DNA of 64,000 bases, taken from Coleofasciculus sp. B1-GNL1-01. GTDB taxonomy: Bacteria > Cyanobacteriota > Cyanobacteriia > Cyanobacteriales > Coleofasciculaceae. The notes under the pieces were generated by a model. It made no database searches. It saw nothing but the letters and a program-made list of their open reading frames with translations, and was not told where the DNA came from. A program made the position numbers and the translations under genes. Shown here piece by piece: positions 1-64,000 of this stretch. The stretch lies in NCBI GenBank assembly GCA_040220235.1, contig JAVJTO010000060.1; one strand, 5' to 3'. Every line of letters starts with the position of its first letter. Position 1 is the stretch's first letter.

Positions 1-1157
1 AGCTTTACTTTGAATCGCTCAAAGCAGACATACTGCTTCTCAATTGAAAATGAAACCTCACCTGCATCATATTTATAAAACCCTTCTTCAAATTCAAAAC
101 TTATGGGCAAGTTTACAAGATTATCTTTTGATCCTGTACTATCTTCCCAGAGGAAATATTCTTGCCATTTTTCGTGGTTACGTAAAGGTTCACTGATTTG
201 CAATAAGACTTCAGTAAACTTAAAGTCCTTCTGGAAAGAACAATGGACAGGCAACCATTTTGCCGACAGCCCTAGTACATCTTGCAATTCTTCATATTTT
301 CTGCCACTGAAGACAGTGCTGACGATAATCTCTGACTGTCCTGTAATTCGCCAAATTAGCGTCTGCCAACAGGCGAATAAGAATTCAGCAACTGTGGTTT
401 GGTGTAGAGTGGCGATTTTTTCGAGCTTCGCCACTACTTCTGGCTCAATCCTCAGGGCATAAACATCGGGTTCAAATCCCGTTTTTCCACTAGGCTTGCG
501 CTCAAAAGGAAGGGTTAGCGCTGGAAGTGAACCTAAGTTTTGCTTGTGCCAGTACGCTTTTCCGAGTTCGGCATCTTCTTCTAATAATTCATTCTGCCAT
601 TCAGAAAATTGAATATATTGTACTGGTTCATCAGTCAATTTCTCATTTTTCAAGCCTTTGCTGTAGATGTAACTCAGTTCTTTAACCAGATTTTTTAGCG
701 TCCAGCTATCTGCACACAGTGATGGCAGGGTAATGAGCAAAATATGTTGAGTGGCTGACAGGCTAATTAGGGATGAGCGTAGAATAGAATCTTGCTCAAA
801 ATTGAAAATAAAGCACTTTTCTTTCTGAAACAGTTCCTCAATTTTTGCTTGCTGTTCCTTTGGATCTGAATCACTCAGATTGAAGTAATTCCATAATGGG
901 ATGCCGCTATTGTGTATGACTTGAATAGGGAGTTTTATCCCAGGTTGCCGATAGAATGTTGTGCGAAGGATTTCATGGCGATTGACGACTTGCTGTAAAG
1001 CGTCTTCTAGTACTTCTGTTTTGAGTTTACCTTCAATCCGAAGAACACACTGGGCACGGTAAACGAGATTATTGTGTTGTAATGACCACAGATGTTTTTG
1101 CTGTGGGGAGAGTCGAAAGCCTTGAATAGTTTGATTTTGCATTGTTTGATTTTGCAT
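1..1157 (-). CDS. NRPS, 5' part only (runs off window); N-terminal interface (I)-type degenerate condensation domain
   Basis: Not in the ORF track because it has no stop in the window. Segments translated by hand from ATG 1157 (or 1142) give MQNQTMQNQTIQGFRLSPQQKHLW...ITLPSLCADSWTLKNLV...KQYVCFERFKVK, clearly paralogous to the N-terminus of 23956..28530. LPSLCAD replaces HHxxxDG. Confidence 0.85.
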   Translation of the reverse strand, partial: MQNQTMQNQTIQGFRLSPQQKHLWSLQHNNLVYRAQCVLRIEGKLKTEVLEDALQQVVNRHEILRTTFYRQPGIKLPIQVIHNSGIPLWNYFNLSDSDPKEQQAKIEELFQKEKCFIFNFEQDSILRSSLISLSATQHILLITLPSLCADSWTLKNLVKELSYIYSKGLKNEKLTDEPVQYIQFSEWQNELLEEDAELGKAYWHKQNLGSLPALTLPFERKPSGKTGFEPDVYALRIEPEVVAKLEKIATLHQTTVAEFLFACWQTLIWRITGQSEIIVSTVFSGRKYEELQDVLGLSAKWLPVHCSFQKDFKFTEVLLQISEPLRNHEKWQEYFLWEDSTGSKDNLVNLPISFEFEEGFYKYDAGEVSFSIEKQYVCFERFKVK

Positions 1158-1173
1158 TTTTTGTTCAAATCCT

Positions 1174-4100
1174 TTAAATGTTTTTACTAGAAATCATTTC
1201 TCCCATTGCCACTACAATTTTGCGTGAACCAACGTAGGGATTTCGCCCATGAGCAATTAACATATTATCTAGCATCAATATGTCTCCTTGCTGCCAAGGG
1301 AAGCTGACTTTAGCTTCTTGATAAACTTCTCCAATTTCTGCCATGACTGAGTCTTCAATGGGAGAACCATCACCGTAATAGACATTGCGCGGTAGATTTT
1401 CTTCCCCAAGCGTTGATAGTAGAGATGCCTTAATAGCTGGCTCTAGGCATGATATATGGTGTAATTGCACTTGATTAAAAAATAATGACTCTCCTGTTTT
1501 GGGATGTTGAGAAATTGCTGGTCGCACTTTGCGGATTCTTAGGCTATTACCTGAGAGCCACTCGAAATCAATGCCAGACTGACGACAATAATTTTCGACA
1601 GCTATTTTGTCAGTGGTGTGAAAGAAATCTTGCCAACTTACATCTAGACCTTCGATGTAGTTGCGGACATACATTAATTGTTTTTGCTTGAATCTTTCTC
1701 GTAGTTTTGGATTGAGACGTTGATAGACTTTGCGGCAGTCAACAATCGGAGTTTCTCCACCTTGGTGCGCTGGCTGCACGCAGAAAAACCAAATTTTAAG
1801 GGGCCACTGGTGCATGTGGGAACTTTCGTTATGGAAGAGAATGGCTTGGTTAGAAGGATAAGGGGTAGAACCATAGACTCTGCCACTGATGCCTTCCCTA
1901 GGTAAGTCACCATACTCACCAAACAACTTGGGACAAATAGCACTGGCTACTTTTTCAAATTCAGGTACTGACTTGACATTGAATCCTCGGAAGAGAATTG
2001 CACCGTGTTGCAGCAAATTAGTTTCAATGAATTCGCGTTTGTTAGTTGCCCAGTCAGCTAGGTCAATATCATCTCCATCGGGTTGAATAACATAAGGGAG
2101 GTTTTGTCCAGGCTGGAGATAATCTGTTTTGATTAACTCTTTTTGGGGTAGGCTAACAGTCTTAGGCTTGATAGTTTTGAATTTCTTGAACTGCGCTTTT
2201 TCACGCTGATTTGTTTCAGCAATTTGTTGCTGCTTTTCAGATTCACTAAGCATTTCTAAGGTATTAATTCTGGTATCGGGGTGTTGGGCAATGCTGTGTA
2301 GCAGCGTCTGAAAGTGAGCTGACAGACGGGTAATCGCCTCAGCTTCAAATAGGTCAGTGCGGTATTTCCAATTGCCAACGATTCCTTGCTCTGTGTCTTG
2401 CATAAAGAGAGCTAAATCAAATCTGGCTTTATCGCTATTGACTTCTATTGAGGTGAGAGTCAGACCTGAAAACTCCACAGCAGGCATAGGAGTATTCTGG
2501 AGGACAAATAACACCTGAAATAGGGGGGTTTTACTTGTAGCCCGGTCTGGACGCAAACTTTCTACCAATTTGGCGAAAGGCAAATCTTGATGAGCATAAG
2601 CTCCTAAGCAGACTTCCTGCACTCTTTTTAGTAGTTCTCGGAAGGTGGGGTTACCAGACAAGTCACTGCGCAATAACAGGAGGTTGATAAAAAATCCTAT
2701 TAGGGGTTCTATTTCAGCTCGATGGCGACCGGCAACATCAGTACCAACTATAATGTCATCCTGATTGGTGTAGCGGTACAGTAGTGTCTGAAAAGCTGCC
2801 AGTAAAGTCATAAACAGGGTTACCCTTTGTTTGCGACTCAGTGTTTTGAGTTGTTGAGACAGGTGAGTTGATATTAGGAAGGATTGAGCTACAGACTCCT
2901 GTTTTCTGGTAGTTAGAGGGGGAGGGTCTGCTATTTTCTGTAAATTCAGTGTAGCGGGAGCACCCGCCAGTTGTTGCCGCCAGTAAGAAAGCTGGTTTTC
3001 CAGTACTTCTCCTTGTAGCCACTGACGCTGCCAGACTGCAAAGTCTGTATACTGGATGGGAAGCTCTGGTAGCGGAGAGGGCTGACCTTGAGAGAATGCC
3101 TCATAGAGTGTTGCCAGTTCTGTTATCAACACTCCCATAGACCATCTATCAAAAATAATGTGGTTTGTACTGAACAGTAGCACATGTTCCTGCTCATTTA
3201 GTTTTAGCAGCTTTACTCTCAGCAACGGGTCTTGAGCTAAGTCGAATAATTTTTGACTCCACTCATTGGCTAACCGCTGGACTTCACTCTTCTGCTCAGC
3301 TTCTGGCAACTGGCACAAGTTCACTACCGACAAACTAATATCTAAGGATGGGGCGATCCGCTGAATGGGTTGTCCCTCAACAACAGGAAATGTAGTGCGA
3401 AAGACTTCATGACGACGCACAATTTCGTTGAAGGCCTGCTCCAGTGCTGCTACATTGAGTAAACCAACTAGACTTACAGCGTCTAGTTCGTTATAGCTAC
3501 CTGAGTCTAGTTGCTCTAGAAACCACAGCCGCTGCTGAGCAAAAGACAGGGGTAATTTGCCATTTCGTGAGACGCGCTTGATGGATTGCTCGAAGTCTTT
3601 CTGGAGCACTTTTGTTGTCTGGAAGTTAGAAGGGGGATAGCCTCCAACTTCTGGAGATTGGCAATGAGCGATAAGCGATCGCAACGCTTCGATAAAACTC
3701 TGTGCCAGGTTCTCAATCGTAGCTCGCTGATGAATTGCCTCACTGTAAGTCCAATCGAGTCGTAGCTGACCTCCAGCAACAATCCCGTTAATATCTAATA
3801 GATGGCTGCGACTTCCCCGCAAGCTAAGTGCTTGTCCGCTAGGTTCTCGAGCTGGTACAAACAGAGATGACTCCTGGAATACCTGGTCAGTCTGGCCCAG
3901 ATAATTAAACGCGATTTCAGCTTGAGGCTGATGCTGCCAAGACGTTGTCTCCTCACCCTTGAGATAGCGTAAAACGCCATAGCCAATTCCTCGATTTGGA
4001 ATACTTCTGAGCTGTTCTTTAATCGTCTTTAAAGCATCTCCCGGACTAGCAGATTCCTCGATATCCAGCAAAACGGGGAAGATAGTAGTGAACCAGCCCA

Positions 4101-7100
4101 CAGTACGTGATAGGTCTACATCATCAAAGATTTCCTCCCGTCCGTGACCCTCAAGGTCAATTAGCAGTGAGTACACCCCTGTCCACTGGGCAAAAGCTTG
4201 TACCAGCGCTGTAAGCAGTACATCATTAATTTGAGTCTGATAAGCTGCCGGTACTTCCTGTAGCAATGCTTGAGTTTCTTCCTTGCTCAGAGCTACCGAC
4301 ACATTCCTCGCTTTAGCCACAGTATTATCGCCTTCAGGAAAGTCTACTGGGATGTGGGCAATTTGCCGACGAGACTCCCTCAGCCAGTAATCCAACTCTT
4401 GTTGTAGTGCTTCAGATTGGGCGTACTCCCTTAATCTTTCCGCCCAATACTTGAACGAGGTTGTTTTAGGTGACAACTGAATCTCTTTGCCCTGACTGAG
4501 TTGTTGGTAGGCACTCTGGAGGTCTTCTAACAAAATCCGCCAAGAGACACCATCAACGGCTAGGTGGTGGATGACCAACAGCAAGCGGTCAGGCTTGTTG
4601 GCACCTAAGTTAAAGTAGGCTACCCGCACCAGTGGTCCTGAGGATAGATTGAGGCTGGCTTGTAGTTCAGTCGCAGCTTTCGATATGGCTAGCCCTCGTT
4701 CTGTCTCTGAAACCGTTGACAAATCTAGCAGAGTAAATGGCGTTAACTCATCAGGGTTAACCTCAAGCTGCTGCCAGTCTGTTTCCTGGTGAACAAAGCA
4801 CAGGCGCAGAGCATCGTGGTGTTCGAGCAGTTTCTGCACTGTCTGCTCCAACAGTGCCGGGTCAAGTGCTTGCCGAACTTCCAGTAAAATTGATTGATTC
4901 CAATGATGAGACTCAGGAAGATTTTGCTCAAAGAACCAGTGCTGAATAGGAGTTATAGGCACTTTACCTGTCACCAACCCCTGTTGAGCTTGAATAACTC
5001 GGTTCGTGGCAGCCACTGCTGCTAGTTCGGCAATTGTCTGGTGTTCAAACATCTGCTTGATTGTCAGATTCAGACCAGTCTGGTTTGCTCTAGCGACGAT
5101 CTGGATACTGAGGATGGAATCCCCACCTAAGTCAAAGAAATTATCGTGTACTCCTATCTTTTCGAGTCTGAGAACCTTAGCCCAAATTTCAGCTAGGACT
5201 TTCTCAACAGTAGTACGAGGTGCTACAAAAGTTTCTTCCTCCTCAGATCTGGTTAGATCGGGTGCTGGTAGTGCTTTTCGGTCTACTTTGCCGTTGGGTG
5301 TTAAGGGTAAGGTGTCTAAGGTGACAAAGGCATTTGGCACCATGTATTCGGGTAGCTTTAAAAAGAGAAATTCACGCAGTTGCTTAGTAGTGAGTGATTC
5401 ATCTCTAGTAACGATATAGGCAACTAAACGTTTGTTACCAGGAAGATCTTCTCTGGCAATAACTACAGCTTGTTGGATTTGGGAGTGAGTGTTGAGGAAG
5501 GATTCGATTTCTCTGAGTTCGATGCGGAAACCCCGAACTTTCACCAGGCGATCGAGGCGACCAAGAAACTCAATTGTTCCGTCCGTTCGGTAACGCACGC
5601 GATCACCCGTTTTGTAAAGACGCGCTCCTGGTGTTTCACTAAATGGATCGGGAATAAACGCCAGTGCTGTGAGTTCCGGTCGGTTTAAATAACCTCTAGC
5701 GACACCAACTCCTCCGATGTAAAGTTCTCCTGGAACACCTACTGGCACTGGCTGTAAGTATGGGTCGAGGATGTAAGTCTTGGCATGGCTAATTGCTTTG
5801 CCGATGGGCAGTTCTTGCCCTGAAATATCGACATCTGTAAGATCTGACAAGTCAACAGCGGTCGTCACGATGGTTGCTTCTGTAAGACCGTAGGTATTGA
5901 CCAGGCGTACCCTTCGATCGACCTGCTGCTGCCAGGTAGTGAGTCGCTTTGGCAACGCTTTTTCACCGCCAATAATGACCAAGCGCACACAATCCGGTAA
6001 GGTCAAATTCAGGGCTGGCAATTCAGCAACCATTTGATGCCAGAATGCAGTGGGTAAGTCGAGTACCGTCAGTTGCCAATCGTCGCAACATCGGAGAAAT
6101 GCTGGGATGGAACTCAACATTTCGTCGGTTCGCAAGACTAGCATTGCTCCTCGTGCCAGACAGGGAAAAATTTCTTCAGCAGCAGCATCGAAGCTGATGG
6201 ACGCAAATTGCAAAATGCGATCGCTAGAAGAAATCGCGTATTCAGCCATCGCCGCCTGAGTATAATTCACCAACGACTGGTGTTGAATCATGACTCCCTT
6301 GGGTTTGCCGGTGGAACCAGACGTATAGATCGCATAAGCCAGGTTCTCAGGTCGAGTGTGGCTAACTGGATTTTTGCGGCTTTCCTGTGCAATCAACGTC
6401 CAGTCTGCATCCAAGCAAACCACAGACGATTTGAGATCGGGAAGCCTTGCGACTAAAGCCTCCTGAGTGAGCAGAACCGACACCTGTGAATCTGATAAAA
6501 GAAATCGTTGACGCTCTTGAGGATAGGCTGGGTCTACAGGCAGATAGGCTCCTCCTGCTTTGAGAATTCCTAGCAATCCCACGACCATCTCTAAGGAACG
6601 TTCTACACAGATTCCCACCAGTACCTCTGGTTTTACGCCAAGCTTTTGCAAATGATGCGCTAGCTGATTGGCTCTGACGTTTAGTTCTCGGTAGGTTAGC
6701 TGTTGCTCTTCAAATACTACCGCTACTGCATCCGGTGTTCTCTCTACCTGCTTCTCAAATAACTGATGAATACATTTCTCTAAGGGATATTCACTCTCGG
6801 TCTCATTCCACTTCACCAACAACTGATGACGTTCTGCTTCACTCAACAAGGGTAATTCAGCTACAGTTTGTTGAGGATTTTCTACAATGGCTGATAACAA
6901 GTTCTGAAAATGAGCTGTCATGCGCTCAATGGTTGACCCATCAAACAAGTCAGTATTGTATTCCCATTCGCCCACTAATCCCTGAGTCGTTTCAGTCATT
7001 GACAGGGTTAAATCAAACTGAGCAATTGTGCTTTCCCGCTCTAAGGGAGTCAACGTCACACCGGGTAACTCTACTTCCCCCATCGGTGCATTCTGCAAGA

Positions 7101-8376
7101 TAAACATCACCTGAAACAGAGGAGAATGACTCAAGGAGCGTTGGGGTTGCAAGGCTTCTACTACTTGCTCAAAAGGCACGTCCTGATGTTCGTAGGCTTT
7201 GAGTGTGGTTTCCCTAACTTGTGCCAGTAAGTCCTTGATCCTGGGATTATCTTCAAAACGGGTTCTCAACACCAAAGTATTCACAAAAAAGCCAATCAAA
7301 GATTCAATTTCACGGCGGTGGCGATTGGCTATAGGAGAACCCATTAAAATATCTGATTGACCGCTATAGCGATAGAGTAAAGTGGCAAACGCCGCCAACA
7401 GGGTCATAAATAAAGTTGTCCCCGACTCCCGAGACAGGGTTTGCAACTTTTGGGTTAAATCAGTATTTAAAGTAAAACTGTGAGTCGTCCCTCGGTAAGT
7501 TTGCACAGTTGGACGAGGGTGGTCAGTCGGTAATTGTAACAATTCTGGCGCACCCTGCAATTGAGAAAGCCAGTAATTGAGTTGAGCTTCTAGTACCTCT
7601 CCACTCAACCACTGTCTTTGCCAAATGGCAAAGTCGGCATACTGGATTGGTAATTCGGCTAAGGGAGATGGTTCTCCTGCACCAAAAGCTTGATATAAAC
7701 TAGACAGTTCTTGGATAAATACACCCATCGACCAACCATCAGAGATAATATGGTGCATTGTCAGTAACACTACAGATTCTGTTGCTGATAGCTGCAACAA
7801 ACTGCACCTAATTAAGGGTGCTATCTCCAAGTTAAAGGGGGTAATGGCTTCTTGTTGTGCTTGTTGGTGTAGGACAGTTTCTCGTTCTGTTACTTCTAGT
7901 GGCTCTAAGTCCACCACATTTATCTTCAGGGTGGCTTCTGAGTGAATTACCTGTATGGGTGTGCCGTTAACAGTTTGGAAGCTAGTGCGTAGTACTTCGT
8001 GGCGGCGTACTATTTCTGATAAGGCTTGTTGCAGGGCATTAACATCCAAGTTACCACTGAGGCGGACTGCCCCTGGTATGTTGTAAGTGGCACTTGACCC
8101 TTCCAGTTGGTTGAGGAACCACAGTCGCTGCTGGGCAAAGGACAGGGGTAAATCTGTATCCCTTGGGACAGGCAGAATTGGCTTAATACTAAAACTTGAG
8201 GCAAAATCAGTTTTTTTCAAAAATTCGATTATTTCTGATTTGCGCTCTCGTAGCTGAGACTTCAGAGTCGGTGTCAGCGTTCCTTCAGGGGCATTATAAT
8301 GTAGCTGCTCACCATCAACCCAGAACCTTACGTCTAGACTTTGAAAGCAAGATAAGAATTCATCAATGGGTTTCAT
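1174..8376 (-). CDS. NRPS: docking-C-A(basic amino acid, Lys/Arg-like)-T-E-C-TauD-like beta-hydroxylase
   Basis: C HHIISDGWS; A YTSGSTGKPKG with hand-read code DAEDIGTIVK; T GGDSI; E HHLAVDGVSW/EGHGRE; second C NHIIFDRWS; C-terminal Fe/2OG domain HNE...DNMLIAHGR. Confidence 0.92.
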   Translation of the reverse strand: MKPIDEFLSCFQSLDVRFWVDGEQLHYNAPEGTLTPTLKSQLRERKSEIIEFLKKTDFASSFSIKPILPVPRDTDLPLSFAQQRLWFLNQLEGSSATYNIPGAVRLSGNLDVNALQQALSEIVRRHEVLRTSFQTVNGTPIQVIHSEATLKINVVDLEPLEVTERETVLHQQAQQEAITPFNLEIAPLIRCSLLQLSATESVVLLTMHHIISDGWSMGVFIQELSSLYQAFGAGEPSPLAELPIQYADFAIWQRQWLSGEVLEAQLNYWLSQLQGAPELLQLPTDHPRPTVQTYRGTTHSFTLNTDLTQKLQTLSRESGTTLFMTLLAAFATLLYRYSGQSDILMGSPIANRHRREIESLIGFFVNTLVLRTRFEDNPRIKDLLAQVRETTLKAYEHQDVPFEQVVEALQPQRSLSHSPLFQVMFILQNAPMGEVELPGVTLTPLERESTIAQFDLTLSMTETTQGLVGEWEYNTDLFDGSTIERMTAHFQNLLSAIVENPQQTVAELPLLSEAERHQLLVKWNETESEYPLEKCIHQLFEKQVERTPDAVAVVFEEQQLTYRELNVRANQLAHHLQKLGVKPEVLVGICVERSLEMVVGLLGILKAGGAYLPVDPAYPQERQRFLLSDSQVSVLLTQEALVARLPDLKSSVVCLDADWTLIAQESRKNPVSHTRPENLAYAIYTSGSTGKPKGVMIQHQSLVNYTQAAMAEYAISSSDRILQFASISFDAAAEEIFPCLARGAMLVLRTDEMLSSIPAFLRCCDDWQLTVLDLPTAFWHQMVAELPALNLTLPDCVRLVIIGGEKALPKRLTTWQQQVDRRVRLVNTYGLTEATIVTTAVDLSDLTDVDISGQELPIGKAISHAKTYILDPYLQPVPVGVPGELYIGGVGVARGYLNRPELTALAFIPDPFSETPGARLYKTGDRVRYRTDGTIEFLGRLDRLVKVRGFRIELREIESFLNTHSQIQQAVVIAREDLPGNKRLVAYIVTRDESLTTKQLREFLFLKLPEYMVPNAFVTLDTLPLTPNGKVDRKALPAPDLTRSEEEETFVAPRTTVEKVLAEIWAKVLRLEKIGVHDNFFDLGGDSILSIQIVARANQTGLNLTIKQMFEHQTIAELAAVAATNRVIQAQQGLVTGKVPITPIQHWFFEQNLPESHHWNQSILLEVRQALDPALLEQTVQKLLEHHDALRLCFVHQETDWQQLEVNPDELTPFTLLDLSTVSETERGLAISKAATELQASLNLSSGPLVRVAYFNLGANKPDRLLLVIHHLAVDGVSWRILLEDLQSAYQQLSQGKEIQLSPKTTSFKYWAERLREYAQSEALQQELDYWLRESRRQIAHIPVDFPEGDNTVAKARNVSVALSKEETQALLQEVPAAYQTQINDVLLTALVQAFAQWTGVYSLLIDLEGHGREEIFDDVDLSRTVGWFTTIFPVLLDIEESASPGDALKTIKEQLRSIPNRGIGYGVLRYLKGEETTSWQHQPQAEIAFNYLGQTDQVFQESSLFVPAREPSGQALSLRGSRSHLLDINGIVAGGQLRLDWTYSEAIHQRATIENLAQSFIEALRSLIAHCQSPEVGGYPPSNFQTTKVLQKDFEQSIKRVSRNGKLPLSFAQQRLWFLEQLDSGSYNELDAVSLVGLLNVAALEQAFNEIVRRHEVFRTTFPVVEGQPIQRIAPSLDISLSVVNLCQLPEAEQKSEVQRLANEWSQKLFDLAQDPLLRVKLLKLNEQEHVLLFSTNHIIFDRWSMGVLITELATLYEAFSQGQPSPLPELPIQYTDFAVWQRQWLQGEVLENQLSYWRQQLAGAPATLNLQKIADPPPLTTRKQESVAQSFLISTHLSQQLKTLSRKQRVTLFMTLLAAFQTLLYRYTNQDDIIVGTDVAGRHRAEIEPLIGFFINLLLLRSDLSGNPTFRELLKRVQEVCLGAYAHQDLPFAKLVESLRPDRATSKTPLFQVLFVLQNTPMPAVEFSGLTLTSIEVNSDKARFDLALFMQDTEQGIVGNWKYRTDLFEAEAITRLSAHFQTLLHSIAQHPDTRINTLEMLSESEKQQQIAETNQREKAQFKKFKTIKPKTVSLPQKELIKTDYLQPGQNLPYVIQPDGDDIDLADWATNKREFIETNLLQHGAILFRGFNVKSVPEFEKVASAICPKLFGEYGDLPREGISGRVYGSTPYPSNQAILFHNESSHMHQWPLKIWFFCVQPAHQGGETPIVDCRKVYQRLNPKLRERFKQKQLMYVRNYIEGLDVSWQDFFHTTDKIAVENYCRQSGIDFEWLSGNSLRIRKVRPAISQHPKTGESLFFNQVQLHHISCLEPAIKASLLSTLGEENLPRNVYYGDGSPIEDSVMAEIGEVYQEAKVSFPWQQGDILMLDNMLIAHGRNPYVGSRKIVVAMGEMISSKNI

Positions 8377-11300
8377 AGTATTCCCTCCTCTCGAACACCA
8401 AAAGCAGCAGTTGTAAAACTTTGCTGTTTTTGGGTTGTCAAACGTATATTTTCAACTTGCTCAGATATACCGGCCACAGTCGGTTTCTCGAACAGGCTGC
8501 GTAGGGACAACTCCATCAGGAACGCCTCGCGCATGCGAGAAATAATTTGAGTGGCTAGTAGAGAATGTCCTCCCAATTCAAAGAAGTTGTCGTGGATTCC
8601 TACCTTTTGTACGCCTATAACTGAAGCAAAGATGTTGGCGATTATTTCTTCACTTGCCGTGCGGGGTGCTACGTATTCATGTTCTCGGCTGATTTCTCCA
8701 TCTGGTGCTGGCAGTGCTTTTCTGTCTACTTTGCCGTTAGGTGTTAGGGGGAGAGTGTCTAAGGTGACAAAGGCAGAAGGCACCATGTATTCGGGTAGCT
8801 TTGAAAAGAGGAATTCACGCAGTTGCTTGCTGGTGAGTGATTCATCTCTAGTAACGATATAGGTAACTAAGCGTTTGTTACCAGCAGTGTCTTCTGTCGC
8901 AATGACTACAGCTTGTTGGATTTGGGGGTGGGTGTTGAGAACGGCTTCAATTTCTCCGAGTTCGATGCGGAAGCCGCGAATCTTTACTTGATGGTCAATG
9001 CGACCGAGGAATTCGATATTGCCATCCGGCAGCCAGCGAGCTAGGTCTCCAGTCCTATACAATCTTTCTTCTTCTGCCTTTTGACTTTTCCCGATTTCCT
9101 TCGCAAACGGGTTGGGAATAAACTTTTCCTGCGTTAACTCAGGCAGATTCAAATACCCTTGTGCTAGTCCATCTCCTCCTACATATAGCTCACCCGTAAC
9201 ACCTGGTGGTAAAAGATTGCCATACTTGTCCAGTATGTAAATTTGTGTGTTTGAAATCGGTTTTCCAATCGGAATCGTATTTTTCTTCATATAGTCTTCT
9301 AGAGCTTCTCCTAAATCTGCTTTTGGATCGTCCGCCAACTGCAAATGTATCGCTTCTTTCACGATAGCAGTTTCTGTACCACTTGAGTCACTTCTTTGTA
9401 CGGGAAGATTTTTTATACCATCAAGTTTCCCTTGACTTCTTGCTTCAATTTGATTGGCGATTCTCAGTTGATCCTCAAGAACACTCTGTAAATCTGTAGC
9501 GGTTGTATTCGGATTAGACAAAACAGCCCGAAATACAATGATTTCTTTGTCTTTACCATAGGCAGTGTCCATCAGAGTGCTCTTAGAGACAAAGGTTAGT
9601 CCTTGTTCAAATTGTTCTCTTTGTATCTGTGTATTGAGTTGATTAATTCTTTGGATGTCATCGTCACTCAAGGAGTTTTGTTGTGATTTCGCTCTTAAAT
9701 TCTCAGGAATATATCGATAATTAACGATATTCAACCCTGGTTCCATGACGAGATCGAATGGTTCCAATAGCTCAATCAGTCTAGAAAAATATTGGGCTTT
9801 CTCTATGCCATTGTCAATCAGAATCTCGTATCCCCTTTTACCGATAATATGAAGTGCCCCGTGTAAGCATAACGATAGTGCCGAACGTGACCCTTCAATC
9901 GTGAATCGTCCCACGTCAAATGTATCTCGCTGAGCCTGGTAACGGGCTGTGGTCTCGGCAAAGTTTAACATCTGCGGATCTTTAAACAGACAAACACTAA
10001 TACCCTGAGGTAGGTATAACTGTTTATGCCCACAAATAGTTATCGAATCAGCTTTGTTGATTCCCTTCAATTTTCCTTTATGCTTCTCGGAAAATATCGT
10101 CGCACCACCCCAAGCAGCATCCACATGAAAATGAATACCGAATTCCTGCGCGATATCGCCCAGTTCAAATAAAGGATCGATTTCACCAGTTTCTGTTGTT
10201 CCAGCGATGCCTACAAGCGCCAGAATGTATAGCTTATTTCTACTACATTCGCGGATTCTTTCTTTGAGCAAATTTAGGTCTAATTTTCCGTCATCATTAC
10301 TGTCAATAAAAACAATGTTGTCTGTCCCCAAACCTAACATTGAAGCTGCCTTATTGAAAGAATAATGCATTAGCCGAGAGCCAATGATAACGATATCGTC
10401 ATATCCTTTTTTACTCAGAACTTTATAAAGGCTTTCTTTTGATAAATTGCCGGATTTTTTTGTGTTTAACAATCCCGAATTTCGCGCACACAATAAAGCA
10501 CTGATGTTTGCCGTTGTACCGCCGGTTGTTATAATACCCAGGTTTCTATTTTTTTGCTGAATATTTTCCTCGTAAAATTCACCTGAAAAGTTATAAACAA
10601 GACGATGCAATATGGCGATCGCTTCCCGTTCCAAAAACATCAAAGACTTTGATGTCTCGATTTTCACCAAATTTTGGTTCAATCGCGAAATCATCTTGCT
10701 CATATCATGCATAAAATCGGGCAAAGCCGATGTCATATGCCCGATGAATGTAGGAGAGCCTGTATCGATCGCATATGGAAGCACCTCCTCGGACAATTTA
10801 TCGTAATAGTCGTCAACGGTTAAAGGATATGAGGGCAACTCGCTCCGTTGAAACTTTGTAGCTAGCATTTCTGGACTCACGCCAGGCTTCGTAAACGGTT
10901 TCTGGTGAACCCCAAGAACCTGGTTTTCGGTTGCACCACGAACAACTTCTGGCTTGAAATATTGCAGTATTCGTTGCCGTGTTTCCCAAAAATTGACTTC
11001 AAAGCAGGTCACGTCAGCAGCAACTTCTGAAGAGCCGTAGATATTGAACAATCTGGCAGAACTGAGTTTCTGGTGAAATGCCTCAGCCAACGTTAGTGGT
11101 AGGGCTTCACCGCTGCAAAAGACATATTTGAGATATCGAAGTTGTGTCAGTTGTTGGGGCGCATTGTCCAGCATCGCTTTGAGCAGGGAGGGAACCAGAA
11201 CAATTCTAGTTATCTTGTTATCGCTCAACAGGCTCATTAGCCTGGGAATATCGCCTCGTATATTATCTGGAACAACCACGAGCGGAATCCCTTTGAGAAG

Positions 11301-13517
11301 GGGAGAAAATATTTCCGCAACATGATCGACAAAATTGATGGACGTTTTCTGACAGCAAATCTCATCTGCCCCAAATGGTAGGGTTTCCCACATCCAATGC
11401 AAGCGATTGACGATACCACGATTTTTACCTAGAACGGCTTTGGGTCTTCCAGTAGAACCGGACGTATAGATTGCGTATGCCAGGTCATCCAGTGTTGCTT
11501 GACAATCTAGATTTTCGACGCTTTCTTTAGCAATGGCATCCCTATCCCTGTCTAGACAGACGATATGGGCGTGTTGAAGGGAAATTTTTTCAGTCAAAGG
11601 CTCCTGGGTCAATAGGACATGCACATTGGCGTCTTCGAGCATGAACACCAGTCGTTCTTGCGGATAATTCGGATCTAACGGCACATATACGCCACCGGCT
11701 TTGAGAACACCCAGCAAACTCACTACTAGATCAAGAGATGGCTCAATACAGATTCCCACCAGCACTCCCGAACCAACAGAGAGAGACCGTAAATAATGCG
11801 CTAGTTGATTGGCTCGTTGGTTCAACTGCCGATAAGTTAGCTGCTGGTTTTCAAGAACGAGTGCGATCGCATCTGGAGTGCGTTTCACCTGCTCTTCAAA
11901 TAACTGATGAATACATTTATCTGAGGGATATTCACTCTCGGTATCATTCCACTCGGTCAACAACTGATGGCGTTCTGCTTCACTCAACAGGGGCAATTGG
12001 TCAACTCGCTGTTGTGGATTAGCCGCGATCGCTTCGAGCAAGGTTTGCAAGTACCCACTCATCCGGCTTATTGTGGCAGCATCAAACAAATCGGTGTTGT
12101 ATTCCCAGAAACCCTCTAGCCCCGAATCCGTTTCTGTAATATCCAAGCGCAAATCCAACAAAGCCCTGGTGCGTTTAACCTTAACAGGTGTTAAGGTCAG
12201 CCAAGGCAGTTCACATTTCACTTTTGGAGTATTTTGTAAGACAAACGACACCTGGAACAGCGGATTGTAGTTGGCATTCCGTTCTGGCTGTAGTTCCTCC
12301 ACCAGCTTTTCAAAGGGCAAATCCTGGTGATCATAAGCTTCCATCGTCACCTGCCGCACTCGACCTAAGAGTTCCTCAAAGGTCGGGTTGCCTGAAAAAT
12401 CGGTACGTAGTACTAGGGTGTTGAGGAAAAAGCCAATGAGTCCTTCAATTTCAGCTCGGTTACGGTTAGCGATAGGTGAACCAACGATGATATCTTCTTG
12501 CCCACTGTAGCGGTAGAGCAAGATTTTGAAGACTGCCAGCAGGGTCATGAACAGGGTAGCCTCGGCTTTTTTGCCAACAGTCTTAAGGGTCTCAGTCAAA
12601 CTCTTGGGCAACCGAAATGATTCCTTTTCCCCCCGATAAGTCTGAACTGGTGGTCGGGGTCGGTCTGTTGGCAGTGGCAGCAGGGGTGGAGCTTTTTCCA
12701 GTTGCTGCTTCCAGTAAGAGAGTTGGGAGTGTAGTTTTTCTCCCTGCAACTGTTGTCGCTGCCAGACGGCGAAGTCGGCATATTGAATTGGCAGTTTAGG
12801 CAACGGCGAAGGTTTTCCGGTAGAAAAGGCTTGGTAAAGGGCTGACAATTCACGAATGATTATGCCCAATGACCAGCCATCAAAGACAATGTGGTGGATA
12901 TTGAATAGCAGCACATGTTCCTGTTCGCTTAGCTGTACCAGCATCCAGCGCAGCAGAGGACCTTGAAGCAAGTCGAAGGGACGTTGACTTTGCTCAGTCG
13001 CGAGGCCCTGGACTTCCATTTTCTGCACCGCTTTTGGCAACTGGCGCAGATCTACCACGGGCAGTGTCAAGGTCAGGTTTGGGGCAATGATTTGAACGGG
13101 TTGCGCCTCCACCATCTTGAAAGTGGTGCGCAGAGCTTCGTGGCGTTGCACCATCTCGTTGAGACTCTGCTCCAATGACGCCACGTCAAGCAAACCTGTT
13201 AGCTGTATTGCTACGTGTTCATTGTAAAAAGGGTTGCCGGGTTCCAACTGTTGGAGAAACCATAGCCGCTGCTGGGCAAAGGATAAAGATAGATTTCTCT
13301 CTCTCGAAACAGGTTGAATAGCCTGAGACGTACTGTTTGAGGCAAGATTAGCCTGGTTGAGAAATGCAATAATTTCGGCTTTGCGTTCAGAGATCTGAGC
13401 GATTAGATCTGGTGTTAGTGCTTCTTCAGGGGCATTACAACGCAAGTGATCGCTTTCAACCCAAAGCTTTACATCCAGACTATAAAGGTAAGATAAAAAT
13501 TTATAAATCGTCGTCAT
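8373..13517 (-). CDS. NRPS: docking-C-A(beta-Ala-type, interrupted by PLP-dependent group II decarboxylase)-T
   Basis: C [9 protein letters not shown]; A motifs [20 protein letters not shown]; then about 570 aa with GHMTS, [34 protein letters not shown]; A resumes at [29 protein letters not shown]. ATG 13517 preferred over the TTG at 13544. Confidence 0.92.
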   Translation of the reverse strand: [1714 protein letters not shown]

Positions 13518-13570
13518 AGCTCTATTTCCTTTCTTCCTTTCCAAGCTTTACATTCAGGCTATAATCGTAG

Positions 13571-16500
13571 TCATAGCTCTATTTCCTTTCTTCCTTCTCC
13601 GGCAGCAATGGGAGAGCCTGATGCTTGGGCGAGAGTCAAACGAATTGCTTCAACGCGCTCAGCTAAACCAGCTACGGTGGTTGGTCTCTCAAAGAAACTA
13701 TGTAGGGACAGCTCTATTTGAAATTCTTTACGCAACTGAGAGATAACTTGAATAGCCATTAGAGAATCTCCCCCCAGTTCAAAGAAGTCATCATGGATAC
13801 CTACTTGCTCGATCCCAACAGCTTGTCGCCAGGTATTCGCAATAGTTTGTTCGACCTCGTTGCAGGGAGCAACATAGGCATTCCGCAAGTTTGATCTCGA
13901 GTGGAGTGATAATGAATCTTTCTTTTTTGAGTATTCTGTATCTCGTAAAGATTCAAGCTTAAGCCATTGGTCAATCCTCGTGTGCAAGTCTCCAGCCGAG
14001 ACAACAACTTGAGGGAGTTCAGCCATTGATAACACACGCCTAAATGCCTCCACACCTCCCTTTGGGGACATAGCTAATTTAGACAAGGTGGCTCCAATCC
14101 CTGCTTCTTGCTTTTCTTCTTCCCTAAGCCCCCAGTTATCCCAGTTCACGCTAATCCAGGGACAAGAGTCTGCCTGGTCGTGCTTGAAAGCAAAGGCATC
14201 CATAAAGATGTTCGCTGCGGAATAGGAAACGAATCCTAAGCCTCCCAAAATAGATGCTAAAGAGGATGTTAATAGAACAAAATCAAGATTTCTTCCTTGC
14301 AAAACTTTTTCCAAGACAAATAGTCCATACACTTTGGGCTGAAATTGCAAATGACTATCGGTTTGAGAAGTTTCTTGAATAGCACAATGTGTATTTTCGA
14401 GATTCCCAGCAGCGTGGATGACACCATGAATTTCACCAAAGCGCTCATATGTGTGGGAAATTGCTGTCTGCATTTGTTGCTCGCTTGTCACATCGGCACT
14501 AATGACCAGAACCTCGACTCCTAGCTCCTCGATTGTCCGCACTTTCTGTATCTTTTGGCTGACTTTATCCTGCCGATCGTGAGTCGCTAGCCATTGCTCC
14601 CACTGGGAGCGCTCAGGCAGCCCCTTTCGTCCGATTAGGATCAACTTAGCCCGTACTGTCTTCGCTAGATATTCTGCCAATACCAAACCGATGCCACCCA
14701 GTCCACCAGTGATTAGGTAGACTCCTCCTTCCCTCAAACGTGTTCTGCTTGTACTGCTATCATTTAAACGGACAGCTTCAAAGGTCTGAACCCAACGATG
14801 ATTACCACGGTAGGCAACTACTAAATCACTTGGCTGTACGGTAAATTCCCTTATTAAGTGGTCTATCAGTTTCTGTGCTTGCTTTGTCCCAGATTCAGGA
14901 ATCACTACATCAAAGCTACAGCATGTTATGTTTGGATATTCCTGTGGAATTACCTTGCACGGACCTAACACAGTCGCTTTCTCTGGAAATAACTTCTCGT
15001 CGCCAGTCACTTCATGTACATTGCTGGTTACGACCATGAGTTGAAGAGGCTCAGTAACCTTCTGTTCTCCTAGTGCTTGTGCCAGAAAGAGCAGACTGTA
15101 GAAACCGAGATTTTGACAATCTTCAAAGAACTGATGTGGTGATTGTGTCTGTTCGCCTAGCTTGTTGCTAGGAAAAGTATTGCTGGCTGTGATACTCCAA
15201 AAATGCGCAATCCCTTGTGGGGTTAAATCCCGACTCTGAAGTTCTTGAACCAGGGCATCATAGTCATCCCGTTGTTGGGGATTAATTGTGTATGCGTACT
15301 CACTGAGTTTGCTAAACTGATCTCCCACTCTCACAGTGATGACATCATGGTTCTGCTGTTCCAGCCGTTTTGCTATTTCTGAGCCGACTCCATAGGCATC
15401 GACAAAGACTAGCCAGCATGACTTTAACTCTACCAGCTCTCTTTCTTGGTAGAAGTCAAGAAGCATAGATTGTTTCCAAACTGGCATGTAGAACCAGTCG
15501 GCAATATTTGGTTTCTTGTGTAACGGATCTTGACGCGCCGTTGCTAGGAAGGTTGACTGGTTTGGTTCAATCCAGTAACGCTGACGCTCAAAGGGATAGG
15601 TAGGTAAGGGAATATGATGACGTCGTTCATAGGCATAAAAACCTGACCAATCGACTTTGACACCTGCTAACCAGAGACGACCTAAGCTATTCAGTAAAAA
15701 GGCGATATCTGACTGTTGCTCCTGGGGATGGCGTAGCGAGGTTAGCACCCCGTTATTATTGATCTGATGCTGCTTGGCAAACGTACTCAACGTCCGTCCA
15801 GGACCAACTTCCAGCAAAACTCGCTCAGGTGTTTTGAGCAACTCAGTCACTCCTGCACTGAAACGCACAGGTTGTCGTAGATGTCTTGCCCAGTAATTCG
15901 GATCTGTTGCTTCTGATGGGGTAATCCAAGTTCCAGTGAGATTCGAGACAAAAGGAATTTGGGGAGGATTGAAGGTGATTTGATGTAATAACTCTGTAAA
16001 TGGCTCAATCATTGGCTCCATCATCGGAGAATGAAAAGCATGAGAGGTATGAAGCCTTCGACAGGGTATGCTTTTTTCTTGTAAGGTCTGTTGCAATTGT
16101 GCGATCGCCTCTGCTGAACCAGACACCACAGATGAAGTAGGGCTATTGCTTCCTGCCAGCGCCAGGTCTTCTCCCAGTAACGGTTGCACTTCTGGTTCTG
16201 GTAGTTGAACGGACAGCATCGCGCCAGAGGGCAGTTGCTGCATCAATCGTCCTCTAGTTGCTACTATTGCTAAGGCATCTTCTAGGGAGAAAACTCCCGC
16301 TAGACACGCTGCTACATATTCCCCAATGCTGTGACCGATCATCACTTCGGGATACACACCCCACGCCATCCATAACTTAGCTAGCGCATACTCAATTACA
16401 AACAACGCAGGTTGGGTAATGTGAGTTTGTTGAAGTTGTTGTGTCGCCTCTTGCTCCTGGGTTGTACTGGGGTAGAGTAAATGACGCAAATCTAGCCCGA

Positions 16501-18217
16501 GGTGAGGTTTGATCCGTTCACAGCAGTCATCAACGTGTTCAGTAAAAATTGGCTCATGCTGGTAGAGTTCCAGTGCCATATTGACGTACTGCGAACCCTG
16601 CCCGGAAAACATAAACACCACGGGGCGATTACCGGCTTCTTGGTAGTGGGTGAAAACTCGTTGCGAATCTAGATTTGTCAGCGCCTGCACTGCATCATCC
16701 AGAGTTTGACACACTAACATCCGGCGATGCTCGAAATCTCGGCGACCAACCTGAAGTGTATGAGCAACATCGGCAAGATTCAAATCGGGATGTTGCTGGA
16801 GGCAATTCGCCAAATTCACTGTGGCGGTTTCCAGTGCCGTACTTGTCTTGGTCGAGAGCAACAACAACTGCCAGGGACGAGAAGGACTAGAGGGTTCAAT
16901 TGCCGGAGCTTCTTCGAGAATCAGATGGGCATTAGTGCCACCAAAACCGAAGGAACTAACTCCAGCGCGACGAGGGATGTCGTTGTTTTTCCATTCAGAC
17001 AGCGTTGTGTTGACGTAAAAAGGACTATTTGCAAAATCTATCTTGGGATTGGGTTCCTCAAAATGCAAACTGGGTGGTATTTGCTGATGCTTGAGTGCTA
17101 GAACAGTCTTGATAAGACCTCCCACTCCAGCGGCATTATCTAAATGCCCTACATTTGTTTTAAGCGAACCGATGGCACAGAAGCCACACTTCTGCGTACT
17201 GGTGTGAAAAGCTTTTGTGAGCGCTGCGATTTCAATAGGGTCTCCTAGGGATGTTCCTGTACCGTGGGTCTCGATGTAGGTAATTGTTTCAGGTTCAACT
17301 TCAGCCATAACTTGAGCTGATCTAATCACCTTCACTTGACCATTTATGCTGGGTGCAGTGTAGCTAACTTTGGAAGACCCATCGTTATTGATCGCCGAAC
17401 CTTTGATCACAGCATGGATACAGTCTCCATCTGCTATTGCCTCCTCTAACCGCTTCAACACCACAAGACCTATCCCCTTGCCTATCCCAGTTCCCTCTGC
17501 TTTGGCATCAAAGGCACGGCAACGTCCGTCAGGAGAATAAATTCCTCCCTTTTGATACAAATAACCAGCATATTTTGATATTGAAACGCCACCGGCCAAA
17601 GCCATATCACATTCGCCACTCAGCAGACTTTGGCATGCCAAATGAACAGCGACCAACGAAGTTGAGCAGGTAGTTTGAACTGCATAACTTGGTCCATCCA
17701 GGTTTAATTTGTAAGATACTCGTGTGGTTACAAAGTCTGGATTATTAGCAATAGAAACTTGTAAATGACTTACGTTGTTAATAATTTCCGGATTTGAATA
17801 AATATTAAATAAGTAACTATTTACGCTTAGACCTCCGAAAACCCCAATCGACTTCTTATAAGTTTCTGAATTGTAGCCAGCGCTTTCAAGAGCCTCCCAA
17901 GCAGACTCTAAGAAAATACGGTGTTGGGGATCCATGATTTCAGCTTCTCTGGGAGTAAATCCAAAGAATGACGCATCAAACAAATCTACATTTTTGACTA
18001 CGCCACCTGCCTTAACATAATTAGGATCGCTGACTAACTTAGGATCTATAACTAAATCCTTTAATTGCTGGTCAGTCAAAGAAGAAATCGATTCTACGCC
18101 GCCTCGGAGATTTTGCCAAAATTCATCAAGGTTTTTAGCTCCAGGAAAACGACCAACCATGCCAATTATGGCTATTTCTAAACCCGTGGTCTTACTGGAT
18201 TTTTTGGGATTAATCAT
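13571..18217 (-). CDS. Type I PKS module KS-AT(malonyl)-KR-ACP
   Basis: KS TTCSTSL, HGTGT, NVGHL; AT GHSIG and HAFHS; KR GGLGGIG with PK...SS...YSAAN intact; ACP GGDSL; acidic C-terminal docking tail RKEIEL. Confidence 0.93.
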   Translation of the reverse strand: MINPKKSSKTTGLEIAIIGMVGRFPGAKNLDEFWQNLRGGVESISSLTDQQLKDLVIDPKLVSDPNYVKAGGVVKNVDLFDASFFGFTPREAEIMDPQHRIFLESAWEALESAGYNSETYKKSIGVFGGLSVNSYLFNIYSNPEIINNVSHLQVSIANNPDFVTTRVSYKLNLDGPSYAVQTTCSTSLVAVHLACQSLLSGECDMALAGGVSISKYAGYLYQKGGIYSPDGRCRAFDAKAEGTGIGKGIGLVVLKRLEEAIADGDCIHAVIKGSAINNDGSSKVSYTAPSINGQVKVIRSAQVMAEVEPETITYIETHGTGTSLGDPIEIAALTKAFHTSTQKCGFCAIGSLKTNVGHLDNAAGVGGLIKTVLALKHQQIPPSLHFEEPNPKIDFANSPFYVNTTLSEWKNNDIPRRAGVSSFGFGGTNAHLILEEAPAIEPSSPSRPWQLLLLSTKTSTALETATVNLANCLQQHPDLNLADVAHTLQVGRRDFEHRRMLVCQTLDDAVQALTNLDSQRVFTHYQEAGNRPVVFMFSGQGSQYVNMALELYQHEPIFTEHVDDCCERIKPHLGLDLRHLLYPSTTQEQEATQQLQQTHITQPALFVIEYALAKLWMAWGVYPEVMIGHSIGEYVAACLAGVFSLEDALAIVATRGRLMQQLPSGAMLSVQLPEPEVQPLLGEDLALAGSNSPTSSVVSGSAEAIAQLQQTLQEKSIPCRRLHTSHAFHSPMMEPMIEPFTELLHQITFNPPQIPFVSNLTGTWITPSEATDPNYWARHLRQPVRFSAGVTELLKTPERVLLEVGPGRTLSTFAKQHQINNNGVLTSLRHPQEQQSDIAFLLNSLGRLWLAGVKVDWSGFYAYERRHHIPLPTYPFERQRYWIEPNQSTFLATARQDPLHKKPNIADWFYMPVWKQSMLLDFYQERELVELKSCWLVFVDAYGVGSEIAKRLEQQNHDVITVRVGDQFSKLSEYAYTINPQQRDDYDALVQELQSRDLTPQGIAHFWSITASNTFPSNKLGEQTQSPHQFFEDCQNLGFYSLLFLAQALGEQKVTEPLQLMVVTSNVHEVTGDEKLFPEKATVLGPCKVIPQEYPNITCCSFDVVIPESGTKQAQKLIDHLIREFTVQPSDLVVAYRGNHRWVQTFEAVRLNDSSTSRTRLREGGVYLITGGLGGIGLVLAEYLAKTVRAKLILIGRKGLPERSQWEQWLATHDRQDKVSQKIQKVRTIEELGVEVLVISADVTSEQQMQTAISHTYERFGEIHGVIHAAGNLENTHCAIQETSQTDSHLQFQPKVYGLFVLEKVLQGRNLDFVLLTSSLASILGGLGFVSYSAANIFMDAFAFKHDQADSCPWISVNWDNWGLREEEKQEAGIGATLSKLAMSPKGGVEAFRRVLSMAELPQVVVSAGDLHTRIDQWLKLESLRDTEYSKKKDSLSLHSRSNLRNAYVAPCNEVEQTIANTWRQAVGIEQVGIHDDFFELGGDSLMAIQVISQLRKEFQIELSLHSFFERPTTVAGLAERVEAIRLTLAQASGSPIAAGEGRKEIEL

Positions 18218-18249
18218 TGATAAATTACCTAAAAAAATAGCTAGTTTAA

Positions 18250-21075
18250 CTATAAACTATTTTGACTTTTTTGCAAACGTTTCTTGAGTCGCAACTTTCC
18301 ACTTTCTATTTGCTGAATTCGCTCAACATCTTCCTCGTAAGATGATTTGTTTCCTTCTGAGATTAAACATTGTGCTAAAGAACTTATTGTCGGATATTGA
18401 AATAGATCGACAAGAGATAAATGAGTTGTAAACTTTTCACGCAATTGACTATAAACCTGAAGAATGCTTAATGAATGACCGCCAATATCAAAGAAGTTAT
18501 CTTCGATACCTACCCTCTCGACATTAAGTACTTTCTGCCAAATACTGGCAATCATCCGTTCTGCTTCAGTTACTGGTGGCAAATAAGCAACTTCCAATTC
18601 AGGGCGAAGATTATCTGGCTTAGGTAGAGCCCTGCGATCCAATTTGCCACTGGGGGTTAGCGGCAGCGCCTCCAGCAGAACAAAAACTGATGGCACCATG
18701 TAATCCGGCAGCTTATCTTTCAGGAAGTTCCGTAACTGTGGCAACAGTTCACTAGTGATTGCTGAGTCTTCAATTGACCGTGAGCTGTCCCCATCTCCAT
18801 GCAGCAATCGACCATGAAAATTCGGAACAACATAGGCAACCAAACGCTTGTCGCCAAGATTGTCCTCTCTAACCACCACAACCCCCTCCTGCACAGCCGG
18901 ATGCTGACTTAGTACTGCCTCAATTTCGCCCAGTTCAACCCGGAAGCCACGAATCTTGACTTGGGAACCGATGCGTCCTAGAAACTCAATAGTCCCATCA
19001 GGTAACCATCTGCCTAAATCTCCAGTTTTGTAGAGTAAATCGTGGTTAGTCTTTTTGGGATTAGAAAAGGGGTTGGGAACAAAGCTTAAATTTGTTTTCT
19101 CTGGGTCTTTCCAATATCCATTACCAACGCCAACGCCTGATACACAAATTTCTCCAGGAACCCCAATTGGGACTAACTGCATCTGAGGGTTAAGGATGTA
19201 GAGGGTTAAGTTTGCCAAAGGTTTACCAATCGGAACTGTGCGTTGGTTTGCGGGTAAGGGCTTTTCAACGATTAACTGAGTGATATCATCTGCTGCTTCG
19301 GTGGGACCGTAAGCATTAACGACGTGGATGGAAGGGTACAAATGCAGCCACTGATTAATTAACTCAACAGACACCGATTCTCCAGTTACCATCATCCATT
19401 TCAGGTCAGGTAGCCCTCGTTGTTGAGTCGGTAAGCGGGAGATATAGTTGAGTAAACTGCTGAGAACAACGGGAACAAGTTCTGCGATCGCAATTTTTTC
19501 TGATTTGAGCACCTTGAACAATTTTTCGGGATTAAACACTGTTTCCCGGTCAGCGATGACTGTTGTTCCACCAATCAGAAGGGGGGCTAGAAATTGCCAG
19601 ACTGAAATATCCGATGAAGCGGGTGCTGTTTGCAAGAAATTAAACGTTTCCGTAAAGCCTAACGCCTCAAATTGGGCATAGATATGATTAATTGCTCCAT
19701 CCTGTCTAATAATGGCTCCCTTCGGTAATCCGGTTGAACCCGATGTATAGAGCATATAAGCTGGGTCAATTCCTCGATTGACTGCTTCTAGATTTTCTGT
19801 CGTAAACTGATCAAAATCCCGGGGGTCGTATAGACTTATTCCTGCTAATTTATCCCTCAATCTAGGATCAGGTTTAGCATCTAAGCAGATCAGAGATTTC
19901 AAGTGCGAACACTGTTCACTTAGATCAGCCCAGTGATGTAAAAATGAGGAGTCTGTGAGCAGGAATCTCACCTCACTATGGCATAGCATATACTTGATTC
20001 TATCGGTGGGATAAGTACTATCAATGGGGACATAGGCTCCACCCGCCTTGTAGATCGCCAGGATAGCGATCGCAAAATTGATATCCCGGTCTTTTAAAAT
20101 GCCGACAAACTCTCCGGCTTGGATGCCTAAGTTTCGTAATAACTTAGCCAGTTGATTGGCTTTCTTATTGAGGTCTTGATAGGTTAAGTGGCGAGTATTG
20201 TCAACTACTGCTCTACTCTTGGATGCTCGCTTAACTTGTTGTTCAAATAATTGATTAATCGTCTGATCTAAAGGATAGGTTCTAGAATTATTATTAAATT
20301 CTTCTAATAACTGGTGTCTGTCAGACTCTTTCAAGAAAAGAATATCTTGTAACTTAATGTGGATATCCTCAAAAATGCATTCAAAGATATTCTTATAATT
20401 TTGACTCATTAATTTGATCGTTTTTTCTCTAAAAAGAGAACCGTTGTAGTCTATTGTCAGACGAATATTTTCACCCTTGACTAAACCAGAAACGGTGATA
20501 TCATTGTTCAGCGTTTCCAGATCACTCGTGCTATGAATCCTGTCCCATAAAACCACGATATCAAAAAGTGGACAGCGATTTTGACTCTGGGGCAGATTTA
20601 ATAAGCGAACTAATTCACTCAAGGGATAGTGGGGATGACTATAAGCCGCAACAACGGTATCTTTGACGTGAAGAAGAAACTCTCTAAATGTCAGTTGAGT
20701 GGTTACCAGAGTCCGCAATGGAACCACTGTCTTGGTTAAACCACTATGACTAGCTTGTTTATAGAGAGGTGAGCCGACAATAATGTCATTATTACCCGTG
20801 TACTTATGTAGAACTAACTTTAAAGCAGACACCAGCACTATGTAAATGGACAGGTTAGATCCTTGAGTGAAGTTGAAGATGGCTGCTGATAATTCCTTGG
20901 ATAAATCAAAACTGAGACTTTTAGTATTGCCCTCATCCCGTAATGGTCTGACATAATCCAGTATGAGATTTGTTTCCGGCAGTTCTCCGGATAATTGGTT
21001 TAACCAGTAGATTTTTTCGTGAAATAATTCTTCAGGAGTTAACATGGATTGATTTTGGGGTTTCAGGACTATCAT
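18250..21075 (-). CDS. NRPS: truncated (C-terminal half) C domain-A(2,4-diaminobutyrate)-T
   Basis: Starts at the YWxxQL segment of a C domain with no HHxxxDG. A code read as DIWE(M/L)TADDK, matching the Dab-type code. T GGHSL. Adjacent to a Dab aminotransferase gene. Confidence 0.85.
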   Translation of the reverse strand: [941 protein letters not shown]

Positions 21076-21115
21076 CGGTCATTTTTAATTGGTCATTTCA
21101 ATGTGCCATTTTTAA

Positions 21116-22441
21116 CTATACCACTGTTACTGGTCGCTCATTCCCTTTTGAAATCAGGCACTCATCAAATACTTCTTTTAAAATTGAACACCCCTTTTGC
21201 AAAGTAGACATTTCAATAGTCAAGGGGGGCAAGATTTTAATTACGGTATCATTTCTTCCCACTCGTTCAGCAATTAGTCCTCGTTCAAAACATCGGGAAG
21301 TTATCTGCTTGGTCAAACTGGCATCTTCAAACTGGGCAAGATCGATTCCCCAAATCATACCAATACCACGTATTTCTATTTTGTTATGAATTGATGCGAT
21401 TTGCTCATTTAAAAACTTTTTTAGAAAAGTCTCTTTAATGTTAACCTCTTGTTCAAGATTGGTAATTTCTCGATATTCTAAAGCGGCTGTTCCACCAACG
21501 AAGGCGAGTTGATTTCCTCTAAAAGTCCCCGTATGCTCACCAGGTTTCCAAATATCTAACTCTGGCTTAATTAATAAAAGGGACATGGGAAATCCGTAAC
21601 CACTGATAGATTTTGAGAGGACAACAATATCAGGAACGATATTCGCTCGTTCAAAGGAAAAGAATGAACCAATTCTACCACAACCTACTTGAATATCATC
21701 GCAAATCAATAAAATATCATGCTTGTCACACAACGCTCTGAGTTTTTGCATCCACTCAATCGGTGCGACAACAACTCCCCCTTCCGCTTGTACAGTTTCA
21801 AAGATGATTGCGGCGGGTTTCTTAATTCCAGAACTGACATCATTGAGGACTGATTCAATATATCCTATCGTATCAAAATTGTTCATAAATCCATAGGGAT
21901 AGGGCATAAAGGTGACATTATTTGATGTGCCAATTGTCCCTGAACGGATTGCTGTATTTCCCGTAACCGCTAAACTGCCCAAGGTCATGCCATGATAGGC
22001 TCCCATAAAGGAGAATATGCCTGTTCTTTTTTTGACTTTTCTGGCTAATTTTAAAGCTGCCTCCACAGCATTAGTGCCAGTGGAACCACAAAACTGGATT
22101 TGATAATCTAGGTTTTTGGGCATGAGGACTTTCTCGGAAAATTTAATTAAAAAGTTTTCTTTGGCGGATGTGTATAAATCTAAGCCATGGGCAATAGAGT
22201 CGGCTTCTAAATAGGACATCACTTGTTGTTTAATATAATCATTGTTGTGTCCATAGTTCAACGCCCCCGCACCCGATAGGAAATCAATATACTCTACTCC
22301 GGATTCTGAGTAGACCATAGACCCTTTTGCTCTATGGAATACGGTAGGAAAACTCCGACAATAACTTCTAACATTTGACTCACGCTGGGTAAAAATATTC
22401 ATGGTATTACTCACGGTTTTCGTATGGTGTAATGGATGCAA
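21116..22441 (-). CDS. Diaminobutyrate--2-oxoglutarate aminotransferase (EctB/Dat family, class III PLP)
   Basis: ESNVRSYCRSFP, DFLSGAGALNYGHN, ETVQAEGG, DDIQVGCGR, SKSISGYG, GEHTGTFRGN. Start may be ATG 22402. Confidence 0.92.
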   Translation of the reverse strand: MHPLHHTKTVSNTMNIFTQRESNVRSYCRSFPTVFHRAKGSMVYSESGVEYIDFLSGAGALNYGHNNDYIKQQVMSYLEADSIAHGLDLYTSAKENFLIKFSEKVLMPKNLDYQIQFCGSTGTNAVEAALKLARKVKKRTGIFSFMGAYHGMTLGSLAVTGNTAIRSGTIGTSNNVTFMPYPYGFMNNFDTIGYIESVLNDVSSGIKKPAAIIFETVQAEGGVVVAPIEWMQKLRALCDKHDILLICDDIQVGCGRIGSFFSFERANIVPDIVVLSKSISGYGFPMSLLLIKPELDIWKPGEHTGTFRGNQLAFVGGTAALEYREITNLEQEVNIKETFLKKFLNEQIASIHNKIEIRGIGMIWGIDLAQFEDASLTKQITSRCFERGLIAERVGRNDTVIKILPPLTIEMSTLQKGCSILKEVFDECLISKGNERPVTVV

Positions 22442-22455
22442 TAGAGAAGTCGGCT

Positions 22456-23901
22456 TTATACACTGACCTGTACTTGGTTTTGGTCTATGGGGGATGTTTC
22501 CTTAAAATCAAAATCGAAGGTGATTTCCTTTTCCCACTCTAAGGCGAGGCGCTGCTCCGTTTGGGTTAATATCGATAAGTCTTTAATCGGGATTTCAGGA
22601 TGAGTTGCCATACAATGAAGTATTATCTCGAAGTGGGTAAGAATTCCGTTAATCGTAGCAACATCAATACAACTGAAATCATAATTAATTCCCAACACTA
22701 ACGAAGACCCAGGCATAATGACCACAGTTATGGAATAGTTTATTTTGTAAAAGTTGGTAAATTTGGATACTTCTATACTTCTGTTTCCCTCCCGTAAACT
22801 TGGAGGTACAGGTAGGTTTTCAAAGACCACGATGCTCTCAAACAAAGGCATACCTCGTGGCACATCACTCCATCCTTGAACGTCTACCAGAGGGCTATAT
22901 TCATACTGACGCATTTCTACCAGTTGAGCCTGAAGCTGTTTGAGCCAAGATAACAGAGACTGTTCAGGATTTATCTTGACTCGTACAGGCAAGGTGTTCA
23001 CCAACATCCCTACAATTGATTCTGCCCCGACCAAATCGGCTGGACGACCAGAAACAGTACACCCATAGACCACATCCTTTTCGCCACTATAACGACTGAG
23101 CAGTATAGCCCAGGCTCCTTGAATTAAAGTATTTAGTGTTAGTTGATGCTGCTTTGCTAGGGACTGTAGTGCGGCTGTCTTGGCTTCGGATAGGATGATT
23201 TGTTGATCATTATATTGTTCATCTTGGTTAGCCAAGCTGCCAACATCGTCAGCATATAAGTGGGTTAGCGGCGTGGGCGCTTTTACTCCCTGGAGTACCC
23301 GCCGCCAAAATACCTCAGCCTTGGATAAGTCCTGTTGCTGTAACCAATCGATGTAGTTTTGGAAAGGAATGCTAGGTGCTAACGATAACGTTTGACCTTG
23401 ACAAAACGCTTCGTAAAACTGAACCACTTCATCCAGTACCATGGGGGCTGACCACCCATCCACGATTAAAAAGTGTCGGCTCCAGATAAATTGGTAATAC
23501 TGGTCAGCGCAGCGAAACAAGGTTAGACGCATTTGGCATTCTTGGGATAGATCAAAACCTTGTTGGCGATCGCATTTCAAAAAAGCCGTTAAGCGTTTGT
23601 CTTGTTCAACGGGATCTAGTCCTCGCCAATCCTGCTGTTCTAGGGGCAGGTTAACTTGTTTATACACCACTTGTAAGGGGTTATCAACGTCTTCCCAATA
23701 AAAACCACTTCGCAAGATGGTGTGCCGAGAAACGACTTGCTGCCACGCCTGCTCAAAGGCGACAGAATTAAGATTGCCCTGGAGCGCAAATCTTGTTTGG
23801 AAAAAATATTGCCCAAACTCGGGAGCGTACAAACTATGAAAGAGAATTCCTTTCTGTATCGGGGTAAGTTCGTAGATATCTTCGATGTTTTCGGTTTTCA
23901 T
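22456..23901 (-). CDS. Stand-alone condensation domain protein (DCL-like) with HF instead of HH
   Basis: IEDIYELTPIQKGILFH, RHFLIVDGWS, VSGRP, GMLVNTLPVR; no A or T domain. Confidence 0.85.
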   Translation of the reverse strand: MKTENIEDIYELTPIQKGILFHSLYAPEFGQYFFQTRFALQGNLNSVAFEQAWQQVVSRHTILRSGFYWEDVDNPLQVVYKQVNLPLEQQDWRGLDPVEQDKRLTAFLKCDRQQGFDLSQECQMRLTLFRCADQYYQFIWSRHFLIVDGWSAPMVLDEVVQFYEAFCQGQTLSLAPSIPFQNYIDWLQQQDLSKAEVFWRRVLQGVKAPTPLTHLYADDVGSLANQDEQYNDQQIILSEAKTAALQSLAKQHQLTLNTLIQGAWAILLSRYSGEKDVVYGCTVSGRPADLVGAESIVGMLVNTLPVRVKINPEQSLLSWLKQLQAQLVEMRQYEYSPLVDVQGWSDVPRGMPLFESIVVFENLPVPPSLREGNRSIEVSKFTNFYKINYSITVVIMPGSSLVLGINYDFSCIDVATINGILTHFEIILHCMATHPEIPIKDLSILTQTEQRLALEWEKEITFDFDFKETSPIDQNQVQVSV

Positions 23902-23955
23902 CGTTTCTCTCCTGAAAATAGTGCTGAGTAGTGGCTTAAGGGTATCGAATGTGGG

Positions 23956-26900
23956 TTAACTTGTTTTATTTGTCCTTTGGTTGAGTTTGGCGAGGAACTG
24001 ATCTAGATCTTTTTGGTTTAAATTCGCTTTGGGAAAGTCAGAGGGTGTATAATCTCTAGCGTTGGCAGATTGACAATGGGTGATGAGCGATCGCAATGTC
24101 TCGACAAATCGTGTCGTGAGTTGTTGGATGGTTTCCGGGTGATGGATTTTGGCGTTGTAAGTCCACTCCAGTTGGAGTTGCTCCTCCAGCACAAATCCGT
24201 TGATTTCTAATAGATAGCGTCGATTAGTGCTGGGGTTGATGCCAGGAATCGGCTTGATTGGTTCAAACCATGAGGATTCAGATAACACCGTCTCAAACGA
24301 GTCTAAATAGCTGAATCTCACCTCCGCTTGGGGTAGGGACGCAACTATCGACCTGTCCTCGTTCAGATAGCGCAGCACACCATAGTCAATACCCTGATTC
24401 GGAATACTCCGAAGTTGTTCTTTAATGGCTTTGAGTGCCTCCCCTGGCTCTAGAATCCCTTCTAAGGTCAGCAGTGCTGGGAAGCGGGTTGTAAATCTGC
24501 CCACTGTGCGGGATAGATCAATATCGTTAGCGATCGCGTCTCGTCCTTGTCCTTCCAAATCCACCAGCAGGGAGTGTCCCTGTGTCCACTGGTTAAAGGT
24601 TTGTACTAATGCGGTGAGCAGTACATCGTTGATTTGGGTACGATACGCGGCTGGCACGTCCTGTAACAAGGCATGAGTTTCTTGAACACTCAGAGAAACT
24701 ACAATAGTCTGAACCCAGTCCGTTGTATTCGCCCCGTTTGGATCATCCACAGGCAGGGGAGAGATAGATTGATGGGATGCTTGTAGCCAGTAGTCGCGCT
24801 CTTGCTGGAGTTGAGCGGATCGCGCATAGTGTAAATACTCAGACCATTGCTTGAAAGAGGTTGTTTTTGGAGACAGTTGAACGAGCTGCCCTTGGCTGAG
24901 TTGCTGGTAGACTTGCTGAAGATCTGCCAGCAAAATTCCCCAAGAAACGCTATCCACCACTAAATGATGCATCACGAGTAGCAGGCGGTGCGGCTGGTTC
25001 TCACCTAGATTAAATAGAGCCACCTGCAATAGGGAACCCTCCGTCAGGTTTAGGCTAGCTTGCAGTTGGGAAATGGTGGTGTCAATGGCAGTGTCTTGGT
25101 CTGCTGCCGATTGACCCGACAAATCAATGTAGGAGAAAGGCACGGTTTCGTCGGCATCCCATCCAGAATTAACCAGTTGCCACCCGGATTCTGTGGGGAT
25201 AAACCGCAGGCGCAGGGCGTCATGGTGTTCTAGCAAATCCTGCACTGTTTGCTCTAGGAGAGCCGGAACCATGGCGTCATGGACTTCTAAGAGTAACCCT
25301 TGACTCCAATGATGCGGATTATCAGGCTTCTGCTCAAAGAACTCGTATTGATTCGGTGTCAAAGGCAGTGAACCCGTTACCATACCTTGTTCCGCGTCGA
25401 AGGTTGGCGTTGTACCGACAACGGCGGCTAACCCCGCTACAGTTGGGTACTCAAATAGCTGCTTGGGTGTCGCCTGTAAACCCGCCTGGTTAACTCTGGC
25501 GATGATTTGAATGCTCATAATCGAATCGCCGCCTAACTCAAAAAAGTTGTCATGAATACCGACTCGCTCAATTTCCAGTACCTGCGCCCAAATCCTGGCG
25601 ATCGTGTCTTCGATGGGGGTGCGGGGAGGAACGAATTTCGCTTCTAACTCCGGTCTAACGTTGTCTGGGGCGGGTAACGCTTGGCGATTGACCTTGCCAT
25701 TGAGGGTGAGCGGTAATGCTTTGAGCTGTACAAACGTGGAGGGTATCATATACTCCGGCAGCTTTTCGTTGAGGAAGTTCCGGAGGTCACTGACCGAAAT
25801 ATCTGACTGAGAATGGGGGACAATGTAAGCAATGAGACGCTGGTTTCCGGATTCGTCATGCCGCCCTAGGGTGATCGCTTGCTCAATTTCCGGATGAAGT
25901 GCGAGTGTTGATTCAATCTCTCCCGGTTCAATGCGGAAGCCGCGAATCTTCAGTTGATGGTCAATTCGCCCCAGAAACTCAATTGTGCCATCAGGCAGAT
26001 AACGCGCCACGTCTCCCGTTTTGTATAACCGTGATCCCGACTCATGGCTAAAGGGGTTGGGAATAAATCTCTCGTTTGTTAAGTCGGGTTGGTTCAGATA
26101 CCCCCGCGCCAGATTATCTCCACCGATATAAAGTTCGCCGCCTACACCTATCGGGACAGGTTGTAAATGCTCGTCCAGAATGTAAACCTGAGTATTAGCA
26201 AGAGGACGCCCAATGGGGACAGTCTGCGATCGCTCCCAAATTGCTCTATCTTCGATGGAATAAGTTAGGACTCCAATTGTCGTTTCTGTTGGTCCATAGT
26301 GATTGACAATTTGGCAAGTTGGTGCATACTGCTGGAGTTTCTCCACTAATATCCAACTCAGCGCCTCGCCCCCCAGAATCAGGTGCTTTTTGGGTAAAAT
26401 CTTCTCCGGGTGAGATGCACTTAAAAGCGCTTTTAGGTGAGACGGGACAATTTTGAGACAATCAATGGGATGATGGTTGCAGTAATCGGCTAAGGCTTCT
26501 GGATTCGTTGACCGCTCCTGGGAGATAATAGACAGAGATCCCCCGGTACACAATGCTGAGAAGATGGCAGTGTTACCTAAATCGGCGGCGAAGGTAGAAA
26601 CCGTTGCGAAACTAGCACCTCTGGGTAAGTCGAGTTGGTTGATAATTCCGTTCAGATAATTAAGTAGTTGCCGATGCTCAACGGCGACACCCTTGGGTTT
26701 GCCTGTAGAACCTGATGTATAAATAACGTAGACTAGATTTTCACGGGTGACTTCACTACTGGGATTGGTATCACTCTGTTGAGCCATAGTATCCCAGTCT
26801 GTATCTAAACAGATTACCTGTGCGGCAAGAGTTGGACAAGTTTCGACTAACGACTGTTGGGTTAAGAGGATGGGAACTTGAGCATCCTGCAACCGGAAGG

Positions 26901-28530
26901 TTAGAGCCTCAATGGGTAAGGCTGGATCGATGGGTAAGTAGGCGCCTCCGGCTTTGAGGATACCCAGGAGTCCGACAATCATGTCTAGGGAACGCTCTAC
27001 CCACAATCCCACTAGCACTTCTGGCTTGACTCCCCGTTGCTGCAAGGTGTGAGCCAGTTGATTGGCTTTTTGGTTAAGCTGGGCATAGGTTAACTGTTGG
27101 TCTTCAAACACAACAGCAATAGTATTCGGTGTCTTTTTTACCTGTTCTTCAAAGCGTTGGTGAATACATTGATCTAGAGGGTAATCAATCTGGGTGTGGT
27201 TAAACTCGACCAGAAGTTGTTGGCGATCACTAGGCGTGAGCATCTCTAAGTGACTAATGAGCGCCTCTGGATTTTCAATCGCACTGGTTAATAGAGTCTG
27301 AAACTGTCTAGACAGGCGTTGAATGGCATCTACAGAGAATAAATTAGTATCGTAATGAACGTCTACACTCAGAGAGTTGTTGCTACTAATACAGGTCAGT
27401 TTAACCTTGAACGGTTCAATACAGGTGTACTGCTTGTAAAGAGAGAATGAAACACCAGCACTCAACCATTGGTCCGACCATTCAACCCATTCAAAACCAA
27501 TTTGAGACGTTATTCTATCCTCATTCCAGCAAAAATAATCTTGCCATTCTTCAGCATCAACCGTCGCTTTTTTAACGAGTTCTAAGGCTTCTGTGAAGTG
27601 CAAATCTGGTACAACGTGAATTTTAATCGGCAGCCAAGTAGCAAGTAGCCCTAGTACGTTATGCAGGGGTTCATATTCTCCGTCTCTGCGATCGTAGATT
27701 GTGCCGACGACAATATCTGACTGTCCTGTAACTCGCCAAAGCAGGATTTGCCAACAGGTGAGTAGCACGACAGACGCTGAAGTCTCATACTGCTGCACCA
27801 GCGCCTCAATTTTTTCGAGTACATCAGAGCCAAGCGTCACGCTCAGACAGCTAGGATTAAATTTTGACTGTGGTAAAGATTCGCTCTCAAAAGGCAGCTT
27901 TAATCTGTTTGCATTTGAGAAATCTTGCTGCTCCCAATACTCTTTCCCTGCTTCAGCATCGTCGTCTTCGAGTAACTGATTATGCCACTCTGAAAATTGA
28001 ACATATTGCACCACTGGATCGGACACTTCCTCACCTTGTAGGTAAGCCGAGTAAGCCTTACTAATTTCAGCGACCAAATTCTTGAGAGTCCAAGCATCGC
28101 CACAAAGGGAAGGTAAGCTAACTATCAAAACGTGCTTAGTGGCTGAGAGCTTGAGTAGAAATGAACGCAAAATCGCTCCTTGCTCTAAGTCAAAGCCTTG
28201 GAGTCTCTGTTCCAGAAAAAGGGACTCAATTTTAGCATCTTGTTCCTCCGCTTCCAAATCACTCAAATTGATGTTGTGCCACGACCAGCTACTGCTATCA
28301 GTTATAACCATGACTGGCATTTTTATCCCAGGTAGGCGGCTAAAATTTGTACGTAGAATTCTCTGCCGATTGACAACGTTCTGTAAAGCACAGTTCAATA
28401 TCTCTGGTTTGAGATGACCTTCTAGCAGAAGGGCGCCTTGGACACAGTAAGCTGAACTATTTTGCTGTAATGACCAAACACGCTTCTGTTGAGGAGAAAG
28501 TCGAAAGCCTTTAGTAATTTGATTTTGCAT
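23956..28530 (-). CDS. NRPS: interface domain-A(Asp)-T-E
   Basis: N-terminal C-like domain with LPSLCGD; A code DLTK(L/I)GHIGK (Asp-type) from FAADLGNT, CLKIVP, NHYGPTETTIG; T GGDSI; E HHLVVDSVSW, EGQGRD. Confidence 0.9.
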   Translation of the reverse strand: MQNQITKGFRLSPQQKRVWSLQQNSSAYCVQGALLLEGHLKPEILNCALQNVVNRQRILRTNFSRLPGIKMPVMVITDSSSWSWHNINLSDLEAEEQDAKIESLFLEQRLQGFDLEQGAILRSFLLKLSATKHVLIVSLPSLCGDAWTLKNLVAEISKAYSAYLQGEEVSDPVVQYVQFSEWHNQLLEDDDAEAGKEYWEQQDFSNANRLKLPFESESLPQSKFNPSCLSVTLGSDVLEKIEALVQQYETSASVVLLTCWQILLWRVTGQSDIVVGTIYDRRDGEYEPLHNVLGLLATWLPIKIHVVPDLHFTEALELVKKATVDAEEWQDYFCWNEDRITSQIGFEWVEWSDQWLSAGVSFSLYKQYTCIEPFKVKLTCISSNNSLSVDVHYDTNLFSVDAIQRLSRQFQTLLTSAIENPEALISHLEMLTPSDRQQLLVEFNHTQIDYPLDQCIHQRFEEQVKKTPNTIAVVFEDQQLTYAQLNQKANQLAHTLQQRGVKPEVLVGLWVERSLDMIVGLLGILKAGGAYLPIDPALPIEALTFRLQDAQVPILLTQQSLVETCPTLAAQVICLDTDWDTMAQQSDTNPSSEVTRENLVYVIYTSGSTGKPKGVAVEHRQLLNYLNGIINQLDLPRGASFATVSTFAADLGNTAIFSALCTGGSLSIISQERSTNPEALADYCNHHPIDCLKIVPSHLKALLSASHPEKILPKKHLILGGEALSWILVEKLQQYAPTCQIVNHYGPTETTIGVLTYSIEDRAIWERSQTVPIGRPLANTQVYILDEHLQPVPIGVGGELYIGGDNLARGYLNQPDLTNERFIPNPFSHESGSRLYKTGDVARYLPDGTIEFLGRIDHQLKIRGFRIEPGEIESTLALHPEIEQAITLGRHDESGNQRLIAYIVPHSQSDISVSDLRNFLNEKLPEYMIPSTFVQLKALPLTLNGKVNRQALPAPDNVRPELEAKFVPPRTPIEDTIARIWAQVLEIERVGIHDNFFELGGDSIMSIQIIARVNQAGLQATPKQLFEYPTVAGLAAVVGTTPTFDAEQGMVTGSLPLTPNQYEFFEQKPDNPHHWSQGLLLEVHDAMVPALLEQTVQDLLEHHDALRLRFIPTESGWQLVNSGWDADETVPFSYIDLSGQSAADQDTAIDTTISQLQASLNLTEGSLLQVALFNLGENQPHRLLLVMHHLVVDSVSWGILLADLQQVYQQLSQGQLVQLSPKTTSFKQWSEYLHYARSAQLQQERDYWLQASHQSISPLPVDDPNGANTTDWVQTIVVSLSVQETHALLQDVPAAYRTQINDVLLTALVQTFNQWTQGHSLLVDLEGQGRDAIANDIDLSRTVGRFTTRFPALLTLEGILEPGEALKAIKEQLRSIPNQGIDYGVLRYLNEDRSIVASLPQAEVRFSYLDSFETVLSESSWFEPIKPIPGINPSTNRRYLLEINGFVLEEQLQLEWTYNAKIHHPETIQQLTTRFVETLRSLITHCQSANARDYTPSDFPKANLNQKDLDQFLAKLNQRTNKTS

Positions 28531-28608
28531 TTATACACATCTACTCATTTAGCTGTTTACGATCTATAAAGCAGGCTCTTGATCCTCTTTACCTAATACT
28601 CATGTAAA

Positions 28609-31600
28609 TTAAGCCCCTTGAACCATTTCACCCATTGTCACCACAATCTTACGATCGCCTACGTAAGGATTGCGTCCGTGAGCAGCCAGCATATTATCTA
28701 GCATTAACACATCTCCTCTCTGCCAAGGAAAGCTCACTTGAGCGTTTTGGTAAACTGCCATAATTTCTTCAATGACAGAATCTTCAATTGGCGAGTGATC
28801 ACCATAGTAAACATGCCGTGGAAGATTATCTTCACTGAAAGTAGAGAGTAAGGATTCCCTAACTTCTGGTTTTAGGCAAGAGGCATGGTGTAACTGGATT
28901 TGATTAAAAAATACCGACTCACCCGTCTGAGGATGCTGGATAATTGCCGGACGCACCTGACGAGTTCTTAAGCCTCCATCTGGTTTCCACTCAACATGAA
29001 TTGATGCTTTGCGACAATAGTCCTCCACTTTCTTCTTATCAGTGGTATGAAAAAAGTCTTGCCAGCTTACATCCAAACCATTGGTATAGTTTCGGACATA
29101 CATTAACTGCTTTTTATCAAATATTTCTAGCAGTTTTGGATCGAGTAATTGAAAGATTTTCCGACAGTCAACTATCGGCGTTTCTCCCCCTGATTGAGAC
29201 GGTTGCACACAGAAAAACCAGATTTTTTGGGGCCAGCAGTGCAGATGAGAACTTTCGTTGTGAAATAAGATAGCCTGGTCGGAAGGATAGGGGGTCGAGC
29301 CATAAACTTTTCCAGAAACTCCTTCACGCGGTAAATCACCGTATTCTCCAAATAAACTTGGACAAATAGCTTCAGCTAACCTTTCAAACTCAAAGATTGA
29401 GTTAATATCAAATTCTCGGAAAAGAATAGCGCCATGCTTTAAGAGTTTGCTCTCTATTAATTCCCGATTACTCTTAACCCATTGTATTACACAAACCTCT
29501 TCAATATTCGGTTTAATTACAAAAGGCAATGTTTCCTTGGTCGGTAAATAACCCGTCTTTATCAGTTTCTCTTGTGATAAGTCTACAGCTTGAGGTTGAA
29601 CTGCCAAAAACTGCTTGAGTTTTGTGATTTTATTCTGTTTTTTCACAGCTTGTTGTTCTTTTTCAGTTTCCGTACTCATGTCTAGAGTATTTATTCTGGC
29701 ATCAGGTTGCGCCACAATGGTCTTGAGTAGCGTCTCTAACTGACCTGACATACGGTTGATCGTGGCGGCTTCAAACAAGTCAGCATTGTACTGCCACTTT
29801 CCTTCAATCCCTTGATCCGTTTCTGTCAGAAATAAAACCAAATCAAACCTTGCTATTTCGTTATCGACCTCCAGAAGGCTTAGCGTTAGTCCTGGTAACT
29901 CCAAAGGCGGCATCGGGGCATTTTGAAGTACAAACAACACCTGAAATAGAGGGGTGTGGCTCGATTTTCGCTTAGGCTGTAGAGCGTCTACTAATTTGTC
30001 GAAGGGTAAATCTTGATGAGCATAAGCTCCTAAGGCTACCTCCCGTACTCGTTTAAGCAACTCTCGGAAACTGGGGTTTCCACTCAAGTCGGTACGCAAG
30101 ACTAGCAAGTTGACAAAAAAACCAATCAATGGCTCTATCTCAGCCCGATTACGATTGGCAACATCAGTACCGACAACAATGTCATCTTGATGGGTGTAGC
30201 GTTGTAGCAGTACCTGAAAACCTGCCAGCAGAGTCATGAATAAGGTAACTCCCTCTTGGTGCGAGAGTGCTTGGAGCGCTTTGGATAGGTTGGCGGGAAT
30301 TAGGAACGATTGAGTAGCACCTCGGTTGGTTTTTACTTCTTCTCTAGGACGAACTGTAGGCAATTGCAGCACAGGTAGATTACCACCCAATTGCTGCTTC
30401 CAGTAAGCGAGTTGGGCTTCCAGTACCTCTCCTTGCAACCACTGTCGTTGCCAAACGGCAAAGTCTGCGTACTGGATAGGCAGTTCTGGTAGTGGAGAGG
30501 GCTGACCGTCACAAAAGGCTTCGTAAAGTGCGGCGAACTCTCGTACCAACACGCCTATTGACCAACCATCTGAAACAATGTGATGAATTGTGAACAATAG
30601 GACATGCTCTTTCTCGTCAAGGCGTAGGAGAGTGTATCGCAGAAGTGGTCCTTGAACCAGGTTGAAAGGGCGTTGGGCTTCTTGACGAGCTAGGCGCTGA
30701 ACCTCAGCTTCTCGTGCAGCTTCTGGCCAATCGCAAATATCTATTATGGGCAGGCTCAGATTGAGGGCTGGGGTTATCACTTGAACGGGTTGCCCATCAG
30801 TTTGGGAAAAGGTCGTTCGTAGACCTTCGTGACGACGCACGATTTCATTGAAACTCTGTTCTAGTACAGTGACATTGAGTTCCCCAACTAGGCGCACGGC
30901 AGCAGGAGTATTGTAAATACCACTGTTTGGCTGTAGTTGCTCTAGTAACCACAGTCGCTGTTGAGCAAAGGACAGGGGTTGCTTGGCTTGTCGGGAGACA
31001 CGCTCAATGGTATAAGCTTTGTGTTCTAGTTCTGCCTTCATTAGCTCTTGGATGCCCTTAGCCAGTCCAGCTATGGTCGGTGACTCAAACAAGCAGCGTA
31101 GCGGCAGTTCTACCTTGAAGGTTTTTCGTAGGAGAGAAATCACCTGAGTAGCCAAGAGTGAATGTCCACCTAACTCAAAGAAATTGTCGTAGACCCCTAC
31201 CTGCTTGAGACCAAGAACTTGAGTCCAAATCCTAGCTAGCTCTTGTTCAAGGGAATCGCGAGGTGCGACAAAAGAGCTTTTCAGATAGGAGCTAGCGATA
31301 TCAGGTGCGGGCAGAACACTACGATCTATCTTGCCGTTGGGTGTCAGCGGTAGCACCTCTAACTGCATAAAGACCGACGGCATCATATAATTCGGTAGCT
31401 TTTCCTCTAATAAGTTACGCAGTTCGTGAATGATGCCATCTAACGATGCCTGAGCCAGCAAATACGCTACCAAGCGCTGGTTGCCAGGTTCATCTTCCCT
31501 AGCTATAACCACAGCTTGTTGCACGGCTTGGTGTTGGCTCAGTACAGCTTCAATCTCTCCTAGCTCAATGCGGCAGCCGCGAATTTTTACCTGATGGTCG

Positions 31601-34185
31601 ATGCGACCAAGGTACTCAATTGTTCCATCTGGGAGATAACGAGCTAAGTCACCCGTCTTGTAAACTCTCGTCGGTTGGTCATCAAGATACGCAAAGGAGT
31701 TGGGAATAAATTTATCAGCGGTCAGATTTGGGCGTTTGAGGTAGCCTCGTGCTAGTCCAGCACCGCTGATGTGTAACTCACCAGGAATACCAATAGGTAC
31801 AGATTGTCCTTGGGAGTCGAGCAAATAAATCTGGGTGTTGGCAATTGGTCGTCCGATGCTCGCTAAGGCACCCGATCGTTCTGTCGCTTCTACCTTATGA
31901 ACCGTTGACCAAATAGTCGTCTCCGTCGGACCATAAAGATTCCAAACGGAAGCACCTTTTTTTAGTAACTGCTTCGCCAGATCACTGGGTAAAGCTTCTC
32001 CACCACTAAGGATTTTCAACTGAGAACTACCTTGCCACTCAGCAGCCAGAAGCATTCGCCAAGTAGCTGGAGTAGCTTGCATAACAGTAGCACCAGCAGC
32101 AGTCAGCCTTGCACTAAGCTTTTTACCATCCGTGGCTACTTCGCGGCTGACCAATACAAGCCGTGCACCAACCATTAGGGTCAGGTACAGTTCTAGGGCA
32201 GCTATATCAAATGATATGGAAGTAACCGCTAAGAGGGTGTCAGACTCTGTTAATCCTGGCTTACACTCCATCGACTTCAAGAAGTTGACGACGGCATTGT
32301 GAGAAATTTGCACCCCTTTGGGTTTCCCTGTAGAACCTGATGTGTAAATGACGTAAGCCAAGTTTTCCGGTGTGACGTTGCTCACAGGATTTTCTTGGCT
32401 AATTATTTCCCAAGCTTCCCCTTTTGCATCTAAACAGATGATATGCCCCTGATGTTCAGGCAGTCGTTGAAGTAACTGCTTTTGGGTCAGCAGTAACGGT
32501 GTTTGGGAATCCGATAACATGAAGGCTAGCCGCTCCGATGGATAGGTTGGGTCGAGCGGCACGTAAGCTCCCCCGGCTTTGAGGATACCCAGCAGTCCGA
32601 CGACCATTTCCAAGGAGCGCTCTACACAGATACCCACCAGTACCTCTGACCTTACGCCCAGCTTTTGTAGATAGTGCGCTAGCTGATTAGCTTGGGTGTT
32701 GAGTTCTCGGTAGGTTAACTGTTGGTCTTCAAATACTACGGCAATGGCATCAGGCATCCGCTCCACCTGAGTTTCAAATAGCTGATGGATGCACAAATCT
32801 TGGGGATAATCCGCCTGTGTAGCATTCCACTCCACCAGGAGTTGCTGCCGTTCTGCCTCTGTCAAGATAGGCAAGTCTGCCAGACACTGCTCAGGGTTGG
32901 CAACAATACCTTCTAGCAAAGTTTGAAAATGCCCCAGCATCCGAGATATTGTGTCGCTGTCGAAGCGATCGCGATCATAGAAAATCTCTAGGGATAACTC
33001 TGAATTCACTTCCACCGACACCGTTAGGGGATAATGGGTTTGCCCAAAAGTACGAATTTCAGAAATTTCTAGATTACCGCTTAGCTGTTGCGAGGCAAAA
33101 TCACTGGGGTACGTCTGAATGTTCAATATGTTCTCAAACAGAGGCAACCCAGGGGCTATATCACTCCATTTAATCACTTCTATTAGTGGGCTATATTCGT
33201 ACTGACGCACCTCATTTTGCTGTTTTTGAAGCTGCTTTAGCCAAGGTAAGAGCAATTCATCTGAATTGATGTACGCTCGCACTGGCAGGGTATTAATAAA
33301 CACCCCCACCATTGAATTAGCTCCTGCTAGAGTGGGCGGACGCCCGGACATGACAGCTCCAAAGACCACATCGCTCTCGCCACTGTAACGGCTCAGAAGC
33401 AACGCCCAAACTCCTTGCATCAACGTGTTCAGCGTTAGCTGTTGCTGCTGAGCAAAAGAGCGCAATGCTGCTGTTGTTGCTATCGATAGTTGAATGTTTT
33501 GATTGTCATAATGGTTGCCTTGGCGAACCGAGCTGCTCGGCTTGCGATCGACCCTCAGAGAAGTTGCTGTAGTAAAGCCCTTGAGCCGTTGCCGCCAGAA
33601 CTTTTCAGCCTGAGATAAATCCTGCTGCTGTACCCAGGCTACATAGTCCCGGTAAGGACGGGGTTGCTCTAGGTGCAAAGTTTGACCTTGGCTAAAGGCT
33701 TTATAAAAAGCAAAGAGTTCCTGGAAAATTAGAGGTGTAGACCATCCATCCATTAACAGGTGGTGGCGGTTCCAGATGAATTGATATTCATCTTCAGCTA
33801 ACTGGATTAAAGCTAACCTAATCAGTGGTGCCTGAGAAAGTTTAAAGTCCCCCTCTCGATCTTCCTTAAGCAAATCCTCTAAGCGCTTTTGTTGTTCGAG
33901 TGTTGCTAACCTTCGCCAATCTTGCTGTTCCCAGGGTAGCTTTGTTTGTTTCTGCACTACTTGAATAGGTTCTTTGACATTTTCCCAAATGAAGAAGGTT
34001 CGTAAAACCTGATGCCGATCTATCAACTGCTGCCAAGCCTGCTTGAATGCTGAGATATTCAAGTCTCCATGGATGGTGAAGTGGAACTGTTCACAATACA
34101 TTCCCGATTTTGGGGCATAGAGGGTGTGAAACAGTATCCCCTGCTGCATGGGTGAAAGTGGGTAGATATCTTCGACGTTTTTCAT
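28609..34185 (-). CDS. NRPS: C(DCL-like)-A(Gly)-T-C-TauD-like beta-hydroxylase
   Basis: VEDIYPLSPMQQG and HHLLMDGWS; A code DILQLGLIWK (Gly); T GGHSL; C HHIVSDGWS; Fe/2OG domain HNE...DNMLAAHGR. ATG 34185 preferred over TTG 34218. Confidence 0.92.
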   Translation of the reverse strand: MKNVEDIYPLSPMQQGILFHTLYAPKSGMYCEQFHFTIHGDLNISAFKQAWQQLIDRHQVLRTFFIWENVKEPIQVVQKQTKLPWEQQDWRRLATLEQQKRLEDLLKEDREGDFKLSQAPLIRLALIQLAEDEYQFIWNRHHLLMDGWSTPLIFQELFAFYKAFSQGQTLHLEQPRPYRDYVAWVQQQDLSQAEKFWRQRLKGFTTATSLRVDRKPSSSVRQGNHYDNQNIQLSIATTAALRSFAQQQQLTLNTLMQGVWALLLSRYSGESDVVFGAVMSGRPPTLAGANSMVGVFINTLPVRAYINSDELLLPWLKQLQKQQNEVRQYEYSPLIEVIKWSDIAPGLPLFENILNIQTYPSDFASQQLSGNLEISEIRTFGQTHYPLTVSVEVNSELSLEIFYDRDRFDSDTISRMLGHFQTLLEGIVANPEQCLADLPILTEAERQQLLVEWNATQADYPQDLCIHQLFETQVERMPDAIAVVFEDQQLTYRELNTQANQLAHYLQKLGVRSEVLVGICVERSLEMVVGLLGILKAGGAYVPLDPTYPSERLAFMLSDSQTPLLLTQKQLLQRLPEHQGHIICLDAKGEAWEIISQENPVSNVTPENLAYVIYTSGSTGKPKGVQISHNAVVNFLKSMECKPGLTESDTLLAVTSISFDIAALELYLTLMVGARLVLVSREVATDGKKLSARLTAAGATVMQATPATWRMLLAAEWQGSSQLKILSGGEALPSDLAKQLLKKGASVWNLYGPTETTIWSTVHKVEATERSGALASIGRPIANTQIYLLDSQGQSVPIGIPGELHISGAGLARGYLKRPNLTADKFIPNSFAYLDDQPTRVYKTGDLARYLPDGTIEYLGRIDHQVKIRGCRIELGEIEAVLSQHQAVQQAVVIAREDEPGNQRLVAYLLAQASLDGIIHELRNLLEEKLPNYMMPSVFMQLEVLPLTPNGKIDRSVLPAPDIASSYLKSSFVAPRDSLEQELARIWTQVLGLKQVGVYDNFFELGGHSLLATQVISLLRKTFKVELPLRCLFESPTIAGLAKGIQELMKAELEHKAYTIERVSRQAKQPLSFAQQRLWLLEQLQPNSGIYNTPAAVRLVGELNVTVLEQSFNEIVRRHEGLRTTFSQTDGQPVQVITPALNLSLPIIDICDWPEAAREAEVQRLARQEAQRPFNLVQGPLLRYTLLRLDEKEHVLLFTIHHIVSDGWSIGVLVREFAALYEAFCDGQPSPLPELPIQYADFAVWQRQWLQGEVLEAQLAYWKQQLGGNLPVLQLPTVRPREEVKTNRGATQSFLIPANLSKALQALSHQEGVTLFMTLLAGFQVLLQRYTHQDDIVVGTDVANRNRAEIEPLIGFFVNLLVLRTDLSGNPSFRELLKRVREVALGAYAHQDLPFDKLVDALQPKRKSSHTPLFQVLFVLQNAPMPPLELPGLTLSLLEVDNEIARFDLVLFLTETDQGIEGKWQYNADLFEAATINRMSGQLETLLKTIVAQPDARINTLDMSTETEKEQQAVKKQNKITKLKQFLAVQPQAVDLSQEKLIKTGYLPTKETLPFVIKPNIEEVCVIQWVKSNRELIESKLLKHGAILFREFDINSIFEFERLAEAICPSLFGEYGDLPREGVSGKVYGSTPYPSDQAILFHNESSHLHCWPQKIWFFCVQPSQSGGETPIVDCRKIFQLLDPKLLEIFDKKQLMYVRNYTNGLDVSWQDFFHTTDKKKVEDYCRKASIHVEWKPDGGLRTRQVRPAIIQHPQTGESVFFNQIQLHHASCLKPEVRESLLSTFSEDNLPRHVYYGDHSPIEDSVIEEIMAVYQNAQVSFPWQRGDVLMLDNMLAAHGRNPYVGDRKIVVTMGEMVQGA

Positions 34186-34276
34186 TGTTTTTCTAAGCCT
34201 AGGAACAAGAGTTTTCAAATTGACTTAACGGCTTGGGTAGACTTTGCACGGATTACTTAGTTAAAAAAATGGTTCA

Positions 34277-35245
34277 TTAGTTTTGATAAGAATAGCGACT
34301 AAAAAATGGGTAAAACTCCATATTTATTCTCACGCGGTCAATTAATTTAGGAGTCCAATCTGCCCCATGCCTGCTTTTAGGGGGAGATTTATAAACAAAA
34401 TCTGCACAATCTTTTAAGTAGTCGCTCGGATGTTCAACTTCTAAAAAATTACAAATTTTTATTAAGTGGTCTTTTGGATTTTCAATAAATGATTCGTAAT
34501 AAATGTCCAAACACTTACTAGAATTGAGTTTTTCTTTAAGTCCTGCAACTGCTTTGTATAGCAAAAAATATAGCTCTATTGTGGTTTCCAGATCTAACGT
34601 TTTTTTATTTAAATATCGATAGAATGGATATTTGAGGTTGAGAGATTCTTTTTTAAGAAGATTGGTTTTTTTCATCAATGTAGTAATGGTGTCATAAGGG
34701 TTTCTGATGACATGAATAAACTGAGATGAGGGTTTGGATTTAGTGCATAAAGACTTGAATAAATTGGGATTTAGATACAACCACAGCGTTGCACCGGGTC
34801 CCTGTTTATCTCCAATGACCTTAAGTTCTCTAAATCGTCCTTGCCATTGGTTAGAAATCCCATAAGAATATCCTCCCATTTCTCGATTTTCTTGGGCATT
34901 GATTTGGGACAGTTTTATAATTAACGAGTAATGTTGCTGTTGACTAAATCCATCCTTTAGGTATCGTATGGCATTTAATTCGTCAGAGATGACCATTTCT
35001 GGATGAGCATCTATTAAGGAAGCAATTAGACTGTGACCACTTCTCGTTGACCCAATGAACGTGCAATATTTATTTATCGTTTTGAAAGACTCTCGATTTT
35101 TAAGCGCTTTATAGGCGGATTGAATATACTCATGAAACTTATCGGGGAATATCCGTCCATTCAGGTGACGGATATAGAGATGATAAAATTCTTGAGTCTG
35201 AGGACTAATTCCCTTTAATAGGGCTTCTTCTAAACTATTGTTCAT
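34277..35245 (-). CDS. Sulfotransferase family protein
   Basis: IGSTRSGHSLIASLIDAHP (5'-phosphosulfate-binding loop), IHVIRNPYD (3'-phosphate motif) and YESFIENP...ICNFL are typical of PAPS-dependent sulfotransferases. Visibly AT-rich. Confidence 0.75.
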   Translation of the reverse strand: MNNSLEEALLKGISPQTQEFYHLYIRHLNGRIFPDKFHEYIQSAYKALKNRESFKTINKYCTFIGSTRSGHSLIASLIDAHPEMVISDELNAIRYLKDGFSQQQHYSLIIKLSQINAQENREMGGYSYGISNQWQGRFRELKVIGDKQGPGATLWLYLNPNLFKSLCTKSKPSSQFIHVIRNPYDTITTLMKKTNLLKKESLNLKYPFYRYLNKKTLDLETTIELYFLLYKAVAGLKEKLNSSKCLDIYYESFIENPKDHLIKICNFLEVEHPSDYLKDCADFVYKSPPKSRHGADWTPKLIDRVRINMEFYPFFSRYSYQN

Positions 35246-35326
35246 GCTTGTCTGATCTATGGGTAAATTTAGCTGAACTGAATGAAGGAGAATGATTGAA
35301 CAGATGAATGAGGATTTATATAGATA

Positions 35327-38300
35327 CTAGGGAGCATCTAATTCTTCAGATTGATTAATAGCTGCCAGAATGTTGTCGAGGTCAGCTTGGTTCCATTGGC
35401 TGGACTTAAACTGTGCAAAGTCAGAAGGCGTATAGTTTTCTACTGAAGATGATTGACAGGAGGTAATCAGCGATCGCAACACTCCTACAAACTCTTGAGA
35501 TAATCCCTCAACTGTTTCCCTTTGATGTACATTCCCGCTATAACTCCAATCCACTCTTAGCTGACTCTGGGCAATCGACCCATTAATCTCGAACAGATGG
35601 CTTCGCTTGGCACGGGGACTGCAAGTTGAGCCGCTAAATTGTTGAGACATCTCGAATAACGAAGACTCAGGTAAAGTTTGATCGAATTGACCGAGATAGA
35701 GGAACAGAACCTCTGCTTCTGGGAGCGATCGCAATTGTTCGGTAATGATCTCATCCTCATTCAGGTAGCGCAGCGCACCGTAGCCAATGCCTTGATTCGG
35801 AAAGTTACGGAGTTGCTCTTTCACCTGCTTCAAGGCTTCTTGGGGTTGAGCCTCTTCCCCAATGTCCAAAAGCACGGGGGCAATAGTGGTAAACCAGCCT
35901 ACTGTCCGTGACACATCCACACAATCAAAGATGACGTCCCGTCCATTTCCTTCTAAGTCAACCAACAGCGATAGCGAAGCGCTGCTGCGTTCGCCCTTGG
36001 CGTCTCCCCTTGGGAGAAGCGCAGATCGCACTCCAGTCCACTTGGCAAAAGCCTGTGCTAAGGCGGCAAGCAGCACGTCCTCTATCTGCACTCGATAGGC
36101 GGCTGAGACTGTCTCTAGTAACGTCTGTGTCTCTTCCACACTCAGGCTTACTGACACAGTCTGAACTGATGCTACAGTGTTATCACCCCTTGGATCATCC
36201 ACTGGCAGTGGTGATACCCATTCACGAGAGGCTGCCAACCAATAGACTTGCTCCCGTTGCAATTCCGTTGACTGGGCGTACTCCGTGAGCCGTTCAGCCC
36301 ACTGTTTGAATGAAGTCGTCTTAGGCGCAAGCTGAATCGCTTGACCCTGGCTGAGCTGTTGGTAGGCTGTTTCCAGATCCTCCAGCAAAATTCGCCAAGA
36401 GCCAACATCCACAAGCAGATGGTGGATTATGAACAGCAGGCGACTTGGCTTGTGCAACCCCAGGTCAAAAAAGGCAACTCTTACTAATGGTTCTGATCCA
36501 AGGTTAAAACTCCCTTGTAACTCGCTAGCGGCTGCCTCAAAAGCCTGTTCTTGCAACTCAGGTGATAGGGCTGACAAATCTATTTTGGAGAAAGGGACAA
36601 CGCCGTTAGGACTGGCATTAACCTGCTTCCAGCTTGATTCCTCTGGTAAAAAACGTAGACGGAGCGCATCATGGTGTATGAGCAAATGCTGAACCACCTG
36701 CTCCAATCGCTCTAGATTCAGAGGTTGTTGCACCTCCAGCAAAATTGCCTGGTTCCAATGGTGGGCGTCAAGTCGATTCTGTTCAAAAAACCAGTGCTGG
36801 GTCGGTGTTAGAGGGACTCGTCCTTGGATTATGCCCTGTTCGGCTAAAATTGTCTCGGTTTTGCTGGCTACCTCTGCCAACTCAGCGATCGTGGGATATT
36901 CAAATATCTGCTGATTAGTCAGACGCAGATTCATTTTATTGGCTCTGGCAGTAATCTGAATGCTGAGCAGAGAATCCCCACCCAACTCCAAAAAGTTGTC
37001 GTAGATGCCGATTTGCTCAATACCCAGGATTTCTTGCCAAATATTGGCAAGAGTTTGCTCAACTTCATTTCTGGGAGCAATGTATGTACTCTGTAAACTG
37101 GGTCTTGAGTAAAGTGAAGGAGAATTGATTTGATTATCGTCTACAGATTTACCCTTAGTCCACTGCTCGATTCTCGCGTTGATATCGACAGTAGAGGTTA
37201 CAACTTGAGTCACTGTATCTAAGGATAATACACGTTTAAATACCTCCAATCCTTCTTCAGGTGTCATGAACAATTCAGTTGATATCTCTGGTCTAGTCGT
37301 TAATTGCTCGGCTAATTCCCTTGTTAACCAATTATCCCAATTAACACTAATCCAGCGAACAGAGTTTTCCTGATTATGCTTGTAAACAAACGCATCGGTG
37401 AATAGGTGTGCTGCCGGATAAGCTGCCATACCTAACACCCCCACAACAGAGGATATGGAAGAAATAAGTAAGCAGAAATCTAGCTCGATTCCCTGCAAAA
37501 CCTTTTCTAAGACAAACAGTCCATGTCCATTGGCTCTCAGTTGCTGATCAGACTCAATTCTATTGAGTTCCCTAATCGTACTCAATAATTTAAGTCCGGC
37601 GGCGTGGATGACTCCATCAATTTGACCAAAGCGTTCGAGAGATTGCGCGATCGCTGCTTGCATTTGTGACTCACTAGCAACATCAGCGCTGAGAACGAGA
37701 ACTTCTGCCCCTACGTCTTCAAGTACCTGAAGTTTTTGTATTTTCCGACTCACTGGGTCTTGTTCATCATGAGTTGTTAGCCATGTCTCCCATTCATCTC
37801 TACTGGGAAAAGCCGAACGTCCTAGGAGTATTAATTTGGCTCGCACTGTCTGAGCTAAATATTGGGCAAACTCAAGACCAATACCTCCTAATCCACCAGT
37901 AATTAGGTAGACTCCTCCTTCCCTCAACTGAGTTTTTGATCCATCCACCTTCTCATCCAAATGAACTGGCTCAAAGGTTTGTACCCAGCGATGATGTCCA
38001 CGGTGGGCAACCACTAACTCAGATGCTTTAGCCGTCAATTCTGCTATTAGTTTGTCTATCAGTTGATTTTCCTGGGAAGTTCCTGAAGCGGGAAGATCAA
38101 CATCAATACTTCGACAGGTGATGTTAGGAAACTCTTGGGGAATAACTTTGCCCATTCCTAACACAGTGGCTTTTTCTGGAGTTAATCGTTCAACACCTGT
38201 AAGGTCGTGAATATCGTTAGTGACGACCAGGATATTGATGGAAGAAGTAATGTCTTGTTTACCAATCGCTTGTGCCAGAAACAGCAGACTGTAAAAACCT

Positions 38301-41300
38301 AAATTTTGACAACTTTCAAAAAACTCGATTCCCGATTGTCTCTGCTCATTCGGTGTGAGACTCCATAAATGGATAATCTCGTCAGGAACTTGGTCTAATA
38401 GTTGCAAATCTTCGAGCAAGGTGTCGTAGTCATTCGGCTGCTGAGGATTGATAGTATATTTGCCTTCGCCAAGTTTGCTAAACCGCTCTCCTGGGACTAC
38501 AGTGATGACATCTTGATTGCCAAGTTCTAGATGTTTGACAATTTGTGAGCCGATTTGACCCGTATCGACGAAGACTAGCCAGTATTTTTTTGGCTCTATC
38601 TGTTCTCGAATCGGTGTAATCGCTTGTTTCCAGACGGGGACATAGAACCAGTCTGCAATATCTGGCTTTTTATAGTCTGCTGAAGCAGAATCCCTTGATT
38701 TTTTCTGGGGTTCAATCCAGTAACGTTGACGCTCAAAGGGATAGGTGGGTAAAGGAAGTCGGTGGCGGTATTCCGAAGCGTAAAATCCAGACCAGTCTAC
38801 TGGAACTCCCCTTAACCAGAGCTTACCCAGTGTACTCAGCAAGAATTTTACATCGGAGTATTCCTGCTTAGGATGACGTAGTGAAGAGAGTATCATCGGT
38901 TCATCTGCCCGATTGAAATGCTTTTTCACCAAAGTAGACAGGGTACGTCCAGCACCCACTTCTAGGAAGATGTGATTGGGTTCACAGAGCAAATGGGTAA
39001 TGCCAGCCGAAAACTTCACAGTTTGTCGTAGATGTCTAGCCCAGTAATTGGGATCGGTGGCTTCTGTGGCTGTAATCCATTGCCCTGTGACGTTGGAAAT
39101 AAAGGGAATATTGGGAGGATTGAGCTTGACTTTTTTGACTTGTTCCTTATAAGACTCCAGAATAGAGTCCATCATTGAGGAGTGAAAGGCATGGGAGGTA
39201 TGAAGACGACCACAGTCTATGCCTTTAGCCGCGAGTTTTTCTTGAAACGCATCTATTAATTCATGGGAACCCGAAACGACACAGGAGGCGGGGTCGTTGG
39301 TAGCAGCTAAGGATAACCCTTCACTGAGTAAAGTGTTAATCTCTGTCTGGGATCGTGGAATGGAGAGCATAGCACCAGTGGGTAGCTGCTGCATCAATCG
39401 CCCACGGGTAGCCACTAGTGCTAAAGCCTCTTCAAGAGACATTACACCAGCAAGGCAAGCCGCAACATATTCCCCAATACTGTGACCAATCATGGCTTGG
39501 GGGGAAATACCCCATGACATCCACAACTGAGCTAGGGCATACTCAATGACAAACAAGGCGGGTTGAGTAATGTCAGTTTGTTTCAGTGTCTTGGCTGCTG
39601 CTAGTGCTTCTGATTCGTTCGGATAGATTTGCGATCGCAAATCCAGCCCCAAGTGCGGTTTGAGTACTTCACAGCAGTAGTCAACCTGTTGCTGAAATTG
39701 TGGCTCACTTTGGTATAGTTCTTTACCCATGTCCACATACTGAGTACCCTGTCCAGGAAACATGAACACAACAGGGCGATCGCCTGGTTCTTGGTAATGG
39801 GTCAAAACTTGCTGGGGTTCTAGGGATTCGAGCAACTTGACTGTATCGTCAATCGTCTGACCCACCAACATGCGACGATGGTTGAATTCCCGGCGTCCCA
39901 CTTGCAGGGTATAAGCCACATCCCCTAGCTTGAGGTGAGGATTCTGCCTGAGGTGTTGGGCGAGATTCTCTGTGGCAGTTTCCAGTGCCGATTCCGTTTT
40001 GGCACACAGGAGTAACAACTGCCAAGGGCGAGACGGACTAGACGGTGGCAACACTGGGGCTTCTTCGAGAACCAGATGGGCGTTTGTTCCACCTATACCC
40101 AAAGAACTAACGCCAGCACGGCGAGGGGTTAATCCTGCTTTCCATTCGGTTAGCGTAGTATTGACGTAAAAAGGACTATTGGCAAAATCAATCTGGGGAT
40201 TGGGTTCGTTGAAATTCAGGCTGGGTGGTATTGACTGGTGTTGGAGAGCTAGAACGGTTTTGATCAGTCCTGCTATGCCTGCGGCTGCATCTAAATGACC
40301 GATATTGGTTTTAACTGAACCAATGGCACAGAAGCCCTTTTTCTCAGTGTTGGCACGAAAAACATTGGTCAGTGCGGCAATTTCAATGGGATCGCCCAGG
40401 GCTGTTCCTGTGCCGTGGGCTTCAATATAGTTAATGGTTTCAGGCTCCACTCTTGCCAGCATCATTGCTTCTGCGATCGCCTCGGCTTGACCATTCACGC
40501 TAGGCGCTGTGTAGCCAACTTTCAAAGAACCGTCGTTGTTAATGGCTGCACCTTTAATCACAGCCTGAATACAATCACCATCAGCGATCGCATCTGCCAG
40601 TCGCTTTAAAACAACAACTCCCACGCCATTACCAATGATGATTCCCTGTGCTTTGGCATCAAAAGCACGGCAGTGACCATCGGGAGATAACGTTCCTCCT
40701 TCTTCATAGAGATAGCCAGTTTTTTGGGGTACTCGGATTGACACCCCACCAACCAACGCCATATCACATTGGTAATTGAGCAAACTTTGGCAAGCCAGTG
40801 TTGTCGCCACTAATGATGTAGAACAGGCGGTTTGAACAGTAATACTGGGTCCGGTCAGATTTAATTTGTAAGAAACACGAGTCGTGAGGAAATCTTTATC
40901 ATTACCAATCAAGGTCTGGTAGCATTTCGCTGAGCCTACTTTGTCATGGTTTACATCAAAAGACAGATAATTATTGAGACTTGCACCTGCATAAACTCCA
41001 ATCCGACTCTTACACCTTTGGGAATCATAGCCCGCCTTTTCAAGAGCTTCCCAAGCACACTCTAAGAACAGGCGGTGTTGCGGATCGGTTGTTTCAGCTT
41101 CTTTAGGGTTAAAGTCAAAGAAGGAAGCATCAAATAATTCAACATCTTCTACTATTGCACCAGTTTTTACATAATTTAATTTGTTTAAAACTGCCTGATC
41201 TATTCCCGATGCTATCAATTCAGCATCCGTTAAAATTGAGATTGATTCTAATCCGGCTTGCAGGTTTTTCCAAAACTCTTCAAGGTTTTTCGCTCCAGGA

Positions 41301-41356
41301 AAACGACCTGCCATACCGATAATGGCTATTTCTTCCACTGTTCCGTAAGCTTCCAT
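35327..41356 (-). CDS. PKS/NRPS hybrid: KS-AT(malonyl)-atypical KR-carrier-epimerization domain
   Basis: KS TACSTSL, HGTGT, NIGHL; AT GHSIG/HAFHS; KR GGLGGIG with altered catalytic region (LRANG, YPAAH); carrier GGDSL; E-like domain PLTPTQHWF, HHLLVDVGSW, EGNGRD, RTVGWFT. Confidence 0.9.
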   Translation of the reverse strand: MEAYGTVEEIAIIGMAGRFPGAKNLEEFWKNLQAGLESISILTDAELIASGIDQAVLNKLNYVKTGAIVEDVELFDASFFDFNPKEAETTDPQHRLFLECAWEALEKAGYDSQRCKSRIGVYAGASLNNYLSFDVNHDKVGSAKCYQTLIGNDKDFLTTRVSYKLNLTGPSITVQTACSTSLVATTLACQSLLNYQCDMALVGGVSIRVPQKTGYLYEEGGTLSPDGHCRAFDAKAQGIIIGNGVGVVVLKRLADAIADGDCIQAVIKGAAINNDGSLKVGYTAPSVNGQAEAIAEAMMLARVEPETINYIEAHGTGTALGDPIEIAALTNVFRANTEKKGFCAIGSVKTNIGHLDAAAGIAGLIKTVLALQHQSIPPSLNFNEPNPQIDFANSPFYVNTTLTEWKAGLTPRRAGVSSLGIGGTNAHLVLEEAPVLPPSSPSRPWQLLLLCAKTESALETATENLAQHLRQNPHLKLGDVAYTLQVGRREFNHRRMLVGQTIDDTVKLLESLEPQQVLTHYQEPGDRPVVFMFPGQGTQYVDMGKELYQSEPQFQQQVDYCCEVLKPHLGLDLRSQIYPNESEALAAAKTLKQTDITQPALFVIEYALAQLWMSWGISPQAMIGHSIGEYVAACLAGVMSLEEALALVATRGRLMQQLPTGAMLSIPRSQTEINTLLSEGLSLAATNDPASCVVSGSHELIDAFQEKLAAKGIDCGRLHTSHAFHSSMMDSILESYKEQVKKVKLNPPNIPFISNVTGQWITATEATDPNYWARHLRQTVKFSAGITHLLCEPNHIFLEVGAGRTLSTLVKKHFNRADEPMILSSLRHPKQEYSDVKFLLSTLGKLWLRGVPVDWSGFYASEYRHRLPLPTYPFERQRYWIEPQKKSRDSASADYKKPDIADWFYVPVWKQAITPIREQIEPKKYWLVFVDTGQIGSQIVKHLELGNQDVITVVPGERFSKLGEGKYTINPQQPNDYDTLLEDLQLLDQVPDEIIHLWSLTPNEQRQSGIEFFESCQNLGFYSLLFLAQAIGKQDITSSINILVVTNDIHDLTGVERLTPEKATVLGMGKVIPQEFPNITCRSIDVDLPASGTSQENQLIDKLIAELTAKASELVVAHRGHHRWVQTFEPVHLDEKVDGSKTQLREGGVYLITGGLGGIGLEFAQYLAQTVRAKLILLGRSAFPSRDEWETWLTTHDEQDPVSRKIQKLQVLEDVGAEVLVLSADVASESQMQAAIAQSLERFGQIDGVIHAAGLKLLSTIRELNRIESDQQLRANGHGLFVLEKVLQGIELDFCLLISSISSVVGVLGMAAYPAAHLFTDAFVYKHNQENSVRWISVNWDNWLTRELAEQLTTRPEISTELFMTPEEGLEVFKRVLSLDTVTQVVTSTVDINARIEQWTKGKSVDDNQINSPSLYSRPSLQSTYIAPRNEVEQTLANIWQEILGIEQIGIYDNFLELGGDSLLSIQITARANKMNLRLTNQQIFEYPTIAELAEVASKTETILAEQGIIQGRVPLTPTQHWFFEQNRLDAHHWNQAILLEVQQPLNLERLEQVVQHLLIHHDALRLRFLPEESSWKQVNASPNGVVPFSKIDLSALSPELQEQAFEAAASELQGSFNLGSEPLVRVAFFDLGLHKPSRLLFIIHHLLVDVGSWRILLEDLETAYQQLSQGQAIQLAPKTTSFKQWAERLTEYAQSTELQREQVYWLAASREWVSPLPVDDPRGDNTVASVQTVSVSLSVEETQTLLETVSAAYRVQIEDVLLAALAQAFAKWTGVRSALLPRGDAKGERSSASLSLLVDLEGNGRDVIFDCVDVSRTVGWFTTIAPVLLDIGEEAQPQEALKQVKEQLRNFPNQGIGYGALRYLNEDEIITEQLRSLPEAEVLFLYLGQFDQTLPESSLFEMSQQFSGSTCSPRAKRSHLFEINGSIAQSQLRVDWSYSGNVHQRETVEGLSQEFVGVLRSLITSCQSSSVENYTPSDFAQFKSSQWNQADLDNILAAINQSEELDAP
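35971..36024. repeat. 54-bp in-frame nested small dispersed repeat inserted in a HIP1 site
   Basis: Removing 35971-36024 restores GCGATCGC and the conserved E-domain sequence WTGVRSLLVDLEG. The insert contains short palindromes. Confidence 0.75.
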
Positions 41357-41415
41357 ACTCTCTTTTTCTTATTTATCGGGTTGAGCCAATCAACGATTTT
41401 TCTGGAATTAACGTT

Positions 41416-42282
41416 TTACTTAAGGTAACTCAAAGTAGTCAAAATTCGTCTTCTCGTATCTTTAAAGGCTCTACGACCATGCAAAAATCTTGAATTATCA
41501 ATCATAGCTAGGTCACCGGATTGCCACGGTATCCTTTCCGTTAACCTATTCATGATTTCCTTAATTCCATTGATAACTGTCTCAGGAATCGGTGAACCAT
41601 CTTCAAATGTTACGACTCCCCTGGGATTTTTATACTCTGAAATTAAGCTATTCGCAAATGCCTCATGATTCCCATATTTAGTTTTTACCACAGCCGAGCA
41701 AACATAGTCAAGAGAAACGGATTGATCGCGGTTAATCTGATAACTTACTCCCTCAAGACCATCAAGAGTCCTCTTTACATCAACAAGCGTAGAGCCTGTT
41801 CCTAGAAAATGTCTCCAAGCGGCAGCAGGGAATTTTTGAAAAAACCTTATTTTCTTGTCAATAAACAACGTCCTTAACTCTTCCCTCATTTCCTGCCACA
41901 CCCGCACGCCATCCCAAACCAGTGTTTCACCCCCTTGTGCTACGGGTACGACACAGCAAAACCAAATAACATCGGGTCGAAAGGGAGAATTAGCGTGTTC
42001 ACAGTGGGGACTAATGTAATGGGTTCCTCCATCTACCAAACCAACAAACCCATCTCTAGAATCAACACGTCTTCTCGTTTCATCTCGAACAAATCTAGAA
42101 CTAAATTGTTCGGCAAAGGCTTTCATTTTTTGAGCGTCAACCTCAAATCCTCGAAACAGAATGAATCCACAGGACTTAAACTCTTCTAGGATTTGTGCGG
42201 TTGAGAGTCCCAAAAGCCCCAGATTATGCTCATTTTTGATGATTTTAGTCTCTTGGGTCTTTAAGAATGAAGATTGAATCAT
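41416..42282 (-). CDS. Stand-alone TauD/TfdA-family Fe(II)/2-oxoglutarate dioxygenase
   Basis: GFILFRGF, HCE (HxD/E), IWFCC...GGET, WQSGDLAMIDNSRFLHGRR. Confidence 0.85.
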   Translation of the reverse strand: MIQSSFLKTQETKIIKNEHNLGLLGLSTAQILEEFKSCGFILFRGFEVDAQKMKAFAEQFSSRFVRDETRRRVDSRDGFVGLVDGGTHYISPHCEHANSPFRPDVIWFCCVVPVAQGGETLVWDGVRVWQEMREELRTLFIDKKIRFFQKFPAAAWRHFLGTGSTLVDVKRTLDGLEGVSYQINRDQSVSLDYVCSAVVKTKYGNHEAFANSLISEYKNPRGVVTFEDGSPIPETVINGIKEIMNRLTERIPWQSGDLAMIDNSRFLHGRRAFKDTRRRILTTLSYLK

Positions 42283-42321
42283 GGCAAATTTTCTTTAGTA
42301 TCAGGGTTTGGGCTTCAGATT

Positions 42322-45300
42322 TCATCTGTGAAAGGGTTTACGTCGCTGGCTGACTTCTAGTTGCTTCTGAACTCGGTCGCGCATTGCCCCAAAAAAAGGC
42401 TGTTGCTTTTGCTTTTGGCTTAAGTATTGCACCAATGTTTTGATCGTTGGATTTTGGAACATTTCTATAATTGACAAATTCCAGTTAAAACGCTCCCGGA
42501 GTTGGCTGTGAACCTGAATGATTAACAAGGAATGACCGCCGAGGTCAAAGAAATTGTCATTAATGCCCACTTTTTCCAGGTGTAATACGTCTCGCCAAAT
42601 CGTCGCGATCGCACGTTCCACTTCCGAACGAGGCGCCTCATAAGTCGCTGTCAACATTGGGCGTAAACCTTCAGACGCAGGCAAGGCATGGCGATCGACT
42701 TTGCCATTGGGCAAGAGCGGTAGAGCCTCCAGCAAGACGAATATAGAAGGCACCATATAATCAGGCAGCCATTCCTTGAGATAGCTTCGCAGTTCGTCCG
42801 TTGTAGGAGTGTCAGCACTATTGGAAACGACATAGGCTACCAGTTGCATTGCATCACTGTCCTCCTCCTGTGCGAGAACCACGACTTCTCGCACCCTTGG
42901 ATGTTTAACCAATACCGCCTCAACTTCTCCGAGTTCGATGCGGAAGCCGCGAATCTTCACTTGGTTGTCAATACGTCCGAGAAATTCGATCGTTCCATCG
43001 GGTAAGTAGCGAGCTAAATCACCAGTTTTGTACAGACGATTGAATTTTGAATGTTCAAAGGGGTTCGGAATAAACTTCTCGGCTGTCAACTCCGGACGGT
43101 TGAGATAACCTCGCGCCAAACCAATACCGCCAATGTGCAACTCACCGGGAACTCCAACGGGAACAGGCTGTAAGTGCTGATCCAGTAAATAAATTTGGGT
43201 GTTGGCAATGGGACGACCAATCGGCACAATTCGCTCTTTGCTACCCGGCTGGCAAACCCAGAAGGTAACATCAATTGCGGCTTCCGTTGGTCCGTAAAGA
43301 TTATGCAGTTCTGCATTCAGACGAGCAAAGAATCGTTCTTGCAGGTCAACCGAGAGTGTTTCGCCACTACAAATAACCCGCTTGATGCTACTACAGGCAT
43401 TCAGAGAGGGTTCCTCTAGAAAGAGTTGCAACATTGAGGGAACAAAGTGCAGGGTAGTGATTTGCTCTTTGGCAATGAGTTCGACAAGATAAGTACTATC
43501 TCGATGACCTTCGGGCTTTGCTAACACTAGATGAGCACCTACAATCAGGGGCCAGAAGAATTCCCAAACCGACACATCAAAACTGAACGGTGTCTTCTGT
43601 AAAACCCTGTCTGTGGCTGTTAATGGATAGGTATCCTGCATCCACAGCAAGCGGTTACATAAGCCTTGGTGGGTATTCATCGCCCCTTTCGGTTGACCCG
43701 TGGAGCCAGAGGTATAAATAAGATATGCTAGGTTTTCAAGGGTTATACCACTGCTCGGATTGTCCTGACTCTGATGAGCTAGCACTTGCCCGTCGGCATC
43801 TAGGCACACCACCTTAGCGTTGTGTTGAGGCAGTACGTTCGCGAACTTGGTTTGAGTTAGGAGTACGGACAGGCAAGCATCTTCCAGCATGAACGCTAGA
43901 CGCTCTTGAGGATAGGTGGGGTCTAATGGTACATAAGCTCCTCCAGCTTTGAGAATACCTAAGAGTCCAATCACCATTTCCAGCGATCGCTCCACGCATA
44001 TTCCCACCAGTACCTCTGGTGCCATGCCCAGCTTTTGCAGATAGTGCGCCAACTGATTTGCGCGGTTGTTTAACTCTCGGTAAGTCAGTTGCTGGTTCTC
44101 AAAAACTACAGCAGTTGCATCTGGTGTTCGCTTTACTTGAGCTTCAAAAAGCTGATGGATACAGAAATCTTTGGGATATTCTGTCTGTGTATCATTCCAA
44201 ACCACGAGCTGTTGATGCTGCTCTGCTTTTGACAAGAGGGGCAAGTCCGAAAGGCGTTGGTCGGGATTGGCGACAATACCCTCTAATAAGTTACTAAAAT
44301 GTCCCAGCATCCGGGTAATTGTGGCATTCTCAAATAAATCAGTATTGTACTCAAAGGAAGCAGTCAATTCTCCGGGTTTGATTTCAACAAACAGGCTTAA
44401 ATCAAACTGCGAGGTCAGGCTTTCTACCTTTAACTGGTTTAAGGTTAACCCCGGAATTTCCTCAAGTTGTGGAGCATTCTGGAGAGTAAAAGATACTTGG
44501 AATAGAGGATTATAACTAACATCCCGCTGGGGTCGAAGTGTCTCCACCAACTGCTCGAATGGTAAATCATGATGAGTATAAGCCCCCAGTGCCACCTGAC
44601 GTACCCTACCCAGCAGTTCTCGAAAACTGGGGTTTCCTCCTAAGTTAGTACGCAATACTAAGGTGTTGACAAAAAAACCAATCAGCTCTTTGAGTTCGCT
44701 GTGATTGCGGTTAGCAATGGGTGAGCCTACAGGAATGTCATTTTGCCCTGTGTAGCGGTAGAGAAAAGTCTGAAATGTCGCTAACAGCACCATAAATAGG
44801 GTGACACCCTCTTGACGCGAGAGCGCCTTCAGCTTATCAGTTAGGGTTTGGGGTAACTCTAAAGATTGGCTTGCACCCCGAAAAGTCTGAACTGCCGGTC
44901 GTGGATGGTCTGTAGGCAGTTGCAAAACAGCGGGAACACCTTCTAGTTGTTGTTTCCAATAGTTAAGCTGGGTTTCTAGCTGCTCTCCCTGAAGCCATTG
45001 CCGTTGCCAGTAAACAAAGTCTTTATACTGAATGGACAGTTCAGGTAAAGGCAAAGAACTTTCGGTCAAAAATGCTTTGTAAAGCGTTACCATCTCCTGA
45101 ATGAACACCTCTGCCGACAATCCATCCAAAATAATGTGATGCATGGTTAGCAGAAGCCTGTATTTTTGTTGACCTAAACGCACGAGTTTGGCACGCAGTA
45201 GCGGTCCGTGGGTTAGGTCAAAAGGTTGCTGACTCTCTTGAGTCGCGACCCGCTGTGCCTCAGACTCACGCTCTAATTCCGGAAGTTCTTGGTAATCAAC

Positions 45301-47691
45301 GACCGACAGAATTACCCTTAAAGAAGGAGCGATAATTTGAACGGGTTGACCATTGACGATAGAAAAGGTAGTTCGTAGAATCTCGTGACGACGCACAATT
45401 TCATTAAGGCTGCGTTCTAATAACGTCACCTTTAGCGAACCTTCTAAGCGAATGGCAAATGAAATATTGTAAGCCGGATTACCAGGCTCTAATTGGTCAA
45501 TAACCCACAGCCTCTGCTGGGCAAAAGAGAGAGGATGAATATTAGTGGCTGTCGTGGCTTTTTCAAGGGGAAGTGATGGTATACAATCGGCAGATTTCAG
45601 TTGTTCTAGTATCTTGATCGCCCATTGGGTAATACTTGATCCTTCAAAAAAGTCCCCTATCGATACCGTTACTTCCAGGTCAACTTCAATTCGATTTTTT
45701 AACTCGAAGACTCTTAAAGAATCCAATCCTAAACTGCTTAAGGAGTGCTGGAGGTTGATTTTAGACGGTATTATTTGCATCACCTGAGCCACCAACTTCT
45801 GAAGATAAGATTCTAGAAGTAACTGACCCTCACCCGGTGGAAGAGATAGGAGAGCATCGCGATTAAGACTAGGAATTGTTTCTACAAAACCAGCAACGTT
45901 CAGGATACTACGTTCTATGACAATCAGATTGCCTGCCAAGAACTTAGCTTTACAAGCACGACGTTGAATCTTACCACTAGACGTCTTGGGTATACTCCCA
46001 GGTTTAATTAAAACCACTCCATAAACTTGCACTTCATGGTCTTCAGTCACAGCCTGACGAATGGCGGCGGTTACTTCCTCAATATTAGGTTTGGCGCGAA
46101 ACTCCAGTTCTTGAACCACAACCAATCGTTCTTCATTGTCAACCTCTACCGTAAACGCTGCACCACTTCCTGTTCTCAGGGACGGATGACTACGTTCTAC
46201 TGTCCGTTCAATATCCTGGGGGTAAAGATTACGACCGCGAATAATAATTAAATCCTTCAATCGACCCGTAATAAAGAGTTCCCCATTCTGCAAAAACCCC
46301 AAGTCTCCTGTCCGCAAAAAAGGTCCTTGACCTGTATCGGATAAATAGGCGCGGAATGTTTTTTCGGTCTCTTCCCGTTGATGCCAATAACCATAACCGA
46401 TACTGGCACCGGATACCCAGATTTCACCAATCTCATTGGGTAGACATTGGGTGAATGTTTCAGGATGAACAATACGAATTGTCTGATCCGGTAGGGTTTG
46501 ACCGCAACCGACTAAAGCGTAAATTGTTTTATTTTGATGCTCGGTGCTGGCTTCAATCGCTTGATTGCGTTCTAGCGCATCTCCTTGAATCGTTTTGAAC
46601 ACGGGTGGAGCTGTTTTTCGACCCCCAGATACCATCAAACTTGCTTCTGCCATTCCATAACAGGGATAGAAGGCTTCCGGACGAAAGCCGCAGGGGGCAA
46701 ATTTGGTACAGAATTTCTCCAAAGTCTCTTGTCGGATAGGTTCAGCACCATTAAACGCAACATCCCAGCAACTTAAATCTAGGGTTTCTAGCTGCTCTGG
46801 CGTAATTCTTTGCAGACATAATTCATAGGCAAAATTGGGTCCACCACTGGTTGTACCTTGGTAACGGGAAATGGCTTGCAACCAACGGTAAGGACGTTGG
46901 AGAAATGCCGCCGGAGGCATTAAAATGCAAGGAAATCCCCCATACAAGGGTTGCAAAATTCCCCCAATTAATCCCATGTCATGGTACGTCGGCAACCACG
47001 ACACAAATTTACTCTGAGGCGAATGTTCCATGAGACGGTACGTCATGGCGGCATTGTGTAGCAGGTTACCATGACTGAGCATGACTCCCTTGGGTGTCCC
47101 AGTAGACCCTGATGTATATTGCAAAAAGGCTAATGTATCTGTGGTTATTGAAGGCTCTTGCCAACGTTCTTCTAGTCCATTCCCCAGACTATCTGTTGTC
47201 AGCCACTGTAAATCCCCAAGGGCAGTTTTTTCAGCAAGTAGAGATTGCACCTTAGATAAGGTTGCTGTTGTCGTCAGAGCGATCGCGGCTTGAGCGTTTG
47301 CCACAACTGCCTGTATCCTGGGCATATTCCGTTGGTTGCGAGGTGGATAAGCCGGAACTGCAACCACCCCAGCATACAGACACCCAAAAAATGCTGCCAG
47401 ATACTCTAACCCGGGTGGATACAGCAATAGGGCGCACTCACCACTTAAACCTAACGCCTGAAGTTGAGAAGCGATCGCTCTTGCCTGCCGATCTAACTCT
47501 CCATAGGTTAAGCGATCGCCTTCGGTTTCGCCATCGGGTAAAAAGGTGAAAGCTAATTGGTTCGGTTGGTGTAGCGTTCGTTGACGCAGCAGATCCACCC
47601 AGGTTGAACCATTCAATAGGATTTCTGGACAAAGGCTTGAAGATTGGATGCGTTTACTTTGCATACTCGGTGCAACCCTGAACTTTTGCAT
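42322..47691 (-). CDS. Starter NRPS: fatty acyl-AMP ligase-ACP-C-A(Ser)-T
   Basis: FAAL motifs LQYTSGSTGTPKG, WLPTYHDMGLIG, YGMAEA, GRNLYPQDIE, PKTSSGKIQR; ACP LGLDSL; C HHIILDG; A code DVWH(I/F)SLIDK (Ser); T GGHSL. Confidence 0.93.
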   Translation of the reverse strand: MQKFRVAPSMQSKRIQSSSLCPEILLNGSTWVDLLRQRTLHQPNQLAFTFLPDGETEGDRLTYGELDRQARAIASQLQALGLSGECALLLYPPGLEYLAAFFGCLYAGVVAVPAYPPRNQRNMPRIQAVVANAQAAIALTTTATLSKVQSLLAEKTALGDLQWLTTDSLGNGLEERWQEPSITTDTLAFLQYTSGSTGTPKGVMLSHGNLLHNAAMTYRLMEHSPQSKFVSWLPTYHDMGLIGGILQPLYGGFPCILMPPAAFLQRPYRWLQAISRYQGTTSGGPNFAYELCLQRITPEQLETLDLSCWDVAFNGAEPIRQETLEKFCTKFAPCGFRPEAFYPCYGMAEASLMVSGGRKTAPPVFKTIQGDALERNQAIEASTEHQNKTIYALVGCGQTLPDQTIRIVHPETFTQCLPNEIGEIWVSGASIGYGYWHQREETEKTFRAYLSDTGQGPFLRTGDLGFLQNGELFITGRLKDLIIIRGRNLYPQDIERTVERSHPSLRTGSGAAFTVEVDNEERLVVVQELEFRAKPNIEEVTAAIRQAVTEDHEVQVYGVVLIKPGSIPKTSSGKIQRRACKAKFLAGNLIVIERSILNVAGFVETIPSLNRDALLSLPPGEGQLLLESYLQKLVAQVMQIIPSKINLQHSLSSLGLDSLRVFELKNRIEVDLEVTVSIGDFFEGSSITQWAIKILEQLKSADCIPSLPLEKATTATNIHPLSFAQQRLWVIDQLEPGNPAYNISFAIRLEGSLKVTLLERSLNEIVRRHEILRTTFSIVNGQPVQIIAPSLRVILSVVDYQELPELERESEAQRVATQESQQPFDLTHGPLLRAKLVRLGQQKYRLLLTMHHIILDGLSAEVFIQEMVTLYKAFLTESSLPLPELSIQYKDFVYWQRQWLQGEQLETQLNYWKQQLEGVPAVLQLPTDHPRPAVQTFRGASQSLELPQTLTDKLKALSRQEGVTLFMVLLATFQTFLYRYTGQNDIPVGSPIANRNHSELKELIGFFVNTLVLRTNLGGNPSFRELLGRVRQVALGAYTHHDLPFEQLVETLRPQRDVSYNPLFQVSFTLQNAPQLEEIPGLTLNQLKVESLTSQFDLSLFVEIKPGELTASFEYNTDLFENATITRMLGHFSNLLEGIVANPDQRLSDLPLLSKAEQHQQLVVWNDTQTEYPKDFCIHQLFEAQVKRTPDATAVVFENQQLTYRELNNRANQLAHYLQKLGMAPEVLVGICVERSLEMVIGLLGILKAGGAYVPLDPTYPQERLAFMLEDACLSVLLTQTKFANVLPQHNAKVVCLDADGQVLAHQSQDNPSSGITLENLAYLIYTSGSTGQPKGAMNTHQGLCNRLLWMQDTYPLTATDRVLQKTPFSFDVSVWEFFWPLIVGAHLVLAKPEGHRDSTYLVELIAKEQITTLHFVPSMLQLFLEEPSLNACSSIKRVICSGETLSVDLQERFFARLNAELHNLYGPTEAAIDVTFWVCQPGSKERIVPIGRPIANTQIYLLDQHLQPVPVGVPGELHIGGIGLARGYLNRPELTAEKFIPNPFEHSKFNRLYKTGDLARYLPDGTIEFLGRIDNQVKIRGFRIELGEVEAVLVKHPRVREVVVLAQEEDSDAMQLVAYVVSNSADTPTTDELRSYLKEWLPDYMVPSIFVLLEALPLLPNGKVDRHALPASEGLRPMLTATYEAPRSEVERAIATIWRDVLHLEKVGINDNFFDLGGHSLLIIQVHSQLRERFNWNLSIIEMFQNPTIKTLVQYLSQKQKQQPFFGAMRDRVQKQLEVSQRRKPFHR

Positions 47692-47884
47692 CTGACGATT
47701 TCAGCGATATCAAATCCCGTCAAACTCGATACCATCGGTTTGGTCATTTCAATACGGATTACTCGCTGTGGTGATCAAGACAAGAGCTTATCCAAAGGCT
47801 CTGGTTTGACCATCTCACCTGATAGCCGTGCCAACACAAGACGTTATGCTGCACTGTACGGCTATGGCGTTTTTCCACCCGCTT

Positions 47885-47944
47885 ATTGATATCTATTTTT
47901 AATTAACCTCTGTTAAGGTACAGCAGGTTTCTCAATCTCGTCAA
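47885..47944 (-). promoter_or_regulatory. Putative sigma70-type promoter plus Fur-box-like operator of the NRPS/PKS operon
   Basis: Minus strand: TTGACG-18 nt-TACCTT followed by ATTAAAAATAGATATCAAT. Confidence 0.6.
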
Positions 47945-48104
47945 GCCTTAATCGAAAATATTTTTCATTTATTTATGCCTTCCCTAGTCTGTCCCAATCT
48001 TGCCCAGGGGACTAAAAAGACCCAAAGCCTTATCTATAGAGGGTTTCGGCAGAATTATAATCCTGTCCGATCACCATCCTTATCAAATCTTCATAATATT
48101 TCTC

Positions 48105-48164
48105 TTGACAGGGGCAACAGCGCCAGTTTAGGTTTAGCTCTTGCTGATGCAAATAGTTATCAAT
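48105..48164 (+). promoter_or_regulatory. Putative promoter plus Fur-box-like operator of the fhuF-MFS-acylase-TE operon
   Basis: TTGACA(48105)-18 nt-TAGGTT, then ATGCAAATAGTTATCAAT (48147-48164). Confidence 0.6.
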
Positions 48165-48208
48165 AAATTAGATGGCGCGATCGCGCAATTGGGTGTGTAA
48201 GGAGAGAA

Positions 48209-48808
48209 ATGAAGCGAACGAAATTACTGCCGTACTTACAAGGGTTCAGCGCTATTATCGTCAACAATGATGTTCGGACTAGACCTGAGCCGCTATGAAT
48301 TCACCGAACAGCGTGATCTATGCTCCCCGGTTTCCTACCCCTATCCCGGAAGACTACACAGGCAAATTAGTGAGTAGCGTGGACGAACTGCATCGAGCGG
48401 TATTCACAGGTTTATTTCACAACCACTTAGCAGTAGTCATTGAGCGGGTGAACGCCCTAACGAAGCTATCAAAAAGTGTGATGTGGGGTAAATGCTGCTA
48501 GCGCCTGTGCTATTTTGTATAACTGGCTTGCCCCATGTCCTAATACAGACGTGCAAAGAACCAGCGATCGCAGCGCTCTGCTGGAGAACAAATCAAGTCC
48601 TGTGATGCCCCATCGAAATCCCCTCTACAAGCTGATGCGCTCTGAGAAACTCAGCCAACCCGATTTACCTGCCGAAGTAACCATTAGAGGAACCTGCTGC
48701 CTAATGTTCCGAATGCCACCAAAATTCCATGCCTGTGAAAGTTGCCCTCTGCTTAAAACACAAGAGCGGGTTGAGCTAATTAGACAAACAATGGCTAAGG
48801 CTGATTAG
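48209..48808 (+). pseudogene. Frameshifted FhuF-like ferric-siderophore reductase (2Fe-2S)
   Basis: The C-terminal ORF has RGTCCLMFRMPPKFHACESCPL (CC-x10-C-x2-C). Removing one A at 48490-48492 joins 48295..48501 to it as MWGNAASACAIL. The upstream RBS/ATG at 48209 stops after 29 codons. Confidence 0.7.
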
Positions 48809-48842
48809 ATGTCTTGCGTTTATTTAGGAACAGAGAATAGCC

Positions 48843-50171
48843 ATGAACTCACAGCATCGACCGAACAGCCTACGCACATTTACTATCGTTTGGATTGGGC
48901 AAGTCGCCTCAATCCTGGGTTCCAAAATGACGAACTTTGCTGTGCTCATCTGGATGTGGCAACTGACTGGCGAGGTAACACCCCTGTCCTTACTCGCCTT
49001 TTTTAACCAAATCCCCATCCTCATCGCTGCTGCCTTCGCTGGAGTCATTATTGACTACTGGAATCGCAAGCTGATGATGATTGTCGGAGATGTCATGGCA
49101 GGACTGTCCACAGTTATTATTTTTGTGCTATTCCTAACTGGCAATCTGGCAATTTGGCATCTTTACCTGACAGGTGCTGTCAATGGGTTGTTTGGCTACC
49201 TCCAGGAACTGGCGTTCTCGGCATCCCAAGCCCTAATTGTTCCAAAGCAGCATTACGTCAGAGTTGGTGCTATGGGTTCAATGAAGACCTTTGGCTCTGG
49301 TGTCCTCGCCCCAGCGCTGGCAGGCGTACTCTACTACATCATTGGTCTTTCCGGCATTTTGATCATTGACTTCATTACCTTCCTGATTGCCATCGGCACG
49401 CTAACCCTCGTAAAAATTCCTCAACCCAAACCAAGTGAAGTGAACCAAGCCAGCACTGGCAAACGTTGGCAGCAATTGACGTTGGGTTTCCGTTACCTGT
49501 TTAACCGTCCTAGTCTCATTGCTCTCCAACTCTTTGCCCTGAGTTATATCTTCGTTGATACAGCATCTGAGGTTGTTGCACCGATGATGTTAGCTCGCAG
49601 TGGCAATAATACGGCGGTACTCGGTAGCGTCCAAGGAGCCGTTGGACTTGGTGGTTTAATCGGGGCAATTTTGCTAAGTCTTTGGGGAGGACCCAAGCGT
49701 CGCATCCAGGGTCTGTTAATCGGTAGAGCGTTAGTCTTTGGCGGTGAAATGTTCCTGGGTTTAGGGCGTTTGCCCTCTATTTGGATGGGAGCCAACTTTG
49801 GCGCAGGTTTATTTAAACCCTTAGCCAATAGCTGTGAAAGTGCTATCTGGCTGTCTAAAGTGGAACCGAACGTGCAGGGACGAGTGTTTGCTGCCAGTTC
49901 TTTTCTCGAAGGAATCATCTCACCACTAGGGCTATTGATAGCTGGTCCCTTAGCCGACTATGTTTTTGAGCCAGCGATGATGCCCGGGGGTAGTCTCGCT
50001 CCCATCTTGGGGAATGTGTTTGGTACGGGTGCAGGTAGTGGGATGGCACTTCAACTGACCCTCTTCTCGTTTATTGTCGTCCTTATCTGTCTGGGTAGTT
50101 ATGCTTTTCCAGTGTTGCGAGATATAGAAGATAGTTTACCCGATCATGATGTCGAGGCGAAGTCGGCATAA
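48843..50171 (+). CDS. MFS transporter (MefA/DHA3-like), probable siderophore exporter
   Basis: Many hydrophobic segments; FTIVWIGQVASILGS, GVIIDYWNRK, VQGRVFA. Confidence 0.85.
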   Translation: MNSQHRPNSLRTFTIVWIGQVASILGSKMTNFAVLIWMWQLTGEVTPLSLLAFFNQIPILIAAAFAGVIIDYWNRKLMMIVGDVMAGLSTVIIFVLFLTGNLAIWHLYLTGAVNGLFGYLQELAFSASQALIVPKQHYVRVGAMGSMKTFGSGVLAPALAGVLYYIIGLSGILIIDFITFLIAIGTLTLVKIPQPKPSEVNQASTGKRWQQLTLGFRYLFNRPSLIALQLFALSYIFVDTASEVVAPMMLARSGNNTAVLGSVQGAVGLGGLIGAILLSLWGGPKRRIQGLLIGRALVFGGEMFLGLGRLPSIWMGANFGAGLFKPLANSCESAIWLSKVEPNVQGRVFAASSFLEGIISPLGLLIAGPLADYVFEPAMMPGGSLAPILGNVFGTGAGSGMALQLTLFSFIVVLICLGSYAFPVLRDIEDSLPDHDVEAKSA

Positions 50172-50184
50172 TTGCTTTTTCTAA

Positions 50185-52332
50185 ATGAGGAATTCTAGAA
50201 AGCCTCAATCCAGTCATTTAATGTATCTAAAATCACTATTGGTGATGTTTGCAGACACCTACAGTTCTGTCGCTGGGCGACAAAAGACCGAAATCCTTTG
50301 GGATACCTATGGTGTTCCCCATATTTATGGTAAGGATGTTCAGAGTCTCTTCCACGCTTTTGGTTGGGCGCAAATGCACAGCCATGGTAACTTGCTCTTG
50401 CGCCTCTACGGTCAAGCCCGTGGACGAGCAGCTGAATACTGGGGAGAAAGCTATGTAGAATCTGACCAGTGGGTGCGAACAATGGGTGTTCCTAGTCGCG
50501 CCCAGCAATGGTACGATGCACAAAATCCGACGTTTCGCAACTACCTTGATGCCTTTGCTGCTGGGATTAACGCCTATACTCAAAACCATGCTGAGTTAAT
50601 TGACGATGAGGTTAAGGGGGTGCTGCCTGTCAAGGGTGTAGATGTGCTGGCTCATGTCCATCGCTTGCTTAATTTCACCTTTATTGCTAAACCCCAGACT
50701 CTTGCCAGTTTAAGGGAAGAGTGGGAAAACCCTCAGGATACTTCTAAAGAATTCAACAAGCAAAACATCACACCCCAGAAACCATTAGGATCTAACGGTT
50801 GGGCGATCGCACCTTCTCGTTCTGCCAGTGGCAATGCTATGCTGCTAGCCAATCCTCACAACCCTTGGTCGGATTTATTTCTCTGGTATGAAGCTCAGCT
50901 CAATGCCCCAGGTGTCGATACCTACGGAGCAACTTTGGTCGGTATCCCAGTTTTAACGATTGGTTTCAATGATGATTTGGGCTGGACTCACACCGTCAAC
51001 AAATACAGTGGGTGGGATGCCTACGAGCTAACCTTAGCTGACGGGGGCTACCACTTTGACGGTAAAAGTCGCGCCTTTGAAACCGAAACACAAACGCTGA
51101 ACGTTAAGCAGCCTGATGGGACTCTACAGGAAAAACCTTTGACTGTACAACGTTCTGTCCATGGTCCGGTTATCGCCCAGAAGGATGGTAAAGCCCTTGC
51201 CTTACGTGTGGTTGGTCTTGACCAGCCAGGAGCATTAGAGCAATGGTGGAGGATGGGACTTGCCAAAAATCTAACTGAATTTGAAGCGGCGATCAAGCCT
51301 GTGCAAATTCCGATGTTCACGGTGATCTATGCGGATCGAGAGGGGCGTATCATGCACCTGTTTAATGGTCAAGTGCCAGTGCGCTCACAGGGCGATTATG
51401 CCTACTGGTCAGGCATTATTCCTGGCGACACCTCGACTACCTTGTGGACTCAATTTCACCCCTACGCCGATCTGCCTCGCGTCCTCGATCCCCAAAGCGG
51501 TTGGTTACAGAATGCAAACGACCCCCCCTGGACGACAACGTTTCCAGCACCCCTTAAACCCGATGATTATCCTGCTTACATGGTGCCGCGAGGTCCTATG
51601 GAGTTTCGGGCGCAACACTCCGCGAAAATGCTCAAGTCAGATGAACGGATTTCCTTTGAGACAATGGTTGAGTACAAACACTCGACCCACGTAGAACTAG
51701 CCGAACGTCTGCTGGACGATCTGATTACGGCGGCACGGCAACACGGTGGAGAGGTAGGGAAAAACGCGGCGGATGTACTGGAAACCTGGGATCGTAAAAC
51801 AGAATCTGATAGTCGTGGTGCAGTCCTGTTTGCATTCTGGAATGAAGAAGTCGATTTCTCGAACTTGTTTGCTGTTCCCTGGAATGAGCAAGAGCCATTA
51901 ACTACACCCAATGGTCTTGCCGATCCAGTTAGTGCCGTGACAGCCTTGGAAGCCGCTGCTCAAAGGGTTATAGCAACCTATGGAACACTGGACGTACCTT
52001 GGGGAGACGTTTTCCGGCTACGCTCTGGTAATTTAGACTTACCAGCCAATGGAGGTGACGTTGATATTTTTCGCAACCTCTGGTTTAGTCCTTTAGAAGA
52101 TGGACGTTTTGAAGCCATTGGTGGGGATTCCTATGTTGCCGCGATCGAGTTTTCTAATCCAGTCCGGGCGATGGCACTCACCAGTTACGGGAATGCCACT
52201 CAACCCAACTCACCCCATGTTGGCGATCAGCTAGAGCTGTTTGCCAAGAAACAGTTGCGACCGATTTGGCGATCGCGCCAGGAAATAGAATCTCATTTGG
52301 CTACCCGCCAGGTCTTTACTGATGTGGAATAA
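50185..52332 (+). CDS. Ntn-hydrolase acylase (penicillin amidase/PvdQ family)
   Basis: EILWDTYGVPHI, GSNGWAI (beta-subunit Ser nucleophile), LLANPH, WTHTVN, QNANDPPW. Confidence 0.9.
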   Translation: MRNSRKPQSSHLMYLKSLLVMFADTYSSVAGRQKTEILWDTYGVPHIYGKDVQSLFHAFGWAQMHSHGNLLLRLYGQARGRAAEYWGESYVESDQWVRTMGVPSRAQQWYDAQNPTFRNYLDAFAAGINAYTQNHAELIDDEVKGVLPVKGVDVLAHVHRLLNFTFIAKPQTLASLREEWENPQDTSKEFNKQNITPQKPLGSNGWAIAPSRSASGNAMLLANPHNPWSDLFLWYEAQLNAPGVDTYGATLVGIPVLTIGFNDDLGWTHTVNKYSGWDAYELTLADGGYHFDGKSRAFETETQTLNVKQPDGTLQEKPLTVQRSVHGPVIAQKDGKALALRVVGLDQPGALEQWWRMGLAKNLTEFEAAIKPVQIPMFTVIYADREGRIMHLFNGQVPVRSQGDYAYWSGIIPGDTSTTLWTQFHPYADLPRVLDPQSGWLQNANDPPWTTTFPAPLKPDDYPAYMVPRGPMEFRAQHSAKMLKSDERISFETMVEYKHSTHVELAERLLDDLITAARQHGGEVGKNAADVLETWDRKTESDSRGAVLFAFWNEEVDFSNLFAVPWNEQEPLTTPNGLADPVSAVTALEAAAQRVIATYGTLDVPWGDVFRLRSGNLDLPANGGDVDIFRNLWFSPLEDGRFEAIGGDSYVAAIEFSNPVRAMALTSYGNATQPNSPHVGDQLELFAKKQLRPIWRSRQEIESHLATRQVFTDVE

Positions 52333-52384
52333 AACTACATCTGAAGTTCAATGTTTGTTGCAAAATTGAATAGATTTCTAGAAG

Positions 52385-53128
52385 ATGGATTACCTCATTG
52401 TCCCTGGAGTTACCTATCCTAAACCCAATCCCCAGGCAAACTTACGTTTGTTTTGTTTTCCATACGCTGGAGGTGCTGCTCGGATATTTCGGACGTGGAG
52501 TGATAGTCTACCAAAAACGGTGGAGGTTTGTCCTGTTGAATTACCTGGACGGGGAAAGCAGATACGGTTTGCTCCTTTTACCAGATTACAGCCCCTCGTT
52601 CAGGCGATCGCGCAATCCCTGCTTCCCTATTTAGACCAACCCTTTGCTTTCTTTGGTCACAGTATGGGAGGATTGATTGCCTTTGAGCTGACTCATTATT
52701 TACGTCAACAGTACGGATTAAATCCGGTTCACCTGTTTATATCCGGTCGTCGCGCCCCGCAAATTCCTGATCCCGATCCCCCCATCCATGAACTACCTGA
52801 TTCAGAATTCCTCGAAGAGTTACGCCGTCTCAATGGTACACCCCAAGCTGTGCTAGAGAATGCCGAACTGATGCAGTTTGTTCTGCCTATCCTGCGATCG
52901 GATTTTGCGGTGCTTGAAACCTATGTTTACACCCCTAAGTCACCCCTGAATTGTCCGATTTCCTCCTTTGGGGGTTCGGATGATCCAGAAGCGACCTGGG
53001 ATGATTTGGACGGATGGCGGATTCAGACTAGAGCTGCATTCTCACTGCGTATGTTGCCTGGAGATCACTTCTTTTTGCATTCAGCCGAGAGGTTGCTGTT
53101 GCCAATTATTGCCGAGAATTGTCATTGA
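52385..53128 (+). CDS. Type II thioesterase (GrsT-like)
   Basis: RLFCFPYAGG, VELPGRG, FGHSMG, PGDHFF. Confidence 0.92.
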   Translation: MDYLIVPGVTYPKPNPQANLRLFCFPYAGGAARIFRTWSDSLPKTVEVCPVELPGRGKQIRFAPFTRLQPLVQAIAQSLLPYLDQPFAFFGHSMGGLIAFELTHYLRQQYGLNPVHLFISGRRAPQIPDPDPPIHELPDSEFLEELRRLNGTPQAVLENAELMQFVLPILRSDFAVLETYVYTPKSPLNCPISSFGGSDDPEATWDDLDGWRIQTRAAFSLRMLPGDHFFLHSAERLLLPIIAENCH

Positions 53129-53146
53129 CAAAGCGTGCGATCGCCT

Positions 53147-53548
53147 CTACTGTCTCTGAGCAGCGATCGCTAATTTGGTTCCCTCAATTTGACGCAACCG
53201 ATCCATCACACTTACCACCCGACCATGATCGACTTTTTCATCAGCATTGACAATGACCAGGGATTCACTATTCGGCACAACTAAAGCGCGAACCGCTTCT
53301 TCAAGCGCCTCTAATTCAATCGACTGGCGATTCAGTGCAATCTCTCCATCCGGCTGAATCGTAACCGTAATTTCAGTACTCGGCTGATTTTGGGCAGTTG
53401 TCGCATCCGGTAAATTCACCGACAACCCTTCTGAACGGGTCAAATATAGCGTCGAAATAATGAAAAATGCCAAAATCGAGAAAATCACATCGATCATCGG
53501 CACGATGTTGATTTCTCCTGGCTTCTCTGACTCATCGGGAAGCCGCAT
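53147..53548 (-). CDS. exbD: Biopolymer transport protein ExbD
   Basis: EINIVPMIDVIFSILAFFI, VNADEKVDHGRVVSVMD; start at MRLPDE. Confidence 0.92.
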   Translation of the reverse strand: MRLPDESEKPGEINIVPMIDVIFSILAFFIISTLYLTRSEGLSVNLPDATTAQNQPSTEITVTIQPDGEIALNRQSIELEALEEAVRALVVPNSESLVIVNADEKVDHGRVVSVMDRLRQIEGTKLAIAAQRQ

Positions 53549-54182
53549 AAACCTCTCTCCTTTGCTCATATTGACGACGATAAAGCAGTTCTAACTGACC
53601 GCCATATTCCTGAATCAACGCCAGTTGTCGCTGATAAAAGCTTCGGAATATATTGGCGAAAAAGAGGGTGAAAATTGCCACAACCAACCCCATGACAGTT
53701 GAAACCAAAGCTTCGGAAATTCCTCCCGTGACTCCCGTCGTGCGGGTTCCCCCAACATCACCAATATTCAGCGAAGAAAACGCTGTGATCAAACCCAAAA
53801 TTGTTCCCAAAAGACCGAGGAGAGGAGCAATACCAACAATCGTATCAAACACGGTATTAAATCGCTTCAACGTTGGCAATTCTGCCTGCGCTGCACTCTC
53901 TAAAGCCAGACGGAATTCCTCCGGGTTCGGGTTATCGAGTTCTAACGCTTCGAGAAAAATTTTGGCGATCGGCAAATCAGCATTCTGCTGTAGATAGTTA
54001 ACCGCCGCGTCTGGCTTTTCTCGGTAAACCTTCAGAAAGTCTCTCACAACTCGGCGTTGCCGACGAGTGACCCGAAACCAGAAAAACAATCGCTCTACAA
54101 TCAGGGCGACTGCCGCCAGGGAAAATAGGAGTAGGGGCCAAGCGACGATTCCGCCTGCCTGGAAAAATGGAATAATGGGCAT
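53532..54182 (-). CDS. exbB: MotA/TolQ/ExbB proton channel
   Basis: APLLGLLGTILG, GISEALVSTVMGLVVAI; directly upstream of exbD. Confidence 0.9.
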   Translation of the reverse strand: MPIIPFFQAGGIVAWPLLLFSLAAVALIVERLFFWFRVTRRQRRVVRDFLKVYREKPDAAVNYLQQNADLPIAKIFLEALELDNPNPEEFRLALESAAQAELPTLKRFNTVFDTIVGIAPLLGLLGTILGLITAFSSLNIGDVGGTRTTGVTGGISEALVSTVMGLVVAIFTLFFANIFRSFYQRQLALIQEYGGQLELLYRRQYEQRREVYAASR

Positions 54183-54247
54183 AGCCTCTCTTGCAATTGT
54201 GATTCAACAAGCTCAGCCAGCTTTCCGGCGTACCGTGAGAGTACAAG

Positions 54248-54296
54248 CTGATAATTATTTTCAATAGATGTATTGCTAAATCGGTTTCCTTGTCAA
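54248..54296 (-). promoter_or_regulatory. Fur-box-like operator and -35 element upstream of exbB
   Basis: Minus strand: TTGACA (54296-54291), then ATTGAAAATAATTATCAG (54265-54248). The -10 is not clear. Confidence 0.65.
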
Positions 54297-54437
54297 GGTG
54301 TTGAGCGAAATATTTTTCGTTACTCAAGAGTCGCCAGGACATTTAGCGATCGCTTACCTAGACAAAACCACCCTATAATAGGGCGTTTAGCGACTCTTGG
54401 AGGGACTAACTGCTACGATTACCGGAACTTTTCCTAC

Positions 54438-54494
54438 TTGACAGGGAGAGTCAATTGTTATATTTTAAGCAAATTTGTTGAAAATAACTATCAA
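54438..54494 (+). promoter_or_regulatory. Putative promoter plus Fur-box-like operator upstream of tonB
   Basis: TTGACA(54438)-17 nt-TATTTT, then TTGAAAATAACTATCAA (54478-54494). Confidence 0.65.
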
Positions 54495-54641
54495 AACTAT
54501 TTTGTGGATATTCGTGACTAGGTTTGTCATGTTATACTTGCCAAGTTCATTTATTGTTTCACCGTTAATGCAACTTATATGCAATAATCTGGAGTGGTTG
54601 AGACGATAGGCGCTTGAGTAATCAGGAAAGGTGCGTAGCGT

Positions 54642-56411
54642 ATGAGCATATCGAGCTTCTGTATAGAGCAGCACAAAAAGGAACAAGAGGCTCTCAAAAA
54701 GTTTCTCATCTATAGCTTTGCCGGGAGTGCGGTGCTGCATATAGTGCTGGCTCTTGGCATAAGCTGGGCTTGGGAAACAAGACCAGAAATTGCCGAAGAC
54801 CCTATTGAAATCATACTTGTGGAGGAACCTGAAGTACCTAAACCAGAAGAACAACCTCTAAAAGAGACTCCAAAGCCAAAACCAAAGGCAGTTGAAACCC
54901 CAACTCCACCGCAACCGACCAAAACCCAGATACCAGAGCTAATTAAACCGCAGCAACGGGCTGACGCTTTACCTCAAAAACCCGTTAAGCAACCCGTACC
55001 CGCTATACCAGCAACACCTCAAAAACCCGTAACGCCACCTGCACCCACCTCAGTAGAGCCACCCACTGAACCGACAAGGGAAAGCAGACCCGTTGTTACA
55101 CCTCCCTCAGAACCCGTTCGTGAACCCTCAGAACCTGATCCCCTATCACCACCTGAACCCGTCGCCATTAATAATTCAGCACCACCCCGCCCAGAGAACA
55201 ACTCCCAACCGCTTCAGACTGACTCAGACGTAGAAAACATTAGAGAACGCTTAAGCGAACCAACGACGACAGAATCAGCCGCGTCCCCCAATGATGACGC
55301 CTCTGAAGCCGACCCCACATCCCCAGGTGAAGTGGCAACAAATCCCTCAGCCCCCCCACAACCCAGAGGAGTTTCTGGAATACTTTCGGATGCATCAAAG
55401 ATTACTAGGCAAATCAGAGAGCGCTTAGGCGGTAGCCCTTCAGAATCGACATCTCCAAGTGCTGAAGACTCAATGGCTGACCCTGGCTCGCCAGGAACAG
55501 TGGCAACTAATCCCTCAGCCCCTACACGACCCCGCAGTAGTTCCCAACCGCTTTCCGGCTCCGCCTCGGGTTCGGAGCAATTGAGAGAAAGCTTGGGCGG
55601 TAGCAGTTCTGCCGAACGAGCTTCATCAAGTGAAGGCGACTCAATGGCTGACCCTAGCTCGCCCGGCGCAGTGGCAACCAATCCCTCAGCCCCGACGCGA
55701 CCCAGTGGTAGTTCCCAACCACTTCCCGGCTCCGCCTCGGGTTCGGAGCAATTGAGAGAAAGCTTGGGCGGTGACAGTTCTGCCGAACGAGCTTCATCAA
55801 GTGAGGGTGGCTCAATGGCTGACCCTGGCTCCCCAGGCGCAGTAGCAACCAATCCCTCAGCACCCACGCGACCCGCAGGCAATTCTGAGTCACTCCCCGT
55901 TTCCTCAGCAGCAGGTTGCGTGGCGACAAGCAAGCCGGAATTTCCATCATCACTAGCCAATCAAGGTATCGAAGCGAGACCCGTTGTCGAATTAATTGTC
56001 GATGGAAGCGGTCAGGTCATCGAGTCGAAGCTCGTGGAACCCAGCCCCTATCCTGCCGTTAATCAAGCTGCCCTTGAAACGGTAACAAGTGTGAGTTGTC
56101 CAGCACAAGGTAACCGCCGTCGAGTACGAATGGGAATTAGTTTTGCTCAGGAGGGAACTGACTTTGAACGGGAAGCCCGTCAACGCGCCGAACAGCTAGA
56201 ACAGGAACGTCGAGAACGGGAACGTCAGGCGCAGCTGGAACGGGAACGTCAAGAACGGGAACGTCAAGCGCAGCTAGAACGGGAACGTCAAGAACAAGAG
56301 CGTCAAGAGCAACTCGAACAAGAACGCCTGGAACAAGAACGTCAAGAACAACTTGAACGCGAACGCCTAGAACAGGTGGAAGAATTACCCCCTCCCGAAC
56401 CTACAGAGTAA
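54642..56411 (+). CDS. tonB: TonB-family energy transducer with long repetitive linker and E/R/Q-rich C-terminal tail
   Basis: N-terminal TM with SAVLH (SxxxH); Pro-rich spacer; TonB_C-like PEFPSSLANQGIEARPVVELIVDGSGQV...NQAALE; divergent from exbBD. Confidence 0.8.
   Translation: MSISSFCIEQHKKEQEALKKFLIYSFAGSAVLHIVLALGISWAWETRPEIAEDPIEIILVEEPEVPKPEEQPLKETPKPKPKAVETPTPPQPTKTQIPELIKPQQRADALPQKPVKQPVPAIPATPQKPVTPPAPTSVEPPTEPTRESRPVVTPPSEPVREPSEPDPLSPPEPVAINNSAPPRPENNSQPLQTDSDVENIRERLSEPTTTESAASPNDDASEADPTSPGEVATNPSAPPQPRGVSGILSDASKITRQIRERLGGSPSESTSPSAEDSMADPGSPGTVATNPSAPTRPRSSSQPLSGSASGSEQLRESLGGSSSAERASSSEGDSMADPSSPGAVATNPSAPTRPSGSSQPLPGSASGSEQLRESLGGDSSAERASSSEGGSMADPGSPGAVATNPSAPTRPAGNSESLPVSSAAGCVATSKPEFPSSLANQGIEARPVVELIVDGSGQVIESKLVEPSPYPAVNQAALETVTSVSCPAQGNRRRVRMGISFAQEGTDFEREARQRAEQLEQERRERERQAQLERERQERERQAQLERERQEQERQEQLEQERLEQERQEQLERERLEQVEELPPPEPTE
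55470..55875 (+). repeat. 171-bp (57-aa) tandem repeat inside tonB
   Basis: TCAATGGCTGACCC recurs at 55470, 55641 and 55812. Two more diverged copies lie upstream (about 55140 and 55300). Confidence 0.9.
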
Positions 56412-56495
56412 AAATGTAATCCAATGCTAGATGCAATCTCTAAAAATAACTCAACAATTAGCCCCATCTATTTCAATAAAGGAGGTATTGGTCTA

Positions 56496-57557
56496 ATGCT
56501 TCGTACAATCGGACGATTTGGAATAACCTTACTCATTGCCTCAAGTGTAGATATTGCCAGCCACGTTATCAATCCCTCGATCGCAGTAGCAGGTGTCGTC
56601 ACGTTACCCGATGGGGGTCGCTGCGAAGGACCAATGAGCAACGGTAACCTCAACGGTGAGGTCGTATGTGAATACGCAAATGGCGATCGCTATGAAGGAA
56701 ACTTTGTCGATGGCAACAAGAAAGGTCAAGGCACTTACACCTTTGCTGATGGCGGTCGTTATGAAGGTGAGTTTAGCAACGACCAACCCAATGGCAAAGG
56801 AGTCCGGGTGTACGAAAATGGCGATCGCTATGAAGGGGAGTTTAAGGACGGTCAGCCTAATGGCACGGGAGCCTATATTAGCGCCGATGGCGGTCGCTAT
56901 GAGGGACAGTTTACGGATGGCAATCCTAGCGGTACAGGAGCCTTTATTTTAGCCAATGGCGATCGCTGTGAAGGGGAAATTCAAGACAGTAGCCTTAATG
57001 GGATGGGGGTGTGCGACTATGCGAATGGCGATCGCTATGAAGGTGAACTGAGTGATGGTAAGCCGAACGGTCAAGGAGTCTACACCTTCTCTGAGGGGGG
57101 GCGCTACGAAGGAACGTTTAGTAATGGTCAGTTCAGTGGCAAAGGGGTTCGGGACTATGCCAATGGTAATCGCTACGAAGGGGAATTTAGTAATGGCAAA
57201 CCCGAGGGTCAAGGGGTGTACGTCTTCGCTAATGGAAACCGCTACGAAGGTCAATTCAGTAACGGTCAATTTAACGGCGAAGGTGTTTTCACCGACGCCA
57301 ATGGTAATCGTTACGAAGGACAGTTTAGTAACGGTAAGTTCAACGGCACTGGAATTTATACGTTTGCGAATGGCGATCGCTGCGAAGGACAGTTCAGTGA
57401 GGGTCAGTTAAACGGCAAAGCTGTCTGTAACTATGCCAGTGGGGATAGCTTTGAAGGAGAATTCCGCAATGGACAAAGGCAGGGAGAAGGTGTCTATATT
57501 TTCGCTGACGGAACCCGTGTGGAGGGAAATTGGGAAAATGGGGAAATGAAAAATTAG
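56496..57557 (+). CDS. MORN-repeat protein, probably exported
   Basis: Many 23-aa YEG(E/Q)FxxGxxxGxGxxxxxxGxR repeats after a signal-like N-terminus. Start 56496 preferred; 56424 is possible. Confidence 0.88.
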   Translation: MLRTIGRFGITLLIASSVDIASHVINPSIAVAGVVTLPDGGRCEGPMSNGNLNGEVVCEYANGDRYEGNFVDGNKKGQGTYTFADGGRYEGEFSNDQPNGKGVRVYENGDRYEGEFKDGQPNGTGAYISADGGRYEGQFTDGNPSGTGAFILANGDRCEGEIQDSSLNGMGVCDYANGDRYEGELSDGKPNGQGVYTFSEGGRYEGTFSNGQFSGKGVRDYANGNRYEGEFSNGKPEGQGVYVFANGNRYEGQFSNGQFNGEGVFTDANGNRYEGQFSNGKFNGTGIYTFANGDRCEGQFSEGQLNGKAVCNYASGDSFEGEFRNGQRQGEGVYIFADGTRVEGNWENGEMKN

Positions 57558-57682
57558 TTTGGGAATGGGGAATAGGTGATAGAAAGTTATGAATTATGAA
57601 TTCATAACTCTCTAAGACCTAGAACCTAAAATCTAAACCCTTTCGAGTTGAAATGGCAATAATTGATTAAAGGAAGAAGCGA

Positions 57683-58717
57683 TTGGCAAGCGAGATTGCT
57701 ACGGTAAGAGGGAAAAGTAGGGGGCGATCGCGCCTTTTACTCGCCGTGGGTTTGTCACTGAGTCTGTTCATTCTACTGATCAGCTTGGTGGCAAGCATTA
57801 CCTATGGTGCCGCCGATATTTCCTTCGATACTGTCTATACCGCTTTAACCGACTTTGATGGTTCTACCGATCACCTGATTATCCGCACAGTCAGATTGCC
57901 GCGATCGCTGATTGCCATGCTAGTGGGTGCCGCCCTTGCGGTGGCAGGTGCCCTGATGCAGGGATTAACTCGCAACCCTTTAGCGTCGCCGGGAATCCTG
58001 GGAGTTAATGCGGGTGCGGCAATGGCAGTCGTCATTGCTGTTTTCCTCTTCGGTTCATCTTCCCTGAGTGTCTATGCTTGGTGTGCCTTTGGGGGGGCAG
58101 GTGTTACGGCAATCACCGTCTATTTGCTCGGATCTCTGGGGCGAGGGGGACTGACTCCACTCAATCTGACGATTGCGGGTGCGGCATTGACTGCCTTACT
58201 GTCCTCACTCACCACTGCTATCCTCATCCTTAGCCAACAAACCCTCGATGAAATCCGCTTCTGGTTAGCTGGATCGGTGGCAGGTCGGGATTTCACGTTG
58301 TTTTTACAAGTACTGCCTTACATCGGCATTGGATTAGCGATCGCGTTTGCCTTAGGGAAACAAATGACCACCCTAACCCTGGGTGACGATGTGGCTAAAA
58401 GCTTGGGTCAACAAACCCTATGGGTGAAACTAACCGCCGCCGTGAGTGTGGTTTTGCTGGCAGGGAGCGCTGTCGCGGCGGCTGGTCCGATTGGATTTAT
58501 TGGTCTGGTGGTTCCCCACATCGTCCGCTTCTTAGTGGGTGTTGATTATCGCTGGATTCTGCCTTATTCTGCCGTTTTTGGTGCCATTTTACTCTTGATC
58601 GCCGATATCACTGCCAGGGTGTTGATTAGTCCTCAAGAATTGCCCGTGGGTGTCATGACTGCTCTAGTGGGCGCTCCGTTCTTCATCTATCTAGCGCGGT
58701 TCAAGGTGAGACGATGA
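57683..58717 (+). CDS. Fe-siderophore ABC transporter permease (FecCD/FhuB family)
   Basis: [43 protein letters not shown]. Confidence 0.92.
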
Positions 58718-59760
58718 GAAAAAGCTGGCTGATTATTCGTCCCCGACTATTGCCGATATCGTTCCGTTTAGAACGGCGCGTACCAACCGTACTCCTCCTA
58801 TTAGTTTTGGTGACTCTCTTGGCGATCGTTATCAATGTGGGACAAGGGGAATATCCTATTCCACCATTGGCTGTTTTAAAAACGATTGTGGGGTTGCCGA
58901 CAGATAACTCCGACTATGCCTTTATTGTGAATGTGCTGCGGTTGCCCAGAACGTTAGTCGCCTTTGGGGTAGGAGTAGGATTAGCCATCTCTGGGACGAT
59001 TTTGCAAGGACTTACACGCAATCCCTTAGCCGATCCCGGCATCATTGGGGTGAATGCGGGTGCGAGTTTAGCGGCTGTTAGTTTAATCGTTTTATTTCCA
59101 GATGTGCCGCTGTTTGCCCTACCTTTGTCTGCCTTTGCTGGGGCGTTGGTTGTTGCTATCTTGATCTACCTTCTGGCTTGGGATAAGGGCAGTTCTCCCA
59201 TCCGGTTAATTCTCGTCGGTGTCGGGATAGCCGCTATCCTAGGGGCTTTGACGAATTTAATGGTCACGTTCGGAGAAATTAATAGTGTCAGTCAAGCATT
59301 AGTTTGGCTGGCGGGAAGTGTCTACGGACGGGGTTGGCAGCATGTTGGGGCATTATTCCCCTGGCTGGCGGTGTTTTTACCCCTGTCGTTAGCGCTTTCG
59401 ATGCAACTGAATACCCTCTCCCTGGGAGAGGATCTTGCCAGAGGACTGGGGGCGCGAGTGGAATGGCAGCGGGGTTTGTTATTGCTCATGAGTGCGGCAA
59501 TGGCGGGTGCGGCTGTGGCTGTGGCGGGTACGATTGGCTTTGTGGGATTGATGGCACCGCACTTGGGACGTCAGTTGGTTGGACCCAATCATGAGGGGTT
59601 AATGCCAACAGCCGCGCTGATGGGTGGACTAATTATTGTGCTGGCTGATTGGTTGGCACGAATACTCTTTGCGCCCATCGAGTTGCCCTGTGGTGCGATT
59701 ACTGCTGCTGTCGGTGCCCCTTATTTTCTCTATCTGCTGGTTCGCAACCGCAAGCGATGA
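58714..59760 (+). CDS. Fe-siderophore ABC transporter permease (FecCD/FhuG family)
   Basis: [39 protein letters not shown] overlap with the previous gene. Confidence 0.92.
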
Positions 59761-59867
59761 CCCTATTTAATTTAGGGGTTGCTGAATAAGTGTTGTGGTG
59801 AGGGGGAGCGGGGGAAGCTGGGGGAGATAGGGGAGATAGGGGAGGTGAACTCAAAACTCTACCTTAC

Positions 59868-59945
59868 CTATTGCCCATTCCCGATTGCCCATTGCCCATT
59901 GCCCATTGCCCATTGCCCATTGCCCATTGCCTGTTCCCTGTTCCC
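59868..59945 (+). repeat. Heptamer short tandem repeat (CCATTGC)n and variants
   Basis: Directly visible between the permease and the ATPase; preceded by G-rich 9-mers at about 59805-59845. Confidence 0.85.
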
Positions 59946-59984
59946 TTTCCTAACCAAAATGTCCCGCTTTAGACCGATAACCAA

Positions 59985-60770
59985 ATGAGCTTATTGTCAA
60001 CTCGCCGACTATCTCTGGCGTATGATGGAACACCTGTGATCACGAACCTCGACCTGGCAATTCCTGTCGGGAAGATTACGGCTTTAGTTGGACCAAACGG
60101 CTGTGGCAAATCAACCCTGTTGCGGGGACTGGCGAGGTTGCTCAAGCCTTGTGCAGGTACAGTTTACCTAGACGGAACTGATATTTTCCAGCGCTCAACA
60201 AAAGCTGTGGCGAAGCGACTGGGAATTCTCCCCCAAAGTCCAGTAGCTCCGGAGGGGTTGACGGTTCGAGATTTGGTCGCTCAGGGTCGTTATCCTTACC
60301 AAAACTGGTTGCAGCAATGGTCAAAAGAGGATGAAATCCTGGTGGAGAAGGCGCTTTTCATTACCGGGATAACCCAACTGGCAGACCGAGTATTGGATAC
60401 GCTTTCTGGTGGACAACGGCAACGAGCTTGGATTGCTATGGCACTAGCTCAGGATACGGAGATTCTGCTATTGGATGAACCGACAACGTTCTTAGACTTG
60501 GCGCATCAAGTCGAGGTATTGGATTTGTTGTATGAGTTGAATCAGAGCGAAGGACGGACGATTGTTATGGTACTGCACGACCTGAATCAGGCGTGTCGCT
60601 ACGCCAATCATCTGGTTGCCGTGCGGCAGGGTCAAGTTTATACCAAAGGAGAGCCAATGCAAGTGGTGACGGAGGCGATGGTGCGTGAAGTGTTTGGTTT
60701 GGAGTGTCGGATTGTGCCTGACCCGGTAGCGGGGACACCAATGTGTGTACCAATGGGTCGCTGGGTGTAA
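59985..60770 (+). CDS. Fe-siderophore ABC transporter ATPase (FecE/FhuC family)
   Basis: [38 protein letters not shown]. Confidence 0.93.
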
Positions 60771-60907
60771 GTAGGTGGACACAATAGTGGAGATCGTCAT
60801 TTGTCATTCGTCATTTGTAAGGCTTTGTGGTTACTTTATCAAAATAATAACTGCATAGGTTCCCAGACTTCAGAGATATAAAGGATTATGCTCCTTCCTA
60901 CATAGTC

Positions 60908-60936
60908 CCCTCAGGCAATATCTGAGGGTTTTTTTT
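60908..60936 (+). terminator. Rho-independent terminator-like hairpin
   Basis: CCCTCAG-gcaatat-CTGAGGG followed by a T run. Confidence 0.7.
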
Positions 60937-61012
60937 GACTTTTCACCTTTTTTTCACAATTGTTCGATACATTTAATCATAGTTGTTACCCTGATGTGGA
61001 AGTGATTACCCA

Positions 61013-61043
61013 CCCCCTGCTGACATGGCGGGGGTCTTTTTTT
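61013..61043 (+). terminator. Second terminator-like hairpin
   Basis: CCCCCTGC-loop-GCGGGGG followed by TCTTTTTTT. Confidence 0.6.
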
Positions 61044-61140
61044 GTCTATTTTTTGTGAATGTTGGTCGGTGCGCCGAACATCAGCTTCAAATCTTGATTT
61101 ACACTCTTTATAGGGAAAAAGCAATGACCAAGGACAATTA

Positions 61141-62010
61141 ATGAGTTCAACACTTCAGCGTCAAATTCAGCAGTTTTACGACGCCTCCTCCGGACTGTGG
61201 GAACAGGTTTGGGGCGAACACATGCACCATGGTTATTATGGTTCGCTGGGTCGTGAGAAAAAAGGTCGGCGTCAGGCGCAAATTGATTTAATTGACGAAC
61301 TGCTGAATTGGGGTGATGTGCAGCACGCCGAGAACATCTTAGATGTGGGGTGTGGGATTGGCGGGAGTTCTCTGGACTTAGCCCAACGGTTTGGTGCTAA
61401 AGTACAAGGGATTACCCTGAGTCCCGTCCAAGCGGCGAGAGGAACAGAACGGGCAAAGGAGACAGGGTTAGAGACGGCGGTGGAGTTTCAGGTGGCTGAC
61501 GCCTTGGATATGCCGTTTGCGGATAACTGTTTTGATTTTATCTGGTCGTTAGAAAGTGGGGAACATCTACCCGATAAGCAGAAATTTCTGGCAGAATGCT
61601 ACCGGGTTCTGAAACCAGGGGGGACATTTCTGATGGCGACATGGTGTCATCGTCCGATTACACCAGCCACGGGAGAGTTAACGGCAGATGAAAAGCAGCA
61701 TTTAGAGCAAATTTACCAGGTTTACTGTTTACCTTATGTGATTTCATTGCCAGAGTACGCTGCAATTGCCCGTGAGTTATCTTTTGCGGATATTCGCACC
61801 GATGATTGGTCAGATGCAGTCGCACCGTTTTGGGATATTGTCATTGATTCAGCCTTTGAACCCCAAGCGTTAATCGGTTTACTCAGAAGTGGTTGGGGTA
61901 CAGTGCAAGCGGCGCTATCGTTGGGGTTAATGAGTCGGGGGTATCGGCGGGGTTTGATTCGGTTTGGTGTACTCTCTGCTCAGAAACCGTCAGCTATAAC
62001 GTTGTATTAA
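61141..62010 (+). CDS. SAM-dependent methyltransferase, gamma-tocopherol methyltransferase-like
   Basis: FYDASSGLWEQVWGEHMHHGYY, ILDVGCGIGGS, WSLESGEH, ATWCHR. Confidence 0.85.
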   Translation: MSSTLQRQIQQFYDASSGLWEQVWGEHMHHGYYGSLGREKKGRRQAQIDLIDELLNWGDVQHAENILDVGCGIGGSSLDLAQRFGAKVQGITLSPVQAARGTERAKETGLETAVEFQVADALDMPFADNCFDFIWSLESGEHLPDKQKFLAECYRVLKPGGTFLMATWCHRPITPATGELTADEKQHLEQIYQVYCLPYVISLPEYAAIARELSFADIRTDDWSDAVAPFWDIVIDSAFEPQALIGLLRSGWGTVQAALSLGLMSRGYRRGLIRFGVLSAQKPSAITLY

Positions 62011-62056
62011 CCTATCCCGGTGGCGAGGAGGTGCGGAATAGGTTTTTCGGAACGGT

Positions 62057-62494
62057 TCAACTATGATGGTGATACGCCCCAATTTCGGGTTGAAAGGGAG
62101 CGATTTCTGGCTTCACATCCACGCCTAACTGATTCAGCATCGCCTGTAAAACGGAGTCAGGTGACAAGCGTAAATAGTGGGGAGTGACTTCCAAGGGAAC
62201 GTGGCGATTACCAAGGTGATAAGCGGCTCGCAGTAAACTTAGGGGATGGGGAGAGGTAACGGTTAAAACAGGTTCGGGTTTCGCCGCAATCTGCACCACT
62301 ATCTCACCTGTCTCAGATTGGAGTAAATCCCCATCATTGAGAATTGTCCCTCTCGGTAAACGCAGATACAAACCCTGACCCTCTGGGGTTTCAAAGCGGT
62401 AGCGTGTCCGGGTGCGTTCCTCGGCGGTGAGGGAAAGTGTAAAATTAGCGGAGAGTTTTGTCGCTGAGTTCAAGCGTTGCGTCAACGTCAGCAT
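62057..62494 (-). CDS. ureE: Urease accessory protein UreE
   Basis: [32 protein letters not shown]. Confidence 0.92.
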
Positions 62495-62526
62495 AAGTTG
62501 CCCAATCTGTCAAGCTAAAGTGCAAG

Positions 62527-63018
62527 CTAAAGTGACCGTTTCAGGCGAATCAGTTGATTCTGAATTTGCCGTTGTAAATCGGGGTCTAATTGAGCTGTAT
62601 TAGTAATGGCGTTAAATTGAGCCATGTTGAACCCCTGACTTTCGCCAATTTCTTTGGCTTTATTGCAGTAGTTGACGGCAATTCCTTGGACATCAGAGGG
62701 GAGTTCTTTGAGGGAATCGGGTTGGGTACAGGTAATATTAGGAATCTGGTCTTGGTTTATCTGTTGCTGAATTTCGCTGAAGGCTATTTGACGGCTATTT
62801 TCGATCGCCAGAAGTGCCTTGGCGTAATTTCTGATTTCCTCTTCGGTGATGGTTTCGGCTGGCAATGGGGAGATAGGCGGACTTGCCTCTGGAGTGGAGT
62901 TAGAGGAACATCCAGAGAGAATGAGGGCGAGTGCAGTTACACAACTCGTCCAGGAAATCCTATAGGTTCGCGATCGCGCCTGTATGGGCATGGAATCCGA
63001 TTCAAGTAGCAACGGCAA
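62527..63018 (-). CDS. DUF4168-like protein, possible lipoprotein
   Basis: LSGC lipobox-like motif; EEIRNYAKALLAIE...YCN...FNAIT...LQRQIQ; paralogous to the next gene. Confidence 0.65.
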   Translation of the reverse strand: MPLLLESDSMPIQARSRTYRISWTSCVTALALILSGCSSNSTPEASPPISPLPAETITEEEIRNYAKALLAIENSRQIAFSEIQQQINQDQIPNITCTQPDSLKELPSDVQGIAVNYCNKAKEIGESQGFNMAQFNAITNTAQLDPDLQRQIQNQLIRLKRSL

Positions 63019-63142
63019 AGTGTAGCTCTATTTTGACAGGTTTTGACCGTTTTGAACTCAGGAACTTAGTAAAACTCAGGGTTCTTGCTTATATCTTATA
63101 TCTAGAGTTCCTTACCGAGCATTATTGTACCACAAGAGGGGC

Positions 63143-63631
63143 TTATCGTTGGCTCGATTCTTGCTGTCTTTGTAATGCATCTTGAATCCGCTGTCGTAAA
63201 TTACTGTCTTTTTCCGCCAGACGTGTAATTTGATTGAATCGGGAGGGGGTTAAATAATTATTCACCAGCGCTAACGCTTGGTTACAATAAGTATTGGCAA
63301 TTTTTCGCGCTTCCTGAGACGGCAGTTGATTGATGGTTTCTGCTCGATGACACTGGATATCAGGAATGTTGCCATTTACGATTTTTTTAATTTCGTTATA
63401 GGCAACTTGGCGCAAGGGTTCCATGGCTAAAACGGCTCTAGCATAGTTGCTAACCTCCGCCTCGCTAACAGCTTGTTGAGCATAGACAGCACGGCTGAAG
63501 TCCAAACTTAGGGACTGTCGCGACAGTTCGGGAATGAACCCAGACAGTAAACCTAAGCTGGTTAGTGCAGCTACAATGAGTGGACGAGAGAACCGAGGCA
63601 AATGAGGGTGATTACAGTAGGACGTGATCAT
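63143..63631 (-). CDS. DUF4168-like exported protein
   Basis: Signal-like N-terminus ending VYAQ; EVSNYARAVLAME...YCN...FNQIT...LRQRIQ. Confidence 0.65.
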   Translation of the reverse strand: MITSYCNHPHLPRFSRPLIVAALTSLGLLSGFIPELSRQSLSLDFSRAVYAQQAVSEAEVSNYARAVLAMEPLRQVAYNEIKKIVNGNIPDIQCHRAETINQLPSQEARKIANTYCNQALALVNNYLTPSRFNQITRLAEKDSNLRQRIQDALQRQQESSQR

Positions 63632-63717
63632 AGCGATCGCAAATAATTAAACAGTACACAACAAAACCCAGAGTGGGCTTGTTTTTCCTGAACTATTTTA
63701 GGGGATAGAAGTTCCGC

Positions 63718-64000
63718 TGTCGGGTGTTGGGTGTCGGGTGTTGGGTGTTGGGTGTTGGGTGTTGGGTGTTGGGAAGCTGGGGGAGATGGGGAAGCTGGGG
63801 AAGCTGGGGAAGCTGGGGAAGATGGGGAAGCTGGGGAAGCTGGGGAAGCTGGGAGACAAAATTTCTATTGCCTATTGCCTATTGCCTATTGCCTATTGCC
63901 TATTGCCTATTGCCTATTGCCTATTGCCTATTGCCTATTGCCTATTGCCTATTGCCTATTGCCTATTGCCTATTGCCTATTGCCTATTGCCTATTGCCTA
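63718..64000 (+). repeat. Compound simple-repeat tract: (GGGTGTT)n, (GGGGAAGCT)n, (CTATTGC)n
   Basis: 7-mer at about 63718-63773, 9-mer at about 63771-63855, 7-mer from 63865 to the window end. Confidence 0.95.

Follow-up and report, generated by a model that had tools for sequence, protein, structure and literature searches.

A predicted cyanochelin-like siderophore line in Coleofasciculus with a PanP-like decarboxylase embedded in an adenylation domain

The window analysed here, a stretch of 64,000 nucleotides of Coleofasciculus sp. B1-GNL1-01, belongs to contig C60 of the genome (G000), which carries a synthetase cluster of 18 co-directional genes (58.6 kb). The synthetase genes form a single minus-strand run with intergenic gaps of -4 to 91 nt; all synthetase reading frames are open, and no stops or frameshifts were found in the 18 genes. 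In an earlier note on this DNA, the line was described as unfinished at the left edge. This holds within the window, whereas on contig C60 the cluster ends 10.9 kb further to the left and the line is complete there. The description as one operon applies to the synthetase genes only, since the MFS/acylase/thioesterase, exbBD and tonB/ABC genes are oriented otherwise than this run and belong to separate transcription units. Contig C60 holds 9 of the 14 matches to the A3 motif in the genome, in which no IucA/IucC synthetase was found. The A-domain specificity codes for the window were taken from the alignment.

The line starts with NRPS 1 (42322..47691), for which Pfam and the code give FAAL-ACP-C-A(Ser, DVWHISLIDK)-T and which is predicted to provide an acyl-Ser starter. 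A near-identical serine code (DVWHFSLIDK) is contained in the available part of the cyanochelin B supplement (PMC12628792), and the Ser, Gly and Asp codes are equal to, or one to two letters off, the cyanochelin B codes with observed residues given there. The adjacent stand-alone Fe/2-oxoglutarate dioxygenase (TauD by Pfam; 41416..42282) forms its own branch in the tree and occupies the slot between FAAL-Ser and KS-AT-KR°-T-E also in G005, G006 and G166. A role as Asp β-hydroxylase was rejected, since its tree position lies outside both Asp β-hydroxylase clades. Searches of solved structures, the Atlas and homologues returned no function for it, and it is suspected to hydroxylate the first ketide at C2. 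According to domain calls and motifs, PKS 1 (35327..41356) comprises KS-AT-KR°-T-E with malonyl-type AT motifs; its KR lacks the catalytic Lys and shows YPAAH in place of YxxxN. The combination of degenerate KR and E is common to G005, G006, G166, G202, G414 and L120. The next, strain-variable slot is taken by a sulfotransferase (34277..35245; Pfam) with 34.7% GC, which is absent from G005 and G006, present in metagenome run X2 and skipped in X6 and X7, with 1123 other letters instead in X1. Relatives of the sulfotransferase in G000 and G001 lie within polysaccharide loci.

NRPS 3 (28609..34218, likely start ATG at 34185) comprises C(DCL)-A(Gly, DILQLGLIWK)-T-C-TauD and, based on Pfam, code and tree, includes a fused Asp β-hydroxylase. 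It is followed by NRPS 4 (23956..28530) with interface-A(Asp, DLTKIGHIGK)-T-E, as determined by code and alignment. Such a C-TauD/interface-A(Asp) unit is named as the signature of βOH-Asp in the available part of the cyanochelin uptake preprint. It occurs twice in the line, both TauD domains falling into the fused hydroxylase clade of the tree. The next gene encodes a stand-alone C domain (22456..23901), assigned to the DCL clade by clade and motif analysis. In its motif HFLIVDG, Phe replaces the second His, so that the catalytic His is missing. A strain lesion or assembly error was rejected as explanation, since HFLIVDG is kept in 7/7 cluster members and HF recurs ahead of other Dab modules. 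A diaminobutyrate-2-oxoglutarate transaminase (21116..22441), predicted to supply Dab, scored 613.8 bits against NF006733 (cut-off 438) and 571.2 against TIGR02407 (cut-off 552.2). NRPS 6 (18250..21075) comprises half-C-A-T by Pfam, and its code DIWEMTADDK is taken by us to be that of Dab; in related cassettes, a neighbouring transaminase supports this assignment. The C domain and the Dab module match the last module of PRK05691, presumably a PvdL-like model. In PKS 2 (13571..18217; KS-AT(malonyl-type)-KR-T by domain calls and motifs) the K/S/Y/N residues of the KR are all intact, and 4,6-diamino-3-hydroxyhexanoyl is the predicted product.

Based on Pfam, code and model, NRPS 8 (8373..13544) comprises C-A(β-Ala, VDAVFSIADK)-T with an interrupted A domain. 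Between motifs a5 and a6 (approximately residues 851-1424) it contains a PanP-like PLP-dependent aspartate 1-decarboxylase (9345..10937; TIGR03799) with a domain of ~490 aa and K1174 as PLP lysine. PanP (TIGR03799) is by far the best family model, with 517.8 bits over profile positions 54-522 compared to 139.3 bits for RhbB (Dab decarboxylase) and 38.9 for GAD. A Dab decarboxylase forming diaminopropane was rejected on this difference (139 vs 518 bits). Although the score lies below the curated equivalog cut-off of 606.1, and the insert therefore stands outside TIGR03799, it is predicted to work like PanP. The PLP Lys is present in 72/72 aligned sequences, and the predicted structure shows a group II decarboxylase fold with a TM by target of 0.82-0.84 to 4rit/4rlg. 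Among the solved relatives of the insert are GAD, CSAD and Dab decarboxylases, and a modelled dimer of the decarboxylase would pass on its resemblance to solved structures. Different from PanP, the enzyme is embedded in an NRPS, and the genome encodes a separate PanD for CoA synthesis. Among the matches listed, 118 of 120 long homologues have the A core before and the C-terminal A part after the decarboxylase, and the decarboxylase-bearing A domain is spread over cyanobacteria, Bacteroidota, Gammaproteobacteria and others. Asp235 was found in 0/72 aligned A domains. The nine loci retrieved for free-standing homologues are all part of NRPS/PKS clusters, six of them beside a β-Ala-type module, and free homologues occupy the ccsR position of three clusters with cyanochelin C gene order. 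The product cyanochelin C contains NMR-proven β-Ala, as stated in the available part of the preprint (bioRxiv 10.64898/2026.07.24.740629). Judged from sequence and model, the insert appears to supply β-Ala from Asp for its host A domain.

NRPS 9 (1174..8376; Pfam, code and tree) comprises C-A(Lys/Arg, DAEDIGTIVK)-T-E-C(LCL clade)-TauD. Since E is followed here by an LCL-clade C domain, while relatives show E then DCL in 17/17 distinct pairs, D-Lys/Arg or the flux at this step is uncertain. The second C-TauD is followed by NRPS 10 with interface-A(Asp, DLTKVGHVGK)-T (1..1157; code), whose gene begins at 1157 and continues past the left edge of the window; this supports the second β-hydroxylated residue that the earlier note held to be probable. 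Beyond the window, contig C60 contains NRPS 11 (3754-9216; C-A(type IV S-methyltransferase insert, Cys-like DLYDFSLVWK)-T-R by code and motifs), a class III aminotransferase (2324-3715), two methyltransferases (1497-2261 and 639-1406) and MbtH (400-615). The methyltransferase of NRPS 11 lies between a2 and a3 and has all three type IV motifs (VLEIGCGSG, DLIILASTVQFFPGVIYL and ELQYRYD). In the available part of PMC8341866, ELQYRYD fits the motif table, its fourth to fifth letters being free positions, and NRPS 11 fits interrupted A-domain family 3 (TioN type, A2-Ms(S)-A3). The terminal cassette of S-methyltransferase Cys-like module, R, two methyltransferases and aminotransferase recurs in G026. 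At E≤1e-50 and with nine candidates scored per listed genome, the S-methyltransferase insert was found in 0/300 other genomes, a weak blank since G026 carries one at 69%. R and aminotransferase are present without any PKS in the G060 cluster. The terminal aminotransferase is closest to the AMT domain of MycA, which aminates β-keto thioesters, and could thus act on the unreduced first ketide.

The predicted line is acyl-Ser-[C2, KR degenerate, E]-Gly-βOH-Asp(E)-Dab-[C2, reduced]-β-Ala-Lys/Arg(E)-βOH-Asp-S-methyl-Cys with reductive release, and the released peptide is probably transaminated and N-methylated. The codes give Ser, Gly, Asp, Dab, β-Ala, Lys/Arg and Asp in the order proposed earlier, and the domain calls place the FAAL starter, the two KS-AT-KR modules, the fused TauD domains and the Dab aminotransferase where they had been reported. 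The KR motifs likewise agree with two PKS extensions, the first unreduced and the second reduced, and together with the codes and the TauD tree they support the proposed reading as a βOH-Asp siderophore. The sulfotransferase, the stand-alone dioxygenase and the position of the decarboxylase inside an A domain are additions to that description.

The transport and processing genes were also found where previously located. Domain calls give an MFS exporter (48843..50171), a type II thioesterase (52385..53128), and tonB, a MORN-repeat protein, two FecCD permeases and an ABC ATPase (54642..60770) on the plus strand, and Pfam gives exbB and exbD (53147..54182) on the minus strand. The Ntn acylase (50185..52332, plus strand) is closer to cephalosporin acylases than to PvdQ, which is likewise reported for CcsQ in the available parts of the cyanochelin literature. 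It shows 62% to its counterpart in a cluster with cyanochelin C order. The enzyme probably removes the acyl chain; by eye, no obvious signal peptide was found. A TonB-dependent receptor gene is left as a remnant (48209..48709, plus strand), which agrees with the 852-aa receptor of G006 over its first 10 codons and after which ~2.6 kb are deleted. Neither TonB-dependent receptors nor periplasmic binding proteins were found intact in the window. The sole receptor match in the genome (an AMIN receptor) lies near the end of contig C44, within a cassette of receptor, sucrase-ferredoxin and binding-protein genes that resembles cctA/D/B. C44 and C60 overlap exactly over their first 141 nt, and the join runs through an IS fragment, further copies of which (94-98% identical) lie elsewhere; across this join, the cluster is probably flanked by a complete receptor cassette. 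Scoring against the 7-1-7 palindrome of the Fur consensus revealed a Fur-like box upstream of the receptor remnant (48148..48162, 12/15) and two between exbB and tonB (54249..54493; 14/15 at 54249 and 13/15 at 54479). Since 137 sites at ≥13 (24 at ≥14) occur genome-wide, ~0.03 sites at ≥13 would be expected in the 1.6 kb of the two divergent intergenic regions. With the longer Fur consensus sequences of E. coli and cyanobacteria, no enrichment relative to the genome-wide rate was seen (14 hits vs 22 expected; 8 vs 6).

Genomes of the same genus have the head of the line in common and differ in their tails. The junction with the congeners lies at 25910 in NRPS 4, directly after motif a8, and a second one at 18874 in NRPS 6 was seen in metagenome strains. 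The metagenome comparison comprised contigs of 4 of the 24 listed runs (X1, X2, X6 and X7), for which absent coverage left of 18650 is not read as absence. Contigs of X1, X6 and X7 leave the window sequence at 18874. As X1 and X2 contigs cross 25910, the join of head and Dab part exists in other samples. A fused hydroxylase followed by E was observed in one of 15 other fused cases in the tree. Since the two are paired at the junction, D-erythro-βOH-Asp is predicted; a literature search for it returned only one unrelated item. The tail swaps after motif a8 in close relatives represent a natural experiment in NRPS recombination, and the locus also bears on the free combination of hydroxylase type and epimerase.

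Alterobactin, crochelin, variochelin and cupriachelin show βOH-Asp ligands, a diamino acid plus one C2 unit, and βOH-Asp beside Dab, but these systems are proteobacterial, have another order and one PKS unit. The earlier note did not recognise the module order from any compound known to its author, and neither the loci examined nor cyanochelins B and C, as far as described in the available sources, gave a gene-for-gene match, with MIBiG and the Galica 2021 set (31 cyanochelin-like clusters) outside the comparison. According to the accessible part of bioRxiv 10.64898/2026.07.24.740629, cyanochelin-like clusters are marked by a FAAL-started NRPS, a dioxygenase before interface-A(Asp), a TonB receptor and a CcsQ-type acylase. 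The present cluster has NRPS modules with a FAAL starter and, twice, a dioxygenase directly ahead of an interface-A(Asp) module. For cyanochelins A-C, the sources available in part describe an N-terminal oxazol(in)e or thiazoline from a cyclisation domain, whereas no Cy-type motif was found here and all C-type domains of the cluster are LCL, DCL, E or interface. Cyanochelin C (Myxacorys; same preprint excerpt) is similar in the FAAL fused to an NRPS, the divergent Ntn acylase, the β-Ala and Lys(E) modules, the two βOH-Asp units by C-TauD/interface and the neighbouring transport genes. It differs in its order Val-MeOx-D-Lys-β-Ala-βOH-Asp-Gly-DHABA, which has a heterocycle and no PKS, Dab or S-methyl-Cys, and in a free-standing β-Ala supply gene, named transaminase, instead of a fusion within the A domain. 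Cyanochelin B (Leptolyngbya NIES-3755; excerpts of PMC12628792) shares FAAL, a PKS/NRPS hybrid, Gly-βOH-Asp ... βOH-Asp, reductive release, and MFS and FecCD-type uptake. However, its PKS acts on the fatty acid, followed by thiazoline, its epimerase pairs with the stand-alone hydroxylase (D-threo) and not with a fused one, and its C-terminus is ethanolamine, with no aminotransferase. The order also differs from the C-terminus given for cyanochelin A in the partial source. Anachelin (Anabaena cylindrica; excerpt of PMC4247773) has a Ser-derived ketide and a reductase, aminotransferase and methyltransferase leading to a methylated C-terminal amine, but a salicylate starter, a catechol (Dmaq) ligand from Tyr and no βOH-Asp.

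The kind of system is already known, and the compound is probably an undescribed member of a known cyanobacterial class; for cyanobacterial siderophores as a whole, 24 structures are counted in the available preprint text (bioRxiv 10.64898/2026.07.24.740629). We consider it likely that the line is an iron-repressed NRPS-PKS pathway to a cyanochelin-like peptide siderophore whose sequence is undescribed. In favour of this, the acylase, MFS and uptake genes and the Fur-like boxes lie next to the synthetase genes. From genes, domains, motifs, conservation and fold compatibility we infer every substrate, the product, its regulation and iron binding as follows. A fatty acid would be loaded and coupled to Ser, and PKS 1 would add C2 without normal reduction; tentatively, the stand-alone dioxygenase would hydroxylate this unit at C2 and the E domain would epimerise it. 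Next in the line would come Gly, βOH-Asp (epimerised), Dab, a reduced C2, β-Ala, Lys or Arg, a second βOH-Asp and S-methyl-Cys, the β-Ala being formed from Asp by the PLP decarboxylase within the activating A domain. The R domain would yield an aldehyde, the aminotransferase an amine, and the two methyltransferases would methylate the latter. The acylase would take off the lipid, the MFS protein would export the product, and the two βOH-Asp would offer four Fe(III) ligands. Uptake would proceed via the one TonB-dependent receptor of the genome together with TonB/ExbBD/FecCD. The cluster thereby offers a complete testable siderophore prediction, with masses, for a mat-dwelling genus, few cyanobacterial siderophores being known.

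The deleted receptor gene, the LCL-clade C after E in NRPS 9, the His-to-Phe C domain, the rare order of fused hydroxylase and E, and the departure of X1, X6 and X7 contigs at 18874 would also fit a recent chimera, stalled or decaying, with mismatched head and tail and little or no full-length siderophore, the strain using foreign siderophores. Since the 18 genes are free of stops and frameshifts, the HF motif is conserved in all members and other Dab cassettes, X1 and X2 contigs cross 25910 and a complete receptor cassette probably adjoins, such a chimera is regarded as unlikely. Somewhat less likely again is a working line with a different product, in which the insert uses an acid other than Asp (Glu giving GABA, cysteine sulfinate giving hypotaurine, or methyl-Asp), the aminotransferase aminates the first ketide and R releases an alcohol, or an amidine forms by cyclisation of Dab. 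The sub-threshold PanP score, the range of solved decarboxylase relatives, the closeness to MycA AMT and the match to the last PRK05691 module could be read this way, and cyclic amidines from Dab occur in pyoverdine precursors. The large distance of the PanP score from those of RhbB and GAD, the free homologues at the ccsR position of clusters with the gene order of cyanochelin C, a product containing β-Ala, and the aminotransferase after R in a PKS-free cluster argue for the siderophore as predicted. It is very improbable that the product is a βOH-Asp lipopeptide serving mainly another purpose than iron uptake (e.g. antibiotic, other-metal binding), or an already described compound: βOH-Asp does occur in non-metallophores such as turnercyclamycin, according to the source available in part, but the uptake machinery, the Fur-like boxes and an acylase of putative CcsQ type are found in physical linkage here, and the order is unlike cyanochelins B, C and the C-terminus given for A in the partial sources.

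In the available parts of PMC8341866 and PMC11355689, interrupted A domains of families 1-7 carry M, Ox or KR inserts (MOx also named) at a2-a3, a6-a7 and a8-a9, which modify the loaded substrate, whereas the insert of NRPS 8 would make the free substrate. With the decarboxylase at a5-a6 and no methyltransferase at a2-a3, a6-a7 or a8-a9, NRPS 8 lies outside these families. The same excerpts contain no mention of "decarboxylase" (PMC8341866) or "decarboxyl" (PMC11355689), and literature searches judged by titles and abstract openings returned no decarboxylase fused inside an A domain. We give even chances to an unreported class of interrupted A domains in cyanobacteria, Bacteroidota, Gammaproteobacteria and others, in which a complete, probably dimeric PLP decarboxylase at a5-a6 makes, and may channel, the substrate of its host; the junction may also give a siderophore that contains D-erythro-βOH-Asp and a 2-hydroxy-3-oxo Ser-ketide, the latter possibly sulfated, and that ends in a methylated amine derived from S-methyl-Cys. 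If true, interrupted A domains would extend from substrate-modifying to substrate-making inserts, a5-a6 would offer NRPS engineering a new site at which insertions are tolerated, and the insert would be a direct β-Ala marker for genome mining. The comparison further suggests that the "transaminase" gene of cyanochelin C-type clusters is a PanP-like decarboxylase.

The synthetase genes, numbered along the assembly line, form a single co-directional run of eighteen genes on the minus strand, which reaches from window position 47691 to C60:400 (counted on the whole contig C60) and comprises 58,563 bases with spacings of -4 to 91 nt. The window corresponds to positions 11272-75271 of C60 in the source genome (G000). 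The earlier note had described one operon that was unfinished at the left edge. The former holds true for the synthetase genes, while export, acylase, TEII, exbBD, tonB and ABC genes are located in separate units. The latter applies to the window only; five and a half of the eighteen genes lie left of it on C60 and complete the line: the rest of NRPS 10, NRPS 11 (C-A(MT)-T-R), a class III aminotransferase, two methyltransferases and MbtH. Between tonB and fecCD, a MORN-repeat protein (56424-57557) is encoded, which is kept in G006, G008, G032 and G442. Short tandem heptamer repeats (ATTGCCC type) follow fecD at 59800-59940, and another, with many copies across the genome, lies at the contig end (63960-64000). 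Outside the cluster, 61141-63631 holds a methyltransferase, ureE and two DUF4168 genes.

The A-domain codes were taken from an alignment of nine adenylating domains, using what we take to be the GrsA positions. They were DVWHISLIDK for Ser, DILQLGLIWK for Gly, DLTKIGHIGK for the first Asp, DIWEMTADDK for Dab, VDAVFSIADK for β-Ala, DAEDIGTIVK for Lys/Arg, DLTKVGHVGK for the second Asp and DLYDFSLVWK for a Cys-like residue, giving the same residue order (Ser-Gly-Asp-Dab-β-Ala-Lys/Arg) as claimed before. The Dab and β-Ala codes presumably have these meanings, with which the context agrees. For Ser, Gly and Asp, the codes correspond to those which the PMC12628792 supplement gives for cyanochelin B together with the residues observed, and DLTKVGHVGK is common to Asp and Asn, with Asp in most cases. 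DAEDIGTIVK would activate either Lys or Arg: a similar pattern is given for Arg in PMC12283262, and a near-identical code occupies the D-Lys position in the G341 cluster, which has the cyanochelin C order.

Each of the two Asp modules opens with an interface domain that lacks the His and is directly preceded by a C-TauD fusion, and both fused TauD domains group in the fused clade of the tree, which supports the probable second β-hydroxylated residue. Likewise, the expected two PKS extensions, the second reduced, are reflected by an intact KR in PKS 2 and a KR without catalytic Lys and Asn in PKS 1, which ends with an E domain. Since the methyltransferase of NRPS 11, inserted between a2 and a3, carries the type IV S-methyltransferase motifs described in PMC8341866, S-methyl-Cys is the most likely final residue. 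Anachelin shows a parallel use of reductase, aminotransferase and methyltransferase (PMC4247773), and one further genome (G026) repeats reductase, aminotransferase and methyltransferases together with the same Cys-like module. The core predicted after removal of the acyl chain would be C34H61N11O16S (911.40 Da, neutral), with expected shifts of +16 for C2-OH, +28 for NMe2 or for Arg instead of Lys, and +80 for sulfate.

Cyanochelin B is acyl-thiazoline-Phe-Gly-βOH-Asp-Ser-βOH-Asp-ethanolamine (PMC12628792), cyanochelin C is Val-MeOx-Lys-β-Ala-βOH-Asp-Gly-DHABA (bioRxiv 10.64898/2026.07.24.740629) and cyanochelin A has the same C-terminus as C. None matches the order predicted here, and the full module order was not repeated at any locus examined; the nearest partial match among these loci was Dab | PKS | β-Ala(insert) of Calothrix CCY 0018. 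The named cyanochelins have a heterocycle, in contrast to the present system. Nonetheless, the two C-TauD/interface-Asp units and the FAAL starter, which mark cyanochelin-like clusters, support a βOH-Asp siderophore that would work like cyanochelin; the acylase is probably of CcsQ type, and the receptor gene inside the cluster is deleted. Altogether, the earlier observation was largely right and its interpretation is supported. All of the chemistry is what we infer, and the cluster itself is a variant of an already known class. Interest attaches to the A domain with its decarboxylase, to the uncommon stereoisomer and end group that are predicted, and to tail swapping at a8.

Fused hydroxylases are reported to yield 3S, and siderophore βOH-Asp to be D-threo or L-threo with one exception (PMC12628792). 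Since a fused TauD is combined with an E domain here, the first βOH-Asp is predicted to be (2R,3S), D-erythro. Among relatives, a TauD domain is followed by E in 1 of 15 fused rows; for stand-alone TauD, the figure is 8 of 17 resolved rows, and several rows come from near-identical strains. The C domain after the Lys/Arg epimerase belongs to the LCL clade, whereas relatives pair E with DCL in 17 of 17 distinct cases (18 rows, one duplicate).

For the first ketide, the order FAAL-Ser | TauD | KS-AT-KR°-T-E (KR°, degenerate KR) was found again in another family (G166). Because the KR°-E module of G202, G414 and L120 has a GYSIG AT and G414 contains FkbH-type extender genes, a C2-substituted ketide is suggested, which the dioxygenase would produce here. 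Against this reading, the dioxygenase of G026 goes together with an intact KR and extender genes but no E, and G414 likewise has a 46% relative.

The C domain preceding the Dab module (22456-23901) reads HFLIVDG in all seven cluster members. Its 63 metagenome relatives showed HH in 52 cases, HF in four and other residues in four, three being unaligned; three of the four HF domains lie directly before a Dab cassette and the fourth stops at a contig edge. G032 is an additional case, while HH is kept in seven other Dab cassettes. The second His seems dispensable with Dab as acceptor, and acceptor-assisted catalysis would be possible. At L081, L087, L088 and G032:C46, HF replaces HH ahead of Dab modules that start with only half a C domain.

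The A domain of the β-Ala module NRPS 8 carries an insert of about 570 residues between the strand after a5 (residue 843-850) and PIGKP before a6 (residue 1425), which scored 517.8 bits for PanP (cut-off 606.1) compared to 139.3 for Dab decarboxylase. In GTDB contigs, relatives were found at 16 loci, at 15 of which they are embedded in the A domain of an NRPS (14 cyanobacteria and one SAR324, in varying module contexts). A search restricted to proteins of 947-3016 residues (E≤1e-50), and therefore able to return long proteins only, gave 243 homologues; among the matches listed, the insert is preceded by the A-core and followed by the C-terminal part of A in 118 of 120 (own protein counted), and named sources include Electrothrix, Pedobacter, Thiothrix, Kentrum and Agarilytica. 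Free-standing forms are far commoner than fused ones (6661 matches among 8000 scored). In a 72-row selection from the long homologues, the PLP lysine is invariant and Asp235 is absent from every A domain. In an AlphaFold model of the region (pLDDT 85.7, pTM 0.62), the split A domain refolds (TM by target 0.92 to 4d56) and the insert folds as a group II decarboxylase (0.82-0.84), while its placement relative to the A domain is not given due to low-confidence linkers.

In 400 cyanobacterial genomes, 24 free-standing homologues were found; all nine examined lie in NRPS/PKS clusters, six directly adjoining a VDW-type β-Ala module. The source genome also encodes PanD. Two reviews on interrupted A domains (PMC8341866, PMC11355689) give M, Ox and KR inserts at a2-a3, a6-a7 and a8-a9 and do not contain the word "decarboxylase". 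Since searches of a mainly open-access literature, at the level of titles and abstracts, yielded no description either, the decarboxylase-bearing A domain is provisionally regarded as unreported. In three loci with cyanochelin C gene order (G055:C46, G341:C76, G376:C96), a free PanP-like gene takes the place of the "transaminase" ccsR of the preprint (bioRxiv 10.64898/2026.07.24.740629). Many A-decarboxylase-A proteins of ~1050-1300 aa (P0044, P0065, P0069-P0083 and others), the named ones from sulfur-oxidising Gammaproteobacteria, lack a detected carrier domain; partial sequences may account for some of them and free β-Ala-making ligases for others. Two free-standing decarboxylases (L011:1652-3259 and P0122) share 75-84% identity with the insert and may have escaped from a fused form.

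The early modules are common to two of eight same-genus genomes (G005, G006) at 93-98% amino-acid identity, while the tail there comprises Gly, Ala, βOH-X, R, MT and AMT and would carry a different chelator. Identity with G006 ends at 25910, within NRPS 4 and just past a8; contigs of the metagenome runs X1 and X2 span this junction and have the Dab cassette. A second departure, also just past a8, is seen at 18874 in long contigs of X1, X6 and X7. The terminal modules at G006:C190 and G005:C62 consist of a stand-alone TauD followed by an interface module with code DSALIAEVWK, which we take to be His-like, and an R domain. Nothing lies between PKS 1 and NRPS 3 in G005, G006, X6 and X7; X1 has 1123 other letters at this site, which is occupied by a sulfotransferase gene here and in X2. 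This gene is co-directional with the cluster, has 34.7% GC and presumably retains PAPS-binding-like motifs; its nearest relatives among 61 genomes are located in polysaccharide loci. A tailoring enzyme and a passenger are about equally probable.

In G005 and G006, a receptor gene lies between NRPS 1 and MFS, where the source genome keeps ten codons. This site (48209-48709) represents a deleted TonB-dependent receptor gene, the same-genus counterpart being an 852-aa AMIN receptor. The sole receptor match of the genome is found on contig C44, where binding-protein, sucrase/ferredoxin and FhuF genes form a cassette with it. The ends of C44 and C60 overlap exactly over 141 nt within an IS fragment (G000:C60:1-141 and L140:1-900), where the assembly is interrupted between the MbtH gene and the receptor cassette.

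Follow-up and report, generated by a model that had tools for sequence, protein, structure and literature searches.

What does a PLP-dependent decarboxylase do inside an adenylation (A) domain of an NRPS? The question is raised by a minus-strand gene of Coleofasciculus sp. B1-GNL1-01 (contig JAVJTO010000060.1, assembly GCA_040220235.1), which lies in the stretch of 64,000 nucleotides analysed here, referred to from this point on as the window. The original prediction, made from the letters alone, had placed this gene at 8373..13517; the end at 8373 stands and 13517 is an ATG (residue 10), although the open reading frame extends to a TTG at 13544, giving 1,723 amino acids from the TTG. Pfam models fall on the product in the order TubC_N, C, AMP-binding (in two stretches), Pyridoxal_deC, AMP-binding_C and PP-binding (Table 1), with Pyridoxal_deC (PF00282) matching residues 919-1278 at an E-value of 6e-47 and 160.6 bits, against a gathering threshold of 27. 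All of the decarboxylase motifs that had been quoted are present, ordered and in a single frame. After A-domain motif a5 (11045-11010) come GHMTS at 10742, TTGGTTAN at 10529, HYS at 10367, HVDAAWGG at 10127 and the PLP-lysine motif at 10049-10017, followed by IPIGKP at 9275-9258. The spacing from a5 to PIG is 591 residues in the interrupted domain. For three of its siblings encoded in the window the values are 26, 28 and 29 (the 48 obtained for one more sibling reflects a SIG variant missed by the search pattern), so that the net insert is about 565 amino acids, in line with the roughly 570 in-frame residues said to split the domain between a5 and a6. The 64-kb window is free of N, and the gene has the defining feature of an interrupted A domain, namely a foreign catalytic domain between conserved A-domain motifs in a single polypeptide.

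Table 1. Features of the interrupted NRPS gene and of the surrounding cluster, in window coordinates.
Feature	Position	Strand	Basis or remark
NRPS gene TubC_N-C-A(a1-a5)-PLP decarboxylase-A(a6-a10)-T	8373..13544	-	1,714 aa from ATG at 13517
TubC-type N-terminal docking domain, residues 13-64	13353..13508	-	Pfam
Condensation domain, residues 83-529, HHxxxDG intact	11958..13298	-	Pfam and motif
A domain N-half, a1-a5, residues 549-850	10995..11900	-	9 of 10 code positions, V-D-A-V-F-S-I-A-D
Insert, residues 851-1422, group II PLP decarboxylase, PanP-sister CxHK subfamily	9279..10994	-
TIGR03799 match within insert, residues 895-1362	9459-10862	-
PLP Schiff-base lysine K1174	10023..10025	-	Aligned to PLP lysine motif of solved group II decarboxylases; 118/118 modules
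C1171, subfamily mark, Asp in PanP proper	10032..10034	-	97/97 embedded; Asp in 14/14 over-cut-off PanP
Y1202, flexible-loop tyrosine	9939..9941	-	Aligns with Y333 of Sphaerobacter decarboxylase; 118/118
C-terminal linker of insert, residues 1374-1421, probably flexible	9282..9425	-	pLDDT < 50
A domain C-half, a6-a10, residues 1423-1611	8712..9278	-	Catalytic K1605 at 8730-8732
Thiolation domain, residues 1634-1695	8460..8645	-	GGHS serine
NRPS C-A-T-(E)-C-TauD, downstream, likely acceptor	1174..8376	-
PKS module KS-AT-KR-ACP, upstream, likely donor to interrupted module, assuming collinearity	13571..18217	-
Diaminobutyrate transaminase, stand-alone precursor supply	21116..22441	-	Over cut-offs of PRK09264, TIGR02407, TIGR00709
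Assembly-line start: FAAL-ACP-C-A-T, stand-alone TauD, PKS, sulfotransferase, NRPS with fused TauD	28609..47691	-
Accessory genes of siderophore type: MFS, Ntn acylase, type II thioesterase, ExbB, TonB, two FecCD, ABC ATPase	48843..60770	.

The fusion is real, conserved and widespread across several phyla. A search with the insert against proteins of 947-3,016 amino acids returned 212 matches in 8,000 candidates. Among the best 120 of these, which include the window's own protein, 117 of the 119 others carry the decarboxylase between the same two A halves; one of the two exceptions starts inside the insert and the other has its decarboxylase between C and A. The best 150 representatives at 50% identity comprise 94 embedded forms, eight that are truncated but consistent, four other fusions and 44 stand-alone proteins. 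Members occur in cyanobacteria, Pedobacter, Chitinophaga, Tenacibaculum, Aquimarina, Fulvivirga, Flavitalea, Motilimonas, Agarilytica, Thiothrix, Ca. Electrothrix, Burkholderiaceae and Ca. Cloacimonetes; strains in culture that have the module include Calothrix CCY 0018, Mastigocoleus testarum BC008 and Hyella patelloides LEGE 07179. The insertion site is identical in all embedded members, with linkers of 22-60 and 16-62 residues in the 212 proteins. An alignment of 118 modules, one of them the query, shows no exchange of the PLP lysine, the HYS histidine, the HVD aspartate or the loop Tyr, nor of the Asn-Tyr-Gly of a5, while the a7 Asp is found in 117 and the a10 Lys in 114, the other four being gaps. 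The embedded form is patchy, occurring in two of 401 sampled cyanobacterial genomes, one of them the genome of the window. In the ESM Atlas, generic A domains and clusters of an A domain plus Aminotran_1_2 were returned, and no cluster of the A-decarboxylase-A family.

That the arrangement should be an artefact or a dead passenger, either an assembly chimera or a protein in which one of the two activities has been lost, is extremely improbable. Such a reading could draw on the G+C content of the insert (0.39-0.43), which is below that of the C-A region (0.46-0.51), and on a search for reads of the strain, which yielded no run containing as much as half of the sampled words and listed no RNA set. 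Other parts of the cluster, however, are equally low in G+C, the same fusion occurs in 13 other genomes and in the 117 homologues noted above, and both parts keep their catalytic residues almost without exception in homologues as distant as about 41% identity. Moreover, in 13 of 14 loci from separate assemblies both junctions are matched at 75-87% identity within single open reading frames, which excludes chance and also the assembly chimera that the original prediction had named as its possible undoing. Contigs from four read runs did not span the a5 junction by 31 letters, and are not counted against a chimera. A joint of 9343 to 10978 appears in three of these four runs; if real, it would be an in-frame empty form, a hint only, as one side of it has just 28 letters.

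The insert is a group II decarboxylase, scoring over the Pfam gathering threshold and retaining the PLP Lys, His, Asp and loop Tyr, and its nearest family is PanP. Model TIGR03799 (PanP) matches it over model positions 54-522 with 517.8 bits, 380 bits ahead of the next family, as RhbB reaches 139.2 of 900, MfnA 130 of 299 and GAD 39 of 380; the best solved Glu (GAD) and CSAD decarboxylases likewise reach at most 137 bits, and none of the DABA, Glu, Tyr and cysteine-sulfinate families is the top match. This is the outcome expected by the original prediction, which had set PanP against Dab, glutamate and cysteine-sulfinate decarboxylases. The score is nevertheless below the PanP cut-off of 606.1. 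From 54 chosen stand-alone relatives, the 14 over that cut-off were taken as the PanP reference set, to which the insert is 40-49% identical. The active-site motifs match PanP, and 86 of the 99 columns that are invariant in the reference set are kept; among the 13 that differ is an Asp to Cys change three residues before the PLP lysine (CxHK instead of DxHK). Cys1171 and Ser1183 are common to all 97 embedded inserts in the tree, unlike PanP proper. In trees of 165 rows and of 43 chosen rows, the embedded inserts form two clades that adjoin PanP proper and do not fall within it. In the smaller tree, with two distant decarboxylases as the root, embedded clades I and II come together at an SH-aLRT of 86 with stand-alone CxHK rows within. 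The insert may have a single origin. There are 19 stand-alone CxHK proteins, many nested among embedded ones, some of which may be fragments. PMC10102598, citing Pan et al. 2017, describes the PanP of Vibrio fischeri as an enzyme that decarboxylates aspartate. The expectation of an aspartate 1-decarboxylase is therefore borne out as regards the best family and the PLP residues, but the insert is a sister of PanP, not a member; given its position under the cut-off and in a CxHK subfamily of its own, Asp is the presumed substrate, and the insert would work as PanP does.

The diaminobutyrate transaminase of the cluster suggested a DABA decarboxylase as another candidate, which was rejected because the score is low and because the product of such an enzyme has no carboxyl group to adenylate. 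A role in pantothenate formation is also unlikely, since a housekeeping pyruvoyl PanD is encoded elsewhere in the same genome, where no other PanP-like gene occurs.

An AlphaFold2 model of residues 549-1612, built on an alignment of 101 rows, has a mean pLDDT of 85.8 and a pTM of 0.61, which does not fix the placement of the two domains relative to each other. The two A halves are predicted to form one A fold, with motifs a3, a5, a7, a8 and a10 kept, and superpose as a single domain on intact A domains (4d4g, Z 54.2, rmsd 1.6, 463/480); the predicted fold of the insert matches group II decarboxylases (4rlg, E-value 1e-32). Because the C-terminal linker is of low confidence and linker lengths vary across the family, the two domains appear to be loosely tethered. 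Group II decarboxylases are textbook dimers. A dimer model of the insert alone scores 0.90, compared to 0.01 for the best of three controls, on a mark reached by 20 of 30 solved homodimers and one of 23 single chains; the runs agree in at least 92% of contacts, with the insert alone folded at a pLDDT of at least 87. As the family is dimeric in any case, the score may be explained by likeness to solved dimers, and shows such likeness rather than binding. A homodimeric insert would be expected to bring two NRPS subunits together.

The host domain looks like one that activates beta-Ala. With code positions that we take to follow the landmarks of GrsA numbering, the ten residues read VDAVFSIADK, just as in the original prediction; the reference code given there, VDWVISLADK, was found in none of the searched literature. 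VD codes are associated with beta-Ala both as general background and by comparison with cyanochelin C. Among 210 hosts (A halves, then insert), the code starts with V/I/A/T-D in 205, Asp331 is present in 205 and Asp235 in none. The query, as expected of a beta-Ala-type domain, lacks Asp235, has Asp236 and Asp331, and groups with VDW domains. A tree built from 136 A halves unites all VD-type domains in a single clade (FastTree 0.936), in which the VDW domains of cyanochelin-C-like clusters are sister to the subclade of the query (FastTree 0.889). Positions 239 and 299 do differ, being Ala and Phe in the query as opposed to Trp and Val in the cyanochelin-C-like code, or Trp plus Ile/Val in the VDW type generally. 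The pocket is thus not identical, and another omega-amino acid is possible.

The surrounding cluster is predicted to be a cyanochelin-type siderophore line, having a FAAL start, Asp modules with TauD hydroxylases, and transport genes. It includes two PKS units and three TauD domains in total, and ends beyond the window with an Asp-type module followed by a methyltransferase-interrupted module with a reductase. With the residues of the other modules presumably following the standard codes, the predicted product would run acyl, Ser, PKS unit, Gly, OH-Asp, Dab, PKS unit, beta-Ala (from the interrupted module), basic residue, OH-Asp and a last residue.

The best evidence tying the host domain to beta-Ala is the genomic setting of stand-alone PanP genes. 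All 24 such genes in 401 cyanobacterial genomes are directly behind an NRPS A-T gene, and in the 20 of these loci that were fetched, 15 follow an uninterrupted VDW-type A domain, four follow another code and one is unreadable. To illustrate, locus L060 begins with FAAL and two modules, continues with a Lys-type module bearing a second C/E domain and then a VDW module, and closes with PanP and a C domain; this gene order and these modules are those described for cyanochelin C. The fourth residue of cyanochelin C is beta-Ala by MS/MS and NMR, and the fourth gene is termed a transaminase for beta-Ala supply, according to the accessible part of the report (bioRxiv 10.64898/2026.07.24.740629). As far as that part goes, its cluster (ccsG and ccsR) and ours share a FAAL-started beta-OH-Asp siderophore line, an acylase and transporter block, and a PLP supply enzyme placed with the beta-Ala module. 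The supply enzyme of cyanochelin C, however, is a separate gene called a transaminase, whereas here it is inside the A domain, and our cluster differs further in its two PKS units, Dab branch and sulfotransferase. In addition, there are three proteins in which a DxHK PanP is joined to a VD-code A domain from outside, leaving that domain intact, which is a separate way to arrive at the pairing. The adjacent gene, the terminal fusion and the insertion thus look like three ways to pair the same supply enzyme with a VD module.

Taken together, we think it likely that this is a self-supplying beta-Ala module, in which the insert turns Asp into free beta-Ala and the host A domain then adenylates it; both substrates and the order of steps are what we infer from family, code and gene context. 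The insert would be a PLP-dependent L-aspartate 1-decarboxylase, tethered in a surface loop after a5, that releases CO2 from free Asp to leave free beta-Ala. Once its two halves have folded together, the host A domain would adenylate beta-Ala and load the T domain, and the C domain would attach the loaded residue to what the upstream PKS module delivers, the overall product being a lipopeptide siderophore with beta-hydroxyaspartate. The homodimeric insert would at the same time pair two copies of the NRPS subunit. Beta-Ala would reach the A site by local diffusion, and may also feed other beta-Ala modules.

A different substrate pair is unlikely, but has some evidence in its favour. The CxHK insert could take Glu, 3-hydroxy-Asp or 3-methyl-Asp, with the A239/F299 pocket accepting GABA, isoserine or 3-aminoisobutyrate. 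The shared Cys1171 and Ser1183 (97/97), the clades apart from PanP proper, and the lack of Trp239 in the commonest embedded codes would fit such a pair, as would the joint occurrence at L005-L007 of a VDA module with the insert and a VDW module without it, a combination that may point to two different residues. Yet at least 26 embedded hosts with VDW-type codes bear the same CxHK insert, a DxHK PanP is fused to a VDA-type domain in P0318, and both the PanP-like active-site motifs and the low scores of the best solved Glu decarboxylases (at most 137 bits) argue for Asp. Obligate channelling, a sub-case of self-supply in which beta-Ala would go straight from the PLP site into that of the host A domain, never being released, is quite unlikely. 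It would account for the constancy of the insertion site, but sibling VD modules exist that lack the insert. Six proteins bear a second VD-code A domain without one, and at L005-L007 the uninterrupted VDW module is two genes downstream of the embedded one. In the case of P0369, an insert-free VD domain keeps about 13 residues of the insert start together with its last residues, scars of both flanks which indicate that the insert can be lost cleanly. The stand-alone CxHK proteins nested among embedded ones, and linkers of variable length and low confidence, also weigh against a fixed passage. Hence, of the original proposal that the decarboxylase 'supplies or channels' beta-Ala, supply is retained and channelling is not favoured.

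An on-carrier route has precedents in the starter units of vicenistatin and fluvirucin, where an A domain and a PLP decarboxylase (VinN/VinL/VinO and FlvN/FlvL/FlvO) generate a beta-aminoacyl carrier; these systems differ from the embedded module in consisting of separate proteins, in decarboxylating on the carrier and in having an Asp-binding pocket. In VinN, a basic pocket residue is needed to hold the free carboxylate. By analogy, the A domain would activate the side-chain carboxyl of Asp, and the insert would remove the alpha-carboxyl from aspartyl-S-T. This is highly unlikely here, as the pocket, besides its Asp236 and Asp331, lacks a basic residue for a free carboxylate, the same code class operates with stand-alone PanP, and in 82 of 211 embedded modules the A domain is not immediately followed by a detected T domain. 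These observations outweigh the location of the insert, which would put the decarboxylase close to the T domain, the CxHK decarboxylase found beside an A domain with an Asp-like code in P0093, and the action of known A-domain inserts on T-bound substrates, as given in the available text of PMC11355689.

Self-supply of beta-Ala thus remains the preferred reading, and it sets the module apart from interrupted A domains of families 1-7, as reviewed by Lundy, Mori and Garneau-Tsodikova 2020 (PMC8341866). In the portion of that review within reach, these families likewise have a catalytic domain in an A-domain loop with the A fold kept. Their inserts, however, are methyltransferases at a2-a3, a6-a7 or a8-a9, with KR and Ox/MOx mentioned besides, whereas here PF00282 is at a5-a6, and 'a5-a6' and 'decarboxyl' are both absent from the same text. 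Known methyltransferase inserts act after loading; the present insert most likely acts before adenylation. The reviews, in their available text, list methyltransferase, KR, oxidase, monooxygenase and epimerase inserts at a2-a3, a6-a7 and a8-a9 (PMC8341866, PMC11355689, PMC8949500, PMC10510592); 'decarboxyl' or 'decarboxylase' is absent from that of the first three, and 'decarboxylase' from that of PMC10510592. The word 'decarboxylase' is also absent from the gausemycin paper (PMC12471526). As for PanP (TIGR03799) itself, it is a free protein with DxHK, in contrast to the embedded CxHK insert. The original prediction knew of no described example, and none of a decarboxylase inside an A domain was found in the full-text literature searched, which included few subscription papers, nor was there any sign in it of an assay or classification; the insert is, on the other hand, a widespread family and not a one-off. 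We nonetheless lean towards the view that the architecture has been mentioned in print. JamL of jamaicamide biosynthesis, which adds beta-Ala, is reportedly some 600 residues longer than its listed domains need, a surplus that would fit an insert of this kind; it is not among the matches listed for the insert family, nor in seven genomes of its genus, and the open papers searched for it do not name it. A broader claim is possible, but we hold it only tentatively: the interrupted A domains described here may be a family spread over several phyla that has gone unrecognised, where a pre-adenylation insert of its own CxHK subfamily makes the substrate (possibly one other than Asp in some branches) and, as an obligate dimer, pairs whole NRPS subunits, with site and chemistry never described and the JamL precedent either absent or a passing remark.

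The insertion site a5-a6 and PLP decarboxylation are additions to what is listed in the available text of the reviews covered. The a5-a6 loop is predicted to accommodate a 60-kDa dimeric enzyme, which would be useful for NRPS engineering, and small stand-alone A-DC-A proteins of about 1,050 amino acids, P0045 among them, make the mechanism directly testable. For genome mining, the architecture A-PF00282-A, often labelled 'aminotransferase class V', provides a rule that predicts beta-Ala. In cyanochelin-C-like clusters, moreover, the gene behind the beta-Ala module that goes by the name of 'transaminase' may well encode PanP. Finally, the usual order would be reversed in this family, the insert making the substrate of its host domain instead of tailoring one that has already been loaded.

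The PLP enzyme encoded after the VDW modules in clusters with a cyanochelin-C-like gene order (L060:16371-18077; loci L044-L063) is a PanP-type decarboxylase with DxHK, the motif of PanP proper, at the PLP lysine. The gene at the corresponding place in the cyanochelin C cluster is named a transaminase in the preprint (bioRxiv 10.64898/2026.07.24.740629). Two other stand-alone decarboxylases, P0124 and P0126, share 72-76% identity with the window's insert and nest within the embedded clade of cyanobacteria in the tree; they are likely released inserts. In the homologous protein P0369, one A domain is empty of insert (residues 769-810), with both insert flanks left as scars. An in-frame joint resembling this empty form, at 9343/10978 of the window, occurs with weak support in three tidal-flat runs.

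The window's cluster has further features of its own, listed below together with the housekeeping PanD. The sulfotransferase lies within the siderophore line, with a PKS gene on one side and an NRPS gene on the other. Neither N-terminal C-like domain of the two Asp-type modules has the HHxxxD motif, and both follow genes bearing TauD, two features in which they resemble interface domains. The final module carries a methyltransferase early within its A domain (residues 736-858), which brings the interrupted A domains of the cluster to two, and terminates with a reductase. Behind it come genes for a class III aminotransferase and for two methyltransferases.

Features of the cluster and the housekeeping PanD
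Feature	Coordinates	Strand	Location
Sulfotransferase	34277-35245	(-)	window
N-terminal C-like domains, two Asp-type modules	23956-28530 and 3-1157	both (-)	window
Final NRPS module	L017:3757-9216 (G000:C60)		directly beyond window
Pyruvoyl PanD, housekeeping	G000:C109:10127-10465 (L016)		

In P0093, a decarboxylase with CxHK, the motif of embedded inserts, sits between the C domain and an uninterrupted A domain with an Asp-like code, possibly as an on-carrier or relocated variant. Two ESM Atlas clusters, one of 106 and one of 66 members and both with proteins of about 1,200 aa, combine AMP-binding, Aminotran_1_2 and PP-binding, and by domain content represent a further fusion of PLP enzyme and A domain. 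Neither C nor T was detected in 25 of the 211 embedded modules, and these free A-DC-A proteins, which include P0045, P0066 and P0073-P0080, are good objects for testing.
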